A DNA stretch of 64,000 nucleotides from a virus. Of this stretch, positions 1-64,000 are shown in pieces (the stretch's first letter is position 1; every line of letters starts with the position of its first letter). A model generated the notes under the pieces. The model had not been told where the DNA came from and searched no databases. It saw only the letters and a list, made by a program, of their open reading frames with translations. Where the stretch lies: the IMG/VR virus record IMGVR_UViG_3300010885_017276, positions 1 to 64,000 of that record; one strand, 5' to 3'. Position numbers and translations under genes: made by a program.

Positions 1-3
1 AAT

Positions 4-34
4 AAAAAAAGAAGAGGAGCCGAAGCCCCTCCTC
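4..34 (-). terminator. Probable intrinsic terminator
   Basis: GAGGAG...CTCCTC stem next to an A-tract (U-tract on minus strand), downstream of minus-strand ORFs. Confidence 0.45.
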
Positions 35-80
35 ACCCAACAGAAAAAGAGGAAAACCAAAAACCTCTAATCTTTATATT

Positions 81-314
81 TTAACATTCAGTAGGCGTTA
101 TAGCTAGACTTATATAAGGAGATACTGTTACTATCTCATATAAACATTGTCTGATCATGTCATTACCTGCGTTTAATACTACTGTAAACTCTAATCCATT
201 ACAGCCTATAATAACTAAATTCACAGTTTTTGTTAGGTCAGTTAGTGTTATCTCATACTCTGTACAAGGTAGCTTTATCTCTGTCTTGAATATTTGCTTT
301 TTGAAGGTACTCAT
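81..314 (-). CDS. Hypothetical protein (virion module)
   Basis: 77-aa ORF packed tightly in the minus-strand operon. Confidence 0.6.
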   Translation of the reverse strand: MSTFKKQIFKTEIKLPCTEYEITLTDLTKTVNLVIIGCNGLEFTVVLNAGNDMIRQCLYEIVTVSPYISLAITPTEC

Positions 315-316
315 TG

Positions 317-856
317 TTAGAAGGTTAAGTTACCAAATAGTTGGTATACACTAGATGATCCTATTTTTTCTATATACGCCCAATAGTGTTGTCCTAATAT
401 TTTGTATCCAACTGGTGTGTTTATTGTTGCTCCAGGTCCTGCTACAAATGTTACGACTTGATTTCCTTGTTGTACAAAGCCTACATTTATCTTACTGGTA
501 AGTATAGCTGGAACATTTATATTAACCGTTCCTGGGTCTCCATCTGGGATAATAATGGTATAGTTATTATCTAGGTTAGACAATGTATACTCATAAGTAT
601 CATCTTCGGTTCCGTAATCTAAAGTTTTTTGTAGATTATCATTACAACAGGTTTGGCTAAACTTATCACAAATGTAAGTATCTAGCTGTTGAATAAGTTC
701 TGTTAGTATTGTACCTTTTTTGATGCCGGAGCAAGCTAAATCATTTCCTGTGTACAATACACAATCAGTTGATAAGTCTTTTATTGGGCATGCACAATCT
801 GTTGTAGTACATGTACTTGTACAGATTGAAGTTGTTGTATTTCCGCAGTTACACAT
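317..856 (-). CDS. Cys-rich putative tail/fibre-associated protein
   Basis: N-terminal Cys-rich segment with CVLYTGNDLACSGIKKG..LTELIQQLD; beta-rich C-terminus. Confidence 0.6.
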   Translation of the reverse strand: MCNCGNTTTSICTSTCTTTDCACPIKDLSTDCVLYTGNDLACSGIKKGTILTELIQQLDTYICDKFSQTCCNDNLQKTLDYGTEDDTYEYTLSNLDNNYTIIIPDGDPGTVNINVPAILTSKINVGFVQQGNQVVTFVAGPGATINTPVGYKILGQHYWAYIEKIGSSSVYQLFGNLTF

Positions 857-867
857 ATCTTATAGTT

Positions 868-1143
868 TTATGGTGCACAACAAGCAATTAAGTCTGCTTG
901 TAATGTTGCTATTGCTGATGATTGAAGACCTACTTCTGTTTCTAAGGTAGTTATTCTACTGTCTTGTGCTTGAAGTTCTGCTACTAAGGCATTGATTACT
1001 TCTAATAGTGTGCTATTGGCTGTTAGGCCTAGATAAGTAATGCTAGGTACATGTATAGTACACGTTGTAGGTGTGGTTATACCATTGCAAGGTGCTGGGT
1101 CCTGATTTAATACAGGTACGTTTGTTTGACTACAAGTTGCCAT
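868..1143 (-). CDS. Small Cys-containing coiled-coil virion protein
   Basis: TTCTIH..ITYLGL..NSTLLEVINAL resembles the motif in 317..856; C-terminal heptads. Confidence 0.55.
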   Translation of the reverse strand: MATCSQTNVPVLNQDPAPCNGITTPTTCTIHVPSITYLGLTANSTLLEVINALVAELQAQDSRITTLETEVGLQSSAIATLQADLIACCAP

Positions 1144-1145
1144 AA

Positions 1146-1595
1146 TTAAGGTGTTGCTATTTGAGTTAATATATATTGTAAAGTTTCTCCTAAAGTTGTT
1201 ATAGGATTAAGACAGTCATCTACTCCTAAGTCTGTAAAATTACATCCTGTAATATCTATATTACAGATAGCTGTATCTTCTAACACTTTTACTCTATCTC
1301 TAAGTAAACAAATTTCCTCTTCGTATTTTATTAATACATTTTTTACAATTGTTTTTCCCCCCTCTTGAACATACGATAGACAATCTTCTCCTAATGCTGA
1401 TAAATCTATCTCATCTTTTATTTCACCTATAAGTGTATAAGTGTCATCTGTAGTCTCTTCCAAAGTTACACATCCACCAGCTTCTACTAATGAAGATAGC
1501 CCAGAAAAAACTGGTACGTTTTCTTCATAATACACACATGTAGCGTAAACTTTTTCACCGCATGTATTTTTTACTTTATTTCCACAATTTTTCAT
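1146..1595 (-). CDS. Cys-rich putative tail-associated protein
   Basis: ATCVYYEE..CVTLEE motif related to neighbours. Confidence 0.6.
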   Translation of the reverse strand: MKNCGNKVKNTCGEKVYATCVYYEENVPVFSGLSSLVEAGGCVTLEETTDDTYTLIGEIKDEIDLSALGEDCLSYVQEGGKTIVKNVLIKYEEEICLLRDRVKVLEDTAICNIDITGCNFTDLGVDDCLNPITTLGETLQYILTQIATP

Positions 1596-1726
1596 CCTTG
1601 GCCTCGATTTAATTTTTTATAATTTTTTGAACTTTTTAGTTTTGATGTTCCGCTTTTAGAGTGGACTCCAGGTCTTCTTACTTTAGGCTTTGACTCAAAG
1701 CTTGTACTGTTTGTTTTTGCCGCCAC
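1592..1726 (-). CDS. Small basic protein (possible DNA-condensing/core peptide)
   Basis: GTG start at 1726 gives 44 aa: AAKTNSTSFESKPKVRRPGVHSKSGTSKLKSSKNYKKLNRGQG, K/R/S-rich. Confidence 0.55.
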   Translation of the reverse strand: MAAKTNSTSFESKPKVRRPGVHSKSGTSKLKSSKNYKKLNRGQG

Positions 1727-1728
1727 TT

Positions 1729-2088
1729 CTAGAATATAAAGGTTGCTAATAATGCTCCAAGTATTCCTCCATAGCTTCCAAAGTGTACATCTCCCCAATC
1801 AAATGGTGCACCGTACAAATCTTCATATAGTAACTCTCTCAAGAAGTTAACTCCGAATGCTCCAAATCCTCCTACGAATAAATGGAACCAAAATGGTGTT
1901 CCGGCTAGATTAAGAAAGGTTAATAGCACGTACATTGAAGGTAGGGTCAATAAGAATGAATAACCTAGATGTAGGTGATATCTATTCTTGATAAACAGAG
2001 GTGTAAAGATATACTTGACATCTGTAATGTATTTTAGTAGTCCTGATTTTACTACTTCGCAAATTGGGCAAATGTTTTCTAATTTCAT
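1729..2088 (-). CDS. Hypothetical membrane protein
   Basis: Several hydrophobic segments in a 119-aa ORF. Confidence 0.6.
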   Translation of the reverse strand: MKLENICPICEVVKSGLLKYITDVKYIFTPLFIKNRYHLHLGYSFLLTLPSMYVLLTFLNLAGTPFWFHLFVGGFGAFGVNFLRELLYEDLYGAPFDWGDVHFGSYGGILGALLATFIF

Positions 2089-2096
2089 TTTATTAT

Positions 2097-2423
2097 TTAT
2101 TTAAAGGGTTGTTCTTCTATTACGTTTGTTGGGTTCTGTTTTGCTAGTATTTCTAAATCTAGATTATGTTTTAGTGCAGGTACATCCAATAATTCTGTAA
2201 GCCAATCCTCCACAATTAACTGTGTTAGATCTTCATATAGTACAAAATCTTGAGGGTCCGGTTCATTTAGTTTTTGAGCTCCGTACACATTTGATTTGTA
2301 TATCTTATCTCCTACTTGCTCTTGGGCATCTAGCTTCCAATGAACTTGTCTGACTACCTTTTTAAGATTGCCTACTTGCGAATCATAGTCTAATGCTTTT
2401 ATATTCCAAGTATAGGTTATCAT
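2097..2423 (-). CDS. Tail-fibre-associated small protein
   Basis: YTWNI...VHW...FVLYEDLTQLIVEDWL pattern typical of small ORFs following phage fibre genes. Confidence 0.55.
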   Translation of the reverse strand: MITYTWNIKALDYDSQVGNLKKVVRQVHWKLDAQEQVGDKIYKSNVYGAQKLNEPDPQDFVLYEDLTQLIVEDWLTELLDVPALKHNLDLEILAKQNPTNVIEEQPFK

Positions 2424-2427
2424 TTTT

Positions 2428-2679
2428 TTAATAAGTTAATATAGTTATGTTTTTGTCTGTTGCTACACAATTCTCAACCCAAGTGTTATCTGTTCCCCAT
2501 TCTGTAAACTCTTCGTCTGTTAACGTGTAGTTCCAGCTAGTGCAAACTAAACCTTCTTCGGTCAATAGTTCATTGTAGGTTGTGCAGGTTGTTGCGTCTG
2601 TTTGAAAGTTTAAGATTAAAACTTTTAGTTTAGTAGCTTCTCCTGTAAAGGGAAAATCAATAGGTTTAATTTGTGCCAT
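2428..2679 (-). CDS. Tail-fibre-associated small protein
   Basis: 83-aa ORF with LTDEEFTEWGTDN motif, directly after the fibre gene. Confidence 0.55.
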   Translation of the reverse strand: MAQIKPIDFPFTGEATKLKVLILNFQTDATTCTTYNELLTEEGLVCTSWNYTLTDEEFTEWGTDNTWVENCVATDKNITILTY

Positions 2680-2693
2680 TTATTTATTTATTA

Positions 2694-3770
2694 TTATCCT
2701 ATGAATGTCCACCCTGTGGATTTGTTTATATATAAGCCTTCTACCATATCGGTGCAATATACCATTAATCCAACTGCAGGAGTTGCTATTGCTAGCCTTT
2801 GTGCGTTTGTCATTCTCGGTGGTATATCTGCTAATGTGATAAAAGGATTTACTCCGTCTTCACCATCATTAGTCAACTGAGAGGTACTTGTAGGTATAAG
2901 TGATACTACATCTGTCCATTCTGTACCTGTTACTGTAGACATCAAGAAGTCTCCGTTGTTACCCTCAAAATTGTTTGAGTCGTAAAAGGAGTCATCTAGT
3001 CTGAAGCTTCCTGCTACATGTAGTCTTTGTGTTGGTAAGGTTGTGCCTAGGCCTAAGTTGCCATTTGCAAGTAGTCTCATCATCTCTGTTACAGATCCCC
3101 AGCTAAACAATGGCCTAGATGATGGATTTGTTAAGACTCCGTTATTAGGATCTGTTGGGCTGCTTGTGTTTGCGGCTAGGTATTGGATATACGGAGAAGA
3201 AGACGACAGATCATCTGCGGATTTACCTAATCCTCTGAATAGTAAAGCTTGGTAGCCTCCTTCTGTATATCCTACGTGTGTAGGTATAAATCTTCCGTTT
3301 GTTGTTGTGCCGTTTGCTATAAAAAACTTGTCTACTGCGTTGTCTGATACAGTTGCTGCGTAGATGCTTTCTCTTCCCCCCGTAATTGCCGTGGCTTGTC
3401 CATGTATTAGAGCAAGTGGCGTTGTTGTTCCTATTCCTATCTTACTCGTGGCTTCGTACATTATACTGTTGCCTACGGTGTTGTTAGAAGTGAACTTTGT
3501 TATGTAGTTTGTTGTGCCGTTTATTGCAGTAGCAAGGTTGGCGTATGTGATATATCCTACGTTATTGAAAAGTAATGATATATTGTCTCCCGGTTGGAGT
3601 GATCCTGTGTTTAGATCTATTAATGGAAATGGTAATCCTCCCTGATCTGTAATGTATGTCTTTATCTGAGTGTCAAATGTAGCTTTGACATAATATACAG
3701 TATTAGGTCTTAGGGTAGAAGATAAAGTTTTTACTTTATAATGCTTAACCTCTGATAGATTATCACTCAT
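2694..3770 (-). CDS. Tail fibre/spike-like protein
   Basis: IGIGTTTP and GNLGLGTT.P..RLHVAG fibre repeats; C-terminal PRMTNAQRLAIATPAVGLMVY motif; T/G/N-rich. Confidence 0.7.
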   Translation of the reverse strand: MSDNLSEVKHYKVKTLSSTLRPNTVYYVKATFDTQIKTYITDQGGLPFPLIDLNTGSLQPGDNISLLFNNVGYITYANLATAINGTTNYITKFTSNNTVGNSIMYEATSKIGIGTTTPLALIHGQATAITGGRESIYAATVSDNAVDKFFIANGTTTNGRFIPTHVGYTEGGYQALLFRGLGKSADDLSSSSPYIQYLAANTSSPTDPNNGVLTNPSSRPLFSWGSVTEMMRLLANGNLGLGTTLPTQRLHVAGSFRLDDSFYDSNNFEGNNGDFLMSTVTGTEWTDVVSLIPTSTSQLTNDGEDGVNPFITLADIPPRMTNAQRLAIATPAVGLMVYCTDMVEGLYINKSTGWTFIG

Positions 3771-3800
3771 TTTTGGTTTGTTTTTTTACTGTTCTTTTTT

Positions 3801-4145
3801 CTACCACTGGATATCAGCCCAGTTGCAGCAACTTGATATATTAGATGAATCGTCACATCCGTAAGGTTCATCGTATATCTTGAAATCTTCTAGTTTAGAT
3901 CTGTACTTAACTCCTTCTAGATCTCCGTTTATTTTTTTAGATACCCAGTCAATCAACTCACATTCGTCCGTACAAAGTATATTGTAGAACATCTGAGAGT
4001 GTCTTAGTTTATCCTTGTCTACATCTTGGCCTATTCCAAATTTTTTGTTTAGGTAGTACAAGTCTGCATATCTTAGCAAGTCATCTTCAAACTTATCGAA
4101 GTAGTTTTCTTGACTTAGCTCTCTAAAATTTTGTTGTCCGGCCAT
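3801..4145 (-). CDS. Hypothetical protein (virion module)
   Basis: ORF with probable ATG at 4145 overlapping the upstream stop. Confidence 0.6.
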   Translation of the reverse strand: MAGQQNFRELSQENYFDKFEDDLLRYADLYYLNKKFGIGQDVDKDKLRHSQMFYNILCTDECELIDWVSKKINGDLEGVKYRSKLEDFKIYDEPYGCDDSSNISSCCNWADIQW

Positions 4146-4693
4146 TATAAGCAATCTTTACAGTCAGCCAATGATTTCAAAAGCTCTCTGGCTTGTTGAA
4201 AGAATCTATCAGCTTTTACGAAATCTCCTAATTTTGCGTGAGACTTAGCTACTTTGATTAGCCAGTCAATATCGTATATTTTATTTCTAAAATCTTTGTC
4301 TGATTTAGAATACTCAAATCCGTGTTTTACAATTACTTTAGATAGCTCTAACTCTGCACGGTCTGTCTTTAGATAGTACTTTGTTTTTTCAAAGTTTGTG
4401 TATCCACTCTTTAAGGTGATAGTATATATACCGTCTTGTAAGTCTGAGTATACTTCGTCTGTACAATCATTTGTAAGACAAGTTATTCCAAAGTTGTGAC
4501 TGTTAAAAGAGTTTATAGAGTTCTTCAAAAAAGAATACACTAATGCTTTCTTAGATCCGGGCAATATTATTTCAATGTTAGCCGGTAAATCTTCTGCATA
4601 TATCCAATCGCTACTATCTCCAATCCACAATGTTTGTACAGTTGACTGTATAACATCAAAGTCTATTTTTATTTCTCCTACTACTTGTGTCAT
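4145..4693 (-). CDS. Hypothetical structural protein
   Basis: 182-aa ORF with LQDGIYTITL beta motif and helical C-terminus. Confidence 0.6.
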   Translation of the reverse strand: MTQVVGEIKIDFDVIQSTVQTLWIGDSSDWIYAEDLPANIEIILPGSKKALVYSFLKNSINSFNSHNFGITCLTNDCTDEVYSDLQDGIYTITLKSGYTNFEKTKYYLKTDRAELELSKVIVKHGFEYSKSDKDFRNKIYDIDWLIKVAKSHAKLGDFVKADRFFQQARELLKSLADCKDCL

Positions 4694-4709
4694 GGTTTTT
4701 TATTTTTAA

Positions 4710-5384
4710 TTAGTTGTATACTCTGATTTCGATTGGTGTGTTGTTTAACTGATTATTCGCATCTGTTTGACTAGGGCCTTGTGTTAAAATAAAAAAATAA
4801 CTACCCGAAAGCCTTAAAAATCCATAAGAAACACCTGCAGCGTCATCTCCAACAGAACCTAAAAAACCAACAGTTTTACCAACTGGAAAAAAAGATTCTG
4901 GCTCTGAAGAAACTTGATAATAACCCACAACATTATAAGCAAACCAAATATTCCCAATAGTATTTTCTAACACTGTTACTACTGGAGCTCCTGTGTTGTA
5001 AGATAAAAGAACTGATGGATCACTCCCCCAATTAGGAGATGTCCCTGTAGCTACAAAATAAGTTCCAATACCATTATTTGGTGCGCCTACATTCATAAAA
5101 TTAGCACTATGCGAATTTTCTATTCTATAGGTAACGCCTATTGTAAGTTCTCCTGAACTAATTGTTTGCACATCATCCCCACCACTCTGTGTAAGAAGAG
5201 CTGTGTACACTTTGTATGGTGGTAAATCTGAAGCTTTTGTAAATGGATCTATTCCTGTGTTTGTAAAATCTGCTAAGTCATAGTCTGCAGCGTTAATAGG
5301 ATTGTCCTCTAATTCTTTTACTCGTTCTGGTAATCTAAACCAACTAGCTGTAGTTGGTAACGGAAATTTTAAATAATTTTTCAT
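4710..5384 (-). CDS. WFRLPERV-leader fibre/decoration-like protein A
   Basis: Starts MKNYLKFPLPTTASWFRLPERVKELED; ends PIEIRVYN like 20322..21134. Confidence 0.7.
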   Translation of the reverse strand: MKNYLKFPLPTTASWFRLPERVKELEDNPINAADYDLADFTNTGIDPFTKASDLPPYKVYTALLTQSGGDDVQTISSGELTIGVTYRIENSHSANFMNVGAPNNGIGTYFVATGTSPNWGSDPSVLLSYNTGAPVVTVLENTIGNIWFAYNVVGYYQVSSEPESFFPVGKTVGFLGSVGDDAAGVSYGFLRLSGSYFFILTQGPSQTDANNQLNNTPIEIRVYN

Positions 5385-5386
5385 AT

Positions 5387-5812
5387 TTAGCAAATATCTA
5401 TTCCTGTGAATTGTACTCCGTCATAAACTAATTCTGTGCATGTTGTATATGCTAATATGCTTATACTATTTTCTAAATCCCCACATGCTACTGGATTTAC
5501 ATTACCTCCTGTTGATATAATAATAGTGCCTGAATCTGATTTGGCCATAATGTATACTCTATTACCTTTTAAAATTGAAGACCCCGGTAACAAATTTAAA
5601 TTAAAATTATCTGTTAATGGTCCATCAAATGAAACTACTGTATCTATAGAAGATATTGTTATATTTATATCTTGATTAAATGAAGGTACTGGTATTGTTA
5701 TAATTTCTCTACTATATGAAGATACTAACATATCTTCTAGTGCTTTTACTCTTTCAGGTAGCCTAAACCACGTTGCTGTAGTTGGTAATGGAAACTTCAA
5801 ATAATTTTTCAT
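5387..5812 (-). CDS. WFRLPERV-leader fibre/decoration-like protein B
   Basis: Starts MKNYLKFPLPTTATWFRLPERVKALED, then a short beta-rich domain. Confidence 0.7.
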   Translation of the reverse strand: MKNYLKFPLPTTATWFRLPERVKALEDMLVSSYSREIITIPVPSFNQDINITISSIDTVVSFDGPLTDNFNLNLLPGSSILKGNRVYIMAKSDSGTIIISTGGNVNPVACGDLENSISILAYTTCTELVYDGVQFTGIDIC

Positions 5813-5813
5813 A

Positions 5814-6443
5814 TTATTTTTTTATTTCAAATATTTTTACTTTGGCTCCTATGTAGTAGTTGCTTCTTGTGTCTGCTCCTATTGTAAGGATTGTGCCCTT
5901 TTTGTTTTGTATTCCTACGTCCGCCTTTACTCCTAGGTTGCTTAATGTTTGGTTGTTGAATAATTCTAACCCCCCATACAAAGCAAGGACTGTTTGTGGA
6001 ACTGGTATGTCTGCTTTTACTTCGGTTTCTTTTATAGTGTACTTAGGTTTTACCTCTATAATTTCTCCTCGGTACTTTGTGTAAATTTCTAATTTTAAAT
6101 CTTTATTATCGTACACGTAGGTGCCATCTTTTTCTTGTATGGCATCTAAGTATAGTTTTAATCTTTTAATGCTGTCAGTAGCTTTTAAATAGTCTTCAGC
6201 GAGTTGTTTGTTTATAGGATTCTCTGTGTAAATTGTTTTACCGTCTTTATAGACAATAGAGTCCTTTTTCTTTTCCCCCGGAATAATATTCGTAGGCTTA
6301 TCAAACTGTCCCTCTTTTGCTGGAACTTTTATTGTCACTGGAATAGTGGTCTTAGGTTCAGCACATTGTTTTACTAATGTAAACAAGTAGATGATCGCAA
6401 AGATCCCTACTACATATAATACATTTGTTAAAGGCTTAGGCAT
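5814..6443 (-). CDS. Putative spanin-like lysis accessory protein
   Basis: N-terminal TM followed by Cys; C-terminal amphipathic beta strands; follows holin and endolysin. Confidence 0.45.
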   Translation of the reverse strand: MPKPLTNVLYVVGIFAIIYLFTLVKQCAEPKTTIPVTIKVPAKEGQFDKPTNIIPGEKKKDSIVYKDGKTIYTENPINKQLAEDYLKATDSIKRLKLYLDAIQEKDGTYVYDNKDLKLEIYTKYRGEIIEVKPKYTIKETEVKADIPVPQTVLALYGGLELFNNQTLSNLGVKADVGIQNKKGTILTIGADTRSNYYIGAKVKIFEIKK

Positions 6444-6984
6444 TTAATAATTTTTTATATTTTGCTAATAATTCTTTTCTATGGTCGATACCATTTGTAC
6501 CACCATTAATTTTTTCAGTTACTGTCAAAACATCGTCTTTGTCAGCTGGAGCATTTAGTTTTTTCTTGTCCCAAAACCATAATGCAGCAACCATAGCGTT
6601 TGCTTCTTCTAGTAATAGATCCGGATTGTTTACAAAATCTATACCGGTATCTTTTGTTAATGTTGAGTAGTTAGTTTTACCTGTAAGTTGTATGAAACCT
6701 CTTCCACGATATTTCCAACCATCTCCTGGAGAAGTGTTCCCCATTCTATTTGCATAAACTATATTAGCTATTGATTGAGGTTTTCTCTCACAAGCTAGTG
6801 CTGTCTCTTTTGTAAAGTATTTTTTAAATGTTTTTAGAAGGCCCTCAGCTGAATAGTTCAGGTTTTCTGATATTGCCTTTAGTCCACTCTCGTGCTCAAT
6901 CTGAGCCATAAAGTGTGCCAGTCTTAGTGGTGTGTTTACAGAGTACTTACTTAATAAACTTTTGTATTTTTCGTATAAGGCCAT
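6436..6984 (-). CDS. Endolysin, glycoside hydrolase family 19
   Basis: RLAHFMAQIEHES, YANRMGN, GDGWKYRGRGFIQLTGKTNY, INGGTNG motifs. Confidence 0.92.
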   Translation of the reverse strand: MALYEKYKSLLSKYSVNTPLRLAHFMAQIEHESGLKAISENLNYSAEGLLKTFKKYFTKETALACERKPQSIANIVYANRMGNTSPGDGWKYRGRGFIQLTGKTNYSTLTKDTGIDFVNNPDLLLEEANAMVAALWFWDKKKLNAPADKDDVLTVTEKINGGTNGIDHRKELLAKYKKLLNA

Positions 6985-6989
6985 ACCTG

Positions 6990-7418
6990 CTACTTTAGTA
7001 CATCTACATCGTCTTTTATCTCTTTGGATCTTTTCAAGAAAGCTTTCAGTAGTTTGAATATATCTACATTAAAAGACTCCTCGAAGTTCTCTTTTATACT
7101 AACAGACTCTATAAATATTAATATTATTGTTACTACTTTGGTAAAAAAGAATGGTATTGAAAACCACATTTTAAAAAACTCGCCTAACAGAAAATTATCA
7201 ATAGTGTATATTAACAATACAGCTGATTGATATAGTACAAATTTTGAAACTATATTGCTTAACTTCCTAGAAGTTATTTTTTGTTTTAATTTTACAGCCT
7301 TAGATATACCAAATACGGTATCTAATGCTATAGCAGTCGCTACTGAGATTAATAGGCCTTGTATAGGTGCGAAAAATAATAGAAGGGTTGTAAGAAAATA
7401 AGCCAGATGAGTCTTCAT
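6990..7418 (-). CDS. Holin (phage holin 4-like)
   Basis: TM segments, DTVFG..KA...ITSRKL and IESVSIKENF motifs; directly upstream of endolysin. Confidence 0.8.
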   Translation of the reverse strand: MKTHLAYFLTTLLLFFAPIQGLLISVATAIALDTVFGISKAVKLKQKITSRKLSNIVSKFVLYQSAVLLIYTIDNFLLGEFFKMWFSIPFFFTKVVTIILIFIESVSIKENFEESFNVDIFKLLKAFLKRSKEIKDDVDVLK

Positions 7419-7444
7419 TTATTCTTCTTTTAAAAAGTTATATA

Positions 7445-7474
7445 AAAAAAGGAGGAGTGTTTTGCTCCTCCTTT
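7445..7474 (-). terminator. Intrinsic terminator (possibly bidirectional)
   Basis: AAAAAAGGAGGAG-tgttttg-CTCCTCCTTTT. Confidence 0.8.
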
Positions 7475-7487
7475 TAGTTTTTTATTA

Positions 7488-9467
7488 CTATAGTATTCCG
7501 TATGCGAATACTTGGTCTAAATTTGCAGCGTCTGCTAGATCGTTGATCAAGTTTTCAACAGCTACGTAGTTACAAGCGTCAACTAAGATATGGTAGTCAA
7601 AGTTTTCAACAACCTCTCCTGAGAATGATTGTGCGAATCTTGTAGTTCTTACTCGGATTACATAGTCAACATATTGAGTCAATGGTTTCAAGTGAGATTC
7701 TTGACCTAATACTAACTTACCATAGTTGTTACCTGCCAATCGTTGACGATTTTCAAAGTATACTCTAGTACGCTCTTCCATGTCGTAGAATTGACCTCCC
7801 ATTGCTTCTGGCTCAGTAGCGATTGAAAGTAATTTTACGTTGAATCTACCGTTAGTACCCATTGAGAATGATTCAGTTACCATTCCAGGTGCTTGGTTAG
7901 CGATAGATAATCTTGTAGAACTGTATACGAATGGTAGACTATCTCTGTATTCTTCTGAACCAGCCAAGATGTTTACTTTACTTTTTATAAAGATACCCAT
8001 CAAAGCTTCTTCATCATATACTGGAGCTTCTTCAACCCAGTGTACAAATCCAACTGGTACAGGTGGTTCTGTTACGAATAGGTCTCTCAACAATGGAGAA
8101 CACTCTTCACATACTACTTCAGAGAACACTACAGTTTTGTAAACTGTTTGACATGCTACTCCTGTTACTGGAGTACCTTCTTCTTGTTGCTCAATTCCAT
8201 CATTTCCATCATATAATGTACCTGATCCTACTAAAGAGCTTACTGCTTCTATAGTTCCAACAAATAGTAATTCAGACCCTGGAGAAGTTACAACTAATCC
8301 AGTAGTGGCTAAGATAGCAGCAGCGTGGTTAGTTACAAAATCATCAGCTGTTTGTGACAAACTTGTGTTGTAAGCTGTAGTGTAAGATGTAGATCCTAAA
8401 GTTACTATGATACTTCCTGTTGATCCAGCTAGGTATATAGAATCTTGATAATCTGCACCTGTTGCATCAATAAAGATGTTCAAATCTTGATTAGCATTTT
8501 CTACCTCTCCAAGACGACTACCATTACAGTCATCTCCTAATTGTAAAGTGAATACTTTAGGTTTTGCAACACAAGTTTCGCCTGCTGACCAAGTAATTGT
8601 TCTTGTAATTGAGCTACAATCTGGTGAACCGCAGTCTCCATCTTGTACTGTTGTAGTTTGTACAAAGTTAGAAAGAGTTGTACCTAACGGTGCTAAGATA
8701 ACATAGGTTGAAACACCTGCGTTACCTGCTCCAGGAATATAAGATTCTCTCTTAACTAAATGGTCTGGATAAGCAGCTTGTACTAATCCTAATGCTGTGT
8801 GGTTTCCATTATCTTGTACTTTTAAAGTAAAGAATTGGTGAGCTTGACCTAACACAGAAGTTGTGTTTGTGCTGTTTACTGGAGTAATAGTAAGATACTC
8901 AGTGATAGGCACTCCACCTACTAATGTAATATCTTTCAATCTCAATACTGCTTTTTCAACAATTTCGTGCATTGTAAAAGTTCCAGTGTTTGGAGCTTCT
9001 AAGTGCAATTTAACTGTTACTGTTGCTCCAGGATATCCTAACATCCCGATAGCTTCTCCTGATAAGGTAATGTCAATTACTTCATTATCTCCGTTAGTTA
9101 GAACAATTGCAGTATCTGCATTGATTCCATCATAACCGATGATAAATTCGTCAACTGTAATACCCACTTGAGGAGCGTTTACTTTAATGTCAACGATCTC
9201 AGACAATTTGAAAGGCATAGAAGAGTATGCTTTGTTTGATTGAGAACGTGTTGGAGTTAAAGGTGCGATACCTAATTTTAACTCAAATAATCTGTTTTTT
9301 GGAGTTGAAGAAAAAGTGTTTACTACAGGCATACCTAATGCTGTTGGTGAACCTCCTTTATCAACAATACCAAACTGACCTTTAGCTAATCGAGTAGAGT
9401 AGCCATTTGTCATAACTTGACCATCGCTTACTACGAAGGTAATTGTTTGTGGTGCGTGACTTGCCAT
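7488..9467 (-). CDS. Abundant structural protein (auxiliary capsid/decoration-like)
   Basis: 659 aa; codon bias like the MCP; strong terminator behind it; position downstream of MCP in crAss-like order. Confidence 0.55.
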   Translation of the reverse strand: MASHAPQTITFVVSDGQVMTNGYSTRLAKGQFGIVDKGGSPTALGMPVVNTFSSTPKNRLFELKLGIAPLTPTRSQSNKAYSSMPFKLSEIVDIKVNAPQVGITVDEFIIGYDGINADTAIVLTNGDNEVIDITLSGEAIGMLGYPGATVTVKLHLEAPNTGTFTMHEIVEKAVLRLKDITLVGGVPITEYLTITPVNSTNTTSVLGQAHQFFTLKVQDNGNHTALGLVQAAYPDHLVKRESYIPGAGNAGVSTYVILAPLGTTLSNFVQTTTVQDGDCGSPDCSSITRTITWSAGETCVAKPKVFTLQLGDDCNGSRLGEVENANQDLNIFIDATGADYQDSIYLAGSTGSIIVTLGSTSYTTAYNTSLSQTADDFVTNHAAAILATTGLVVTSPGSELLFVGTIEAVSSLVGSGTLYDGNDGIEQQEEGTPVTGVACQTVYKTVVFSEVVCEECSPLLRDLFVTEPPVPVGFVHWVEEAPVYDEEALMGIFIKSKVNILAGSEEYRDSLPFVYSSTRLSIANQAPGMVTESFSMGTNGRFNVKLLSIATEPEAMGGQFYDMEERTRVYFENRQRLAGNNYGKLVLGQESHLKPLTQYVDYVIRVRTTRFAQSFSGEVVENFDYHILVDACNYVAVENLINDLADAANLDQVFAYGIL

Positions 9468-9507
9468 TTTAATTTAATTTAGTTGTTATTTTTGTTATTA
9501 ATTTTTA

Positions 9508-9600
9508 TTAACATTTACCGCCCTTTTTCATCATGGGCATTTTTGAACTTGCTGGTTTTTTCATAGCAGGTTTAACTGTTTTTTTTACTGTTTTTTTCAT
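9508..9600 (-). CDS. 30-aa Lys/Met-rich micro-protein
   Basis: Manually translated MKKTVKKTVKPAMKKPASSKMPMMKKGGKC*; fills the gap, A-rich leader. Confidence 0.6.
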   Translation of the reverse strand: MKKTVKKTVKPAMKKPASSKMPMMKKGGKC

Positions 9601-9612
9601 TTTATTTTTTAT

Positions 9613-10278
9613 TTAGATTTTTTGGATTGCTCTTTGAATATTAACTTGATATTTAGGGTCGCTTGAATTTATTGCAAATTCACTAGCTGCCATAGATATA
9701 ATTCTGTCTAAGAATTTATCATCAAATTCAGGAGAAAAGTCTGGGTGAAATGCACTCTCTGGATCGTCTTCTGAAATAAGTCTTATTTGTACTGGGTATC
9801 TGTAGTATGATAAAAACAATTCATCATGTTTGAATCCGTCATTGTACAAGTGTATGCTGTCTGATGATATTGTAAGTGGTGCTTCTCTAGCTAAAAAAGA
9901 TGGCTTGTTAAACTCGTCTTGTAAGACTTCTATCTTGTTGTCATCTTTTATTTCGTAAAGGCTTATCTTTTCTCTATTGCAAGTTTTATTTGAAGCTTTA
10001 CTGTATGCAGAGGAGAAGTCAAAGTAATTCTCCGGTAATAAAAATGTGTCTGCATATTCTACCCTAGTAGGGTTTAGTATCTTGTAGTTTGATACTAGTA
10101 CTTTTTGTATGTATCTTGACTCATCATCCTTCTTACGGTCTAAGATGTTTTCTAACATCTTGTTTTGAGACTCGTTGAATATAGCTACAAATCTTCCTCT
10201 ATCTCCCGACACAATCGAATTTTCGAAATTGTTGTCTATCTTAAGTAAGAATCTTATATAAGCTTGCTCTGTAGTCAT
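9613..10278 (-). CDS. Putative head-tail adaptor/ring protein
   Basis: FNESQ..LPENYF..LSYYRYP..RIISMAA pattern of podovirus adaptor-like proteins; position after MCP. Confidence 0.55.
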   Translation of the reverse strand: MTTEQAYIRFLLKIDNNFENSIVSGDRGRFVAIFNESQNKMLENILDRKKDDESRYIQKVLVSNYKILNPTRVEYADTFLLPENYFDFSSAYSKASNKTCNREKISLYEIKDDNKIEVLQDEFNKPSFLAREAPLTISSDSIHLYNDGFKHDELFLSYYRYPVQIRLISEDDPESAFHPDFSPEFDDKFLDRIISMAASEFAINSSDPKYQVNIQRAIQKI

Positions 10279-10290
10279 TTATTTTTTAGG

Positions 10291-10316
10291 AAAAAAAGGG
10301 GGCAGGGTAGCCCCCA
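10291..10316 (-). terminator. Intrinsic terminator
   Basis: A-tract followed by GGGGGC-agggta-GCCCCC stem. Confidence 0.65.
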
Positions 10317-10322
10317 TATTTA

Positions 10323-11300
10323 TTACTCTCCGATAAGTGTTGCGAACACTTGTTTTAATTCTTTGTCCTCTTTAATTTTTCTGGCTGCATTTTTCCAGTT
10401 GTTGTCAACGTAAATGTCATCCATCCAAACTTCTCCTTTTTTAAGTTTAACTTTACCTTTTACGTAGAGTTGTTTTAACTTAGCGTGGATATAGATTTCT
10501 TCTGCTCCGGACTCTGTTTGATATTTCTCAACAGTCTCGATGAAGATTTTATCATTCTGGAATTTGTCTTCTTTAGATTTAACAAAGTTTCCAAACACCG
10601 TATAAAGAACTGATTCGTCTGTGGCTTCTGTTGCGTTAATTCCTAAGTAATCTAAGATTTGGATTAATCCTTGCTTATCTGCGCTTACCATGTTGTAGAA
10701 TAATGCTGAAGCTTTTGCTTGTCTCATCTCTTTTTCTGCCTCTCTACTTACTGAACTGTCTTTATCAACAATACAGTACATTGAAATAGGCTGTTTAAAT
10801 TCTGGATGAGATTCCATGTGTTTTGGTGTAACTCTCTTGTGAATCATTATCAAGTAAAGTCTTAATAAATCTTCTGCTTTAGATGTGTCAAATAGTTTTC
10901 CTCTATGTAACTCTATTCTAAAGTTGTCCCAAAAATCATTATTTTTTGATGTGTGGTCTAATACTCCCTCACCTTTTTCTATCTCGATCTTATCTACGAT
11001 ACTTTCTTTGATAGCTTTTAGAGAAGACTCTCTTAGTTCAGCTGGGATTGCTCTCATGAACGCTCCAGATGTTGGGTATAAACCCGTGTCCCAAATACCT
11101 CTTTCTTTATCAAAGATAGCCCCTGGAAAAGTATCAACTATAGTGTCACTTAAGACTTTTGTAGTGTTGTATTCTTTGAATCCGTCTGGTGCTGAAGTAT
11201 CTAATTTTTCTTTGATTTCATACAATGTATCTTTCTTGATATCGAAATCATAGATTCTTAAGATGGTATTGCTAACATCTTTTTTTGCTTTTATAGCCAT
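10323..11300 (-). CDS. Hypothetical protein following MCP
   Basis: 325 aa, charged; has its own promoter; position typical of the crAss-like capsid block. Confidence 0.7.
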   Translation of the reverse strand: MAIKAKKDVSNTILRIYDFDIKKDTLYEIKEKLDTSAPDGFKEYNTTKVLSDTIVDTFPGAIFDKERGIWDTGLYPTSGAFMRAIPAELRESSLKAIKESIVDKIEIEKGEGVLDHTSKNNDFWDNFRIELHRGKLFDTSKAEDLLRLYLIMIHKRVTPKHMESHPEFKQPISMYCIVDKDSSVSREAEKEMRQAKASALFYNMVSADKQGLIQILDYLGINATEATDESVLYTVFGNFVKSKEDKFQNDKIFIETVEKYQTESGAEEIYIHAKLKQLYVKGKVKLKKGEVWMDDIYVDNNWKNAARKIKEDKELKQVFATLIGE

Positions 11301-11374
11301 TTTTTTTATTTTTGGTTAATCTGTTTCTGTGGGTTGGTAATAATTTTGCGAATCTTGTTGGTTAATTCACTATG

Positions 11375-11406
11375 CAAAATTACAAAATGTTTTATTATAA
11401 AACAAA
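11375..11406 (-). promoter_or_regulatory. Bacteroidetes sigma-70-type promoter
   Basis: Minus strand TTTG-N20-TAATTTTG. Confidence 0.65.
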
Positions 11407-11415
11407 TAAGTTAAA

Positions 11416-11450
11416 TTTCCTACCCCACCGATTAAGATGGGGTAAAGAAA
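11416..11450 (-). terminator. Terminator after MCP
   Basis: TACCCCA-ccgattaaga-TGGGGTA stem with flanking T/A tracts. Confidence 0.55.
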
Positions 11451-11462
11451 TTTTAACAATTA

Positions 11463-13157
11463 TTAGTTATAACCTTTTCTTGCAGCTTCGTCTAATTCAA
11501 TCATAACGAAACGAGTTAAGTCTCTAACGTGGATGTCAGCAATATTGAACGCCCAGAACTCTTGTCCGATTTGTTTCATTGAAGACATAATGTCGCCAGC
11601 TTTTCTGTAGTCGTAACGTCCATTAGTAGTTCCCCAGTAGCACATTTCGCCTTGTGGTTTAACTAAGTAGATGTTAGCTCCAGAGTTACCGCCTTCTACT
11701 AAAGTAGAACCTTTTGGTAAATCTTTGTTGTTTGAATACATTTGATCCTCAACATCCCAAATAACCATTGAGTAAGCAGTTGGTGACAAGTTCTCTGGGT
11801 GGAATCCACCTGCTAAACGGTCAACACCTTCCATCATGTTCAATGATGTATCTTCTTCGATTTCAATGTTTCCAATACCAGGAATGAAAACTTTAGTGAA
11901 ACGAATTGGCACATACTCTAAGTTAAAAGTATCATTACCACGAACTGGGTTAGGGATAGTTCTTTCAACTCCTAAGAAAGTATTCAATGCAGAGTTTTGT
12001 GCATTTACTTCGTCAGAGAAGATAGACAAAATGTTTTGGTAAGCGTATTTACCACATTTGAATTTCAAACGTCTTTCAACGTCTTGTTTGAATGGGTTAA
12101 CACGGAATACGTATTCAGCAGCTTCTTTCAAGTGGTCACGAGTAATTCCTCCAGGACGACCATACTTAACAAGCTTACCTCTACGCAATTGGTGCCATAA
12201 ACCTTCGTTTAATCTAGCAACACCGTTTGAATCACGAACTGTAGCAGCACGTTGGAACATAAGTTTTTGAGCAGTCAAACGCTCTAATTCACGCATTGTC
12301 AAGAACTCCATGGTTGCACCAATACGAGCAGTTTTCATGTCTGGAACTTTCTTACCATTTTTGGTAGTCATGTTAGCCAATACTGCGTATTCGTTACCTC
12401 CAAATTCTGATTGCAATTTGTCTAAGTAAGATTTAGATTGAGCATCAGCACCAGAGAATGACTTAGAGTCAGCCATACCAGTGATGTAAGCTTCAACCCC
12501 AGAAGCAGATCCTAAACGGAACTCGCAACGCATTGTACCTACTGTATCAGGCAAATCAAAGTGAGAGAAGTTAGTACCTCTTTCTCCTAAGATAGCGTGA
12601 CCAACTTTAAAGTATTGGATACCTTTAGCCAAGTTAGAAGCCAAGAACCAAGTGTTTTTGTCGTTGTCAGCCAATTTAACTGTGTGTTCCCATCCTTCTC
12701 CTACAGCTGATACAGGCTCCTCACCAGAAACGATAAGTTGTTGACCGTAATATTTGTCATTAGAAAGAACGTCACCAGTTGTGTAAGCTCTGTTCAAAAC
12801 AATTTTGAAAGTTCCACCATCAACACCAGGATACGCTTGATAAGACATATCACGAGTTGTGTAGCAACCTTTGTACTCTTCTACAGGGATATCATAAGTG
12901 AATCCTCCGTCCCATCCGTTTACTTCAAGGATAGCTTTGTTTTGTAATAATTCACGTAAGATACCGTAGCTTCTTACCGCTTGTTTACCCCACAAATTCA
13001 TCAAACCTAAGTGATGTTTGTTTGGGTCTTCTTTGTACCATGAGTAAAGAGAAGGCAAATCCTGTGCACCGTTAATAGAAGAAACTGTTTTCTTATCGGT
13101 GAACATGATAACCTGGTCTCCGTTTACTACGAAAGGAATGTTTTGTTGTGTTACCAT
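11463..13157 (-). CDS. Major capsid protein (crAss-like)
   Basis: 564 aa; strong high-expression codon bias; position portal-scaffold-MCP; RLNEGLWHQLRRG and C-terminal DIHVRDLTRFVMIEL segments. Confidence 0.8.
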   Translation of the reverse strand: MVTQQNIPFVVNGDQVIMFTDKKTVSSINGAQDLPSLYSWYKEDPNKHHLGLMNLWGKQAVRSYGILRELLQNKAILEVNGWDGGFTYDIPVEEYKGCYTTRDMSYQAYPGVDGGTFKIVLNRAYTTGDVLSNDKYYGQQLIVSGEEPVSAVGEGWEHTVKLADNDKNTWFLASNLAKGIQYFKVGHAILGERGTNFSHFDLPDTVGTMRCEFRLGSASGVEAYITGMADSKSFSGADAQSKSYLDKLQSEFGGNEYAVLANMTTKNGKKVPDMKTARIGATMEFLTMRELERLTAQKLMFQRAATVRDSNGVARLNEGLWHQLRRGKLVKYGRPGGITRDHLKEAAEYVFRVNPFKQDVERRLKFKCGKYAYQNILSIFSDEVNAQNSALNTFLGVERTIPNPVRGNDTFNLEYVPIRFTKVFIPGIGNIEIEEDTSLNMMEGVDRLAGGFHPENLSPTAYSMVIWDVEDQMYSNNKDLPKGSTLVEGGNSGANIYLVKPQGEMCYWGTTNGRYDYRKAGDIMSSMKQIGQEFWAFNIADIHVRDLTRFVMIELDEAARKGYN

Positions 13158-13183
13158 TTTTAATTTAATTTAATTTATTGTTG

Positions 13184-14296
13184 TTATAAGTCGAAATTAA
13201 TTGTCTCTAGAGGTGATAAAGTCTGTGACTGTGATTCCTCTTTTTTCTTCTCTACTCTTGTTGTATCTTGGATAATCTTGATTTTTTTAAGATTGTCTAA
13301 TTGTACATTTTTCTTGACTTCAGATGTTGCTTTCTTTAAGTAGTTATCTTTGTCAAGCATAAAGTAGATAAGTTCTTTTGCTTTTGCCGGGTCGCTCATC
13401 CATTGATCGTATATGTCATCAATTTCAAACCCCCCTGTATTGTCTTGTTTAGTAGCTACGTCTACAAATTTCCTAACTAAGTTGTCTGACAATCCTTCAT
13501 TCTTGAATGATGAAGTCAGAGATTTTCTGTAGTCTTTGATTCGCTCTATTTCTAATCTTTTTTCTTCTAGTATCTGAGACTCTCTGTTTTCTAAATTTTT
13601 ATAGAACTGATCTCTTTGGTAGTTTACAATCTTAGAAGCTTTGTCGTCTATGCTTAAGTCTTCTTTTGCTGATTTTACTAAAGCTCTTGTTTCAGATTGA
13701 CTGTGGCCTAATGCGTTTTGATAGTACCAAGCTAAGACATCTTCGTTGTGTCTTTCGTTATCTTGGTCATATCCTTGAAAAGGTTCTTGTAATGATTCCG
13801 GATTTTCAAATAAAGCTCTAGCTAAGTCTAAGTCTCCGTTCTTTACAATACTGATTAGTCGTTTTTTTACTTCGTCTAATCCGTCAATATCAACATACTT
13901 ATTCTTGAACTCTTCGTCCTTTTGGTCTTTGATAGCTTTCTCTAGATTCTTGTAAGTGTCTTTGTCAACACTTCCTAGTTCTGATAATAGCTTTTCTTCT
14001 CCTTCTGGAGTTTCGATAAGCATGTCTTCCCACTCTCCTGAATCAAGTTTCTCTTTTATTAAGTCTGAGAAAACTGATTCTCCAATACCGAATACTACTT
14101 CGGGCTCTTGTTTTTTAGATTCTGGTAATACTACTGTCTCTTCTTTCTTTTCTTCTTCTTTAGAATCTTCTGAATTTTGAAGATCGAGATCTAACTCTTT
14201 TTCTTCAGTTACAGCTCCTCCATCTTCTAGAGAGAAATCATTAAATTCTAATAGTTGTTCGAATGACAGTTCTTGTTGGTTTTGTTCTGTTTTCAT
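13184..14296 (-). CDS. Putative scaffold protein
   Basis: Very acidic N-terminus, coiled coil, between portal and MCP. Confidence 0.6.
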   Translation of the reverse strand: MKTEQNQQELSFEQLLEFNDFSLEDGGAVTEEKELDLDLQNSEDSKEEEKKEETVVLPESKKQEPEVVFGIGESVFSDLIKEKLDSGEWEDMLIETPEGEEKLLSELGSVDKDTYKNLEKAIKDQKDEEFKNKYVDIDGLDEVKKRLISIVKNGDLDLARALFENPESLQEPFQGYDQDNERHNEDVLAWYYQNALGHSQSETRALVKSAKEDLSIDDKASKIVNYQRDQFYKNLENRESQILEEKRLEIERIKDYRKSLTSSFKNEGLSDNLVRKFVDVATKQDNTGGFEIDDIYDQWMSDPAKAKELIYFMLDKDNYLKKATSEVKKNVQLDNLKKIKIIQDTTRVEKKKEESQSQTLSPLETINFDL

Positions 14297-14304
14297 TTTC
14301 GGTG

Positions 14305-14335
14305 CAAAATTAAGGGTTTTATTTGTAACTGCAAA
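14305..14335 (-). promoter_or_regulatory. Bacteroidetes sigma-70-type promoter for scaffold/MCP
   Basis: Minus strand TTTG-N19-TAATTTTG. Confidence 0.65.
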
Positions 14336-14405
14336 ATTGATTAAAATTAAGGGAGTTACGGGTTTCTGTTGTTAAATTATTTTTAATTAGTTAAATTATT
14401 TTTAA

Positions 14406-17183
14406 TTAGTTTTTATTGATCTCAGCAATGTATCTTTCGTTTGTCATCTTTCTATCTTTCTGATCAAGTTCTTTTAGTTTTATCTGTAGTTCCTTGTTCA
14501 TCATGTCTAGTTTCTCGGCACTTTGCTGTTTAGCCATTTCTACTTTGTCTTGTGATAAAGATATGTCGCTATTTGTTTTCATCTCCTTAAGAGCCATATC
14601 TGTTTGTTTGCTGATATTATCAAAAGACATTTGGTTTGCGTCTTTGTCAGCAGCACGTCCCTGTGCTTGGATTTCTTCCTGCATAATTCTGGCTCGTCTG
14701 TCTTTTTCACTTTCAGAGGATTCAAACTGTCTGTCTTTATCTTTTTCAGCAGCAATAGCTTGAATTTTCTTGTCTTCAAGAGTTTGTTCGTGTTCTCTTT
14801 GTGCTTGAATTTCTTTTTGTTTCTCAGCACGTCCTCTCTTACCGATATCCACAAGTTCTACTATTGTATCAGCAGAGAATAACTCAGCGTAGTCTAACAA
14901 GTCGCTTCCTAATGTATTCATGTTTAGTAAAGCTTGTTTCATTGTTTCAAGTTCTCTACGTTTCTTAGGATCGTTTACTGGGAATACTCCAAGTCTTCTT
15001 AGTGGGAAATCGGGGTCTGATAAGTTTATAAAGTTTTTATCTCCGTCAGAATTTGAAAATACAAAGTCTACATCTAGATATTCTTTCTGACAATACTGTG
15101 CTACTGATAAATGTAACTCCATTGCTTTTCTTCTAGCTACAGACATTGTATTGAATATGTCTGCTGTCTGCATATATGAAGCCTCAGTGCCTTGTTTTAC
15201 TCCAGTGGCTGTTTCATATACTGAAGGTTGTCCAAGTCGCTGTGGTGTAATACCAATCTGTTCTAGAGCCTTTCTCATGTAATACTCAGAAAGTTCAATT
15301 CTACTCTTGATCTGTTTGTCAAAAGAGATATCCTGAGTCATAAAGGTATTCATTTGTCCATTAGCCCCGGCCATGTTTTGTTTTGTAGTATCTAACGGTA
15401 CTAACCCCACATCTTTGGCTAAGTCTCTAAGTTTTTCTAATGATTCTTCTATTGTACCGTAGTCTTTATACTCAGACGGCAAGAAGTTAATATCAAACAA
15501 GAAGAACATACCAATCTCTTTCTCTAACAGATTAAAGATTTGGTTCAAGCAAATGTTGTATCCAATTTGATAAGGTCTTAGTTTTTGTGCCATAGCAGAA
15601 GAGATAATACCAGCTACTGGTATCTTTACATCAAAGATGTTTGATTCTCCTCTAATTTGATAAGGTAGTGGCTCTACCCCTAAATATAAGTTATCACTTA
15701 AGAAAGAGTTACCTGCATTAATCTTAGTACCTTTCCATATTTCAGGGGCCCAAAACTCGTACATTGTATCTGCTTCTAGATTCTTTTGTATATCAACTAA
15801 AGGTTTAGTTGTTACTTTTTTAATATCGTGCTCTTTTATAAAGTCCGCCAATAAATCATCTGTTACAATAGCTGTATCTGCATATCCTTGGTCTGTAGTG
15901 TAGTTTAAGAACCACATCTTCTTCCAGCTTCTCCAGTAGGCCTCTGTTACCTGCAATAAGTCTTTTCTAACATAGATATCATCACGTTGCATCATACTGT
16001 ATCTATAGCCTAGATAGTTGTTATTTTGCAATGGTGATAACCAGTTAGGTATTCTTTGTTGTCCATCTGGGGTGTCCATTATAACTTCTCCCATTGGTAC
16101 ATCTAAGGCATTCTGTAATTGTAATCCTAAATCATAATCGTAGTGATTATAAGAGGGGATTGTTTGTACTTGTCCAAACATGTTGTTGTTCATCATGTCC
16201 TTCCAAGACTGTATCTTGTGATCTGCATTGGCGTTACCAACACTCTCAAACTTCTTGTTAAGTTTTTTAATTTCGTCCGGAGAAAGTAAGTGAGAGAATC
16301 TCTTGATAATATCAGAAGCTGATATGTAGAAGACCCTACCTGCATACTCACCGTCTTGGGGGTTCTCTGCTACTACATCCTGAGAGAAAAAGGTTTCTAT
16401 TGGAGACCATCTTTCTGGTTTGTAGTGATCGTAACCTATGTAATAATGTCTAAAGAATCTACCTGTAAGCAAGAAATCCTCCATCTCTTGTTTATCAAGC
16501 TTGTCCATATAGAACCGTTGTTGATCTTTTTCAATTACATGCTCTGCCCATTCTGCAGCTTTAGCTTTCCAATCTTTCATCTCCTTTTCTATTTGTGCAG
16601 GTGATAAAATTTTAGATTTTTCTTCTTCTAGCTTTTGCATGTATTGTTGACGCTCTTCATCAGACTTAAAGTCTTCTTTGTTAGGGTTTAATCCCATCTC
16701 TAGAAGAGACATCTCTAGTTCTTTCTGAAAAGTCTGCATAGCATACTCTCGTACTTTTTTGGTGCGTTCTCGGATATACTCATTTTGAGAGATATCATCT
16801 ATACAGTCTACCTTAAAGTCGTCTTTTTGTTCTAGCCATTCTCCTACGAGTTGTCTAGTTATAATTCCAATAAAGTCGTAGTGTTTTACAAATGTAGGTA
16901 TTCCTACACTATCTCCTAGCTCCTTGACCCTATCTAAAACTTGGTTATCTGGCTCGTAATCAGAATATGCAAGTCGTCCTTCTAACATCTTGTAGAGATC
17001 TCTAAATCGAATGTTGTCTGCTAATTGCAGAACACCAATTGATTCTAGAGCATCCATATTTTTCTTTTTCCAAGAGTCTTTACTTTTAATTGTATCAGAT
17101 ACAGTTTGTGTTGGTAAAGAGTGGGTAGAAGATATAGAAGATCCTACTCCATTATAAAAACTATGTAAATTGTGACCGTCCAT
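14406..17183 (-). CDS. Portal protein
   Basis: 925 aa; KHYDFIG..LVGE, GITPQRLGQ...ETATGV motifs and a long C-terminal coiled coil typical of crAss-like portals. Confidence 0.85.
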   Translation of the reverse strand: MDGHNLHSFYNGVGSSISSTHSLPTQTVSDTIKSKDSWKKKNMDALESIGVLQLADNIRFRDLYKMLEGRLAYSDYEPDNQVLDRVKELGDSVGIPTFVKHYDFIGIITRQLVGEWLEQKDDFKVDCIDDISQNEYIRERTKKVREYAMQTFQKELEMSLLEMGLNPNKEDFKSDEERQQYMQKLEEEKSKILSPAQIEKEMKDWKAKAAEWAEHVIEKDQQRFYMDKLDKQEMEDFLLTGRFFRHYYIGYDHYKPERWSPIETFFSQDVVAENPQDGEYAGRVFYISASDIIKRFSHLLSPDEIKKLNKKFESVGNANADHKIQSWKDMMNNNMFGQVQTIPSYNHYDYDLGLQLQNALDVPMGEVIMDTPDGQQRIPNWLSPLQNNNYLGYRYSMMQRDDIYVRKDLLQVTEAYWRSWKKMWFLNYTTDQGYADTAIVTDDLLADFIKEHDIKKVTTKPLVDIQKNLEADTMYEFWAPEIWKGTKINAGNSFLSDNLYLGVEPLPYQIRGESNIFDVKIPVAGIISSAMAQKLRPYQIGYNICLNQIFNLLEKEIGMFFLFDINFLPSEYKDYGTIEESLEKLRDLAKDVGLVPLDTTKQNMAGANGQMNTFMTQDISFDKQIKSRIELSEYYMRKALEQIGITPQRLGQPSVYETATGVKQGTEASYMQTADIFNTMSVARRKAMELHLSVAQYCQKEYLDVDFVFSNSDGDKNFINLSDPDFPLRRLGVFPVNDPKKRRELETMKQALLNMNTLGSDLLDYAELFSADTIVELVDIGKRGRAEKQKEIQAQREHEQTLEDKKIQAIAAEKDKDRQFESSESEKDRRARIMQEEIQAQGRAADKDANQMSFDNISKQTDMALKEMKTNSDISLSQDKVEMAKQQSAEKLDMMNKELQIKLKELDQKDRKMTNERYIAEINKN

Positions 17184-17190
17184 ATTTTAT

Positions 17191-18297
17191 TTATTGGGCA
17201 ATATATGTGCCGTTTATGTATGCTTTACTAATTGTAGTTAATGCAACAGGAGTTCCTTGTATCCACAATCCTTCTCTGATTGGTGAATTAGCTCCTCCTG
17301 ATTGTTTCAAATAATGTAAGTCTAAGACAGTTGTAATACCTGCAGTGTCTGCATTAAGTATTGTATGTCCAGTACCTGTGTCTGGATCAACATTAGGATC
17401 TGCCCATATCCATCCGCTAAAATGATTATATCCAAAACCAGGAGCAAAAGGTAATGCCACTTTATATTGTCCTGTACCAAAATTAGTAACTGTTGTAAAA
17501 TTAATTTCTATTACAAAACTAACTAACAATCCTGCTTTAACATAGTAAGAATTATAAGTGGGATAGGTTGTACCACTTCCAGTAAAAGTCATACCAGTTG
17601 CTTGAAATGTTGGAGAATACCTAGTCCACGTTTCTAATCCTGAAGTACCACTTATACCCGGAATGCCTTGTGGTCCTACAAATGAATATGTGTTCCAATA
17701 AACACCTAATGAAGAAGGTGGAAGTATTGCATCATTATTTGATATACATATATAGTAGTTACCTAAATAATTTACAATGTCACCAACTAAGTAACCATTT
17801 GGGGATACTCTTGTTACGTCCCAAGCAAATCCTGTTAAGCCTTTGTCTCCTTTTACACCTTGAATACCCTGTGTGCCTTGTATACCTTGTTCACCTTGAA
17901 TGCCTTGTATTCCTTGGACACCTTGGGGCCCTTGTAAGTCACCCACATCTTCCCAAACATTAGTTGCTGTATTCCATATATAAAGAGATCCGTCAGAAAT
18001 AAGTAACCACGCTTCTCCTGGATTTCCTGGGCTTGCTCCTGCTCCTGCTAAGAATGCAGTAAGATCTGGATAAGAACCTAGTACTGTTAAAGCAGCTCCT
18101 GTCTCTCCTTGTACTCCTTGTGTTCCTTGAACACCTTGCGTTCCTTGTGAGCCTTGGATACCCTGTGGTCCTTGTGGTCCTGCAGGCCCTTGTGGTCCAA
18201 CTGTCGAATCTATACTATCTTCAAGAGCTTTTACTCTTTCTGGAAGACGGAACCACTCTTTACCTGTGGGTAGTGGGAATTTTAGATAGTTCCTCAT
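17191..18297 (-). CDS. WFRLPERV-leader collagen-like fibre protein C
   Basis: MRNYLKFPLPTGKEWFRLPERVKALED, G-X-Q collagen triplets, YLVGDIVNYLGNYY carbohydrate-binding-like module, beta-sandwich tip. Confidence 0.8.
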   Translation of the reverse strand: MRNYLKFPLPTGKEWFRLPERVKALEDSIDSTVGPQGPAGPQGPQGIQGSQGTQGVQGTQGVQGETGAALTVLGSYPDLTAFLAGAGASPGNPGEAWLLISDGSLYIWNTATNVWEDVGDLQGPQGVQGIQGIQGEQGIQGTQGIQGVKGDKGLTGFAWDVTRVSPNGYLVGDIVNYLGNYYICISNNDAILPPSSLGVYWNTYSFVGPQGIPGISGTSGLETWTRYSPTFQATGMTFTGSGTTYPTYNSYYVKAGLLVSFVIEINFTTVTNFGTGQYKVALPFAPGFGYNHFSGWIWADPNVDPDTGTGHTILNADTAGITTVLDLHYLKQSGGANSPIREGLWIQGTPVALTTISKAYINGTYIAQ

Positions 18298-18298
18298 T

Positions 18299-18457
18299 TT
18301 ATTTTGTCCCTTGGGGTAGGCCCTCCTTAATTTCTATAAATTTTTCTTTCATTTTTGTACTTATTCCTTCAAGACAATTTCTGCCCTTTCCTTTAGTCCC
18401 GATACATCTTGCAGGATCATTAAAATAATCAAGCATAGTTTTTTTTAATACTCCCAT
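18299..18457 (-). CDS. 52-aa hypothetical protein
   Basis: Manually translated MGVLKKTMLDYFNDPARCIGTKGKGRNCLEGISTKMKEKFIEIKEGLPQGTK*; fills the gap exactly. Confidence 0.55.
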   Translation of the reverse strand: MGVLKKTMLDYFNDPARCIGTKGKGRNCLEGISTKMKEKFIEIKEGLPQGTK

Positions 18458-18472
18458 TTTATATATTTTTTA

Positions 18473-20308
18473 TTAGTTAGAAAAAGTTAAATTATCTCCA
18501 GCTGGTGCAATAAATTCAATATCTAGGTATGCAACAGATTCCCATTCAGTTATTGAAGAGTTTGCGATAATAGATACAAAATAGTCACCGCTAGTAGCTA
18601 AAGTATTATCTAGTATGATAGCCCCAAATGTAGTCGTTGCAATACTGCCACTAACTGAATTTCTTATATAAGAATTAGCACCAAATTTAGAATACAACTC
18701 ATCATAAGTATTTACAGTGGCTTTCATTGTTGTTTGGTCACTTGTCATAGCTAATTTTTCTGAGCCAGATATAACTCCTATTAAGTATACAGAAGATGTG
18801 CTATTTATATTTGGAAAGTTTGCTATGCCTTTTAATTTATACTTATTATAAGTTGTAGCAATAGTAGTATTTATTCCAGTTATATCCATAGATATAGTTG
18901 CAGTTCCACATGTAAAATCTACGGTATCGCCAATTTCATAGTTAGTTCCAGGATCAGTTATTGTAAGATTATAATTACTTGGTCCTGTAATATTTATAGT
19001 TGCACTTGCTCCAGAGCCACTTCCACCAATACCAAAAACTTCAAAACAGTCTCCTACTACTAAAGTCCCCGATGTGTTTAAAATATATGTAGTTATACCA
19101 TTAGATGGTGGAACTACTATTGTATCTGATAGTTGAATAAAGTCGCTCTCTACATTTACATCTAAAGTGCCTTTAGTATATACCATGTCATAGTTAGCAG
19201 CTGATGATGATACAGATGCTGTATTCAATACTGTTCCATCTGCAAACTTTATTCCACATGATTGTGGAATTACGGTTCTGTAATAAGCAAATCCTCCAGT
19301 GTTAGGGCCACCACCTTGTGTCCAACTATCAAAATTAATTTTATAATATAAATCTGTAGTCATATCCCACATAACAAGGTCTGTACCTGGTATGTTATTA
19401 CCTACATTAGCATCTAGAGCATCTATAAAACTTGTATATCTACGTGATTCTAAATTGCTAAGATCATCCCATCCTGAATAACCAGGTCTTGAATCTATAA
19501 ATGAACTATTCCATTTAGTATTTATGGGAGATGATCCATTGTTAGAATAATCTTCAACTACAGCATTGAATAAACCCCCATTGCTATTTCTTTTTAGATG
19601 AACACCTAGTGAAATTATATCTATTACATTAGGTTCATTATCTGGTCTTTCAAAATATACTTCTGAAAATATTTCATATCTTTCGTAGGCAAAACCATAA
19701 TCGTTATTACCACCAACACCCCAATGAGTAAATTTGATTAACCAATATCTTTCAGGATCACTACCATTATCCCATTTCATAACTGAATATATTCCTACAT
19801 ACTGAGGTGGGACATAATCATCAACTCCATCAACAGCATTTCTCCAATCTGTATAAGTTCTATTCTGTACATCCCAAAGTGGAGCCCATGATGTGTTAGC
19901 AGCATCTACATATTGTGTATTCCAAAATGTATTCTCTGGAGAGTTATTACCACTACTATAACTTGATTCTAAAGCAATGTTGTAAATACCGCCACCACTA
20001 TTACCACGAGTGATTTCAAGTTCTCCTGGAATGATAACATCTTTATCAGTGACAGGATTAGAGCCTGATATTTTTGTAAAAGATACTTTTTGACCTACTG
20101 AGCCGGGTTTAAAGTCCATTATCAAACTATTAAGATCTGAATCTCTCAGGAACTTGTCTGTTGAAGAGTTTTTAAACTCTGATAGATCTCTATTTTTTAC
20201 TGTTTCTAAATCTTGTACAATGTCTTGCACCTCTTCAGGTAATCTCCACCAGGTAGCATTAGGTGATTTTGGATAATTTTTGTGTGTGTTGTTTATTACT
20301 TTTTTCAT
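18473..20308 (-). CDS. WWRLPEEV-leader fibre/decoration-like protein D
   Basis: MKKVINNTHKNYP...WWRLPEEVQD; two tandem ~140-aa domains each ending GFAYxR. Confidence 0.75.
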   Translation of the reverse strand: MKKVINNTHKNYPKSPNATWWRLPEEVQDIVQDLETVKNRDLSEFKNSSTDKFLRDSDLNSLIMDFKPGSVGQKVSFTKISGSNPVTDKDVIIPGELEITRGNSGGGIYNIALESSYSSGNNSPENTFWNTQYVDAANTSWAPLWDVQNRTYTDWRNAVDGVDDYVPPQYVGIYSVMKWDNGSDPERYWLIKFTHWGVGGNNDYGFAYERYEIFSEVYFERPDNEPNVIDIISLGVHLKRNSNGGLFNAVVEDYSNNGSSPINTKWNSSFIDSRPGYSGWDDLSNLESRRYTSFIDALDANVGNNIPGTDLVMWDMTTDLYYKINFDSWTQGGGPNTGGFAYYRTVIPQSCGIKFADGTVLNTASVSSSAANYDMVYTKGTLDVNVESDFIQLSDTIVVPPSNGITTYILNTSGTLVVGDCFEVFGIGGSGSGASATINITGPSNYNLTITDPGTNYEIGDTVDFTCGTATISMDITGINTTIATTYNKYKLKGIANFPNINSTSSVYLIGVISGSEKLAMTSDQTTMKATVNTYDELYSKFGANSYIRNSVSGSIATTTFGAIILDNTLATSGDYFVSIIANSSITEWESVAYLDIEFIAPAGDNLTFSN

Positions 20309-20321
20309 CTTATGTTTTTTA

Positions 20322-21134
20322 TTAGTTGTATACTCTTATTTCTAGTGGTATTATATTTGGTAACATTGTACCTTCTGTTCTTACTCCTGATATATTATAA
20401 GTTTCAAAGGCAATTTGAGAAGCACTATTTATATCTACATTGTTCAAAGATATATTTCCTGTATTTACTTTACTATTAGGTACACTAACAAATGTTTTAT
20501 TTGTTGTAAATAAATTTGATGAATTTATATAATAGAATCCTGCAAAATTTCTAGAAAAAGTTACTGTTCCCAATGTGTTATTAAGGATAGTTGCTGTAGG
20601 GGCACTTGTTCCTGTTTGTGTCAATATAGCTACATATTCTTTATACTTAGGGGTTGTTGTAAATATTAATTCCCAAACAGCAGCTCCTTCTGTATTATCA
20701 GTACACAAGTAAATATCTCCATTATCTAATATCCATCTACTTCCAGATACAAATCCTTTGGTAGAATCATCATTAACTCCTGGGGTAAGTGTAAAGGTGT
20801 GGTTTACTTCACGAATAGTAAATCCATTACTCTCCATAACATACTGTCTTCCTGCTTCCCATTTTAATTCGTAGTCTATAGAGCATATCTGAGATATACC
20901 ACCATTACCCCCAGTCTGACTATTAGTAGTCCCTTTTTGTAATCTTGAACCATTGTCAAAAAGTATCTTAGATGTATCAAGTAACTCAATATTATTTGTA
21001 GTTGTATTGCCTTGATCTGTAACTGATTGTAAATCTTGTGATCCTACTCCTGTTTCTTCTAATGCTTTGACTCTTTCAGGAAGCCTAAACCAAGTGGCTG
21101 TGCTTGGTAATGGGAATTTTAAATAGTTTTTCAT
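20322..21134 (-). CDS. WFRLPERV-leader fibre/decoration-like protein E
   Basis: MKNYLKFPLPSTATWFRLPERVKALEE, QDLQSVTDQGNTTTN fibre motif, C-terminal PLEIRVYN. Confidence 0.75.
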   Translation of the reverse strand: MKNYLKFPLPSTATWFRLPERVKALEETGVGSQDLQSVTDQGNTTTNNIELLDTSKILFDNGSRLQKGTTNSQTGGNGGISQICSIDYELKWEAGRQYVMESNGFTIREVNHTFTLTPGVNDDSTKGFVSGSRWILDNGDIYLCTDNTEGAAVWELIFTTTPKYKEYVAILTQTGTSAPTATILNNTLGTVTFSRNFAGFYYINSSNLFTTNKTFVSVPNSKVNTGNISLNNVDINSASQIAFETYNISGVRTEGTMLPNIIPLEIRVYN

Positions 21135-21140
21135 TTTTTA

Positions 21141-21890
21141 TTAAAGTCTTACAGCACCAATTGAATTGGTTGCTTGATTATGATATAGATATGTACTTCC
21201 TGCAGATGCTCCAAGTAAAACTGTTATTGCTAATGCTGCTGCTGCATGATTTGCATAAGATGGCATACTTGAGTTTGAGAATATTGTTTGTCCAGATAAA
21301 GTATTACTCGTACCAGCACTATTACCAAAAGCATTTACATTATTTCCTGTTGAACTTTGTCCTGCAAATCTTCCAATAAAGTTACAATTAGTTGCATTGT
21401 TTGAATTAGCCCCTGCAAATTCCCCTAAGAAGTTAGAATAAGGTGAGCTTGTTGCAAAAGATCCAGCATATCTACCAATGAAAACACTATAGTATGAATT
21501 AGTAGCATTTTCTCCAGATCTATGTCCAATAAATACTGATTTATATGCATTGGTCGCACCGTCTCCAGCATTTACACCTATGAAGTTTGCGTTATAAACA
21601 CCGGTTGCTCCGTTTCCGGCATAGTAACCAATCATATTATTTTTCTGATTATTGGTATTTTTTCCTGCATTAATACCTAAGTACACACCGTATGTGGTAT
21701 TAAAATTAGATGTAGCAGGATTAGTAGAATAAATAGATGTTCCTGTTGTAGCTATACTTGAAGAGAAATTTTCTACTTCTGTTACTCTATTAGAAACTTC
21801 TTCTATTGATTTCACAATATCTTGTACTCTTTCGGGTAATCTAAACCACTCTTTACCTGTGGGTAGTGGGAATTTTAAATAATTTTTCAT
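21141..21890 (-). CDS. WFRLPERV-leader beta-helix fibre protein F
   Basis: MKNYLKFPLPTGKEWFRLPERVQD; ~15-aa repeats (N/S)xFIGxxAG. Confidence 0.75.
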   Translation of the reverse strand: MKNYLKFPLPTGKEWFRLPERVQDIVKSIEEVSNRVTEVENFSSSIATTGTSIYSTNPATSNFNTTYGVYLGINAGKNTNNQKNNMIGYYAGNGATGVYNANFIGVNAGDGATNAYKSVFIGHRSGENATNSYYSVFIGRYAGSFATSSPYSNFLGEFAGANSNNATNCNFIGRFAGQSSTGNNVNAFGNSAGTSNTLSGQTIFSNSSMPSYANHAAAALAITVLLGASAGSTYLYHNQATNSIGAVRL

Positions 21891-21891
21891 G

Positions 21892-22710
21892 TTATAAATT
21901 TAAATCTTTTACTCTATTTTTTACTTTTTTTTCTATTTCCGGATTTCTTTTTACAGTTGAAATAAGATGGGTATATCCTATAGTTTTAGCTACGTCCTCT
22001 TCTATATAACCTTTACTGGCACTTTTTGGATGAGTATTTGTAATTAGTTCTACTTTATATCCGTAATGTTGGCATAAATGATACACAAAAAACTGTTCAA
22101 AAATTAAAGATGATACTTGTTTAGTGTAATCAACTGTTGATGTTTTTAAATACTCCACATAATTTAATGCTTCGTCCCACCACTCTTGTAAGATGTCTAA
22201 CTTATTAAAAGCTATAATTCCACAATTGTATGCTCTCATACTTTTAGAGTTAAACCATTTTGGTTTATTCTTGTAATTTTTACCAGCGTCTTCTAATAGA
22301 GTTTCATACCAAACTCCTAAGTTTTCATATTCTAATTCTTGAAAAGCTGCATCTGCTTCTAGAAGAATTTTTGCTGGTTTTTTAAACCATATAACATCTG
22401 TATCAATATGTATAAAAGGTTTGTCTTGTATCTTACAGGCATATATTTTTCCTAAAGCCCAGTGACTATTATTTACACCTTTCATAACTTCTTCTAGTCC
22501 AGTGTCTATCTTATCAAACTTTAGACCATACTTTTGTATAAGTTCTTTTCCTTTGTTATCTGTAACTAAATGAACCTCTTTAAAATACTGCTTTGAAAAA
22601 TGTAATGATAACTTAAAACAATCTATTAAGGCTTCTTCTGAATTAAATCCTACATATACACCTTCCATTGGGGATGACCATAGTGAATATACTGCTCTTT
22701 CTATTGCCAT
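21892..22710 (-). CDS. Glycosyltransferase-like protein (DUF6734-like, GT-A fold)
   Basis: YSLWS, LVTD..G, WALGKIYA, PFIHIDTD (DxD), YNCGI, LIFEQ motifs. Confidence 0.7.
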   Translation of the reverse strand: MAIERAVYSLWSSPMEGVYVGFNSEEALIDCFKLSLHFSKQYFKEVHLVTDNKGKELIQKYGLKFDKIDTGLEEVMKGVNNSHWALGKIYACKIQDKPFIHIDTDVIWFKKPAKILLEADAAFQELEYENLGVWYETLLEDAGKNYKNKPKWFNSKSMRAYNCGIIAFNKLDILQEWWDEALNYVEYLKTSTVDYTKQVSSLIFEQFFVYHLCQHYGYKVELITNTHPKSASKGYIEEDVAKTIGYTHLISTVKRNPEIEKKVKNRVKDLNL

Positions 22711-22711
22711 T

Positions 22712-22768
22712 CTATAAATTTGATAGTCCTATGCCTATTGAAAAATTATTATAATATTTTTTTGCCAT
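22712..22768 (-). CDS. 18-aa micro-ORF MAKKYYNNFSIGIGLSNL
   Basis: Fills the gap with 1-nt spacers on both sides; ends GIGLSNL like the upstream protein. Confidence 0.5.
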   Translation of the reverse strand: MAKKYYNNFSIGIGLSNL

Positions 22769-22769
22769 T

Positions 22770-24191
22770 TTATAAATTTGATAGTCCAATTCCTACTCCA
22801 CCATCGTAGTAATAGCTAGGAGTGGTTTCAATAGGATATTCTATTATTTCTAAATGTACATAGGCTTGACTAGTTTCTCCTTCATTAAAATTATATAAAT
22901 CTCTAAATACAAGTTGCCCTGAACTAGGTTTTATAAATGGAATAAAAGTAATAAATGAACTATCTTCTGTAGACTCTTTTACAAATAGTCCTTTTTCTAC
23001 ATATTCATCTATTAAAGTATCATACCCATAAGAATTTGTAATTTTAATATGTGTTTTATTCCAAATTGAATAACTGTATTTTGCAAATTTGTAATAACCA
23101 TCGATTATACTCCATGTACAATTAAGACCAAATGTATTTTCTAGTTCTATATTTTTAAATCTTGCAAAAATAGATGAATCATATAATAATGGATTTGTAA
23201 CTAAATTTCCATTTATTATATTTACATATATACTATAAGCACTTTGACTATTTGACCCTGCTGTTGGCCAAAGTATATAATCTGATCCATCAGCATGAGA
23301 TGGGGTTAAATTTATTATATTAGAAAGATCATTAAATTTTGTTTCTCTTAAATTTTGAGCTGTCCAAATTTGAGTTCCTATTTTTGTTGTAGTATAGGTT
23401 TCTCCATCATTTCCTGTATACTGGCTAATAACTCCTGTATCTGATGTTACTCCATCTACAAGAGATAGCTCTTCAGCTGTAGCTTGTCTTACTAGTCTTA
23501 TAGATAGCCCAGTACTTTTACTTGTATTTCCTATTCCAGCATTTTCTATTCCAGCTACTATTGAATAATATAATCCATTTAAACTAGGATTACTGTCAGT
23601 TGTCCAAAGATAGTTTACTTGCTTTAATCCACCAAAATTTCCTGGTTCTGAACGATATCCACTAGGCACAGCTGAAAAATTATAATTGTCTGTACCCACT
23701 ATTGCTAACCACCCATATAGATCATTATCAGTGCCTGTTATTTTAGATCTTAGTGTAATTCCAGGATTAGGATCATCAATATATGTTTCTAAAGTCTCAT
23801 AATCAGATGCGCTTGGCACTCTCCACAAGTTAGGTTCTTCAAGTAATGAACCACCACTTGGATTTTCTATTTTTTTAGAGTCTGTTGCAGCATACCAATT
23901 ATAGTAGAATCCATATCCTGGCCAGTTATATAATTTTGTTGCTATCTTAGCTCTATATACGTTATATTTAGGTAACTCAGAATTTTTTACAAATTTGTCT
24001 AATGAGGTATTTGTAAAGTCTGATAGATCACGGTTTTCTAGTGCTACCTTGTCTATAGTTAACTCTGAGACTGCGTCTTGTATAACTTCTACTGAATCTG
24101 CAACATCTTTTACTTCTTCAGGCAATCTCCACCAAGATATCTTAGAAGATAAAGGGTAATTTTTCTTAGTGTTGTTAATTATTTTTTTCAT
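22770..24191 (-). CDS. WWRLPEEV-leader protein G with Fibrobacter succinogenes major-paralogous-like domain
   Basis: WWRLPEEVKD leader; YGFYYNWYAA, WRVPS..D, NFSAVPSGYR, GLSIRLVR, KIGTQIWTAQNL motifs. Confidence 0.75.
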   Translation of the reverse strand: MKKIINNTKKNYPLSSKISWWRLPEEVKDVADSVEVIQDAVSELTIDKVALENRDLSDFTNTSLDKFVKNSELPKYNVYRAKIATKLYNWPGYGFYYNWYAATDSKKIENPSGGSLLEEPNLWRVPSASDYETLETYIDDPNPGITLRSKITGTDNDLYGWLAIVGTDNYNFSAVPSGYRSEPGNFGGLKQVNYLWTTDSNPSLNGLYYSIVAGIENAGIGNTSKSTGLSIRLVRQATAEELSLVDGVTSDTGVISQYTGNDGETYTTTKIGTQIWTAQNLRETKFNDLSNIINLTPSHADGSDYILWPTAGSNSQSAYSIYVNIINGNLVTNPLLYDSSIFARFKNIELENTFGLNCTWSIIDGYYKFAKYSYSIWNKTHIKITNSYGYDTLIDEYVEKGLFVKESTEDSSFITFIPFIKPSSGQLVFRDLYNFNEGETSQAYVHLEIIEYPIETTPSYYYDGGVGIGLSNL

Positions 24192-24214
24192 TTTTTGCTA
24201 TTACTTAAGATGTG

Positions 24215-24246
24215 CAAAATTACTAATAAATAATGTATCTGCCAAA
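24215..24246 (-). promoter_or_regulatory. Bacteroidetes sigma-70-type promoter for the fibre island and portal
   Basis: Minus strand TTTG-N20-TAATTTTG. Confidence 0.65.
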
Positions 24247-24259
24247 TTAGTTAAAAATA

Positions 24260-26986
24260 TTAAAACATATTTCTACTCCTTGAGGATGAGCCATATAATC
24301 TTTCTGCCATAGTCTTTTCTGGCTTTCTTTTTTGTTGTTCATCAGGTCTTTGTTTTCTAGGATTTAACGTAGGCAACATGTAGTTGTTAAACAAATAAAA
24401 TTCATATCCAAGACAAGACATAAATGATGTAATCCTATCGACGTTGTTTTCTTTTTTATAAGATATCATTTCATCTAGCAGTCCAATATCATTTATCATC
24501 TGTACACCAAGCATAGTCTTTTCATTGCCGTTTTCATCTACTGTTGTGAACTCTTGCTTGGCATAATTTTTAACAAGACCTAACAAGAACTTTTTATTCT
24601 CTGGCGTAGGTGCCCACCCGTAACGTCTTCTACCGTTTGACTGTTGTGTCATGTCAGACTTAAAGTCCATCGACTCCACAAGCCATAGATCTGTTGCTCT
24701 TTTTCTATCTAAGTATTCTTTAAACCCCATATCGGCATTCTCCATAAAAACTCTAGAGTTAAAGGCTTGCATCAGTAAAAATATCTGTCTATACAGCTTG
24801 TTGTGTGGATCAGGTCTTGTTGCTACTGAGGCTACTATCCTACCACACCACTTGTCCATACCAATATTTACCTTGTAGATATGAAAGGACCCAACAGAGT
24901 CTGTTCCTGATTCCTCTTGCTTATAGTCGTCAAATCCTCCTACATACAAATATGGAACTGGTTTTTCTGATGGTAGGTCTTCGTACAATACAACTGGAGC
25001 GTCTACAAATCCTCCTGGATGTGGATATTCTGCAAGATCTCGGTTGTTCATTTCATAAAAGATCTTACCTGCACTATCCTGCATCATGGTAACCCTCTTT
25101 CCTGATTCTCCTGATTCTATCAGATACTCTTTGTGTCTCTTTGCTTCTAGTGCTGGGAATGGGTTTTCTTCAGATGACATAAAGCACTCTTCTGGATCAA
25201 TAGGATACTGTACAGTTCTTTGCTGTTCAAGTAGTTTGTCTCCTTTTGCTTCCTCTCGCCAATCTTCTAGCTTCTTTTTATTATTTTCCCAGTCAGTTAC
25301 TTGGATAGTGATATCATCCAACATCTGGTCTTGTACACCAATAAAGTCAGAGAACCTTTTTTCTTTTTTTAAGAAGCCCTCCTTATAGGCCATCTGAGCT
25401 GGTACAAACATACCAAACTTTCTGCGTTTCCAAGTTATAAACTCTGGATCTATCTTGTCTTCTAACAAGTCCCAGTCCATAGTCAAAAGGTTATATTTTT
25501 CTGGATCTGCTAGTACAGTATTTGCGTCTTTAGACAAGCCCTCTTCTCCAGCTGTTCCTACAAGAATAGGCACGCACTTAAATCCATAAGGTGTTTCAAA
25601 AGATGGCAGTGCTGCTAGATAAGACTTCAGAAAGTTATACTTACCTATCTCATCATTCACAAATGCACTTGGTGCACCTCCTGCTGTTTTTTGTGAAGAG
25701 TTTTTTGCCCCTGCCGCTAAGTTAATAACCGATATAGTCGAATATTTTACAATATTTGAAGCGTCTTCTTTAAGGCCTAGTATTGTATTACCTCCATCCC
25801 ATGCTTGCTTTTGTACTTCTAGCTTAAATGCCGGAGTTGTATAGTCCATAGACGTTCTTACCTTATCTGTAAGATCAAGTAAATCTTTCTCTGAGCCTCC
25901 TGTAAGAGTAGCTACCGCATTTGGTTTTGTGTGCGATTTCCACTGAATGTAAGAGGCTAATAATACGGACTTAGTAAAACGTCTAGTACCATACAAAAGC
26001 AAACCTTTATCTTTTGCTTCTTCTGCTTTCTTTAAGCTTTCTACAAAGAACCACTCGTTATCCCTAAAGTAAGGGTTGATAACTGGTTCTGTTCCATTGG
26101 GTTGAGGAATAGGGGTCTTGAATATATTTAAGTGCCAATACAACCAAGGATGGAATTTGTAACCACTTATGTTAATTCCTTGAGTAACCTTTTGGTACTC
26201 TTCTTCCCAAAATTGTAAGACATCTTTACTTTGCTCCCAGTAATGCTTTTTAGGATTCCAGGGCGGTATATCTTTAGCTTTCATATTAATTAACATCTCT
26301 TTTGAAGAGGTTAGATCAATAGAACTAAATGCGGCTTCTGTCGCTATTTGTATATCGAGATTTTTAACAATCAAAGGTTCTCTCATTAACAATCCTGCCT
26401 TCTCGTTCTTAAAGAATTTAATTGCGAGGTTATCCGTAGAGTTATTAATATTTAACTTTGATAGTTTCTCTTGTATCTTTATCTTTTCGTTGAACACAGA
26501 GTCCTGGAATACAATTTCTTGGGCCTTCCAGTCAACTTGGTCATCTGTCTCTGCATCTTCTGTAAGTACTTCTAGATTATATTTTAGATAGTTATCACAT
26601 TTTTTAATGTGTATGGTTATAATTTCTACAGTTTCATTAATAAAGTCTTGTGTCTTTTTTAGATGGCGATCTCCTTGTGCCTCTGTTATAAACACAGAAA
26701 GCCTACCGAGTATGGAACTGGTAAGCTCATTTTCCTGTTTAAAGAGTGCCTCTTTAGTTTTACGATACTGATCAGATACTTCTCGCATCTGTTTCTCTAT
26801 TTCCTGAACCTTTTTTGTCCTGGTTTTAGAATCATTATCATCTATGCTATCTAGCTTTTCTGTAAGTACTGCAATCTTCTCGTTATACTTTTCAGAGTCA
26901 TGCCAGTAGTTAGATTCTATTACTAATCTATTTCTATGAAAATACTCTTTATGGTTTTTTATAAAACTGTCAATGTAATCTGACAT
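24260..26986 (-). CDS. terL: Terminase large subunit with N-terminal extension
   Basis: Walker A-like YGTRRFTKS, Walker B FVNDEIGK, GTAG coupling motif, QYP..PEECF, nuclease GGFDDY and NVDR. Confidence 0.85.
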   Translation of the reverse strand: MSDYIDSFIKNHKEYFHRNRLVIESNYWHDSEKYNEKIAVLTEKLDSIDDNDSKTRTKKVQEIEKQMREVSDQYRKTKEALFKQENELTSSILGRLSVFITEAQGDRHLKKTQDFINETVEIITIHIKKCDNYLKYNLEVLTEDAETDDQVDWKAQEIVFQDSVFNEKIKIQEKLSKLNINNSTDNLAIKFFKNEKAGLLMREPLIVKNLDIQIATEAAFSSIDLTSSKEMLINMKAKDIPPWNPKKHYWEQSKDVLQFWEEEYQKVTQGINISGYKFHPWLYWHLNIFKTPIPQPNGTEPVINPYFRDNEWFFVESLKKAEEAKDKGLLLYGTRRFTKSVLLASYIQWKSHTKPNAVATLTGGSEKDLLDLTDKVRTSMDYTTPAFKLEVQKQAWDGGNTILGLKEDASNIVKYSTISVINLAAGAKNSSQKTAGGAPSAFVNDEIGKYNFLKSYLAALPSFETPYGFKCVPILVGTAGEEGLSKDANTVLADPEKYNLLTMDWDLLEDKIDPEFITWKRRKFGMFVPAQMAYKEGFLKKEKRFSDFIGVQDQMLDDITIQVTDWENNKKKLEDWREEAKGDKLLEQQRTVQYPIDPEECFMSSEENPFPALEAKRHKEYLIESGESGKRVTMMQDSAGKIFYEMNNRDLAEYPHPGGFVDAPVVLYEDLPSEKPVPYLYVGGFDDYKQEESGTDSVGSFHIYKVNIGMDKWCGRIVASVATRPDPHNKLYRQIFLLMQAFNSRVFMENADMGFKEYLDRKRATDLWLVESMDFKSDMTQQSNGRRRYGWAPTPENKKFLLGLVKNYAKQEFTTVDENGNEKTMLGVQMINDIGLLDEMISYKKENNVDRITSFMSCLGYEFYLFNNYMLPTLNPRKQRPDEQQKRKPEKTMAERLYGSSSRSRNMF

Positions 26987-27423
26987 TACCCGTTTGTTTT
27001 CTTGAGTAACTCTTTGAAGAAGTCGCTCTCAATAAATTCTTTTCTGGCTAATTCTAGATTGCCTGTTTCTGATTCTACAATATCTCCCTTTTCTACCATA
27101 AACACTTTTTTAGGAGCCCACGATTTCATTTCTGAATAGAACTTAGAAACTTCTTCTGGTAAATCTTCCTTAGAAAACTCTAGATAAGTTTCAATAGTGG
27201 TTATAAGCTTAAAAAACATAATTTGCAAGTCTTTGTTGTACAAGATGGTATCTACATATACATGTGTCAAGATATCTTGTAGCTCTTCTGGAGTTTTACC
27301 TACAATTAAGTCTTTTAAATTCTCATTCTTATTAGCAATATCTGAGTTTTTCTTTTTTACTAATGTTTCAAATTCTTTATACTCAGCATACAAAGATAAA
27401 ACTTTACTTGTTAAATTTTCCAT
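26986..27423 (-). CDS. Hypothetical protein
   Basis: 145-aa helical ORF upstream of terL. Confidence 0.6.
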   Translation of the reverse strand: MENLTSKVLSLYAEYKEFETLVKKKNSDIANKNENLKDLIVGKTPEELQDILTHVYVDTILYNKDLQIMFFKLITTIETYLEFSKEDLPEEVSKFYSEMKSWAPKKVFMVEKGDIVESETGNLELARKEFIESDFFKELLKKTNG

Positions 27424-27424
27424 A

Positions 27425-27616
27425 TTATTCTTTTTCGTCTTCTATTGTTTTTTCCAGAGCAGAGAAAATATCTTCGTCTGATAAAGTTATTAATTCAGAT
27501 ATGGTTCTTGCCCCAGTTAATCTTAATACACTGTACAATAACTCCCCCAAACTATACTGTGGGAACTCCTTTGCAAAGGCTTGTAAATCCCGTAATGCGT
27601 TATTTTTGTAATTCAT
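27425..27616 (-). CDS. Hypothetical protein
   Basis: 63-aa ORF, tight packing. Confidence 0.55.
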   Translation of the reverse strand: MNYKNNALRDLQAFAKEFPQYSLGELLYSVLRLTGARTISELITLSDEDIFSALEKTIEDEKE

Positions 27617-27617
27617 T

Positions 27618-27932
27618 TTATACTATTGCTCCTTTTAGTTTAAAGGTTATTGTTTTTTGATTTTTTTCTTTATCCATTACTCTTTCTACTACTTGTTGAT
27701 TAATAACCCCCATCTTATTTGAATCATACTGAATATCTAATCTTAGTCCATCAGTTAAAATTTCTACAGTAGGTGCGGTGCAACCACAACTTTTGCTTAC
27801 TGATACGTGATCTACTCCTGTAATAATTATGCTAACTAAAGTCTTAGACCCACTCTTTAAAGTTCCGTAATCAATCTCATAGATTGAATCTTTGACTACT
27901 TCTTTTAGATTAAATGCACTTTTTATTTCCAT
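27618..27932 (-). CDS. Ig-like DUF1573-type protein
   Basis: VSKSCGCTAP motif, beta-rich. Confidence 0.6.
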   Translation of the reverse strand: MEIKSAFNLKEVVKDSIYEIDYGTLKSGSKTLVSIIITGVDHVSVSKSCGCTAPTVEILTDGLRLDIQYDSNKMGVINQQVVERVMDKEKNQKTITFKLKGAIV

Positions 27933-27940
27933 TCTTTTTT

Positions 27941-28279
27941 CTATTTTTTGGTTTTTATATTATTCCACTTTCCTTCTGGGCACATATTCTCAGGATCATT
28001 CTGAGAACTTTTAAATATGAGATTGCAACCACAACTTGTGCAAATTGAATCATCGTCTACGCTTACCCCTAATAAAAAATTAAGCATCTTGTTGATTCGA
28101 ACTTTAAAAGTATCAATCAATGTTAACTGCTCTTTATTATCAGAGTTTAGGGGGCACACTTCACAAATACTTAGTCTTTCTTTCTGGGTTTCAGTTAGAA
28201 CACCCTTGTACTCTAACCTACTTTTAATTGCTAATCTAGCTTTTGTTAAAATATTTTTCATGGTTTTTATTATGTTCAT
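27941..28279 (-). CDS. Cys-rich putative Zn-binding protein
   Basis: RLSICEVCP...CTSCGC...K...CPEGKW. Confidence 0.65.
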   Translation of the reverse strand: MNIIKTMKNILTKARLAIKSRLEYKGVLTETQKERLSICEVCPLNSDNKEQLTLIDTFKVRINKMLNFLLGVSVDDDSICTSCGCNLIFKSSQNDPENMCPEGKWNNIKTKK

Positions 28280-28706
28280 CTTCTAAGACTCTCCAGCTCA
28301 TATAAAATACATTCAATAGATTTCTAGGAACTTCTTTTTTTAAACTGTACAATAAATTATAAACAATCGGTTTGTTAAAGTTTTTTAATTCGTGGCCTTT
28401 TTCTTTTTTGAGAAGGCTTTTTAAGTATGCTAATTTATCACTTAGATAACCTTCGCCTCTTTTAGTGTTGCTCTTTGAATCGTAGCAACCCCCCAAGTAG
28501 TAATTAAATCTAAGTTTTCCCATATTGGGAATATTAATCAAAACAACATTACCATCTTCAGCTATTGACTTTTTTAGATATGCTAGATTATGCTTCATAA
28601 TATCATTCAAAAGCTCTTTGTTTTTTCCTGTTTTGGCTGATAACTCTTCTATGATATCCTCGGTTAAATATAAAGCTTTATCCTTGTTTTTTAAATATGA
28701 GGACAT
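28236..28706 (-). CDS. HU/IHF-like DNA-binding protein
   Basis: IIEELSAKTG...INIPNMGKLRF resembles the HU/IHF fold; such genes lie near terL in crAss-like phages. Confidence 0.55.
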   Translation of the reverse strand: MSSYLKNKDKALYLTEDIIEELSAKTGKNKELLNDIMKHNLAYLKKSIAEDGNVVLINIPNMGKLRFNYYLGGCYDSKSNTKRGEGYLSDKLAYLKSLLKKEKGHELKNFNKPIVYNLLYSLKKEVPRNLLNVFYMSWRVLEDEHNKNHEKYFNKS

Positions 28707-29037
28707 ATAATTCTTTTTTATTAACTATAAAACTTTCTCTTATACTATTCATATCTGCAGATAACTTACTCATCCTCATGTTCTTATCACTTGTAAGTAG
28801 GTACCCCTTTTCTCTTAGGTGTACATCTGCAACTCGTATATCTCCATCTTTCTTTCCTGTATCTTCTTTGATATACTCTTTGGTTTCTTTGCTGTAACCG
28901 TTTCTAATATAGTAAATTAGAATTAGTCTTTCAAAATTTCTAAGAGGCTTTTCTTGCGAAATTGAGTAAACTCTCAAGATTTTATCTACTAGGTCTATCT
29001 CGTTTTTATATCTATTTTTCAATGTAGGAAAGTTCAC
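28678..29037 (-). CDS. Putative winged-helix DNA-binding protein
   Basis: GTG start; IRVADVHLREKGYL wHTH-like segment. Confidence 0.45.
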   Translation of the reverse strand: MNFPTLKNRYKNEIDLVDKILRVYSISQEKPLRNFERLILIYYIRNGYSKETKEYIKEDTGKKDGDIRVADVHLREKGYLLTSDKNMRMSKLSADMNSIRESFIVNKKELYVLIFKKQG

Positions 29038-29054
29038 GCTATATAATTTTTACG

Positions 29055-29552
29055 CAAAGATACAACACATATTTGAGATATGCAAGTAAGTTAACAAATA
29101 TTTAACTAGTAGTTATCTTGTATCTCTTTGATATTGTGAGTCATAGGTTGAAATCTAAATAAATTAAAAAAGTAAGATTCTGTCATTCTCGATAATATTC
29201 GGATTGTTAACACGGGGTTCATCTGGTAAACTCTGTATAAATCAAAAGAAAGATTACTGATAAAATCTTCGTTTTCGTCTAGATAACTTGTAGATACTAT
29301 TTTTTCTGAGACATCCTCCCATAATAGATCATAGAACTCTTCGTAAGATAGTTCTTGAAATTCTTGATATGTAAAATCTTTTACTGACATTTTATTTGGT
29401 TTTTATATTGTGCAAAGATAAGAAATATAAATGGAACTACCAAAAAGGTTAAACAAATAATTAACAAATTTGGGTAATTCAAAAGTTATTCTTAAATTTG
29501 CAAAATATTTTTAAAAAGTGCTTGCGTAATACAAATATTAGTATTATCTTTG
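29055..29552. promoter_or_regulatory. Divergent promoter cluster between virion and replication arms
   Basis: Minus TATCTTTG at 29055-62 and 29413-20; plus TAAATTTG 29493-500 and TATCTTTG 29545-52; each has (T/C)TTG about 20 nt upstream. Confidence 0.7.
29106..29390 (-). CDS. Hypothetical protein
   Basis: 94-aa acidic ORF behind the promoter at 29413-29444. Confidence 0.55.
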   Translation of the reverse strand: MSVKDFTYQEFQELSYEEFYDLLWEDVSEKIVSTSYLDENEDFISNLSFDLYRVYQMNPVLTIRILSRMTESYFFNLFRFQPMTHNIKEIQDNY

Positions 29553-29556
29553 CACT

Positions 29557-29880
29557 CAGAAAAATGGCGTGAGGCTATCCGAAAGGATTCACGTTGAGAT
29601 TAGGTAACTAGTCGAAGCTAAATGGAAGAGATGTGTATATCATTATACAATATTCGCCAGAGCATAGCTGTTTTTATGGTTTCAGCTAATTTTACGTAAG
29701 TAGGTAGTTAAATAAATAACACTGCCGAATAAGGACACTTTCAGTAATAAAACAAAAAACCTACAGTTGGTAATTGGATTCGGTGTTTTTCCTCAACTGG
29801 CCGTCCTCTCCTCTCTCTTTCTTATAAGAGGGGGGAGGGGGGGTGTTCTTTCACCTACCTGACCTTTTGTGCTGTTTTCT
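29557..29880 (+). ncRNA. Candidate structured non-coding RNA ending in a G6AG7 hairpin
   Basis: No substantial ORF; directly behind a promoter; TCC-GAAA-GGA tetraloop; 15-bp stem CCTCTCCTCTCTCTT/AAGAGGGGGGAGGGG with G-U pairs. Confidence 0.45.
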
Positions 29881-29960
29881 CCCCAGCAAACTGTTAAAAA
29901 AGTACCGTAATGTTTGTGTATATCAATTGCTTTTTGTATCTTTGTGGAAATATTTAGATT

Positions 29961-31328
29961 ATGTATAAATTAAGAGACTACCAATTGCAATCTGTAGACA
30001 AAGGATTAGAAATCTTAACAAGTAAAAATGCAAGAAAGGAAGTAATAGTATTGCCTACAGGTGCCGGTAAATCTATAGTTATAGCTAAGATAGTACAGTC
30101 ATTAGATGAGAACATAGTAGTTCTACAGCCTTCTAAAGAACTGCTTTTACAAAACTATGGTAAGTTTATAGATGTAGGAGGACAGGCATCACTGTTTTCA
30201 GCATCTGTTGGGGAGAAGGAGATAGGTAAAGTTACGTTTGCTACTATCGGCTCAATTATAAAGGCTTGTGATAAACTAAAAGAACTCAAGATAACAAAGT
30301 TGATAGTGGACGAAGCTCACATTGGAGTTAAGTCAGGTTCACAACTAAGAAAGCTTTTGAAACAAGTTGGTATTAAGAACGTATTAGGTCTAACAGCAAC
30401 ACCCTTTGTTTTAGAAAGCACAATGGAAGGAGCAGAACTCAAGATGTTGACAAGACTAAAAAACAAACTGTTTACTGATATATCGTATGTCTACCAAATA
30501 AAGCAAATGTTACAGAACGAGTATTGGACACCTTTACAGTATAAAGTGGTAAATCAAGACACCGACACTCTCAGGATAAATTCATCAGGTTCTGATTTTA
30601 CAGAGGATAGTATGCGTAAATACTATGAATCAAACGACTTGAGTGCTCAGATTGTAGAGTATGTTCAGAAGTCTTTGGATTATGGTAAGAGGTCTATCTT
30701 AGTATTTGTACCCTCAATAGAAGAATCTACTATGCTAGAAAGAAAGATTAAGTACTCAAAATCTGTGAGCTCTTTGACACCAAAAAAAGAAAGGGACGAA
30801 ATCATATCAGGTTTTAAAAAAGGTACCACAAAAGTAGTAATAAACGTAGGTATACTAACAACAGGATTTGACTACCCTGAACTAGATACAATAGTACTCG
30901 CTAGATCTACGATGTCTTTTGCTTTGTATTACCAAATGATAGGCAGAGGGGTAAGAATACACCCTGATAAAGACAAGACGTTAGTTATAGATCTTAGTGA
31001 AAACTACAATAGGTTCGGAAGAGTAGAACAATTTACTGTAGACTATGTAGAAGGATATGGGTGGGGGCTTTTTAGAGGTGAAGACTTGATTACAAACTAT
31101 CCAATAGAAGCTAAAAAAAGACCGCAGAAAAAGAACCTAACAAGAAAGATAGATTTGAATCAATCAGGCGAAGTTATTATGCCTTTTGGAAAACATAAAG
31201 GATCTACCTTGTCTGAATTAATAGTAAAAGAAAAGAGCTATCTTGTTTGGATATACGAGAATGTAAATTTTAGTAGTGACAAATCAAAACTTAAAAAAGA
31301 AATAGAAAGGTTGTTAAACTTATCTTAA
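29961..31328 (+). CDS. SF2 DEAH-box helicase (RadD/UvsW-like)
   Basis: LRDYQ, PTGAGKS, DEAH, GLTATP, LTTGFDYP, QMIGRG; C-terminal MPFGKHKG. Confidence 0.92.
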   Translation: MYKLRDYQLQSVDKGLEILTSKNARKEVIVLPTGAGKSIVIAKIVQSLDENIVVLQPSKELLLQNYGKFIDVGGQASLFSASVGEKEIGKVTFATIGSIIKACDKLKELKITKLIVDEAHIGVKSGSQLRKLLKQVGIKNVLGLTATPFVLESTMEGAELKMLTRLKNKLFTDISYVYQIKQMLQNEYWTPLQYKVVNQDTDTLRINSSGSDFTEDSMRKYYESNDLSAQIVEYVQKSLDYGKRSILVFVPSIEESTMLERKIKYSKSVSSLTPKKERDEIISGFKKGTTKVVINVGILTTGFDYPELDTIVLARSTMSFALYYQMIGRGVRIHPDKDKTLVIDLSENYNRFGRVEQFTVDYVEGYGWGLFRGEDLITNYPIEAKKRPQKKNLTRKIDLNQSGEVIMPFGKHKGSTLSELIVKEKSYLVWIYENVNFSSDKSKLKKEIERLLNLS

Positions 31329-31387
31329 TTATATTGCAAGATTCAAATATATTTTATAACTTTGTGCAATAATTTAAAAACCAAAAA

Positions 31388-32371
31388 ATGGCAGAAGAAA
31401 GAGATCCCTTATTAGACGTATTGGCTAGTATGGATAAACGCTTTGGAAAAGGTGCGGTAATCGTAGGAGATACTGTTATTCAAACCGAAAGACAAAGCAC
31501 AGGTTCATTAGGAATGGATATTATTACTGGTGGTGGCTGGGGAAAAGGTAGAATGGTCGAGATTTACGGCCCTGAAAGCTCAGGTAAGACTACCCTATGT
31601 ATTCACACAATGATACAAGCACAAAAGGATAACCCTGATAAACGTGTTGCTTTTATAGATGCAGAGCACGCCTTTGATAGAAACTATGCAGAGCACCTTG
31701 GACTAGATATGTCACAAGTTATAATCTCACAACCAGACAGTGGAGAACAAGCCCTAGAGATCGCTGAGGCATTAATTACCTCAGGTAAGATTTCTGTGTG
31801 TGTTATAGATTCAGTGGCTGCGTTGACTCCTAAGAGCGAAATAGAAGGCGAAATGGGCGATTCTAAGATGGGGCTACACGCTCGTTTGATGTCACAAGCC
31901 TGTAGAAAACTAACAGGTGTAGTAAGTAGAACAAACACAGTCCTTTTATGGACAAACCAAATACGAATGAAGATTGGTGTTATGTTCGGTAGCCCTGAAA
32001 CAGTGCCTGGAGGAGAAGCTTTGAAGTTTTATGCCTCTACTCGTGTTGATATTCGTAAAAGTAAAGGGGATGAAGACAAGGACGGTAATGTTATTAACAG
32101 TCACGTAAAAGCAAAGACTGTCAAGAATAAATTAGCTGCACCTTTTCAAGTTACTAAGTTTGATATTATTTTTGGAGAGGGTATTGACAGAACAAGCGAG
32201 ATCTTGGCAATTGGCGAAGATATCGGCATTATAGAAAAGAAAGGTTCTTGGTTTAACTACGGTGAAACTAAACTAGGTCAAGGTGGTAATAACGTAAAAG
32301 ACATTTTGAAAGACAACCCGGAATTAGCTGAAGAGATCGAGGTAAAAATCAGAAAACACTTTAATATTTAG
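31388..32371 (+). CDS. recA: RecA recombinase
   Basis: GPESSGKTT, FIDAEHA, IDSVAAL, EIEGEMGD, ARLMSQA, GGEALKFYAS. Confidence 0.97.
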   Translation: MAEERDPLLDVLASMDKRFGKGAVIVGDTVIQTERQSTGSLGMDIITGGGWGKGRMVEIYGPESSGKTTLCIHTMIQAQKDNPDKRVAFIDAEHAFDRNYAEHLGLDMSQVIISQPDSGEQALEIAEALITSGKISVCVIDSVAALTPKSEIEGEMGDSKMGLHARLMSQACRKLTGVVSRTNTVLLWTNQIRMKIGVMFGSPETVPGGEALKFYASTRVDIRKSKGDEDKDGNVINSHVKAKTVKNKLAAPFQVTKFDIIFGEGIDRTSEILAIGEDIGIIEKKGSWFNYGETKLGQGGNNVKDILKDNPELAEEIEVKIRKHFNI

Positions 32372-32373
32372 TT

Positions 32374-32838
32374 ATGTCAGTACACAGTTGGATGTATCAA
32401 GGTTACCACATTAATAGTATTGATGATATGAAGAGATATTGCCCCAAGGTTTGGGGCTTTGTCTATAAACTAAAGCTTTGTAAAAAGAATACTAACGAAG
32501 TAGAGTTTGAGTATATAGGTAAAAAAAATATCTACTCTAAACGTAAACGGGTTTTTGGTAAAAATGAAACCCTAGCTTTGAAAGACAAGCGTAAAAAAAA
32601 TTACGAGTATATTATCAAAGAAGCAGACTGGAAAAATTACCTTTCTAGCAATAAGTTCATACAAACTAACGCTTCTAAGTTTGACATCTTTCGTGATATA
32701 GTTATGTTTTCTACTAATGATAATGATTTGACTTATCAAGAAGCAAAAGAAATAATATGCTCAGACGCTTTGAACGACTGTAGATATTTGAACGATGGAG
32801 TAAGTATAAGAAGATTTGGTAAAAATATAATAGATTAA
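32374..32838 (+). CDS. GIY-YIG-like putative endonuclease
   Basis: GFVY...YIGKK...DWKNY.SS motif. Confidence 0.6.
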   Translation: MSVHSWMYQGYHINSIDDMKRYCPKVWGFVYKLKLCKKNTNEVEFEYIGKKNIYSKRKRVFGKNETLALKDKRKKNYEYIIKEADWKNYLSSNKFIQTNASKFDIFRDIVMFSTNDNDLTYQEAKEIICSDALNDCRYLNDGVSIRRFGKNIID

Positions 32839-33524
32839 TGAAAACAGCAACACCCAAAGCAAAGCCGGTAAGAGAGCCCAGGATTATAAAGAACGATATT
32901 AAGTATAAGGTAGTTCTTGATGAAGACCAAAAGAAAGTAAAAGAATCAATATTCGCAAGTGAAATTGTAGTAATTACAGGATATGCAGGTTCAGGAAAGT
33001 CCTTAGTTACAGCACAGACAGTATTAGACCTAGTATTCAAAAAGCAAGCCTACAATATATATGTTACTCGATCTGCTGTTGAGGTAGGTAAGTCCTTAGG
33101 GTTTCTCCCTGGTGAATTAGCAGATAAATTTGACCCCTATATCGAAGCATTCCGAGATAATTTGTACAAATGCTATGATAAGGATAAAGTGGACAAGCAT
33201 ATCAAAGATGGTCAAATACAAGGATTACCAGTACAGTATATACGTGGTAAAACAATTGATGGGGGTCAGATACTAGTAGTGGAGGAAGCCCAAAACTTGA
33301 CAAAGCACGAGATGCTAGCTATTCTGACACGCCTAGGAAAAGGCGGTAAGATTATTATCAACGGAGATAACGAGCAGAGTGATATTAAAGATACATACAC
33401 AGGTCTACATTACGTTATGGATCTAGCCAAGGCTATACCTGAGATAAAGTGGCATAAGTTGAAGTCAAATCACAGGTCTGAACTTATTTCTAAAATTTTA
33501 GACTACGAACATAAAAAAAAGTAA
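32838..33524 (+). CDS. phoH: PhoH-like ATPase
   Basis: GYAGSGKS, LGFLPG, IRGKT, EEAQN, LTRLG, GDNEQSD, HRS. Confidence 0.92.
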   Translation: MKTATPKAKPVREPRIIKNDIKYKVVLDEDQKKVKESIFASEIVVITGYAGSGKSLVTAQTVLDLVFKKQAYNIYVTRSAVEVGKSLGFLPGELADKFDPYIEAFRDNLYKCYDKDKVDKHIKDGQIQGLPVQYIRGKTIDGGQILVVEEAQNLTKHEMLAILTRLGKGGKIIINGDNEQSDIKDTYTGLHYVMDLAKAIPEIKWHKLKSNHRSELISKILDYEHKKK

Positions 33525-33579
33525 AATAGATTTGGTAGATTAAAATATTTTTTGTACCTTTGTAGAGAAATTAAAAGAT

Positions 33580-33801
33580 ATGAGCGAAGAAGTAGTTTTC
33601 CAGTACTTTTTAAACGGAGAAAAAGTAGATAGAGAGATGATACCGTGGGGTGTAGACCACACCATAAAAGTATTAGATAGTACAGTTTATGTGACAACAA
33701 CCACATTTTCAGAAGGTTATCTAGCAACAAGGCATAAGGCTCCACCGGGAGGATTTGTTAATAAAACAAAAAAAGAAAAAGATGGTAAAGAAAAAGAGTA
33801 A
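33580..33801 (+). CDS. Hypothetical protein
   Basis: 73-aa ORF behind promoter TTTG-N20-TACCTTTG. Confidence 0.5.
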   Translation: MSEEVVFQYFLNGEKVDREMIPWGVDHTIKVLDSTVYVTTTTFSEGYLATRHKAPPGGFVNKTKKEKDGKEKE

Positions 33802-34216
33802 TAGCATTGATCAATTTATTACACTTACGGTTATAAAGGCAAATATAAAAAAAGAAACAAAAGACAAACTTTTGGATTTGTTTAATAGACCTCTTGATAA
33901 TATAGAACCCATCAAAGACTCTTACGGAAGAGACGCAGATTTCTACAAAGACCTTGGAGTTGAACCTCCTGAAGAATTTACAATAGATTACGAAGACGAA
34001 GACTTTGAAGAGAGTACTTTTGAGATCGGAAAAGACGACTACGAAATTGTAGAAAGAACTGGTAAGTTCAGACCAGAAATAATCTCTTTTATTGTTGATA
34101 ACCAAGATACTGGTAGTACACTGTACATAAAATCAGACTTTTCTATCTCAGTAAAAGAGACCGCAGAAGAAATTGAACAAAAAATAAAATTAGTACAAAC
34201 CCAAAAAGAAAATTAA
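33782..34216 (+). CDS. Hypothetical protein with FlbD-like C-terminus
   Basis: Acidic; ends STLYI...ISVKETAEEIEQKI. Confidence 0.55.
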   Translation: MVKKKSNSIDQFITLTVIKANIKKETKDKLLDLFNRPLDNIEPIKDSYGRDADFYKDLGVEPPEEFTIDYEDEDFEESTFEIGKDDYEIVERTGKFRPEIISFIVDNQDTGSTLYIKSDFSISVKETAEEIEQKIKLVQTQKEN

Positions 34217-34217
34217 A

Positions 34218-34925
34218 ATGACGTACAACAATTATTCATTCAGCTTAGGTAAAGGTAAATTTTACTTAAAAAGCAAAACTCCACAACAAGGTTACGAAGA
34301 AGTAATCTATGGAATGGAAAAAGACAAAGTAACATACCACAGGTATGTAGACAACATTAAAGGCACCTTGAAATACTTTGATGTGAAAGAAGTAGACTAC
34401 CAAGGAAAAAAACTTTCTTTTCTAGAAGTTAGTTTGGTTGACGGAGAAGTATCTAATAAAGTTTCTGTACCTTTGAAAAACTCAAAAGGAAACTACACAG
34501 ATGAAGTTAAGGCTATCTTGTCGTCTTTGAATAACGCAGAGGTAGGTGATGAGTACACAATGGCTATGCGTAAGACAGCGACTGTTGGTAAAAACGGAAA
34601 AGAGTATATAAACATTGTTTGTTACTTGAATTATGTAAACCAATTAGACGCAAACGGCAAAGGTGTATCAACAGGATATATCTCTTATGAAGATGTACCA
34701 AAACCAGAAAAGGATGAAGACGAAGATCTTGGAACTACTTGGAATTGGAAACCTGTTAACAAGTTCTACGCACAAAAAGTAAAAGAGATTCAAGCTAAGT
34801 TTCCAACTTATGCAAAAGCAGAAACTCCACAAGCAGAAGTAGTGCAAGAGACAGTACCTGCACCTGCAGTTGCTCAAGAGATTGCATTCCCAATGTTGGA
34901 AGAAGATGATGATTTACCTTTTTAA
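34218..34925 (+). CDS. Putative single-stranded DNA-binding protein
   Basis: Beta-rich core, flexible linker, acidic C-terminal EEDDDLPF tail. Confidence 0.65.
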   Translation: MTYNNYSFSLGKGKFYLKSKTPQQGYEEVIYGMEKDKVTYHRYVDNIKGTLKYFDVKEVDYQGKKLSFLEVSLVDGEVSNKVSVPLKNSKGNYTDEVKAILSSLNNAEVGDEYTMAMRKTATVGKNGKEYINIVCYLNYVNQLDANGKGVSTGYISYEDVPKPEKDEDEDLGTTWNWKPVNKFYAQKVKEIQAKFPTYAKAETPQAEVVQETVPAPAVAQEIAFPMLEEDDDLPF

Positions 34926-34956
34926 TAATATTAATAAACAATAACAGTAAATAAAA

Positions 34957-35361
34957 ATGACAACAGAACAAAAAAACCCAATGGATTACGGTTACTTAGG
35001 AACTGAAGAAGTAACAATTACATCAGCAGAGTTTATGCTATTGAAGCGTGCAGTAGAGCACGGTATTAATGCTACCTTAGAGACTTACTTACCAGAAGTT
35101 ACAAAATATGTTAACATAGAGACTTCTGAATTAGTAGATGAGTTTACTGAAGAAGACTTGACATCAGGCAAAATTGTATTAGTGACAGATAGAGAGGCTA
35201 CATTTAGTCCTAAAAATGTTAAATACCAGTATAACTCAAAGATTACTCCGGATATGGTTCAAAGCCAAGAGCTTATTATGAAGATCCATGAGAGAAATGT
35301 AGAAATGGGTATAGCTAAAAGTGTAGAAGAATTAGAAGCTTTAAAAGAAGAAAAAAAATAG
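34957..35361 (+). CDS. Hypothetical protein
   Basis: 134-aa ORF in operon. Confidence 0.6.
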   Translation: MTTEQKNPMDYGYLGTEEVTITSAEFMLLKRAVEHGINATLETYLPEVTKYVNIETSELVDEFTEEDLTSGKIVLVTDREATFSPKNVKYQYNSKITPDMVQSQELIMKIHERNVEMGIAKSVEELEALKEEKK

Positions 35362-35670
35362 ATGAAAGGACATGAGGTAATCTCTCTGTACTTGAAACAA
35401 AATCTAAGTCTTATAAAAGAGCAATTGGGGGAGGGGTGTAAGCATCTCTCCTTTTCTAAGGAAAAATCATTTAATCCTGAGACTAATCAATACGAGACGT
35501 ATGATGCTTTTGACGCAGTGATGTATAATGATTTTAATGGTACAGACAGAGTGAAATACAGAATAGACAAACCTCTTGCACAATTGAACCAAGATGATTT
35601 TCACAGTCTTATGTTTAATCTAAATAGCAGATCTTATGAAGGAGATGGAGGAAATAGAGAGACAGTATAA
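35362..35670 (+). CDS. Hypothetical protein
   Basis: 102-aa ORF in operon. Confidence 0.55.
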   Translation: MKGHEVISLYLKQNLSLIKEQLGEGCKHLSFSKEKSFNPETNQYETYDAFDAVMYNDFNGTDRVKYRIDKPLAQLNQDDFHSLMFNLNSRSYEGDGGNRETV

Positions 35671-35830
35671 CATGTTTGTCGATACAGGGGATTTAAGATT
35701 ATTATTTCCCTCTATGACAGGCACTTGGGAAAAAGACAAAAGAAGATTTACTATTTTATGGCAAGATAGTCAAAGATTGTTAGAGGACGCAGGAGATTTT
35801 TACGTAGAAAACATAAATACAGAAGAATAA
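35636..35830 (+). CDS. Hypothetical protein
   Basis: 64-aa ORF with LFPSMTGTWEKDK motif. Confidence 0.55.
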   Translation: MKEMEEIERQYNMFVDTGDLRLLFPSMTGTWEKDKRRFTILWQDSQRLLEDAGDFYVENINTEE

Positions 35831-35833
35831 AAG

Positions 35834-37375
35834 ATGTTACAAATAGGAAAAGAAGCTAAAGAATCTTTAGTAAGAGGTATAAACACTGTTGCAGATGCAG
35901 TCAAGACCACAATGGGTGCAGAAGGCAAGACAGTAATTATCAGAAACAAGATGGGGTTCAACCCACATGTTACGAAGGATGGAGTTACCGTTGCTGAAAG
36001 TATTGAATTAGAAGATGAGTACGAAGAGCTTGGAGCCAAGCTGATTAAGTCTGCAGCACGAAGAACTGTTGACATGGTTGGTGATGGAACTACAACATCT
36101 ACTGTTATCACACAAGAACTAGTAAACAAAGGCCTAGAAAAATTAGAAAGCGGTATGTCTCACGTTGAGCTACGTGAAGGAATGCAAATAGGCCTGCAAG
36201 ATGTTATCGTTGCACTTCATTCTTTGAAGAAGGAAGTTCACGACAAAGAAATAAAGCAAATTGCTACGATCTCTGCAAACAACGATGTTGTTCTTGGTGG
36301 TATCATTGCTGATATTTACAAAAAGATTGGCTCTGAGGGGACTATAGACGTTCAGGAGGGTGTAAGTAAGGATACAGATGTAGCTTATATCGAAGGCATG
36401 TCTTTAGACAGAGGATGGGCGTTACCCCACTTTGTTACAGACGAGCATACAATGACAGCTATGATGGAAGACGTATTAGTTATGATTTATGATGGTAAGA
36501 TTAATGCTATTACTGATGTAGCCAGTTCTGTTAGGAAAGCACAAGCAGAAGGTAAAGGGTTGTTAATTTTTGCTGAGGATATTGACGAAGGTGTTATGAC
36601 TATGCTTGTTAAGAGTAAGATGCAAGGTACCTTCAGAGTTGTAGCCTGTATGAATCCTGATTTTGGAGCTAACAGAACTAACATTTTGAATGACTTAGCT
36701 GTTTTTACCTCAGCCGAGGTGTTTACTCCTAAGTTTTCTACTGAGGTTAAGCTAGGTTTTGCTAAAAAGATCATTGCTGACAAATCAAGAACAGTTGTAA
36801 TTGTAGAGGATACCGATACAGCCAAATTAAAGGAAAGAATCGAGACTATTTCACAACAAATCCAGAATACAGACGATGTTATAGACCTAGATAAGCTTAA
36901 TAAACGAATGGCTAACCTAAAGAACTCAGTTGCGGTGGTCACTGTTGGAGGTATGAATGGATTAGAGGTCAAAGAACGTAAGGATCGGATTGATGATGCG
37001 GTAAGTGCAGTTAAATCTGCTTTAGAAGGTGGATTTGTAGCTGGTGGAGGTTCAACATTGTTGTTTATTTCTAAGTATAGAATGCGTAGAACCCTGAAAG
37101 GTGGTCAAAAAGACGGTTACAGCTTGATCAAGGAGGCTATCCAGAAGCCGTTTGAGCAAATCTTGTTGAATGCAGGTCTTGAAAAGGACAAGTACTCCCG
37201 TAAGGTTAGCAAATATGGCAAAGGTGTCAATGTTAAGACTCGTAAGGTCGAAAACTTGCTAGACAAAGGTGTTATTGACTCTGCTAAGGTGGTAGAGGTG
37301 TCTCTAGAGAACGCAAATTCTATTGCTTGCTTGGTTCTACAGACAGATTGTTTAATTTCAGGTAAAGGTTTATAG
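35834..37375 (+). CDS. groEL: Chaperonin GroEL
   Basis: VTKDGVTVA, GDGTTT, IATISAN, ERKDRIDDA, GFVAGGG, GVIDSAKV; no GGM tail. Confidence 0.95.
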   Translation: MLQIGKEAKESLVRGINTVADAVKTTMGAEGKTVIIRNKMGFNPHVTKDGVTVAESIELEDEYEELGAKLIKSAARRTVDMVGDGTTTSTVITQELVNKGLEKLESGMSHVELREGMQIGLQDVIVALHSLKKEVHDKEIKQIATISANNDVVLGGIIADIYKKIGSEGTIDVQEGVSKDTDVAYIEGMSLDRGWALPHFVTDEHTMTAMMEDVLVMIYDGKINAITDVASSVRKAQAEGKGLLIFAEDIDEGVMTMLVKSKMQGTFRVVACMNPDFGANRTNILNDLAVFTSAEVFTPKFSTEVKLGFAKKIIADKSRTVVIVEDTDTAKLKERIETISQQIQNTDDVIDLDKLNKRMANLKNSVAVVTVGGMNGLEVKERKDRIDDAVSAVKSALEGGFVAGGGSTLLFISKYRMRRTLKGGQKDGYSLIKEAIQKPFEQILLNAGLEKDKYSRKVSKYGKGVNVKTRKVENLLDKGVIDSAKVVEVSLENANSIACLVLQTDCLISGKGL

Positions 37376-37376
37376 T

Positions 37377-37628
37377 ATGGGCATACCATTATTCAAAAGA
37401 GTATTACTAGCAGTTGAAAAGCTAGAAGAAAACAAGGACTTCTTTTCCGAGGAAGAGACAAAAAAACCAAAGGTTACCATTATAAGTATGGCGGATGATT
37501 GTGACTTGCCAAAGTCAGCTATTGGAAGAGAGGTCCTATTTAATGGTGTTATCAACGAGGTGGTAGAGGAAGACGACAAGCAAAAGGTTGTTTTGACTCA
37601 CGAAACTAATCTGTTGATGTTGGTCTAG
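37377..37628 (+). CDS. Divergent co-chaperonin GroES-like protein
   Basis: 83 aa right after groEL; PLFKRVLL..., IGREVLF, ETNLLMLV echo GroES PLxDRV/GDxVLF/ExDILA. Confidence 0.6.
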   Translation: MGIPLFKRVLLAVEKLEENKDFFSEEETKKPKVTIISMADDCDLPKSAIGREVLFNGVINEVVEEDDKQKVVLTHETNLLMLV

Positions 37629-37630
37629 AG

Positions 37631-37864
37631 ATGAAAAAGAGTTTTATCCAGATGGTAAATAAGCATGGTAACGGTAACTACCCAATGGATTGGTTTTACC
37701 GTTACTTTACTGAAAAGTCCAATAGTAGACTAGACCCTAATATATTTGCACAATTGTTTATTAGTCTAAATCTAGACGAGACTCTGGCACATGTAGCTAA
37801 GGAGCTAGGAGTTGGAATAGTATATAAAGGCGACAAGATAGTTGCAGCATTTGAATTATCATGA
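37631..37864 (+). CDS. Hypothetical protein
   Basis: 77-aa ORF in operon. Confidence 0.55.
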   Translation: MKKSFIQMVNKHGNGNYPMDWFYRYFTEKSNSRLDPNIFAQLFISLNLDETLAHVAKELGVGIVYKGDKIVAAFELS

Positions 37865-38388
37865 AAAAAGAAAGAAAAGAGTTAGTAGTTGTAAAGGAGG
37901 AAGAGTACAGATTGATGAACAATCTTGTGGTGGATCTACTAGAGAAAAATCATAACTCCGAGAACACAACAATAGTAGCAGTATCTACTGACTACTCGTC
38001 TATGATAGGTCAGTACCTACGTCACCAGTTATCGATTAATGGTGAGATATGTTCGGGCTTTGGGGTGGATGTACCATACCCAGACCAGGAATTTGACCAG
38101 GAGTTTGAGCAAGCAGTTGTAGATATGTTTTCTATGTATTACCATGACTGGTCCAAAAAGAAATATATCCTTCTGGTAGAAGCAGGCGTAATAAGAGGAG
38201 GCAACTACACAAAAATAGTCGAGATTCTAAGGAAAAACTTCCAACTGTTACCAGACCGTGTGATAACTCTGACGATGTACGAGAACATTCATAGTAAGTT
38301 CAAGTCAAACTTTGTCGGGGAGTACTACGACAACGAAACACAAGACCTGACCTTCTGGTGGGAAAACTATAACAAGCACTGGGACTAA
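37861..38388 (+). CDS. Phosphoribosyltransferase-fold protein
   Basis: ILLVEAGVIRGGNY resembles the PRPP loop; C-terminal FWWE. Confidence 0.55.
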   Translation: MKKERKELVVVKEEEYRLMNNLVVDLLEKNHNSENTTIVAVSTDYSSMIGQYLRHQLSINGEICSGFGVDVPYPDQEFDQEFEQAVVDMFSMYYHDWSKKKYILLVEAGVIRGGNYTKIVEILRKNFQLLPDRVITLTMYENIHSKFKSNFVGEYYDNETQDLTFWWENYNKHWD

Positions 38389-38392
38389 TATA

Positions 38393-38809
38393 ATGGAACT
38401 TATATCAACGCATCCGATCAAGAAGTCTGATCTAGGTTTCCACGGTAATCTTTTTGGGGGTAAGCTATTAGCATGGATGGACGCAGCAGCCGCAGCATTT
38501 GCAATGCAGACTTGCGATACTCCCAGGATGGTTACAGTTATGATAGATAAGTGTTTGTTCAAAAAACCAGCAAAGGAAGGACAGCTAATCAAGATATACG
38601 GAGAAGTATCCCAGATAGGTAACACATCCATTACAATATATATGGAGGCTCGGTCTCACAATGTATATTCAGGACTACAGTCTACTATACTTTCGACAGA
38701 GATGAAGTTTGTAAGAATAGACGAGGGGGGAGACCCAATACCAATCTTAGAAAAGGTAAAAATAAAATACAGTCAGGTGGCGAAATTGGTAGACGCAGAT
38801 CGTAGGTAG
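38393..38809 (+). CDS. Acyl-CoA thioesterase (hotdog fold, YciA-like)
   Basis: DLGFHGNLFGGKLLAWMDAAA, VT...FKKP, GNTS, FVRIDE.G.P. Confidence 0.88.
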   Translation: MELISTHPIKKSDLGFHGNLFGGKLLAWMDAAAAAFAMQTCDTPRMVTVMIDKCLFKKPAKEGQLIKIYGEVSQIGNTSITIYMEARSHNVYSGLQSTILSTEMKFVRIDEGGDPIPILEKVKIKYSQVAKLVDADRR

Positions 38810-38870
38810 CATCATTTACAATCAGCCTTAAACGTGGTAAATATTATAGGTTCGAATCCTATCCTGACAA
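38771..38870 (+). pseudogene. tRNA-like element without a canonical anticodon arm
   Basis: GTCAGG/CCTGAC acceptor, GGCGAAATTGGTAGACGC D-arm, ATAGG-TTCGAAT-CCTAT T-arm; middle ~49 nt has no 7-nt anticodon loop. Confidence 0.6.
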
Positions 38871-38872
38871 AC

Positions 38873-38946
38873 GTCCTCATAGCTCAGTCGGTTAGAGCAA
38901 ATGACTCATAATCATTAGGTCGCAGGTTCGAGCCCTGCTGGGGACA
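38873..38946 (+). tRNA. tRNA with CAT anticodon (probably Ile2, possibly elongator Met)
   Basis: GTCCTCA/TGGGGAC acceptor, AATGA-CTCATAA-TCATT anticodon arm, GCAGG-TTCGAGC-CCTGC T-arm. Confidence 0.9.
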
Positions 38947-38978
38947 CTGGACTAAACTAAACTAAAAAAATAATAAAA

Positions 38979-39230
38979 ATGGAATCGGGAATACAAACAA
39001 TCAAATTCTGGGCTGAATGGTGCGGTCCATGTCGAGTAATGAAACAACAGCTAGAGGGTCTAGAGATGGCTAGCGTAAATGTGGATGATGATCCTGATGG
39101 TCTATCGGCTAAATACAAGATCCGGCAGCTACCCACAATAGTCTTCTTGAAAGATGACCAAGAAGTCTACAGACAAACCGGGCTAATAACAAAACAAGCT
39201 TACCTAGATATCATAGAAACCTTAAAGTAG
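38979..39230 (+). CDS. Thioredoxin
   Basis: FWAEWCGPC active site, IRQLPT. Confidence 0.92.
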   Translation: MESGIQTIKFWAEWCGPCRVMKQQLEGLEMASVNVDDDPDGLSAKYKIRQLPTIVFLKDDQEVYRQTGLITKQAYLDIIETLK

Positions 39231-39236
39231 TAAAAG

Positions 39237-39734
39237 ATGGACAAACTACCAAGACATACCTGTATCTTTAGCGATAGCATAGACGCAGAAACAGTACAAT
39301 CACTAGTAGATACACTATCAGTACACGACAAAATAGACCTCTTCTTTACAACCTCTGGGGGGGAGACCTTCGCTATGGAAGCCTTGATCCACTATTTAAA
39401 CGCCCGGAAAAAAGACATCGAGGTATACCTAACAGACGTAGTAGCATCCTGTGGTGCATTCATACTAGTAGACTTCCAAGGTAAAGTACACCTATCAGAA
39501 AGTCTAGAATGTATACTGTTCCATGTAGCAGACCGTATGTTATACACGCAAAGAAAAAACGACCTGGAAATAAAAACGCTGAAAGAACAAGTAAAAGAAT
39601 ACAACACACTATACGCAGATAAGTTCAAAAGTCTAGGATTTACAGTAAAAGAAATAATACAGTACAAACAAGGCAAAGATGTAATACTATACCGTAAGGA
39701 CTTCCACAGACTAATACTCCCCCAAGCAAAATGA
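39237..39734 (+). CDS. ClpP-like serine protease
   Basis: IDLFFTTSGG, VVASCGAFIL (catalytic Ser position), ILFH (His). Confidence 0.65.
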   Translation: MDKLPRHTCIFSDSIDAETVQSLVDTLSVHDKIDLFFTTSGGETFAMEALIHYLNARKKDIEVYLTDVVASCGAFILVDFQGKVHLSESLECILFHVADRMLYTQRKNDLEIKTLKEQVKEYNTLYADKFKSLGFTVKEIIQYKQGKDVILYRKDFHRLILPQAK

Positions 39735-39895
39735 TAGTGTTCCTAATAATATACCTAATAACAAACTCTCTGCTATTCGGACTAGTATCGCTGTTCCATA
39801 ACCCAGCACAAAACATACGATACCTTTTCTACGGTATACTGATAGTACTCTGGGAGTTCTTCCAGAAAGACCCACCCCCTAATACCAAGGACTAA
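39731..39895 (+). CDS. 54-aa membrane protein
   Basis: Manual translation MIVFLIIYLITNSLLFGLVSLF...LFYGILIVLWEFF...; ATGA overlap with the previous stop. Confidence 0.5.
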   Translation: MIVFLIIYLITNSLLFGLVSLFHNPAQNIRYLFYGILIVLWEFFQKDPPPNTKD

Positions 39896-39903
39896 TAAAC
39901 ACC

Positions 39904-39934
39904 CCCCCTAGCCAAGACCACTAGGGGTTTTTTT
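39904..39934 (+). terminator. Intrinsic terminator ending the replication/chaperone arm
   Basis: CCCCTAG-ccaagacca-CTAGGGG-TTTTTTT. Confidence 0.8.
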
Positions 39935-39974
39935 ATACCCCCCCCTATATAGTAAAGCACTTGAGGAATTGAGT

Positions 39975-40160
39975 AGTAAAAACCATGGGGGAATAGCAAA
40001 AAACTGTGGGGGGATGAAAAGCAAAAATTGTCGTAGAAAAAACTGGGGGGGCAAAATTGACCATATATACAAACGTGCGTATCCTCCTTAGGAAAAAAGC
40101 TGCCAAAAAATTGGGGTTTTTACCCCACCCCCCCTATTGTGCCACAAAAAAAAGTTTTTG
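39975..40160. repeat. Phased A-tract/G-run repeats and C-run
   Basis: AAAAACCATGGGGG, AAAAACTGTGGGGGG, AAAAACTGGGGGGGCAAAATTG, then ACCCCACCCCCCC. Confidence 0.6.
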
Positions 40161-40544
40161 GCTTAGAGGGCCTCTAAAAGGTTTTGACTTTTCCAAGATA
40201 TTTTTATACTATTTATCTATCATGTACTGCTGTACTATAGATATATACTATACTGTACTTTTTGTGGGCTTGGCTTGGCTTGGGATCTAAGCCGGCTTGT
40301 TTAGACTGAGTATAAATAAACAATGATAATACAAATTTTAACATTTGTTTTTTGGTCAGTAATCCGGATTAACAGGTATAATCCTGAGCCCTTTATTCAT
40401 CGGTATTTTCGATTTAAGACACTTTTTTATACTAGGTGATACTTGGATACCAAACGACTATTAAAGTGGCTTAGAACGTCTTATTTAGCCTTATAGGGGC
40501 TGTTGCTATATAGCGGCCAATTACTAGTAATAGCACGGTAATCG

Positions 40545-40620
40545 CCTTATTTAGAATGATTCTAAATTTAAAAAAAAGTTTACTTTGTATTAGTTTATTT
40601 AAAACTTATTCTTACATTTG
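40545..40620 (+). promoter_or_regulatory. Palindromic operator plus first early promoter
   Basis: TTTAGAA-TGA-TTCTAAA at 40550-66; -7 element TACATTTG at ~40613-20. Confidence 0.6.
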
Positions 40621-40775
40621 TAGTGTTGAAAGCGACTAGTTAGCGGCAGGGTTGGAAGCACCACAAAGCACTAGTGTTAGCACGAATAGGCCGAAAGGCG
40701 GAGCTCATTGACATATCGGATAAGGTGATACGGCCTACCTACACAAGTGGCCGTTACTCTTTAAACTTCATAAAT

Positions 40776-40988
40776 ATGAAAAAGTTTAACGAATTTGAGT
40801 GTTGGATGATTGTTCAATCTTTAGAGTTACTAGCCGAGGCTTGGAAAGTCGAAATCGACGAGACCGAGGCCAAGGGCAATAGGGCAATTTGGACAAAGGG
40901 CTACGTGGAAATGGTGACCAAGGAATTGACCGAGAAGGTCAAGGCAGGTACACTAAAACCTAGAAAAACCTACGACCACACTAAGTAG
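40776..40988 (+). CDS. Early hypothetical protein
   Basis: ATG at 40776 (MKKFNEFECW...). Confidence 0.6.
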   Translation: MKKFNEFECWMIVQSLELLAEAWKVEIDETEAKGNRAIWTKGYVEMVTKELTEKVKAGTLKPRKTYDHTK

Positions 40989-41057
40989 TAAGCAAGCCCC
41001 CTTCGGGGGGCTATTTTAAAACAAATTTTTTAACTAATCTAATCTTATTTTAAAAGT

Positions 41058-41939
41058 ATGGAAATTCTATCCAACATTCAGAGCGGAAACGCTAACATCG
41101 AGAGTATTAAAGGCCAATTGTTTGACGTTGTCAAAGTGCCACTAGTTACTAACCTTCAAGGGTTTGACAACCCTAACAGCTTCGGGACTTACCGAGCAAA
41201 CGGAGGCGAAGCCCTAGGAGTTGTAGGTAAAGACTTCACGCCTACTCAACCTAAGCTATTATTCGAGGACTTCGAAAATTGCTTGTACGATACGGACTGC
41301 GACCTAAAGGACGTTAAATATCTAGAGTTGAAAGGCGGTCGTAAAGTAGTGTTCGAAGCCCCAATCAAAACAATGGGCTTTACTAACCTACGAGGCCAAG
41401 AGGACGAAATGATAGTTAAGATTAACTTATCTACGGGTTTCGACGGACTTACCAAGACTAGTTTGTTTATTAGCTGTTACCGAATGGTTTGTGCCAATGG
41501 TATGAAAGCTTGGAAAACCGAGTTTGCTGTTTCTTTCAAGAATACAACCGGTAACGTCGGCAAGGCTTCATCACTTTGCCAAGACATCGCCAAGGCTACC
41601 GACCAAGCTAACGACTTCGAGGCTTACATCAAGAAGCTAAATTCGTCCGAGGTTGACCAAGCCAAAGTAGATGATTTTCTTTTCAAGACTATGGGCTTTA
41701 ATCAAAAGATGTATTCAGAACTAGGTACAAGAAAGCAAAACATCTTGTCCGCTGTACAAGAAAGCATCGCCCTAGAGTTTGGACGTACCGGCTCAACGCT
41801 TTGGGGATTAGTTAACGGCATCACGCACTACACTAATCACGTAGCTAGCACCAACGACCGAAACGATTACCTTCTTACCGGAGGCGGTCTTAAGCTAAAC
41901 GATTTAGCACAAAAGGTAGCCTACGAAATGGCCTACTAG
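41058..41939 (+). CDS. DUF932-family protein
   Basis: LGVVGKDF..QP, GFDG, RMVCANG, GSTLWGLVNGITHY motifs. Confidence 0.8.
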   Translation: MEILSNIQSGNANIESIKGQLFDVVKVPLVTNLQGFDNPNSFGTYRANGGEALGVVGKDFTPTQPKLLFEDFENCLYDTDCDLKDVKYLELKGGRKVVFEAPIKTMGFTNLRGQEDEMIVKINLSTGFDGLTKTSLFISCYRMVCANGMKAWKTEFAVSFKNTTGNVGKASSLCQDIAKATDQANDFEAYIKKLNSSEVDQAKVDDFLFKTMGFNQKMYSELGTRKQNILSAVQESIALEFGRTGSTLWGLVNGITHYTNHVASTNDRNDYLLTGGGLKLNDLAQKVAYEMAY

Positions 41940-41981
41940 TATTAACCAAGCCCCTCGAAAGAGGGGTTTATTTTAACTAAT

Positions 41982-42167
41982 ATGAAAAAGAAAAAGTTTA
42001 CCGAAAAGCAAAAGGCGGTTATTGCTAGATTCCTGCAAGAACGCCACTACGATCTAAAAGAGTATAAGGCCATTGGCACTAAGCACTACAACGACGACGA
42101 AGATGTTGAAAAAATCCTTGTTGCTATCTATATGCTAAATGAATACCTTTGGATGTGGGAACACTAA
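41982..42167 (+). CDS. Early hypothetical protein
   Basis: 61-aa ORF between hairpin modules. Confidence 0.6.
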   Translation: MKKKKFTEKQKAVIARFLQERHYDLKEYKAIGTKHYNDDEDVEKILVAIYMLNEYLWMWEH

Positions 42168-42210
42168 TTACTAACCAAGCCCTCTACGGAGGGCTTTTAT
42201 CTTATCTTAT

Positions 42211-42375
42211 ATGAATTACTATATCTTATTGCCCGTTATTTGCCTGCTGCTTCTAGTAGCCCACATCGTCTATGTTAATCGCAGAGACAAGTTTGAGTAC
42301 TTGGACTATTGTATAGCAGTTTGCTTGCTCCTAGTCCCGTTTATTTGCTTAGTCGATTGCCTGCTATGTTGTTAG
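42211..42375 (+). CDS. 54-aa Cys/Leu-rich membrane protein
   Basis: Manual translation MNYYILLPVICLLLLVAH...VDCLLCC*. Confidence 0.5.
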   Translation: MNYYILLPVICLLLLVAHIVYVNRRDKFEYLDYCIAVCLLLVPFICLVDCLLCC

Positions 42376-42471
42376 TAGGCCTTATCGCAGTTTGCCTGCT
42401 GTTGATTGCAGGACTTAAAAAGTAATGTTTAACCAACCCCTTCTATCCGGAGGGGTTTTATTTTAACTAGT

Positions 42472-42645
42472 ATGATTTTTATTACCACTCTTTTGATTAT
42501 CTATTACGCATTAGTTATCAGGGAAACTTTTTGCGAAAAGTATTATGCAAGCCCTATCACAACAAAGAGGGACTTTTTTTTATGTTTGATACCTTTGTTT
42601 ATGTGGTTTAAAATGCTTATCTTTGCATTAAAGAACCTAGATTAA
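42472..42645 (+). CDS. 57-aa membrane protein
   Basis: Manual translation MIFITTLLIIYYALV...FALKNLD*; flanked by hairpin modules. Confidence 0.55.
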   Translation: MIFITTLLIIYYALVIRETFCEKYYASPITTKRDFFLCLIPLFMWFKMLIFALKNLD

Positions 42646-42691
42646 TTATTAACCTAGCCTTTCATCACGGAGGGCTTTTATCTTAACTAGT

Positions 42692-42853
42692 ATGAAAGTA
42701 GAAATCTTTGTTTTGGACTATGGCTTCGAAGCCTTAATTATTGACGGGGGTAAAATCCTGGGGACTATCTTGGGTGTAACTATGGCGAACCTTTGCCAAA
42801 GTGTATACGATGTGTACGGAATCAACATCTTTGAATTAGTTAGTTTAAACTAG
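42692..42853 (+). CDS. 53-aa early protein
   Basis: Manual translation MKVEIFVLDYGFEAL...ELVSLN*. Confidence 0.55.
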   Translation: MKVEIFVLDYGFEALIIDGGKILGTILGVTMANLCQSVYDVYGINIFELVSLN

Positions 42854-43008
42854 TTAGTTCGTGGGGGTAAAACGGGGGGACAAAAAAGTTTTCCCTTTTT
42901 TTGTAAAAAAGTTTGGTAGATTAAAAACTTAGTTGTATATTTGTAGTAGAATTAAAACCTAGAAGTTAGTGCTAGGAACCTCACTAACAAAACCTAATTT
43001 ATCTTATT

Positions 43009-43149
43009 ATGAGAAATTTAGCAGATTACATTGTTCATTGTTCACTAGAGGTTATTCAATGGGACGAACATAACCGCCCTTATGAGCAAACTCCAAATGG
43101 TAAAATTTATTTGTCTAAAAGGGCTTATAGTTATTCCGTAAAAAACTAA
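43009..43149 (+). CDS. 46-aa early protein (paralog of 51300..51479)
   Basis: DEHNRPYEQTPNGKIYLSK...YSVKN. Confidence 0.55.
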   Translation: MRNLADYIVHCSLEVIQWDEHNRPYEQTPNGKIYLSKRAYSYSVKN

Positions 43150-43200
43150 TTACTAATCAAGCCCTTCTTAACCGAGGGGCTTTTATTTAAACTAACTAAT

Positions 43201-43922
43201 ATGAAAAATTTATTAACTATGTCGATAGAACTTGCAATTTTAAAATTAAAAGAAAAAGAAATCCCTTGTGTTGATTCAAGGGTTAAAGGGTATGATTATT
43301 TTATTCAAGATAATGGGGATGATTTGTCTTTAACTAATGAAGAAAATGAAATAGCACAAGCGTTTGGTGTTCATTTAACTGAACAAGAAGTTATTGATTT
43401 TTCAAAAACACTTTAAACTAACTAGTATGTGCTATCCTATCTTTTGTATTGCCGTTCACTTACTAGAGGGGCGTGAGGATGAACTTGACTTGGTTTGGGG
43501 GGACGCTGCAGAAGTTTATTCTAGGTTCCTAGACAGCGAATTTAACGACCCTAACAAGTCCGAACTTGACTGCATTAATAGCTTTATGGCTAACATTTAA
43601 AACTAACTAATCTAAACTACAAGGGGGAACAAAAAAGTTTCCCCTTTTTTTGTGCCTAAAAGTTTGGTAGATTAAAAACTATTTTGTACCTTTGATTATT
43701 ATTAATCTTAACTTATTTTATCCTATGGAAATTGTAAAAAACTTGGCTGTCTTGAATCAGCTGTCTAAAGCCTATGGCTTGGAATTTTGTAGAACCTATA
43801 AGTATTGTACGGGGGGCGATAACATTCGTGTAAACCGCTACACTTATAAAGATGATAGCTTTGTGCTAAAGTATTTTGACGGGTGTTTTTATCCGTATAT
43901 TGTTAAACTTAAAACTAACTAA
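43201..43922 (+). other. Three small early ORFs (43201-43416, 43427-43600, 43725-43922)
   Basis: ATG starts after ACTAAC-type or A/T-rich leaders; promoter at 43663-43694. Confidence 0.55.
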
Positions 43923-43977
43923 TCTAAACTAGGGGCTAATCGCCCCTTTTTTTTGTGCAAAACTTTAACACTTTTTA

Positions 43978-44227
43978 TTTGGGGGTTTAGTTTTATTGGC
44001 GTATCTTTGTTCTTGTAGGGGGGTAATGGAATGTTATCCGATACAGGTGGGCTACTGAGATACTAGCGCAAGGAGGTTCTAAGGGAACCTGCCCCGTGGC
44101 GAAGGGGGGGAGGGAGGGGTGTGACGGAGTCTACCCTATGCGTGTGTAAAAAAACACGAACCCCTGAATTGCGTTACTCTGGCAATTTTCTATAACAAAG
44201 ATACGACAAAATTTTGTACTAGTCAAG
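43978..44227. ncRNA. GC-rich element between convergent promoters (sense/antisense RNA candidate)
   Basis: Plus TTTG-N20-TATCTTTG (43978-44009), minus CTTG-N20-TATCTTTG (44227-44196); no ORF; G7AG3AG4 tract. Confidence 0.45.
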
Positions 44228-44358
44228 AAAAAAGTAACAAAGTTATCAACATTATTTTGTTAATAAGTATGCAAAAAAAAGTTTGGTAGATTAAAATTAA
44301 CTACCTATATTTGTATTGTAATTGCAACGAAGCGGTTACTTTAAATTATCTTATTACT

Positions 44359-44700
44359 ATGAACAAAGTAATTTTAAACATCGGGTTAAATGTTGGGAAT
44401 GTTGAACCAACAAAACAGCTAAACACAACGCTACACATATTAACTACTTTAAGCTTTTCATTGACTAGTGTAAAGGTACACGAAAATAGCGAGTACAACG
44501 AAAACGGGGAACGCTGTCTAGTAGTTTATTTTGATACTGAATTTGACTTGACTTTAATAAGTATCTTAATTGACGCAGTTTGCGAACACTTAGAACAGCA
44601 ATGTATAGCCGTTAAATTTAACGGGGTAGGTAAACTAGTTTATGATAGTAACTACAATGGAGAACGATTTGACTTTGTAGAGAAGTACTTTAAGGACTAA
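44359..44700 (+). CDS. Early hypothetical protein
   Basis: MNKVILNIGLNV...LEQQCIAV; own promoter at 44282-44313. Confidence 0.6.
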   Translation: MNKVILNIGLNVGNVEPTKQLNTTLHILTTLSFSLTSVKVHENSEYNENGERCLVVYFDTEFDLTLISILIDAVCEHLEQQCIAVKFNGVGKLVYDSNYNGERFDFVEKYFKD

Positions 44701-44816
44701 CTAATCTAAAAAGCCCCTCGATAAATTTTGGGGGGCTATTAAAAAAAAGTAAAAAAAGTTTTGCAGTCTAAAAAATTATAATTATATTTGTCAAACAATT
44801 TAAACACATTCACACT

Positions 44817-45392
44817 ATGAACAAACTAGTATTAAAACACGACAACCACGCAGACAGCCCTAGAACTTGGTGCAATTTAGGAACAATGATTTGTTTCCAT
44901 AAACGATACGACCTAGGGGACAGCCACGGGTATTCCTCTATTGACTATTCAAGTTGGGAGCAAATGGAAAAAGACTTAATTAAAAAAGAAAATCCGGCTG
45001 TTATCTTACCTTTGTACTTGTACGACCATTCAGTTGTTACCATTAGTACAACCCCATTCAGTAATCGTTGGGACAGCGGTCAAGTAGGGTTTATCTTAGT
45101 TAGTAAGGAAACAGCCCTAGCAGATTTTGGGGGTAAAAAAGTTACAGCTAAACTAAAAGAAAAGATAGAGAGACAGCTAGAGGGAGAAGTAGAAACTTAC
45201 GCACAATTCCTAGAGGGAGACGTGTACGGGTTTTCTATTGAGGACGAAGACGGGAATCATATTGACAGCTGTTTTGGATTTTACGGGAGTGACTTTGCTA
45301 CCAACGGGATATTAGACTACATTAACCATAACTTGTTGGGGGTAACAGAAGCCGAAGTACTACCTTTGCTAGAAGCAGCCGAGATTGAATAA
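44817..45392 (+). CDS. Phage early protein of a conserved-looking family
   Basis: DSPRTWCNLGTM...PLYLYDHS...WDSGQVG...GDVYGF...DSCFGFYG motif set. Confidence 0.7.
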   Translation: MNKLVLKHDNHADSPRTWCNLGTMICFHKRYDLGDSHGYSSIDYSSWEQMEKDLIKKENPAVILPLYLYDHSVVTISTTPFSNRWDSGQVGFILVSKETALADFGGKKVTAKLKEKIERQLEGEVETYAQFLEGDVYGFSIEDEDGNHIDSCFGFYGSDFATNGILDYINHNLLGVTEAEVLPLLEAAEIE

Positions 45393-45687
45393 ACTAATCC
45401 AAACCCCTCAATAAATTTTGGGGGGTACACAAAAAAAAGTAAAAAAACATTTGGTAGATACAAAGTAATTGCATATCTTTACCTAGAATTTAAAACCCAA
45501 TACAATATGATAAACGTATATTTCGAGAGTAGCACACACGCTGAATTAGTAGCAACATTCGACAGCGAAGAATTATTTATAGCTTGTCTACCTACACTAG
45601 AGGCAGAAGCTAAAAAACAGAATATGTTTGTAACAGAACAAGTAACAACAACCCTTTAATAATAATAATAATAATAAATTAACTAAT

Positions 45688-45972
45688 ATGAAAATCGTAA
45701 CACAAAATGCAGTAACTTGTTTCCTTAATAAGGGGAACGGAACATTCAACAACACACACGTTGTAACAGAAAACGAAGTATCTAAGCTGTATCTATTCGG
45801 CAATCTAATTGCTGTACTAGAACAAGGGGTACTAAAGGTAACCAATGCAGGTTGGTTTAGCAAGACTACTAAGGAACGCTTGAACGGACTACCTAATGTA
45901 AACGTAAGGCAGTCTAAGGGTAAGTGGTACTTGAACGATAATTTTTGGGACGGAAAACTAACTACTATTTAA
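45688..45972 (+). CDS. Early hypothetical protein
   Basis: LFGNLIA...AGWFSKTTKERLNGL motif. Confidence 0.65.
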   Translation: MKIVTQNAVTCFLNKGNGTFNNTHVVTENEVSKLYLFGNLIAVLEQGVLKVTNAGWFSKTTKERLNGLPNVNVRQSKGKWYLNDNFWDGKLTTI

Positions 45973-46046
45973 TTTTGTATCAGAAGATTTTTGAGGGGTG
46001 TATGTACCAAGCCCCCCAAAAAGATCGATTAACTAAAACAAAAAAG

Positions 46047-46802
46047 ATGAAACAGACAATTATAATAGGGAAGTTTGAATCCTTAAACATCAAGGCAGTA
46101 ATACATTCTATAGATGAAGTATACCAAGCCGATACACACGAAGAACTAGTAGCTTTGCTAGATACCTTTGACAAGGAAGGCAAGGATTGGTTGATACTTG
46201 AGAAGACCATATTTACCCTAGAGATAACACCCAATGCATTGTTGGGGCTTATTTGGGGGAGCAACAAGGGGGCAAATTGCGAATAATGCAAAGTTTTGGG
46301 GGGGGCAAATTGTCTAACCCCCGTAAATTTCGATACCACCCTTGCAGAATTATCAGTAATCTAGTACTTTCATTGCGAATACAATAATGGGGGTACACTA
46401 AAAAACAGCCAAAATGGGATTAACTAAGACAAAAAAGGAACAAGAACTCTATGAAAGGTACAAAAAGTATCTAGGGTACGATACAATCATCCCCCAATCC
46501 ATAGTACAAAGCTACCTAACAGACCTACAAGAACTAGTGGGGGGGAGCAAGGCTAGATTAAATCGGGGGGTACAGCAAAAAGCCTACCTAGTCTACGTAG
46601 ACTAATAAATAAACTAACTAAGATGAAGCAAACAATACAAGAGAAGATAGAGGTAGCAGTACTTACCGGACAAAAGAGTATAGTAGTAAACGGAATACTA
46701 GTACAATGGAAGCCCCTACACTCCCAAGTAGCTAAAAGCAAGCTAGAGGGGTACGCTAAAGAGGTAGCAAGAAAGAGTTTGGAGGGGCTGTATAGTAAGT
46801 AA
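46047..46802 (+). other. Three small ORFs (46047-46286, 46414-46605, 46623-46802) among G-run repeats
   Basis: Open frames with ATG; the last two are strongly T-depleted. Confidence 0.45.
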
Positions 46803-47090
46803 CTAGCTGATTGTGTGCTAGTTAGAGTGGGCGGACAACCCCCACCCACGATTTGAGGGTAGGTTTCGGCTGTCGTTTTTGGGTATGTCGGATTCAAATT
46901 ACATATACACAAATTTATACAACAAACTTGATTCCCCCCACTACCCCTAGACTAACTACTCTATACTATACTAGTACTACTCGAATGTTATCTGTATTAA
47001 CTTATCTAAGGTTGGTAGTTATGGTAGGTTATGTTTAGATTAGTTTAGCTACACTCGGCAGTCTTTTTATAGTCCGGCCAAAAGTTTACC

Positions 47091-47157
47091 CCTTATCTAG
47101 AATGATTCTAAATTTCAATAAATGTTTGGTAGTCTAGATTTAATTACATATATTTGT
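47091..47157 (+). promoter_or_regulatory. Second palindromic operator plus promoter
   Basis: CCTTATCTAGAATGATTCTAAATTT (24/25 identical to 40545-69), then TTTG...TATATTTG. Confidence 0.65.
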
Positions 47158-50100
47158 ATCGGCAATGAAGCCAACGTAAAACTTAAATCACAATGAAACT
47201 AATTAATCTAAACTTAGTAAACGAATTACTAGACAACCAACACGAGGGCTACGAACTAATGGTTTACACAAAACAGCCTAACCAATCCGACTATGAACTA
47301 TCTGAATTTTTTGAACTAGAAAACATCAAGAACTTAAAATCCTTGTGTGCTAGAATACTAAAACAAATGGGGAATAAGGTAGGATGTATCGATTTTAAGA
47401 TGAACTACGAAGACACAGATTTTGACCAAGTAACAATCTATAAAAACTAATAAGATGAAAGAAGAAACCAAGAAAGAACTATTTGATTTTCTATACACTA
47501 TGGAAGACAAACTAGAGTACGACAAAACAGCCCTAGGTAAAAGACTAGGAGAACTAATAAACAAGCTACAACAAGAACTAATAAGATGAAACAAGAAACT
47601 TTTTTACTAGTAGGTTTATCCACTATTCTAACTATGGCTTTTTTTCTAGGGGGCAAAGAAAAGTCTTGTGCTAAGAGATTATTCTCGACAGCCCAACCCC
47701 AACAAAAAGAATACAAGTTTGTATCAACAGAACTACTAGCCCTAACACAAACAGACACACTAACACTTAAAACTAACTAATATGAAATCAGTACACGAAT
47801 TATCAGCAGAAGAATTACAAGAGTTAAGAAGTCGTTGGTATCATCAACACCTAGACGATGGCACTTTGGAAGAAGTTATGGAATACGACCCCGAAGATGA
47901 AGACAACGTACCTATGGATGTTGTAATAGAGTATTATGGGGCAACTTACTTTGTAGAAGAAGACTTTTGGTGTAACCTTACAGACTAACTAATATGAAAC
48001 AGATAACAATAGAACAAGCATTCAAAAAACTAGTTGAAAAGGGATTCTCAATTAGTGAACTAAAGCCAAATGAATTTTTAGTAATCGATAATGGTAAATT
48101 TGGATTTTGTGATGATGAAGACCCGTTCATCGTTGACGGAAATGATATTATAGAAATCTATCAAAACTATATTACAGACTAACTAATATAAAGTAGACTA
48201 AAAAAACTTTAAAAAAAATTTGGTAGTTACATTTTAATAACGTATCTTTGACTTATCAAACTAAAACAATTAATATGAAAACAGAAGAAGCAAAAAAAGT
48301 ATTGGAAAACGAAGGTTACTTTGTAGATAACTTATGGCAGACTTGCGATGTTACTATGAACTACGATTGCACGGAAGAAGAAGCCCAAAAAGTTTTAAAT
48401 GAAGCCCTTACAAACGAGGCAACGTATCAACAAATTTGGGAAGCAATATCCTATTCAGCAGAGAGTTTTAATTTAAAACGTAGAGACTAACTTGTACAAT
48501 TTATAACTATGAAAACATCACTAAGATTACAAGAAACAGAAACTATTGGGAGTAGTGGTTTATGCCACACACTAACCGGTACATACACCTTGGTTGGTAA
48601 GATTCAAGACACAGACCACATCCTAATTGAATGCCCCGACACACACGAACTATTTATAATCAATAACAACCTAAACCTTTACTAGAATGATTCGAGACTT
48701 TGACCAATTAAGAGACATAGCTATACAAATGGTTAATAACCTAGTGGAGCAAGGGTACATCCCAAATTGTACCGACACAGACGACAACACCGAGTTTGAT
48801 GTGCAGGATTTATTACTAGAAATTTTAATAGACAGCCTAGTACAACAAGATTGCGTTACCCCCAATGGAGTTGCTTCGAGTAGCGTAGAGTTAAAAGAAG
48901 TTAATGAAGACTATCGAATTGCTTTTATTAGTGTTGATGAAATACCCCTAGGTATCTTTGAACTACTTTATGATAAGCAACAAGAAGACAGACCTTATGT
49001 TTTGATTAATTACGATGTAACGTATGTTGATAACCTAATTTAAACTAACTAATATGAAAACAGAAATAATAAAATACATTGACGGCCACTCCGGAAACCA
49101 ATGTGAGATTTTTAGATTAACTAATACAAACGGAGAAGTTTTACACGAGAGAGATTATACATCCCAAACAGAGAATGTAGAAAATTACTTTGAGGATTTT
49201 TTAGAGCCGTTGTTTTTAGAAGCCGAGCAAAGTTTTGATAAACTAATTAGTTTGTATGATGTTGCAGATTTGCTAGAAGCTATGGCTTCGGACAAAGAAG
49301 CAGAGGAAATGCGTTCAGCCCTAAATTTAATATCTAAATTTTTTATAAAAATAATCTAAAAAAAGTTTGGTATTCTAGAATTAATAACGTACATTTGTTC
49401 AAGATTTAAAACAATAAAAGTTATGAAAGAATTAGATTTTTATGTGTATGTATTTTCAGACGGGACTACAGCACCTTTTGAAATAGCAGAAAAGATAGTT
49501 ATAGGAATATGGTGCGTTTTTAATAAATAAGACTTAAAACAAACAAATTATGATAAGATTAAACCTTTCAATCAGCAGAAGTCGTTATTTCGACAACCAA
49601 AAAGATTTAGCAGAATTTCTAGGTATCAAGAATACCTCCAAGAAAGCAATAGAGAGTAGATGTAGAGTGTTACACTTTGAAATAGAATTTTAAATTAGTT
49701 AATATGAGAACAGCATACCAATTATACCAAGTGGATTTTGTAAAACACAGCAACCGAGAACTGACTATCTCAGCTACCAATCGTAGAGGCAAGATTTTTG
49801 TAGCCGAACTACAACGTACCGATGAAAGGTATTGGCAAGGTTACACAGATTTTAGGTCTAGTGACTACAAAAATTTTAAAGCTGTTGTCCTAGAATTTTT
49901 GCAAGATTTAGTACAAGAAGCCAAGCACTATGACAATCGTTGGTATAATTTTAATTCTATGGTTCGATGTGAAGAAGGCGGAAGCAGACCACTGACTTGG
50001 GAAGAAACTGCCTATGGTAGCTTAGTCAACGAAGCCGAGCCAGTATTCAAAGGCCACGTTAAATTTAATACTAACTAATATGATCTTATCAATAGCAATT

Positions 50101-51299
50101 ATACTAGGTATCGCAATGATACTTAATATCATACAGAAACAAGGTAATTACAATGTACTAATAGCTTCAGCCTTGGTTATTTCTTTGTGGGATTTATGTT
50201 TCCCTCTAGCAATAGTTGTACTAGTTTTACTAGTTTTTATAGGAATAGCAGTAGCAATAAAAGAATAAAAATAATTCAAAAAAAATTTGGTAGTTACAAA
50301 AACAAGTTGTATATTTGTATAACAAAACAGAGGGATAGCCGAAACCCTAACCTAGTAGGCAAACTTAATATAAAACAAAATGAAAAGAACAATCGAACAA
50401 ACACAAGAAGCAGTACAAGAAAACGTAAGCAGTATCTTTACAAAAGATGATGTGCTAGAACTATTAAGAAACATTGAACAAACTAGTCCAAACATTTCGG
50501 ATGAAACCAAGGAAAGTATCATCTCCGATATTATGCAGTCATTGGAGTACGAGGCCGATAACTTTATCGACAAAGATAGCATAAGCCTAGAAATTGACAG
50601 CAATAACTATGTTTCTATCGACAGAGCAGATATAGACTTTGATGTTATCAAAAACGTAATACGAGACATCATACTTAATGCTGATTTTGAAACTAACTAA
50701 TCTAAAGTAATATGAGAGTAGTTAGGATAAATACCACAGCATACCAAGAAGAAGATTTCTTTTTGATGACAGATTTGACAGACCAACAGATTGAGGGAGT
50801 AATTGTCCCAATAGTGGAACTAGAACGTAAAGATGAAAGCTGCTATTATACAAACGAAGACCTTGTAGAGTCTTTAATGGATAAATACCCCGACAATACT
50901 ATTGTTATGCACGCAGATTTTGAAACAATATCAATCTAAAAAATAATTTAAAAAAAGCTTTGTAATATAAAATAAAGTATTATATTTGTACCGGCAATCA
51001 AGCCAAACTAAATTTATAACTTATGGAAAAATTTGCAAGACAATGCTCAGTAACGGGCGAAGGTATGAACAACGGCTATGTGTACAGAGATGGAGAAATG
51101 TATTTCAAGTACGAACCCGACCTTGTAGCCCACATCAGAAGCCTAGACAACGATTCATCTAACCTATCGGATGAATTTCTACTAGGAGAAGCTTACGACC
51201 TAGAGGAGTACTACTACACCGAATGGGAGGATGAAGATGATTACCAATACCAATTAATAAACGGAGTACTAACTGAATTAGAAGATTAAACTAACTAAG

Positions 51300-51479
51300 A
51301 TGAAAAACTTTAAAGACTTAACGCAGACAGAACAACAATCCCTAGAACAAGATTACTTTATCCCAACAGACAAAGCTAACCTATTCCTAGATGAACACAG
51401 CCGACCTTATTCACAAACACCGGTAGGTAAGATGTATTGCTCAAAAAAAACTAATTATAACTATTCAATCAAAAACTAA
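51300..51479 (+). CDS. 59-aa early protein (paralog of 43009..43149)
   Basis: DEHSRPYSQTPVGKMYCSKK...YSIKN. Confidence 0.55.
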   Translation: MKNFKDLTQTEQQSLEQDYFIPTDKANLFLDEHSRPYSQTPVGKMYCSKKTNYNYSIKN

Positions 51480-52454
51480 CATTATGGCAGATTCAACCGG
51501 ACAATTAGACAAACTAATAGAGGACAAAGTAGACAACAAAATCAAAGATTTTGCTAAAAGTCTAACAGACCAAATAACCAATTTTTTGAAGGACAACGGG
51601 GACTATCACGGAGAATACCTATACGTTGTAACCCATTGGGAAAAGGATAAGTATGGAATGTATTTACCATTAGCACAGCAAGGCCAAAGTATATATCAAG
51701 TACAAAGGGGGTTAGCACACGGATTATCCCTTACCATAAAAAATACGATGATTAAAAAAGAAACACAACAATTGCTAGAAAAAGTAGCATTATTAAGCTA
51801 GGAACTATGAAAACAAAATTTGTAAAATTAACATCTCACAATAGCAATAACGCAATCTATCTAAACGTAGATATGATTGGAGATATTTGTGAAGCTGACG
51901 GGTATACAAGAGTAGGACACCTAACTCACAACAACGGGGGGTTTAAAGTTTCTGAAGAAGTAGAAGAAGTTTTGTATTTAATCAGCGAATTAACTAACAG
52001 CTAAGAACTATGGAAATTAATATAAACTTATTAGAAGCCGCTTCTGAATTAGCACACGAAATTGTGTGTGCTAAATTTGAAGATGATGATAGTGCTATCT
52101 ACGAAAGTACTACCGACACGATTACAAACTATTCCGAAGAAGCACAAGACCTATTCAACGAATGGTACGATTACTATTACGACTTTTTACTCAGACTTAA
52201 AATAAACTAGAAATTATGGCAATTATTAAAATCACAAAGCAAAATTGGAAAACAATTAACCCAACAAAAACGGGTGTAGACAATGAATTTTTAGACAAGG
52301 AGTTTCCTATTCTATTCAACACAAACGAAATGATTACGGCACAATCAAGCGAGTATGGTGGCACTCGTATAACCTACAAAAAAGCAATGGTAGATACACT
52401 GAACTGCAAGGAAACATTAGAAGAAATTTATAAATTAATAAACAATTAGAAACT

Positions 52455-52814
52455 ATGGGAAGATATTATAGCGGAGACATCGAAGGAAAATTTTGGTTCG
52501 GATTACAAAGCAGTACAGCTGCTGACAGATTTGGAGTAGAGTACAATGAGCCAAACTACGTTGAGTACTACTACGAAAAAGAAGACTTAAAAAAGGTTGA
52601 AAAAGAAATCAAAAAGATTCAAAAAGCCCTAGGAGATACCCTAGCAAAAATTGAAAAATTCTTTACTGAAAATGATGGTTGGAATAATGAAATGCTAGAA
52701 AAAGCCGGTATTACTAAAGCAGAACTTAACGAATACGCTGACCTAGAGTTAGGTATTAAAATCAGAGATTGTATCAAGGATAACGGGGCTTGTAGATTTG
52801 ATGCAGAACTTTAA
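52455..52814 (+). CDS. Phage hypothetical protein
   Basis: MGRYYSGDIEGKFWFGLQSS..ADRFG motif. Confidence 0.7.
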   Translation: MGRYYSGDIEGKFWFGLQSSTAADRFGVEYNEPNYVEYYYEKEDLKKVEKEIKKIQKALGDTLAKIEKFFTENDGWNNEMLEKAGITKAELNEYADLELGIKIRDCIKDNGACRFDAEL

Positions 52815-54097
52815 ACTAACCAATACTCCCCCGATGTAATGTTGGGGGATTTAAACAAACTTATATGAAAAACTTGACAGCAGAACAAAGATTAGTCTTT
52901 ATAAGACAAGATGTAGCTAGACTACTAGAGAAATTACCGGAGTCTATCCTAAATACACACATAGAGGGCTACGAGAACTTAGGGGTAGTGCTAGATAATA
53001 TCGCTATTGCTTCGGATGAAACTGACCTAGAGCCTTTACATTGGCTTGTAACGTGGTATGAAGTATTCCGGCACGACGGGATTGAAGGCACGGATGTCCT
53101 TGCTGTTTGTGACACAGAAAAGCAAGCCCTAGATTTTATGTATGATTACTCAATGAGATATCCAAACGTAGAATTGCATTGTGATGAATGGCAGTCAAAC
53201 GCAGACGGAACCGGAACAGCAACAAGAAATCCAATATCTTAAACTAACTAGTATGAGACTTATAACAGAATACAATCCAATTATTAGCAAACCGGCAAAG
53301 GCATTTATAAAAAGCGAAGTCACACCAAGTATGACATCTTATGACGGAGAGAGTAATCAATACTCAATCAGTTATTGCATTGACATACTAGAGCAAGAAC
53401 AAAAAATCTTTGAGCAAGACCTAGAAATTTTAAATGGATTAGCACAAGAGGGAGTAGATCATATAGAGTTTTAACTATGGACATAACAATAAACATCGAA
53501 GAAACAGCAGCAGTACTAGCAAATAGAGAAGTCTACTTGAGAGAGAGGCAAGCTATTGTTGAACACGGCACAGACTACTTACAAGGAAGCCCATTTAAGG
53601 GCGGCATATTCCTAGAGGATGAGATTACCTATACACCGGAAGCACAGAAATACTTTGATAGAGAGTACAAACTTTGGTACGAGTTTTTGTTAGAAATGAA
53701 AATAGCAAAAAATGAGTAGCGACATATTGTTATCCCTAGAGGAAGTGCAGAAGTATTTGGCCAAGGACAAGAAATGTAAGGCAGCACAGAAAAAAGAGGT
53801 GCTGCAGACCTTAGAAAACATATCCAATACCAAGGGCAGAAAATGGACATTTGTATCGGAAGATGATAAGTATTTCATTGACGAGTACAACGAATACAGC
53901 GATTTTGTAAAGACATACACATTTAAACTATGAGAATATTTGGGGTACTACTTTTTTTCTTTTGTATTTTTATTATAAAAAAGTGTCAGAAGTATTAAAA
54001 ATTTAGTACCTTTGCAAAAACAAAAACAAATGATATTATACATAATAATAATAATAGGCTTTGTGTACATATACGCTAAGGCAGAATACTAAACAAA

Positions 54098-54334
54098 ATG
54101 AAGACAATAATCCACGTAAACCAACACGAAATAAAGGCCAATACCAAGAACAAAACAGAGAATCCGGTATTAACTTGTAAGACTTATAAGACCAACGATT
54201 ATGCCAACGAAGTAGAGATACTAGACAAGAACGGAGAAGTGGTCGCAAAGGTAGTGTACAGCCCCCACAAGCCACTCAGCTGTGGTGCTAGGGTGTGGAT
54301 TGAAACATACAACGAAATAAATATAATAAAATAG
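54098..54334 (+). CDS. Phage hypothetical protein
   Basis: IIHVNQH..KVVYSP.KPLSCGARVWIET motif. Confidence 0.7.
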   Translation: MKTIIHVNQHEIKANTKNKTENPVLTCKTYKTNDYANEVEILDKNGEVVAKVVYSPHKPLSCGARVWIETYNEINIIK

Positions 54335-54522
54335 TGTCTAATTGATGTGATGATAAATCCTTTTAAACCCTAAAATGTTGGCCGTTACTTTGGTCGTATC
54401 CCTATGCTATATCAATTAGACCAAGTTTTTCATAGTAGCATAAAAAGTAACATGGGTGGCAGTTCGGAAAGACGGACTTAATTTTAAACTAACTAATACG
54501 AAAACAATATAGAACCTAATGT

Positions 54523-54897
54523 TTGGAGAAAATTATGAATATATTTAAAAGGACTTTAAAACTAGATGAACAAGAACAAGCTATATTTGATTTGATAGTC
54601 AGTATGGTTTCAAAAAAAGAATGCAACATCGAAATAGACCCCGATGATTTTTCTTACTTGGTTTCAATAGAAAGACTGCATTATTATTTATTGATAGATA
54701 ACTTTGGCATCCGGCTGTCAAACCACGAGTTTTTTATATCTCGGAAGTTTAGCGACAAGGTGCTAGATAAATTCAAAGATGTAATCAAAAAAGAAGTGGT
54801 AAGAAGGAGAGCAATCAAAGTAGATAGTATCTTTAAAAACGAAATGGACTTATTAACTAAAATAAACAGCAACATAAACAATGGGGAAATCAACTAA
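54523..54897 (+). CDS. Hypothetical protein
   Basis: 124-aa ORF. Confidence 0.6.
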   Translation: MEKIMNIFKRTLKLDEQEQAIFDLIVSMVSKKECNIEIDPDDFSYLVSIERLHYYLLIDNFGIRLSNHEFFISRKFSDKVLDKFKDVIKKEVVRRRAIKVDSIFKNEMDLLTKINSNINNGEIN

Positions 54898-55378
54898 CGA
54901 AGTTTTAAAGGTTTCAGACTTAGTGGCTTTTGGAGAAAGTGACTATCTAGAAACAAAGAGAACATTAAAAATTATGGATGATATGGTAAAGGAGTATGTC
55001 AATAGTACAGACAGCCTAGACCAATTAGAAAACCTAAAGAAACGATTTAATGGGTATCTTGTGTATCTAGCCGGATATTACAGCAAGATTAGATGTTTCC
55101 GAGAGAACTACGAATACCTAGAGGCACAGCGTAAACGTATCAAGAGTGAGGCCATTGAAGACCTAATCCGAAATAGTGATGAGAAGCTGTCTCAATCAGC
55201 AGCCGAGAAGGTGGTTTACTCACATCCCTACTACACAGAACGTATTACCTTGTTAGAACAGCTAAAACGATTCTTCTATCTAGTGGACTTGTCTTACCAA
55301 AACTACCAAGATGTCCAAAGAAGTATCTATCAGAGTATATCAGTATTAGCAAAAGAAAAACAATCAACAATAAACTAA
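54881..55378 (+). CDS. Helical protein, possibly UvsY-like recombination mediator
   Basis: All-helical 165 aa with SAAEKVVYSHPYY segment; phage encodes RecA; function is a guess. Confidence 0.4.
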   Translation: MGKSTNEVLKVSDLVAFGESDYLETKRTLKIMDDMVKEYVNSTDSLDQLENLKKRFNGYLVYLAGYYSKIRCFRENYEYLEAQRKRIKSEAIEDLIRNSDEKLSQSAAEKVVYSHPYYTERITLLEQLKRFFYLVDLSYQNYQDVQRSIYQSISVLAKEKQSTIN

Positions 55379-55599
55379 TGGAGGTTTCAGAACTAATTAA
55401 TTTTTTGTCCAAATTTGAACCAAGCACTAGGGTTATGGTTAGGGGGTACGAAGGTGGCTACGATGATTTAGTATCAGCTAAATTGAAAGATGTAGTTCTA
55501 GATGTATACGATGAATGGTGGTATGGTAAAAACGAAGTATTAGAACAGGTATCAAAAGGCAATAGCAAAGAATCAATAAAAACAATTATACTAGAATGA
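55378..55599 (+). CDS. Hypothetical protein
   Basis: VSELINFL..F....RVMVRGYEGGYDD motif. Confidence 0.6.
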   Translation: MEVSELINFLSKFEPSTRVMVRGYEGGYDDLVSAKLKDVVLDVYDEWWYGKNEVLEQVSKGNSKESIKTIILE

Positions 55600-55976
55600 A
55601 AAAATTATTATTTGCAGTATTACTGCTACTATGTTTGTCTGTATCCTACGGACAAGAAACACAATTCAGAAGAATCTACACAGAGTTAGCTATTACTCAA
55701 AATGGGGAAACAACCAACAGCCAAGGAGAGAATGTGATTTTCTTTAACTACGGGGGAGAAGCCGTTATCAAAATCTATCTAGCAGATGGATCTGTAAGAA
55801 CCTTTGATCAAATCACAGACCGAGACGAGGGGCGAACCAAGGGGGGTATGGGGTATTCGGGGGCTACCTACAAGGAAAGAGATAAAGACCTTACTATTTA
55901 TGTCCAGCTATTTAAAAATCAAAACTATGGGTTCAGAATTTTATTTAGTAACGGAGACATGATACAATTTTTGTAA
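55596..55976 (+). CDS. Secreted/periplasmic hypothetical protein
   Basis: Signal peptide MKKLLFAVLLLLCLSVSYG-Q (Bacteroidetes-style Gln after cleavage). Confidence 0.65.
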   Translation: MKKLLFAVLLLLCLSVSYGQETQFRRIYTELAITQNGETTNSQGENVIFFNYGGEAVIKIYLADGSVRTFDQITDRDEGRTKGGMGYSGATYKERDKDLTIYVQLFKNQNYGFRILFSNGDMIQFL

Positions 55977-56040
55977 AAAAGTTTGCACAATTAAAAAGTA
56001 AGTTATATCTTTGCACAGAATTTAAAAACCAAAATATAAA

Positions 56041-57054
56041 ATGAAACTATTAAAAGACATCCCTACAAAACACTTTGTAGCTATTGACATCGAGACAGTC
56101 AGAATTGTAGAAAATTATGGAGACTTGTCTGACGAGTGGAAATCAGCGTGGGAGTACAAAAACAAACAATCCGGAGAAGTACCATTCTTCGAGGAATTAG
56201 CAGACTCTTGGGAAAAGACATCTTCGTTGTACGCAGAGTTCAGTAAGGTATGTGCTGTGAGCGTGGTGTTCCTATCTAAGAACGAAGATAAACTAATGTG
56301 TAAGGAGTTCTTTGGCCAAGATGAAGCCTTGTTGCTATCCCAACTTAGTGCATTCTTGAACCAAATCTCCGGCAGCAGTAAAGACTTTAGACTAGTAGGA
56401 CATGCTGCTAAGTACTTTGATTATCCTTTCTTATGCAAGAGATACATCATCAACAGCCTTTCCATACCGGCACTTCTAGACACAGCTCACCAAAAACCTT
56501 GGGAGAATAGAAACCTATGCACCAACCAAGACATTTGGAAGATGGGGGGTACGGGTGCAGGAAGCTCTCTACAAGCCCTATGTACAGCTCTAGCGATTCC
56601 AATTAGTAAAGTGGACTTAGTGGGTGATGAAGTGGGGAACGCTTACTACAGAGGAGAGGTAGAAAGAATTGCTAGCTATTGTTCCTTGGATACCATTGCA
56701 ACATTCAATGTAATCCGTAGAATCAAAGGAGAAAAGATCTTTCAGTTTGACGAAGTATCCTACCTAGACAAGAAAGTAGTAGAGGTTTCTACCGCTACTA
56801 AAGAGCCGGAAGATGTGCTGTTCCAAAAGCTGCCTATCCTACATCAGATTGTAAAAGCTGAGAGTATTCCGGATGAGGTAAAGAAAGAGTTATCCGCAAT
56901 CTTAAAAAAGAAGAAGATGACCAAGAAAGACCGAGTTATTGTAGAAGATATCTTAGTTAATCTGTACATCAACAATGAGATGTTTAAGTCAGACAGTCTT
57001 ATTATACAAGAAGCAAAAAAATCAGAAATCATATACCTTTTAGACAACATATAA
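56041..57054 (+). CDS. PolB-like 3'-5' exonuclease (DEDDy)
   Basis: AIDIETV, GH...FDYPFL, SLQALC..LAIP.SK, YCSLD. Confidence 0.85.
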   Translation: MKLLKDIPTKHFVAIDIETVRIVENYGDLSDEWKSAWEYKNKQSGEVPFFEELADSWEKTSSLYAEFSKVCAVSVVFLSKNEDKLMCKEFFGQDEALLLSQLSAFLNQISGSSKDFRLVGHAAKYFDYPFLCKRYIINSLSIPALLDTAHQKPWENRNLCTNQDIWKMGGTGAGSSLQALCTALAIPISKVDLVGDEVGNAYYRGEVERIASYCSLDTIATFNVIRRIKGEKIFQFDEVSYLDKKVVEVSTATKEPEDVLFQKLPILHQIVKAESIPDEVKKELSAILKKKKMTKKDRVIVEDILVNLYINNEMFKSDSLIIQEAKKSEIIYLLDNI

Positions 57055-57749
57055 TGGCAAATACAAAATTATTAGATTTACCAAAAATCTACGAAAACGA
57101 AGGGGGTAAGTATCCCCAACATACCGGAAAGCCTAAGCTCAGTTACTCAGCGTACACATCATTCTGTGAGGCAGCCTACAGAGGGGACTTCTTTGCTAAC
57201 TACTTCCTAGGTATCCGGAGTGAGGGTAACATCTTTACGGAGTATGGAAGCAAGTGCGGTAAGTTATTTGAAACAGATACAGACAGCTCAGACCTATCTG
57301 ACTTTGATGTAAGTGTTATCAGAGATATAGAAAGACCCCCAAATGCCTTGTATGAGGTAGAGATTGTTGTTGATAGGGGATCTTATGTTATTCAAGGGTA
57401 CATAGATAGAGAGTATCTAGATATTGAAGGCAATCTTGTAATCAGCGATTTAAAGACTGGCTCTATAGAAAAGAAAGCCAAGGACTACGCTAGTCAAGAC
57501 TACCAACAAACTACTTTATACGCCTATCAGAGAGAGTTAGAGGGGGAACATATCATATATTCAGGGGTCATCCTGCTAGATCGTAAGGGTAACGGCCAAG
57601 AAAAGTACCCTTTGAGATTAACCGGAGAGATTGAGTGGATACCTACACCTTACTCTAAAAAGAGAGCAGAGTTGTTCTTAAGTAAGTTTGATGCTACTGC
57701 TAAAAAGATTGAGGAGTATCATAAAATTTATAAAAAATATTTTGTGTAA
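57054..57749 (+). CDS. PD-(D/E)XK nuclease
   Basis: LSYS, E...IQGYID...ISDLKTG...QTTLY. Confidence 0.8.
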   Translation: MANTKLLDLPKIYENEGGKYPQHTGKPKLSYSAYTSFCEAAYRGDFFANYFLGIRSEGNIFTEYGSKCGKLFETDTDSSDLSDFDVSVIRDIERPPNALYEVEIVVDRGSYVIQGYIDREYLDIEGNLVISDLKTGSIEKKAKDYASQDYQQTTLYAYQRELEGEHIIYSGVILLDRKGNGQEKYPLRLTGEIEWIPTPYSKKRAELFLSKFDATAKKIEEYHKIYKKYFV

Positions 57750-57956
57750 TTAAAATAAAGGTTGTACCTTTGCAAAATAAAATTAGTAAAAATTTATCAG
57801 TACTCCCTAAGTCAAAGTGTTATATAGCATTGGAAGTCTAAGACAAGCCAAGACTGTCTGTAAGGGGAAATCAGTAGGTAATCTGATTAAAAAAAGCTTT
57901 TGTGCATTATGGTCGAGGAGGCACTCTTTAAACAGAATCCATACACAAAAGCAATT

Positions 57957-58030
57957 GGTTTGGTAGCTCAGTTGGATAGAGCAACAGACTTCTAATCTGT
58001 AGGTCGTAGGTTCGAATCCTACCCGAATCA
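57957..58030 (+). tRNA. tRNA-Arg(TCT)
   Basis: GGTTTGG/CCGAATC acceptor, ACAGA-CTTCTAA-TCTGT anticodon arm, GTAGG-TTCGAAT-CCTAC T-arm. Confidence 0.9.
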
Positions 58031-58199
58031 CAGATTAAAATAACTAAGCTGTGTAAAGCGTCAGAACTTATAATCTGATAGAAGTTAAAGGCTAAACATT
58101 GAACCTTTGTAAACTAAGGAGTAGCAGACACTACATAAAAATTGGGAGAATGTCATCTTTACCAAAACCTATAATTTACATAAAGATATTTACAGAAAT

Positions 58200-58390
58200 G
58201 TAAAATGTGTTGTTCCCTTGAGAAAGGAATATAGGAGTAACAAATATAAATGTTAACAACACAAATGAGTTCTCGGCAAGTAGTTAATGGTTGCCCTTGT
58301 GACAGGCTTAAATGTACTTACCATGGTGAATTAACTACGTGACCCTACTCTTACTAGACTCCATGTCTGTAATTGAGGGTGCTAATAACG
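58200..58390 (+). ncRNA. Candidate multi-stem structured RNA
   Basis: TGTGTTGTT/AACAACACA, GTAGTTAAT/ATTAACTAC, ACCCT/AGGGT stems; possible TTGAGAA/TTCTCGG pseudoknot. Confidence 0.45.
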
Positions 58391-58444
58391 CGTAATATAA
58401 TTTACAAAAACATACAAAATTGTAAACTATATAACACATTAAGG

Positions 58445-58764
58445 GGGGGTGACTGGTTTTGACAGGTTACCAATAATTAATACAATCAGCCAGAGAGATA
58501 ACTGTAAACTAAGGTGAATTTTTTAAATGGCAAAAACATTTCTCGTGTAGTATCTCAAGGAGACAACGCACAAATCGAAGCTAACATGAACAAAGTATTC
58601 TCTCTATTGGGAGAAGAAGTTGCTGTAGCAGCCTAAATTCAAAGGATTTCTCTATTAGATTAAATAGAGTGGTGGAATCGTCAAGTGAGATTGACCCCAA
58701 TTAAGCTGTATAAATTGTATTAATGAACGTAATTTGGACGGGGGTTCGACTCCCCCCACCTCCA
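58445..58764 (+). ncRNA. ssrA: tmRNA
   Basis: 5' GGGGGTGACTGGTTTTGAC, 3' GACGGGGGTTCGACTCCCCCCACCTCCA with G3-U70; tag frame 58529-58636 ends VAVAA*. Confidence 0.92.
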
Positions 58765-58870
58765 CAAATGTTTAACGCATGAACATACTTATTAAATTAT
58801 TAGTACTCGCTGTGCCTTTAGGGCTATCAGCAAAACCTTTAATCAGAGCATTTAAAAACAGAAACAAAAA

Positions 58871-59137
58871 ATGAAAACAATCAAAATTGACGAAAATTAC
58901 TACATTTCCAGAGAGGACAGCCACAACTTCATTCTCCGTTACAGAGAAAACAAGGTAATCACAAAAGGGGGAGAAGAAAAGGAAGTTTTTTCAGAGAACA
59001 ACTACTACTACCCCAACGTATCGGGGTGCTTAAAGAAGTACCTAGACATAACTCAGACTAATGCAAAAGATGTTAAAGATTGTATCCAAGTAACACAAGA
59101 ATGCTATGAAAAAATAAGCAAATTAAAATTTAACTAA
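58871..59137 (+). CDS. Hypothetical protein
   Basis: 88-aa ORF with YYYP motif. Confidence 0.6.
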   Translation: MKTIKIDENYYISREDSHNFILRYRENKVITKGGEEKEVFSENNYYYPNVSGCLKKYLDITQTNAKDVKDCIQVTQECYEKISKLKFN

Positions 59138-59183
59138 TTTGCAAATATCAGATATTAATCGTATCTTTGTTCTTTAAAATTCA

Positions 59184-59216
59184 GCACCTCTTTCGTAAAT
59201 CGGGGTGCTTTTTTTT
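59184..59216 (+). terminator. Terminator-like hairpin in the nrdB leader
   Basis: GCACCTC...GGGGTGC-TTTTTTTT just after promoter TATCTTTG (~59162). Confidence 0.55.
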
Positions 59217-59249
59217 CCGACATACATAACTAATAATTTTATTTTAACA

Positions 59250-60227
59250 ATGAGTATTTTTACTGAAAGAAAGAACTACAAGCCATTCGAGTATAATGGT
59301 ATTACCGACCCACTTATCAACGCTATGTGGGCAAGTCATTGGACTCACAACGAATTTAATTTCTTGAATGATGTCCAAGATTACAAAACAAAATTGTCCC
59401 CTGAAGAACAAGAGGTAGTCAAAAGAGCTATCTTGTTGACATCACAAGTAGAGGTAGCTGTTAAGTCCTATTGGTCTAACATAGGAAAGCTTCTACCTAA
59501 GCCGGAGATAGCGGACATGGGGGCTGTGTTTGGGGGAGTTGAGGTGATTCACTCAAAAGCTTACGCAGAGATTTTATCTAAGTTAGGATTAGAGGATCAG
59601 TTCAATGATATTTTTAACGAACCGGTTGTCGTAGGTAGGGTAAACTATTTGTCAAAGTATATCAACAAGATTTACAAGAATGACCACAAAAACATTTGTT
59701 ACTCCTTGGTTCTTTTCACATTGTTCACAGAGTACACAGCTTTGTTCTCACAGTTTTATACTATCCTAGGCTTTAATAGATTCAGAGGTGTTTTGAAAGA
59801 TGTGGCCAATGTTGTACAATACACATCAAAAGAAGAAAACTTACATGCTGAAGGAGGCATCGCATTGCTGAACCAAATCAGAGCAGAGCATCCGGAGTTG
59901 TTTGACCAAGAGTTTGTACAAAAGATACAAGATGAAGTTCAAGAGGCTTTCAAAGCAGAATCAGATTTGATTGATTGGATTTTATCAGGGTACGAGAATG
60001 AGTTTTTATCTCCCACAATATTGAAAGGGTACATTAAGATTAGATTAAACGACTCTCTAGTAAAAATTGGTATGGAACCGGCCTTTGATATAGATCCGGA
60101 AATAAAAGAGAAGACTTTGTGGATGGAAGAGGAAGTTTACGCAAGTGCATTGACAGATTTTTTTCACAAGAAGCCTATCGATTACTCGAAGAAAATGAAA
60201 GCATATAACGAAGAAGAATTATTTTAA
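59250..60227 (+). CDS. nrdB: Ribonucleotide reductase class I beta subunit
   Basis: KPFEY, HWT..E, EVIHS.AY, KEENLH, DFF motifs; ATG at 59250. Confidence 0.95.
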   Translation: MSIFTERKNYKPFEYNGITDPLINAMWASHWTHNEFNFLNDVQDYKTKLSPEEQEVVKRAILLTSQVEVAVKSYWSNIGKLLPKPEIADMGAVFGGVEVIHSKAYAEILSKLGLEDQFNDIFNEPVVVGRVNYLSKYINKIYKNDHKNICYSLVLFTLFTEYTALFSQFYTILGFNRFRGVLKDVANVVQYTSKEENLHAEGGIALLNQIRAEHPELFDQEFVQKIQDEVQEAFKAESDLIDWILSGYENEFLSPTILKGYIKIRLNDSLVKIGMEPAFDIDPEIKEKTLWMEEEVYASALTDFFHKKPIDYSKKMKAYNEEELF

Positions 60228-60228
60228 T

Positions 60229-61875
60229 ATGAAGAATTATTATTGGTTAAACCAAGACTCAAGAACTTTTTTGAGTAAAGATTATTTATTACCGGGAGTT
60301 ACCCCCGAAGAAAGAATACGAGAAATCGCAGACACAGCCGAAGAAATCCTAGGCATTGATGGGTTTGCAAATAAGTTCGAGGACTATATGTCTAGAGGGT
60401 TCTATTCATTAGCCACTCCAGTTTGGATGAACTTTGGGTTAGACCGTGGGTTACCTATCTCTTGCTATGGTATTGACATCCAAGATGATACTATGGACAT
60501 CTTGAGGTCAGCTGCTGAGATCGGGGCTTTGACCAAGATGGGTGGAGGGACTGCAGGATTCTTTGGTAAGCTAAGAGGTAGAGGTGCTAAGATTAAAAAT
60601 AACGGAGTTTCAAATGGAGCAGTTAGTTTTATGTCTTTGTTCCAATCTACCACAAACATAATCACACAAGGCCAAGCAAGACGAGGTTACTTTGCTGCTT
60701 ATCTACCGGTTGACCATCCGGATATCGAGGAGTTCTTACAATGCCGTGAAGAGGGCAACGCAATCCAAGATATTGCTATTGGTGTTTGTATCTCAGATGA
60801 GTGGATGGAGGCAGTAGAAGCCGGAGACAGCGATAAAAGAAAGGTATTAGCTAAGATACACCAAAAGAGAGCAGAGACAGGTTTCCCTTATATCTTCTTT
60901 ACCGGTAATGTTAACAAAAACAAACCGGAAGTCTATAAGAATAAACACATGGATATCAATCACTCTCAGATGTGTACTGAAATCTTAGAATACACAGATG
61001 ACAAAAAGAGTTTTGTTTGTTGTTTGTCCTCTTTGAACTTGTTACATTGGGATGAGATAAAAGATACAGATGCTATCGAAACTTTGGCTTACTTCTTAGA
61101 TGCAGTATACTCAGAGTTCATAAAGAAAGCAGACAATGTCCCCTTTATGGAAAAGGCCGTGCTTTTTGCAAAAGAACACAGAAGTATCGGTATTGGGGTT
61201 CTAGGTTGGCATAGCTTCTTACAATCTAAGATGATACCATTTGAGGGGCTAGAGTCTAAGATGCTGAACGCAGAGATATTTAGAACCATCAACGATAAGA
61301 GTTTGATTGCTAGTATGAGGTTGGCTACTATATATGGAGAGCCTAAGATGTTAGAAGGTTACGGTCAGAGGTTTACCACTAGACTAGCAATTGCCCCTAC
61401 TACTAGTTCATCATTTATCCTAGGACAAGTTAGTCCAAGTATCGAGCCACTACATTCAAACTACTTTATCAAAGATTTAGCTAAAGGTAAGTTTGTTTAT
61501 ATTAACCCTTACTTGAAACAGCTACTAGAAGATAAAGAACAAGACACTCCGGAAGTATGGAGAAACATTTTGTCTAAGGGAGGTTCAGTACAGCACTTGG
61601 ATTTCTTGGATGAAAGAGAAAAAGGAGTATTCAAAACCTTTGGTGAGATTAGCCAATTAGAAATTGTGCAACAAGCCGCACAAAGACAGAAGTTTATCGA
61701 CCAAGGTCAATCATTAAACCTGATGATACACCCTGATACCACACTAAAAGATGTCAATGCTTTATTCTTTGAGGCTTGGAATCTAGGTATTAAGACATTG
61801 TATTACCAAAGAAGTGTTAATATGGCTCAACAAGTAAGTCGAGATCTTATGAATTGTAGCTCATGTGAGGCTTAG
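60229..61875 (+). CDS. nrdA: Ribonucleotide reductase class I alpha subunit (short, no ATP cone)
   Basis: LPISC, GGGT, SQMCTEI, CCLSS, AIAPT.SS, QGQS.N, KTLYY, C-terminal CSSC. Confidence 0.95.
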   Translation: MKNYYWLNQDSRTFLSKDYLLPGVTPEERIREIADTAEEILGIDGFANKFEDYMSRGFYSLATPVWMNFGLDRGLPISCYGIDIQDDTMDILRSAAEIGALTKMGGGTAGFFGKLRGRGAKIKNNGVSNGAVSFMSLFQSTTNIITQGQARRGYFAAYLPVDHPDIEEFLQCREEGNAIQDIAIGVCISDEWMEAVEAGDSDKRKVLAKIHQKRAETGFPYIFFTGNVNKNKPEVYKNKHMDINHSQMCTEILEYTDDKKSFVCCLSSLNLLHWDEIKDTDAIETLAYFLDAVYSEFIKKADNVPFMEKAVLFAKEHRSIGIGVLGWHSFLQSKMIPFEGLESKMLNAEIFRTINDKSLIASMRLATIYGEPKMLEGYGQRFTTRLAIAPTTSSSFILGQVSPSIEPLHSNYFIKDLAKGKFVYINPYLKQLLEDKEQDTPEVWRNILSKGGSVQHLDFLDEREKGVFKTFGEISQLEIVQQAAQRQKFIDQGQSLNLMIHPDTTLKDVNALFFEAWNLGIKTLYYQRSVNMAQQVSRDLMNCSSCEA

Positions 61876-61898
61876 TTTTATATTTAATTTTTTGTTTG

Positions 61899-61925
61899 AA
61901 CCCTCTAGAAATAGGGGGTTTTTTT
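61899..61925 (+). terminator. Intrinsic terminator
   Basis: AACCCTCTA-GAAA-TAGGGGGTT-TTTTT. Confidence 0.8.
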
Positions 61926-62008
61926 ATGATAAAAAATATTTAACAAAAAGCTTGTGTATGTTAAAGAATATTTATATCTTTGCAGAGTAAAATTAAAACA
62001 TTAGAATT

Positions 62009-62332
62009 ATGCACACAATAACAGTATGCCCAAGATGCGACAAGGACTTTATGTATCACCAAACAGATGTGCATTTGCATAGAGCAGTTGCGTGGGATGC
62101 AGACACCAATGAGCCGTGTTCCTTTGAAACACTTTGCCAAGATTGTGACCTAGAAGAAAAGTGGGTCGGCAAAGAAGTTAAAGTCAAGGGGGATGGCTAT
62201 GATACGCATTTGAATAAGTATAAGCTAGTTGTCACAGACATTGTTAGTGAAGAGTTCCCTATAACAGTTAAAATTGGGGATACTGATAGCTTTGAATGGT
62301 TTAACGAAAACGAATTAATTTTAGTTGAATAG
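62009..62332 (+). CDS. Zn-ribbon hypothetical protein
   Basis: CPRC...CQDC plus SH3-like C-terminus. Confidence 0.6.
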   Translation: MHTITVCPRCDKDFMYHQTDVHLHRAVAWDADTNEPCSFETLCQDCDLEEKWVGKEVKVKGDGYDTHLNKYKLVVTDIVSEEFPITVKIGDTDSFEWFNENELILVE

Positions 62333-62334
62333 AT

Positions 62335-62874
62335 ATGTACAGATTTAATCAAGAGAGATTAGCCTACGAAAAGGTTAATGTTTGGAAATACATCGGGATG
62401 ATGGCATTTTCATTAATTATTGTGGTTACACTAAGCTCCTTTGTTTGGAAGGAAATTGTAGTGGTTAGAGCTGAGAAAGAGATTGTCCTTAAGACAAACG
62501 AAGATTTCTCCAAAGACAAACTTATTGTAGAGATACAGAAGTATTCTTTTAAGTACCCCGATATTATTATGGCTCAAGCTATCGTTGAGAGCAGCCATTT
62601 TAAATCTCCCGTCTTTGTACAAAACCACAATATGTTTGGTATGAGGCAAGCTATGATTAGAATAAGCACAGCACAGGGCTCAAATCTAAATCATGCCTAC
62701 TATGATAGCTGGAAGGATTGCGTGGCTGACAGAGCTTTATATGAAGCACAGTACCTATCTAAACTATCAAGAGACCAATACTTTGCTTACTTAGACCAAG
62801 TTTACGCTGAAGGCTCAGGATACAGCCAACTATTAAAAAATGTAATTAAAAAGAATAACCTATGCCGGATATAA
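62335..62874 (+). CDS. Membrane-anchored glucosaminidase (GH73-like) domain protein
   Basis: TM, AQAIVES, HNMFGM, Y.SW.DCV.D, YAE...Y. Confidence 0.8.
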   Translation: MYRFNQERLAYEKVNVWKYIGMMAFSLIIVVTLSSFVWKEIVVVRAEKEIVLKTNEDFSKDKLIVEIQKYSFKYPDIIMAQAIVESSHFKSPVFVQNHNMFGMRQAMIRISTAQGSNLNHAYYDSWKDCVADRALYEAQYLSKLSRDQYFAYLDQVYAEGSGYSQLLKNVIKKNNLCRI

Positions 62875-63044
62875 GTATGTGCAGTGGAAGAGGCTGCGAA
62901 CAAAAAGAAAGGTGTTACAGACACACTGCAAAACCAAATGAGTTTAGGCAGTCTTACTTTACTAACCCCCCATTACAAAAAGACACACAAGAGTGTGACT
63001 ACTTTTGGAACAACGAAGAACAATTAACAAAAAAAGAAGAATAG
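62862..63044 (+). CDS. Small Cys-rich protein
   Basis: MPDISMC.G..C..KERCYR...QSYF...CDYFW. Confidence 0.65.
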   Translation: MPDISMCSGRGCEQKERCYRHTAKPNEFRQSYFTNPPLQKDTQECDYFWNNEEQLTKKEE

Positions 63045-63046
63045 AA

Positions 63047-63265
63047 ATGATTTACTTATTAATTTTTATGCCCTATGTGTTAGGCTGCGTTTTAGCTTAC
63101 TTAGCAAGTGATTTTGCTAATACTTTTAACTACTCTATCAAGAACATTCCTTGGTATATGAGTTCATTGTCTTGGATTTGGCTATTTGTATGTTTGTACC
63201 ATATCTTGATGCTTAGAAAAGCAGGCTTTAGAGGATACGAAACAACCAAAAAGTTTGACGAGTAA
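63047..63265 (+). CDS. Small membrane protein
   Basis: Two hydrophobic segments. Confidence 0.55.
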   Translation: MIYLLIFMPYVLGCVLAYLASDFANTFNYSIKNIPWYMSSLSWIWLFVCLYHILMLRKAGFRGYETTKKFDE

Positions 63266-63271
63266 AGTAAG

Positions 63272-63802
63272 ATGATACAACAAAAAAAGAAGGTTTGTAA
63301 AAACTGTCAGACAGAGCAGTTTATTTTTTCTAAGGGCCGATGTAGGCAGTGTACTATAATTGAAAATGCAAAGGGTACAATGGCGGTAGTTAGAAAAGCT
63401 ATAACTAAGCAGACTGACAAAAATAAGCTACACCGCAAATCGCAATCTGCGATACGAAACAGCTATTTTGAGTTCCATATAGATCTTTGCAAAGTGTCAG
63501 AGGAAAGTGGTGTAAGTATCACAGCCCCAACTAGGGCTAATATTTGCCACTTGTTTGACAAGTCTAGGCATCCCAGCTTACAGGGATGTCTTGACAACTA
63601 TGTTTATCTTACCTTAGATGAACATACTAGGTTTGATAAACTTTTGTATGACCACGAGTTCAAGAAGTTAGAGGTTGAGTACCCAAACATTTGGCCGGAG
63701 GTCGTAAACAGAATGGAGAACCTATTGGAGCTTTGTGAAGAACACACAAAGTTTAAAATTAAATTTGAAGAATACCTTGCACAATTAAAAAACAAGTTGT
63801 AA
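63272..63802 (+). CDS. Zn-finger/HNH-like putative endonuclease
   Basis: CKNC...CRQC; NICHLF.K..HP....DN..YL..DEH. Confidence 0.6.
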   Translation: MIQQKKKVCKNCQTEQFIFSKGRCRQCTIIENAKGTMAVVRKAITKQTDKNKLHRKSQSAIRNSYFEFHIDLCKVSEESGVSITAPTRANICHLFDKSRHPSLQGCLDNYVYLTLDEHTRFDKLLYDHEFKKLEVEYPNIWPEVVNRMENLLELCEEHTKFKIKFEEYLAQLKNKL

Positions 63803-63823
63803 CTTTGCCAAAAATTATAAGAC

Positions 63824-64000
63824 ATGATATGCACACTTAAAAAGTTAGAAGACAGATTCGTTGTAGTCTGTGCTAAACAAGGAGAGGACTGTGACTCGGT
63901 TATAGTAGAGCAGTTTGAATTACCTGAAGATTATCCTGATACAGATCTAGTAGAAGGCAAGAAGATAGATTTTGAACCTAACAATCTGTCTTATAGAGTA
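63824..64000 (+). CDS. Partial ORF running off the window
   Basis: ATG at 63824, open to the end of the window. Confidence 0.5.
   Translation, partial: MICTLKKLEDRFVVVCAKQGEDCDSVIVEQFELPEDYPDTDLVEGKKIDFEPNNLSYRV

Follow-up and report, generated by a model that had tools for sequence, protein, structure and literature searches.

A conserved N-terminal leader, probably a virion-docking peptide, heads seven diverse fibre-like proteins of an uncultured virus

The window analysed here comprises the first 64 kb of a complete 124,055-bp virus genome (Table 1). Judged from its sequence, the source is an uncultured crAss-like phage, kin to the Cellulophaga phages phi4:1 and phi17:2, with phi4:1 as its nearest cultured relative. 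According to PMC10172136, phi4:1 and phi17:2 are placed with the crassviruses, and the Fig. 1 legend of that paper includes Φ17:2 among the crassvirus relatives analysed. Gene order in the genome parallels gp34/35-gp36-gp38-gp39-gp40-gp43-gp44 of crAss001, and the virion gene set is of crassvirus type. The major capsid protein (MCP) is 47% identical to a structural protein of phi4:1; its identity to a database entry labelled major capsid protein is 38%.

Table 1 Features of the window considered in this study. Leader classes refer to the two variants of the shared N-terminus.
Coordinates	Strand	Feature	Basis or detail
2694..3770	-	Tail-fibre-like protein	phrog_18345, E 1.5e-5
3801..4145	-	114-aa Cys-rich protein	Position and size (crAss001 gp39 = 114 aa)
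4145..4693	-	182-aa Cys-containing virion protein, phi4:1 gp056 homologue	phrog_31752
4710..5384	-	Class-1 leader protein, 224 aa	Leader = codons 1-27 (5304-5384)
5387..5812	-	Class-1 leader protein, 141 aa, small divergent beta payload	
7488..9467	-	Structural homologue of crassvirus auxiliary capsid protein (ΦcrAss001 gp36)	
11463..13157	-	Major capsid protein (MCP)	phrog_35737, E 1.1e-165
14406..17183	-	Portal protein	phrog_6547, E 1e-114
17184..24259	.	Island between portal and terL genes	7,076 nt
17191..18297	-	Class-1 leader protein, 368 aa	PF01391, E 1.9e-11
18473..20308	-	Class-2 leader protein, 611 aa	MKKVINNTHKNYPKSPNATWWRLPEEV
20322..21134	-	Class-1 leader protein, 270 aa	
21141..21890	-	Class-1 leader protein, 249 aa	Weak tail-spike PHROG match, E 0.0012
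21892..22710	-	Leaderless DUF6734 protein inside island	PF20508, E 6.1e-43
22770..24191	-	Class-2 leader protein, 473 aa	PF09603, E 2.9e-19; TIGR02145, E 7.7e-19
24260..26986	-	Terminase large subunit (terL)	phrog_6681, E 1.7e-94

Between the portal and terL genes lies an island of five leader ORFs and one leaderless DUF6734 gene, whose product shows weak likeness to nucleotide-sugar transferases (PF03407 E 0.033, below the cut-off). The first-pass annotation had described five fibre-like genes in a roughly 7-kb island separating two genes that are usually neighbours. Both statements hold: 7,076 nt lie between positions 17183 and 24260, and terL and portal are adjacent in all five relatives compared (phi4:1, crAss001, G002, G003 and G004), with gaps of 157 nt in G002, 67 nt in G003 and 116 nt in G004. 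The island is an insertion relative to every one of these relatives.

Exactly seven ORFs, all on the minus strand and with the coordinates and N-termini originally reported, open with the leader NY..P....W[FW]RLPE[RE]V. Translating the window in all six frames gives exactly seven copies of the leader core, W[FW]RLPE, each 14-22 residues past the start ATG of one leader ORF. Across 200 mononucleotide shuffles of this sequence the core was seen once in total, and a protein search covering the entire genome returned the same seven places and none further at E<=10. For the 224-aa protein the longest ORF runs from a TTG at 5393, and the ATG at 5384 yields the MKNYLKF start found in its paralogues. 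Ten columns are invariant in all seven proteins (M1, N3, Y4, P8, W15, R17, L18, P19, E20 and V22). When the five class-1 leaders are compared pairwise over codons 1-27 (10 comparisons), 95 codon differences are synonymous and 54 non-synonymous; the excess of synonymous changes therefore indicates a leader conserved at the protein level rather than a recent DNA copy. The shared leader is under purifying selection.

The ~25-aa leader has a Pro- and aromatic-rich arm, NY(L)K(F)PLPxxxxW[FW]RLPE[RE]V, followed by a short helix, and the arm is probably extended. In the AF2 model of the 224-aa protein (mean pLDDT 77), residues 1-19 have no secondary structure, residues 20-27 form a helix and residues 53-224 a beta domain. 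The leader has no match among Pfam, PHROG or NCBIfam models, in agreement with the earlier remark that no named family covers it, and the strings WFRLPE and WWRLPE were not found in the literature searched.

Behind this N-terminus the proteins diverge. The 224-aa protein continues with a linker module, ADYDLADFTNTGIDPFTKASDLP, and a 'PYKVYTALLTQSG...IEIRVYN' tip, modelled as a beta-sandwich with an inserted subdomain. In BFVD the tip matches a structural protein of a Flavobacterium phage (E 1.6e-7) and a tail fiber of an Olleya phage (E 1.1e-6), and its fold matches to trimeric knobs are modest, all under the Z 8 caution line (phiAB6 tailspike C-terminus 6.8, PRD1 P5 5.8, TNF/C1q 4-5). Proteins of 97-1359 aa that begin in many other ways also end in this tip, which was found in 82 ORFs of the fetched IMG/VR loci and in 169 tblastn relatives among 261 pattern matches. 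In the 270-aa protein a middle domain precedes a 'YKEYVAILTQTG...LEIRVYN' tip, which has tblastn relatives in many IMG/VR loci. The 368-aa protein has two collagen G-X-Y blocks immediately behind the leader and ends in a C-terminal tip; its matches to tail-fibre PHROGs (down to 2.6e-23) are driven by the collagen repeats. The 611-aa protein contains a linker module, NRDLSEFKNSSTDKFLRDSDL, an internally duplicated domain (34% identity, E 3e-14) and a C-terminal domain, while the 473-aa protein contains a coiled-coil-like stretch, a linker module, NRDLSDFTNTSLDKFVKNSELP, and a Fib_succ_major domain. The collagen, tandem, Fib_succ_major and beta-sandwich payloads (the last from the AF2 model) are thus as first described. 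For the 249-aa protein, the longer coiled-coil-like stretch and the Gly/Asn/Ala-rich repeats behind it are present; the beta-helix proposed there is a tentative call drawn from the weak tail-spike PHROG match in Table 1. Local alignment scores between payloads are mostly 25-63; the higher values, 74-117, come solely from pairs that have a tip or linker module in common. The leader is thus a discrete module joined to unrelated or mosaic payloads, as the first-pass annotation had recognised.

Conceivably, the leader acts only as an oligomerisation or folding nucleus that registers the three chains of a collagen helix or coiled coil and does not touch the particle, with attachment, if any, made by another part of the protein or by another protein. 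Collagen helices require a nucleating domain, and collagen repeats follow the leader without a break in the 368-aa protein, as do coiled-coil-like stretches in the 249-, 611- and 473-aa proteins, with the modelled helix starting at residue 20 in the 224-aa protein. However, the most conserved part, NY..P....W[FW]RLPE, precedes this helix, is Pro-rich and lacks predicted secondary structure, which is atypical of a trimerisation core. Small tip-only members, going by the fold matches, probably trimerise through their TNF-like tips, and no other segment is common to all seven proteins as an anchor. We regard a purely nucleating role as unlikely.

Profile searches returned only ~25 cluster representatives of the leader among 1.84 billion proteins, and the leader is absent from phi4:1. 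A small fibre ORF lies directly upstream of a 182-aa gp056-like gene in the window and in loci L093, L010, L080 and L033, and one extra gene separates the two in L048. Locus L093 has a single 161-aa leader ORF in place of the window's two, between flanks that are 99-100% identical, and in a metagenomic relative (L092) this leader and the collagen are joined to a different tip. The longest contigs of P0006/P0007 and P0238/P0242 are 31,265 and 33,623, as for AUX proteins 91-92% identical to the window's, and we infer that the former lie on the same contigs as the latter. The clustering of the paralogues, five in one island and two adjacent, is a layout that duplication yields, and the shared N-terminus could accordingly be a functionless leftover of serial gene duplication or gene conversion. 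Against such a passive origin, leader pairs differ by 6-14 synonymous changes per 27 codons yet retain the peptide, the payloads attached to them are unrelated, and 25 of 34 profile matches keep the leader in other phages behind other payloads. Furthermore, the fibre ORFs of the more distant L080 and L048 carry variant leaders alignable with the window's and built on the same core, with Y4 nearly invariant and L18 and P19 invariant. Of all the explanations weighed, a passive leftover is the least probable.

The best-supported reading, and in our judgement the probable one, is that proposed from the outset: the leader is a short peptide at the N-terminus by which interchangeable fibres dock to the virion. 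All seven proteins would assemble into oligomeric fibres (a trimer in the collagen-bearing case at least), whose N-terminal arms would plug into a socket that is the same for all on the finished particle. The C-terminal payloads (collagen stalk and tip, TNF/C1q-like beta-sandwich tips, a Fib_succ_major lectin-like domain and repeat domains) would face away from the particle as modules for adhesion or receptor binding. Behind an anchor this short and self-contained, any payload could be placed by recombination, which would account for the mosaic make-up of the payloads and for the differing cassettes of close relatives. The docking itself, the oligomeric state and the docking site are what we infer. 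Seven different fibres on one socket would require many equivalent sites or mosaic virions, and an assignment of the two leader subtypes to two sites is speculation.

Alternatively, the leader could be a targeting or cleavage propeptide, like the T4 capsid-targeting sequence, that brings the proteins to the prohead or assembly site and is cut after the L-x-E of RLPE. The RLPE sequence fits the L/I-x-E consensus of the T4 prohead protease, and, as with the T4 internal proteins, several unrelated proteins carry the leader at their very N-terminus. Yet neither Peptidase_S77 (T4 gp21-type) nor Peptidase_S78 (HK97-type) was found in the complete genome at E<=1, and collagen, lectin-like and TNF-like payloads are binding modules of extracellular type, unlike internal or cargo proteins. 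A propeptide is therefore very improbable.

A docking peptide would follow a familiar phage fibre design of conserved anchor and variable tip, and the label "display system" given to it earlier overstates the case. Phages that carry several receptor-binding proteins on one kind of conserved N-terminal anchor follow this design, examples being P22-type tailspikes (head-binding domain), T7 gp17 (N-terminal domain) and multi-depolymerase Klebsiella phages, and the adenovirus fibre, whose tail sits on the penton base, is comparable; the conserved N-terminus attaches to the particle, the variable C-terminus binds the host and recombination occurs at the junction. In those bacteriophages the anchor is a folded domain, roughly 100-150 aa long and covered by a Pfam model, whereas a Pfam anchor domain was not found here and the presumed anchor, present in seven genes, is a ~25-aa peptide outside any named family. 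What is new is the leader sequence; that phages swap host-binding parts in this way is already known.

Short anchors are documented in ΦcrAss001, whose fibres dock through N-terminal residues 1-26, 1-38 or 1-58 (PMC10172136). The leader profile has no match in the PDB at E<=10, with no detectable similarity to these anchors, and it shows no sequence similarity to the common N-terminus of three phi4:1 proteins described below; the docking argument is therefore one of analogy, not homology. In ΦcrAss001, gp36 and the MCP form a head-fibre pocket (PMC10172136). The AF2 model of the gp36-like protein in the window (pLDDT 73; Foldseek match 7qof_a, E 5.7e-4) identifies it as a structural homologue of gp36, with VIA Z 16.2, rmsd 4.5 and 301 of 333 residues aligned, against Z 10.3 for the next unrelated match. 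The protein is about twice the size of gp36, owing to inserted domains, and also matches FliD (6iwy) and FliC (4nx9), a likeness reported for gp36 as well (PMC10172136). It shares 35.5% identity with gp061 of phi4:1, whose annotation as a structural protein is based on MS/MS.

A pocket at the hexon centre, formed by this protein and the MCP, is thus one of two candidate sockets. The small crAss001 proteins gp21 (97 aa) and gp29 (122 aa) are close in size to the small leader proteins and likewise combine a short N-terminal anchor with a small C-terminal beta domain. Placement in the genome is similar too: the crAss001 genes for gp21 and gp29 are found beside portal and within the lysis cassette, respectively, and of the leader genes in the window five adjoin portal and two come after the lysis cassette. 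Unlike crAss001, which has one gene per anchor type, the window has seven paralogues on one anchor; their payloads are larger and more varied, the anchors lack sequence similarity and the capsid location is putative. The first-pass annotation had named the gp36-like protein as the candidate partner, a reasonable guess given the structural match, although an equally good candidate exists at the tail. Within the docking reading, we hold the head pocket to be a tentative assignment, somewhat short of an even chance.

The tail candidate is a comparably tentative socket, either a tail-fibre hub formed by the 182-aa and 114-aa proteins or a branch of the main tail fibre; the neck or portal vertex takes what probability remains. 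Residues 1-26 of the trimeric ΦcrAss001 tail fibre gp22 dock in a disulfide-stabilised A2B hub of gp38 and gp39 (PMC10172136), an anchor similar in length to the leader. The Cys-containing pair in the window occupies the same position as gp38 and gp39, directly downstream of the leader genes, and by position, size and cysteines the 182-aa and 114-aa proteins are candidates for hub proteins A and B, respectively. The 182-aa protein shares 29% identity with gp056 of phi4:1, which MS/MS evidence has led to be annotated as a virion structural protein. Profile comparisons are not significant for this pair (E 0.046 with gp38, E 0.2 with gp39), and most leader proteins are far smaller than gp22 (832 aa). 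The true gp22 counterpart may instead be the tail-fibre-like gene at 2694-3770 (relatives of 652-1335 aa), which encodes a different conserved N-terminal domain (EVKHYKVKxLxxTLRPN...), common to much longer fibres of relatives and 64% identical to a 1335-aa ORF of locus L010.

In phi4:1, gp049, gp050 and gp051 (872, 611 and 955 aa) have a common ~28-aa N-terminus of their own, I..(x)I.DLPISKV.GL.DAL, which does not align significantly with the window leader (hhalign E 0.08, probability 0.7%). Like the leader proteins, these are several fibre or spike proteins with one N-terminus and different bodies, and GenBank notes state from MS/MS that they are virion proteins. Unlike the leader proteins, they are large spikes whose genes lie in the tail-fibre block rather than between terL and portal.

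A six-frame translation of the window contains exactly seven copies of the string W[FW]RLPE, each lying 14–22 residues past a start ATG, and a search of the whole genome returned the same seven sites and none extra; in 200 shuffles of the window the string was found once in total. Each copy belongs to the N-terminal leader (NY..P....W[FW]RLPE[RE]V) of one of seven fibre-like ORFs, which were all confirmed, together with their N-termini, as the first-pass annotation had described them. All seven proteins agree in ten alignment columns (M1, N3, Y4, P8, W15, R17, L18, P19, E20, and V22), and the leader occupies the extreme N-terminus in all seven, running from residue 1 to approximately 27 in class 1 and to approximately 36 in class 2. 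The five class-1 leaders differ from each other at 12–30 of 81 bases, and the codon differences over their ten pairs are 95 synonymous vs. 54 non-synonymous, which together indicate a peptide under selection rather than a fresh DNA copy. The excess of synonymous differences contradicts the idea that the leader is a functionless remnant of gene duplication, as does its presence in other phages, and we give this explanation hardly any credence. No Pfam, PHROG, or NCBIfam model matched residues 1–40 of any of the seven proteins, and the strings WFRLPE and WWRLPE were not found in the literature searched, in keeping with the earlier remark that no named family was known for the leader.

All seven leaders contain RLPE, which lies near the leader end and fits L/I-x-E, the cleavage consensus of the T4 prohead protease, as would be expected of a cleaved targeting propeptide of the T4 type. 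The complete genome gave 0 matches at E ≤ 1 to the two S77/S78 prohead protease families searched (PF03420 and PF04586), and such a propeptide is very improbable.

A leader profile of 32 positions, run against 1.84 billion cluster representatives at a cut-off of E ≤ 0.001, returned 34 matches. Reading of the sequences placed the leader at residue 1 in 25 of these, while eight are false (seven with TSPTSWYTTPENVQ repeats and one coiled-coil protein) and one, P0018, contains three internal leader-like motifs. Five of the 25 true carriers are near-copies of the window’s own proteins, and 13, all of them small, terminate in the tip domain of 4710–5384 and 20322–21134 (‘PYKVYTALLTQSG...IEIRVYN’), two of them with variant endings. 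In P0018, a metagenomic protein of 93 aa, the motifs stand in tandem (WFNLPTKIK, WFRLPEKLKALVD, and WFRLDAEVDLL), which suggests that a W-F-x-L-P-plus-helix unit can occur away from the N-terminal context.

Searches of GenBank phages gave no match by megablast of positions 4000–25000 and a single chance match by tblastn of the 32-aa leader (E 5). In IMG/VR, where entries close to this genome may have been hidden from the search, none of the 18 pattern matches obtained with the leader alignment was confirmed, and a degenerate DNA pattern for WFRLPERV gave three matches, all due to chance judging by their translation; among 4,561 ORFs of the fetched IMG/VR loci, an HMM scan found locus L010 as the sole leader carrier. 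Metagenome contigs gave 108 pattern matches with three confirmed; L092 and L093 are fragments of close relatives, and L094 was rejected as a chance match within a bacterial gene. From 185,579 prokaryote species genomes came 20 pattern matches and one confirmed, a match of 12 residues in an actinomycete MAG that is due to chance, so the leader is not seen in prophages of this reference species set. The lineage itself is not rare, since a search for homologues of the 7488–9467 protein gave at least 286 at E ≤ 1e-5, on contigs of up to 143 kb, and the leader is therefore particular to a clade.

The payloads behind the leader match their earlier description, namely collagen repeats, a Fib_succ_major domain, an internal tandem duplication (18473–20308), and, in an AF2 model, a beta-sandwich (4710–5384). 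The collagen G-X-Y repeats of 17191–18297 (PF01391) score 44 bits against a Pfam cut-off of 27.2, and because collagen repeats imply a trimer, they imply that this protein is trimeric. The Fib_succ_major/FISUMP domain of 22770–24191 scores 70.5 bits with PF09603 (cut-off 33.9) and 69 bits with TIGR02145 (cut-off 41.65). A second shuffled module, a linker of ~22 aa (D(L)xDFxNxxxDxFxxxS(D/E)L), follows the leader in the class-1 protein 4710–5384 and in both class-2 proteins, as well as in the relatives P0003, P0013, and L093.

The tip domain (C-terminal ~105 aa) is widespread, with 169 tblastn-confirmed relatives among 261 IMG/VR pattern matches; in the fetched loci, 82 ORFs of 97–1359 aa carry it at the C-terminus behind many different N-termini. 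The AF2 model of 4710–5384 (45-sequence alignment, pLDDT 77) lacks secondary structure in residues 1–19, followed by a helix at 20–27 and a beta-sandwich at 53–224. In BFVD it matches a structural protein of a Flavobacterium phage (1.6e-7) and a tail fiber protein of an Olleya phage (1.1e-6). Its matches to solved structures all lie below the tool’s caution line of Z 8 (WSSV VP37, 7.0; phiAB6 tailspike C-terminus, 6.8; PRD1 P5 knob, 5.8; TNF/C1q, 4–5), and Foldseek found nothing in the PDB at E ≤ 0.001 for the tip-domain model. As far as the model goes, these folds would be consistent with a trimeric fibre knob. Many tip carriers in the IMG/VR loci (L014, L015, L017, L020, L030, L035, L039, L041, L042, L049, and others) are 500–1359 aa long, and these long proteins open with a hydrophobic segment resembling a signal peptide (MKKILFLLLL...GQ), an uncommon feature among phage fibres.

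The IMG/VR record, whose bases 1–64000 make up the window, describes a genome of 124,055 bp with direct terminal repeats and a completeness rating of 100%, and the terminal repeat is an exact one of 123 bp. Packaging and virion genes form one minus-strand module (81–29390) that runs across the genome ends into 95–124 kb. At ~29400–29960, gene orientation switches and GC and AT skew change sign, separating this module from plus-strand genes that start at 29961. The nearest cultured relatives are the Cellulophaga phages phi4:1 and phi17:2 (genus Lightbulbvirus, 145 kb), whose core genes are syntenic and whose capsid protein is 47% identical; to go by the Fig. 1 legend of the paper on the solved particle of the crassvirus ΦcrAss001, Φ17:2 is among the crassvirus relatives analysed there (PMC10172136). 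The Cellulophaga relatives, and the occurrence of the tip domain in phages of Flavobacterium, Olleya, and Polaribacter, suggest that the host is probably one of the Flavobacteriaceae.

Location of leader genes, virion-module genes, and fibres with other shared N-termini
Feature	Location	Strand	Basis
Leader ORFs, class 1	4710–5384, 5387–5812, 17191–18297, 20322–21134, 21141–21890	−	shared leader
Leader ORFs, class 2	18473–20308, 22770–24191	−	shared leader
Island	17184–24259		
Leaderless island gene	21892–22710	−	DUF6734, E 6.1e-43
terL	24260–26986	−	PHROG profile, E 1.7e-94
Portal	14406–17183	−	PHROG profile, E 1e-114
Major capsid protein (MCP)	11463–13157	−	PHROG profile, E 1.1e-165
GH19-type endolysin	6436–6984	−	PHROG profiles
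Auxiliary capsid protein	7488–9467		AF2 fold match
182-aa gene	4145–4693		
114-aa gene	3801–4145		
2704-aa ORF	G000:C1:111233–119347 (outside window)		
2181-aa ORF	G000:C1:103524–110069 (outside window)		
VKHYKVK-type fibres	window 2694–3770, L010 9110–13117, L033 5469–9263, L048 5003–6961, L080 2184–4322	− (window)	shared N-terminus
Cys-rich N-termini	G000:C1:110149–111210 (outside window), L010 15725–16963, L048 10412–11380, L080 5696–7801, phi4:1 gp046/gp047		shared N-terminus

The gene order in the window is terL, island, portal, scaffold-like, MCP, 325 aa, 221 aa, gp36-like, lysis genes, two leader genes, 182 aa, 114 aa, and fibre genes, continued past the genome end by proteins of 222, 113, 288, and 2704 aa. 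In ΦcrAss001 it is terL, portal, gp21, gp22–26 (fibres), lysis genes including gp29, MCP, gp33, the ring proteins gp34/gp35, gp36, gp38, gp39, gp40, gp43, and gp44. The 2704-aa ORF, one of two giant ORFs in this genome (G000), is a homologue of phi4:1 gp042 (44% identity over 1148 aa) and stands in the position of the ΦcrAss001 muzzle protein.

That terL and portal are usually adjacent, as the first-pass annotation had assumed, holds in all five relatives compared, which are phi4:1, ΦcrAss001, and three same-lineage IMG/VR genomes of 130–143 kb with gaps of 157, 67, and 116 nt. The 7,076-nt island that parts them here, with five leader genes and one leaderless gene, is an insertion confined to this phage and its nearest relatives; L092, a metagenome fragment, has the same order, an 18473-like gene and then a collagen-leader gene. 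The leaderless DUF6734 protein shows sub-threshold likeness to nucleotide-sugar transferases and could modify fibres or host glycans.

The two leader genes outside the island occupy a conserved slot. A small fibre ORF lies directly upstream of the 182-aa gene in the window (two ORFs) and in the loci L093 (161 aa), L010 (139 aa), L080 (173 aa), and L033 (97 aa), and in L048 one of 190 aa is found there with one gene between. The slot of L093 holds one ORF between flanks 99–100% identical to the window; the core proteins of L010 are 54–94% identical to the window’s. Two paralogues in L080 and one protein in L048 carry a variant leader, DY[ST]K[FY]..ELI..I...R[YF][WF][ND]LP[KR]M, which leaves Y4 nearly invariant and L18 and P19 invariant when aligned with the window leader. 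The L080 variant is rare, with three proteins only in a word-based search. The intervening ORF of L048 (3489–4130) has a GIY-YIG-like start; in ΦcrAss001, too, a homing endonuclease (gp37) separates gp36 from gp38.

For the 7488–9467 protein, an AF2 model built from 30 sequences (pLDDT 73) matched chain a of PDB 7QOF, the ΦcrAss001 capsid, at Z 16.2 (rmsd 4.5, 301 of 333 residues aligned, model residues 4–655 covered), with the best unrelated protein at Z 10.3 over 84 residues. In the structure paper, the ΦcrAss001 auxiliary capsid protein is gp36 (residues 1–333), one domain of which is likened to FliD 6IWY and FliC 4NX9 (PMC10172136). Both are also among the fold matches of 7488–9467, and these likenesses, together with the 7QOF match, identify it as a gp36-type auxiliary capsid protein. 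The phi4:1/phi17:2-like lineage thereby gains a structural homologue of the crassvirus protein at about twice the size of gp36 owing to inserted domains. The inserts (model residues ~200–460) are similar to insertion domains found in sheath proteins of phages and in T7-type nozzle proteins (Z 8–10 over ~80 residues), and homologues of 7488–9467 fall into two size classes of ~560–570 aa and ~650–670 aa. Profile comparison of the family with gp36 was not significant (E 0.027) despite the strong fold match, so sequence is uninformative at such distance. PDB sequence searches with 7488–9467, MCP, the leader-protein profile, and the 7488–9467 and 182-aa profiles returned nothing meaningful.

By position and size, the 182-aa and 114-aa proteins, both Cys-containing, are candidate counterparts of gp38 (215 aa) and gp39 (114 aa), the ΦcrAss001 hub proteins; profile comparisons with these were not significant (E 0.046 and 0.2, respectively). 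A complex prediction with two 182-aa chains, one 114-aa chain, and three 55-aa leader segments scored 0.00 and 0.06 vs. a mark of 0.32 and, run without controls, speaks neither for nor against binding.

The leader is probably a short peptide at the N-terminus by which interchangeable fibres dock, a reading that draws on crassvirus structural precedent, a parallel in phi4:1, the fibre-type payloads, and cassette turnover between near-identical genomes. That it serves purely as an oligomerisation nucleus appears distinctly unlikely. The structure paper distinguishes three ways of docking in ΦcrAss001; in two of these, the dimeric head fibre gp29 is bound via residues 1–58 in a pocket, and residues 1–26 of the trimeric tail fibre gp22 sit in an A2B hub formed by gp38 and gp39 and stabilised by disulfides (PMC10172136). 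The docking segments of gp21, gp22, and gp29 (~26–58 residues) lie at the extreme N-terminus, as do the window leaders. Of the socket parts, the auxiliary protein has a window counterpart by fold, and hub subunits A and B have candidate counterparts by position, size, and cysteines. By eye, the leader bears no likeness to the ΦcrAss001 anchors, and a profile of 17 leader proteins matched 0 PDB chains at E ≤ 10, the ΦcrAss001 entries included. In phi4:1, gp049, gp050, and gp051 (virion proteins by MS/MS according to their annotation) share a ~28-aa N-terminus of their own with DLPISKV, whose similarity to the window leader is not significant. Folded anchor domains include the P22-type head-binding domain and the T7-type tail-fibre N-terminus; these have Pfam models, whereas the window leaders match none. 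Conserved-anchor/variable-tip design and docking via short N-terminal segments are already known. New are the anchor sequence family, its use in two subtypes by seven genes of one genome, the cassette island between terL and portal, and the recognition in this lineage of a gp36-type auxiliary capsid protein of increased size.

Under the docking reading, the socket could plausibly be in the tail, as the leader genes adjoin the hub-like pair, the tip domain is also borne by long proteins resembling tail fibres, and phi4:1 has its own leader on large spike proteins. A socket in the head is also plausible: the leader proteins are small, as are gp21 and gp29, seven competing fibres would find many equivalent sites on a capsid, and a separate long fibre (2694–3770) with its own N-terminal domain could fill the hub. 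A fuller proposal, which we consider doubtful, is that all seven proteins are head fibres and that each virion is coated with a combinatorial mixture of collagen, lectin-like, and TNF-like adhesins, with the leader subtypes sorted to planar and winged pockets and the island acting as an expandable site for capsid-adhesin cassettes. Head fibres of this kind would amount to a naturally occurring platform for multivalent display on the capsid. If ~25 aa of leader suffice by themselves as a plug, the leader would be a very small natural tag for attachment to crassvirus-type particles; ORFs starting with the tag would then mark virion-exposed binding proteins, a help in reading host range from metagenomes, and the tag would give a testable handle on adhesin carriage and exchange in a little-studied environmental branch of crAss-like phages.

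Two further shared N-termini were observed in the lineage. One, an anchor-like module of ~55 aa (..VKHYKVKxLxxTLRPNxVYYVK..PxPLIDL), heads fibres that otherwise differ. Its window representative is the tail-fibre-like protein encoded after the 114-aa gene (652–1335 aa in relatives), which may be the true counterpart of gp22. The other is a Cys-rich start of structural proteins (for example, MxCxCNN..C..C.CP...LSTDCV) that may be related to the disulfide-stabilised tail parts of ΦcrAss001.
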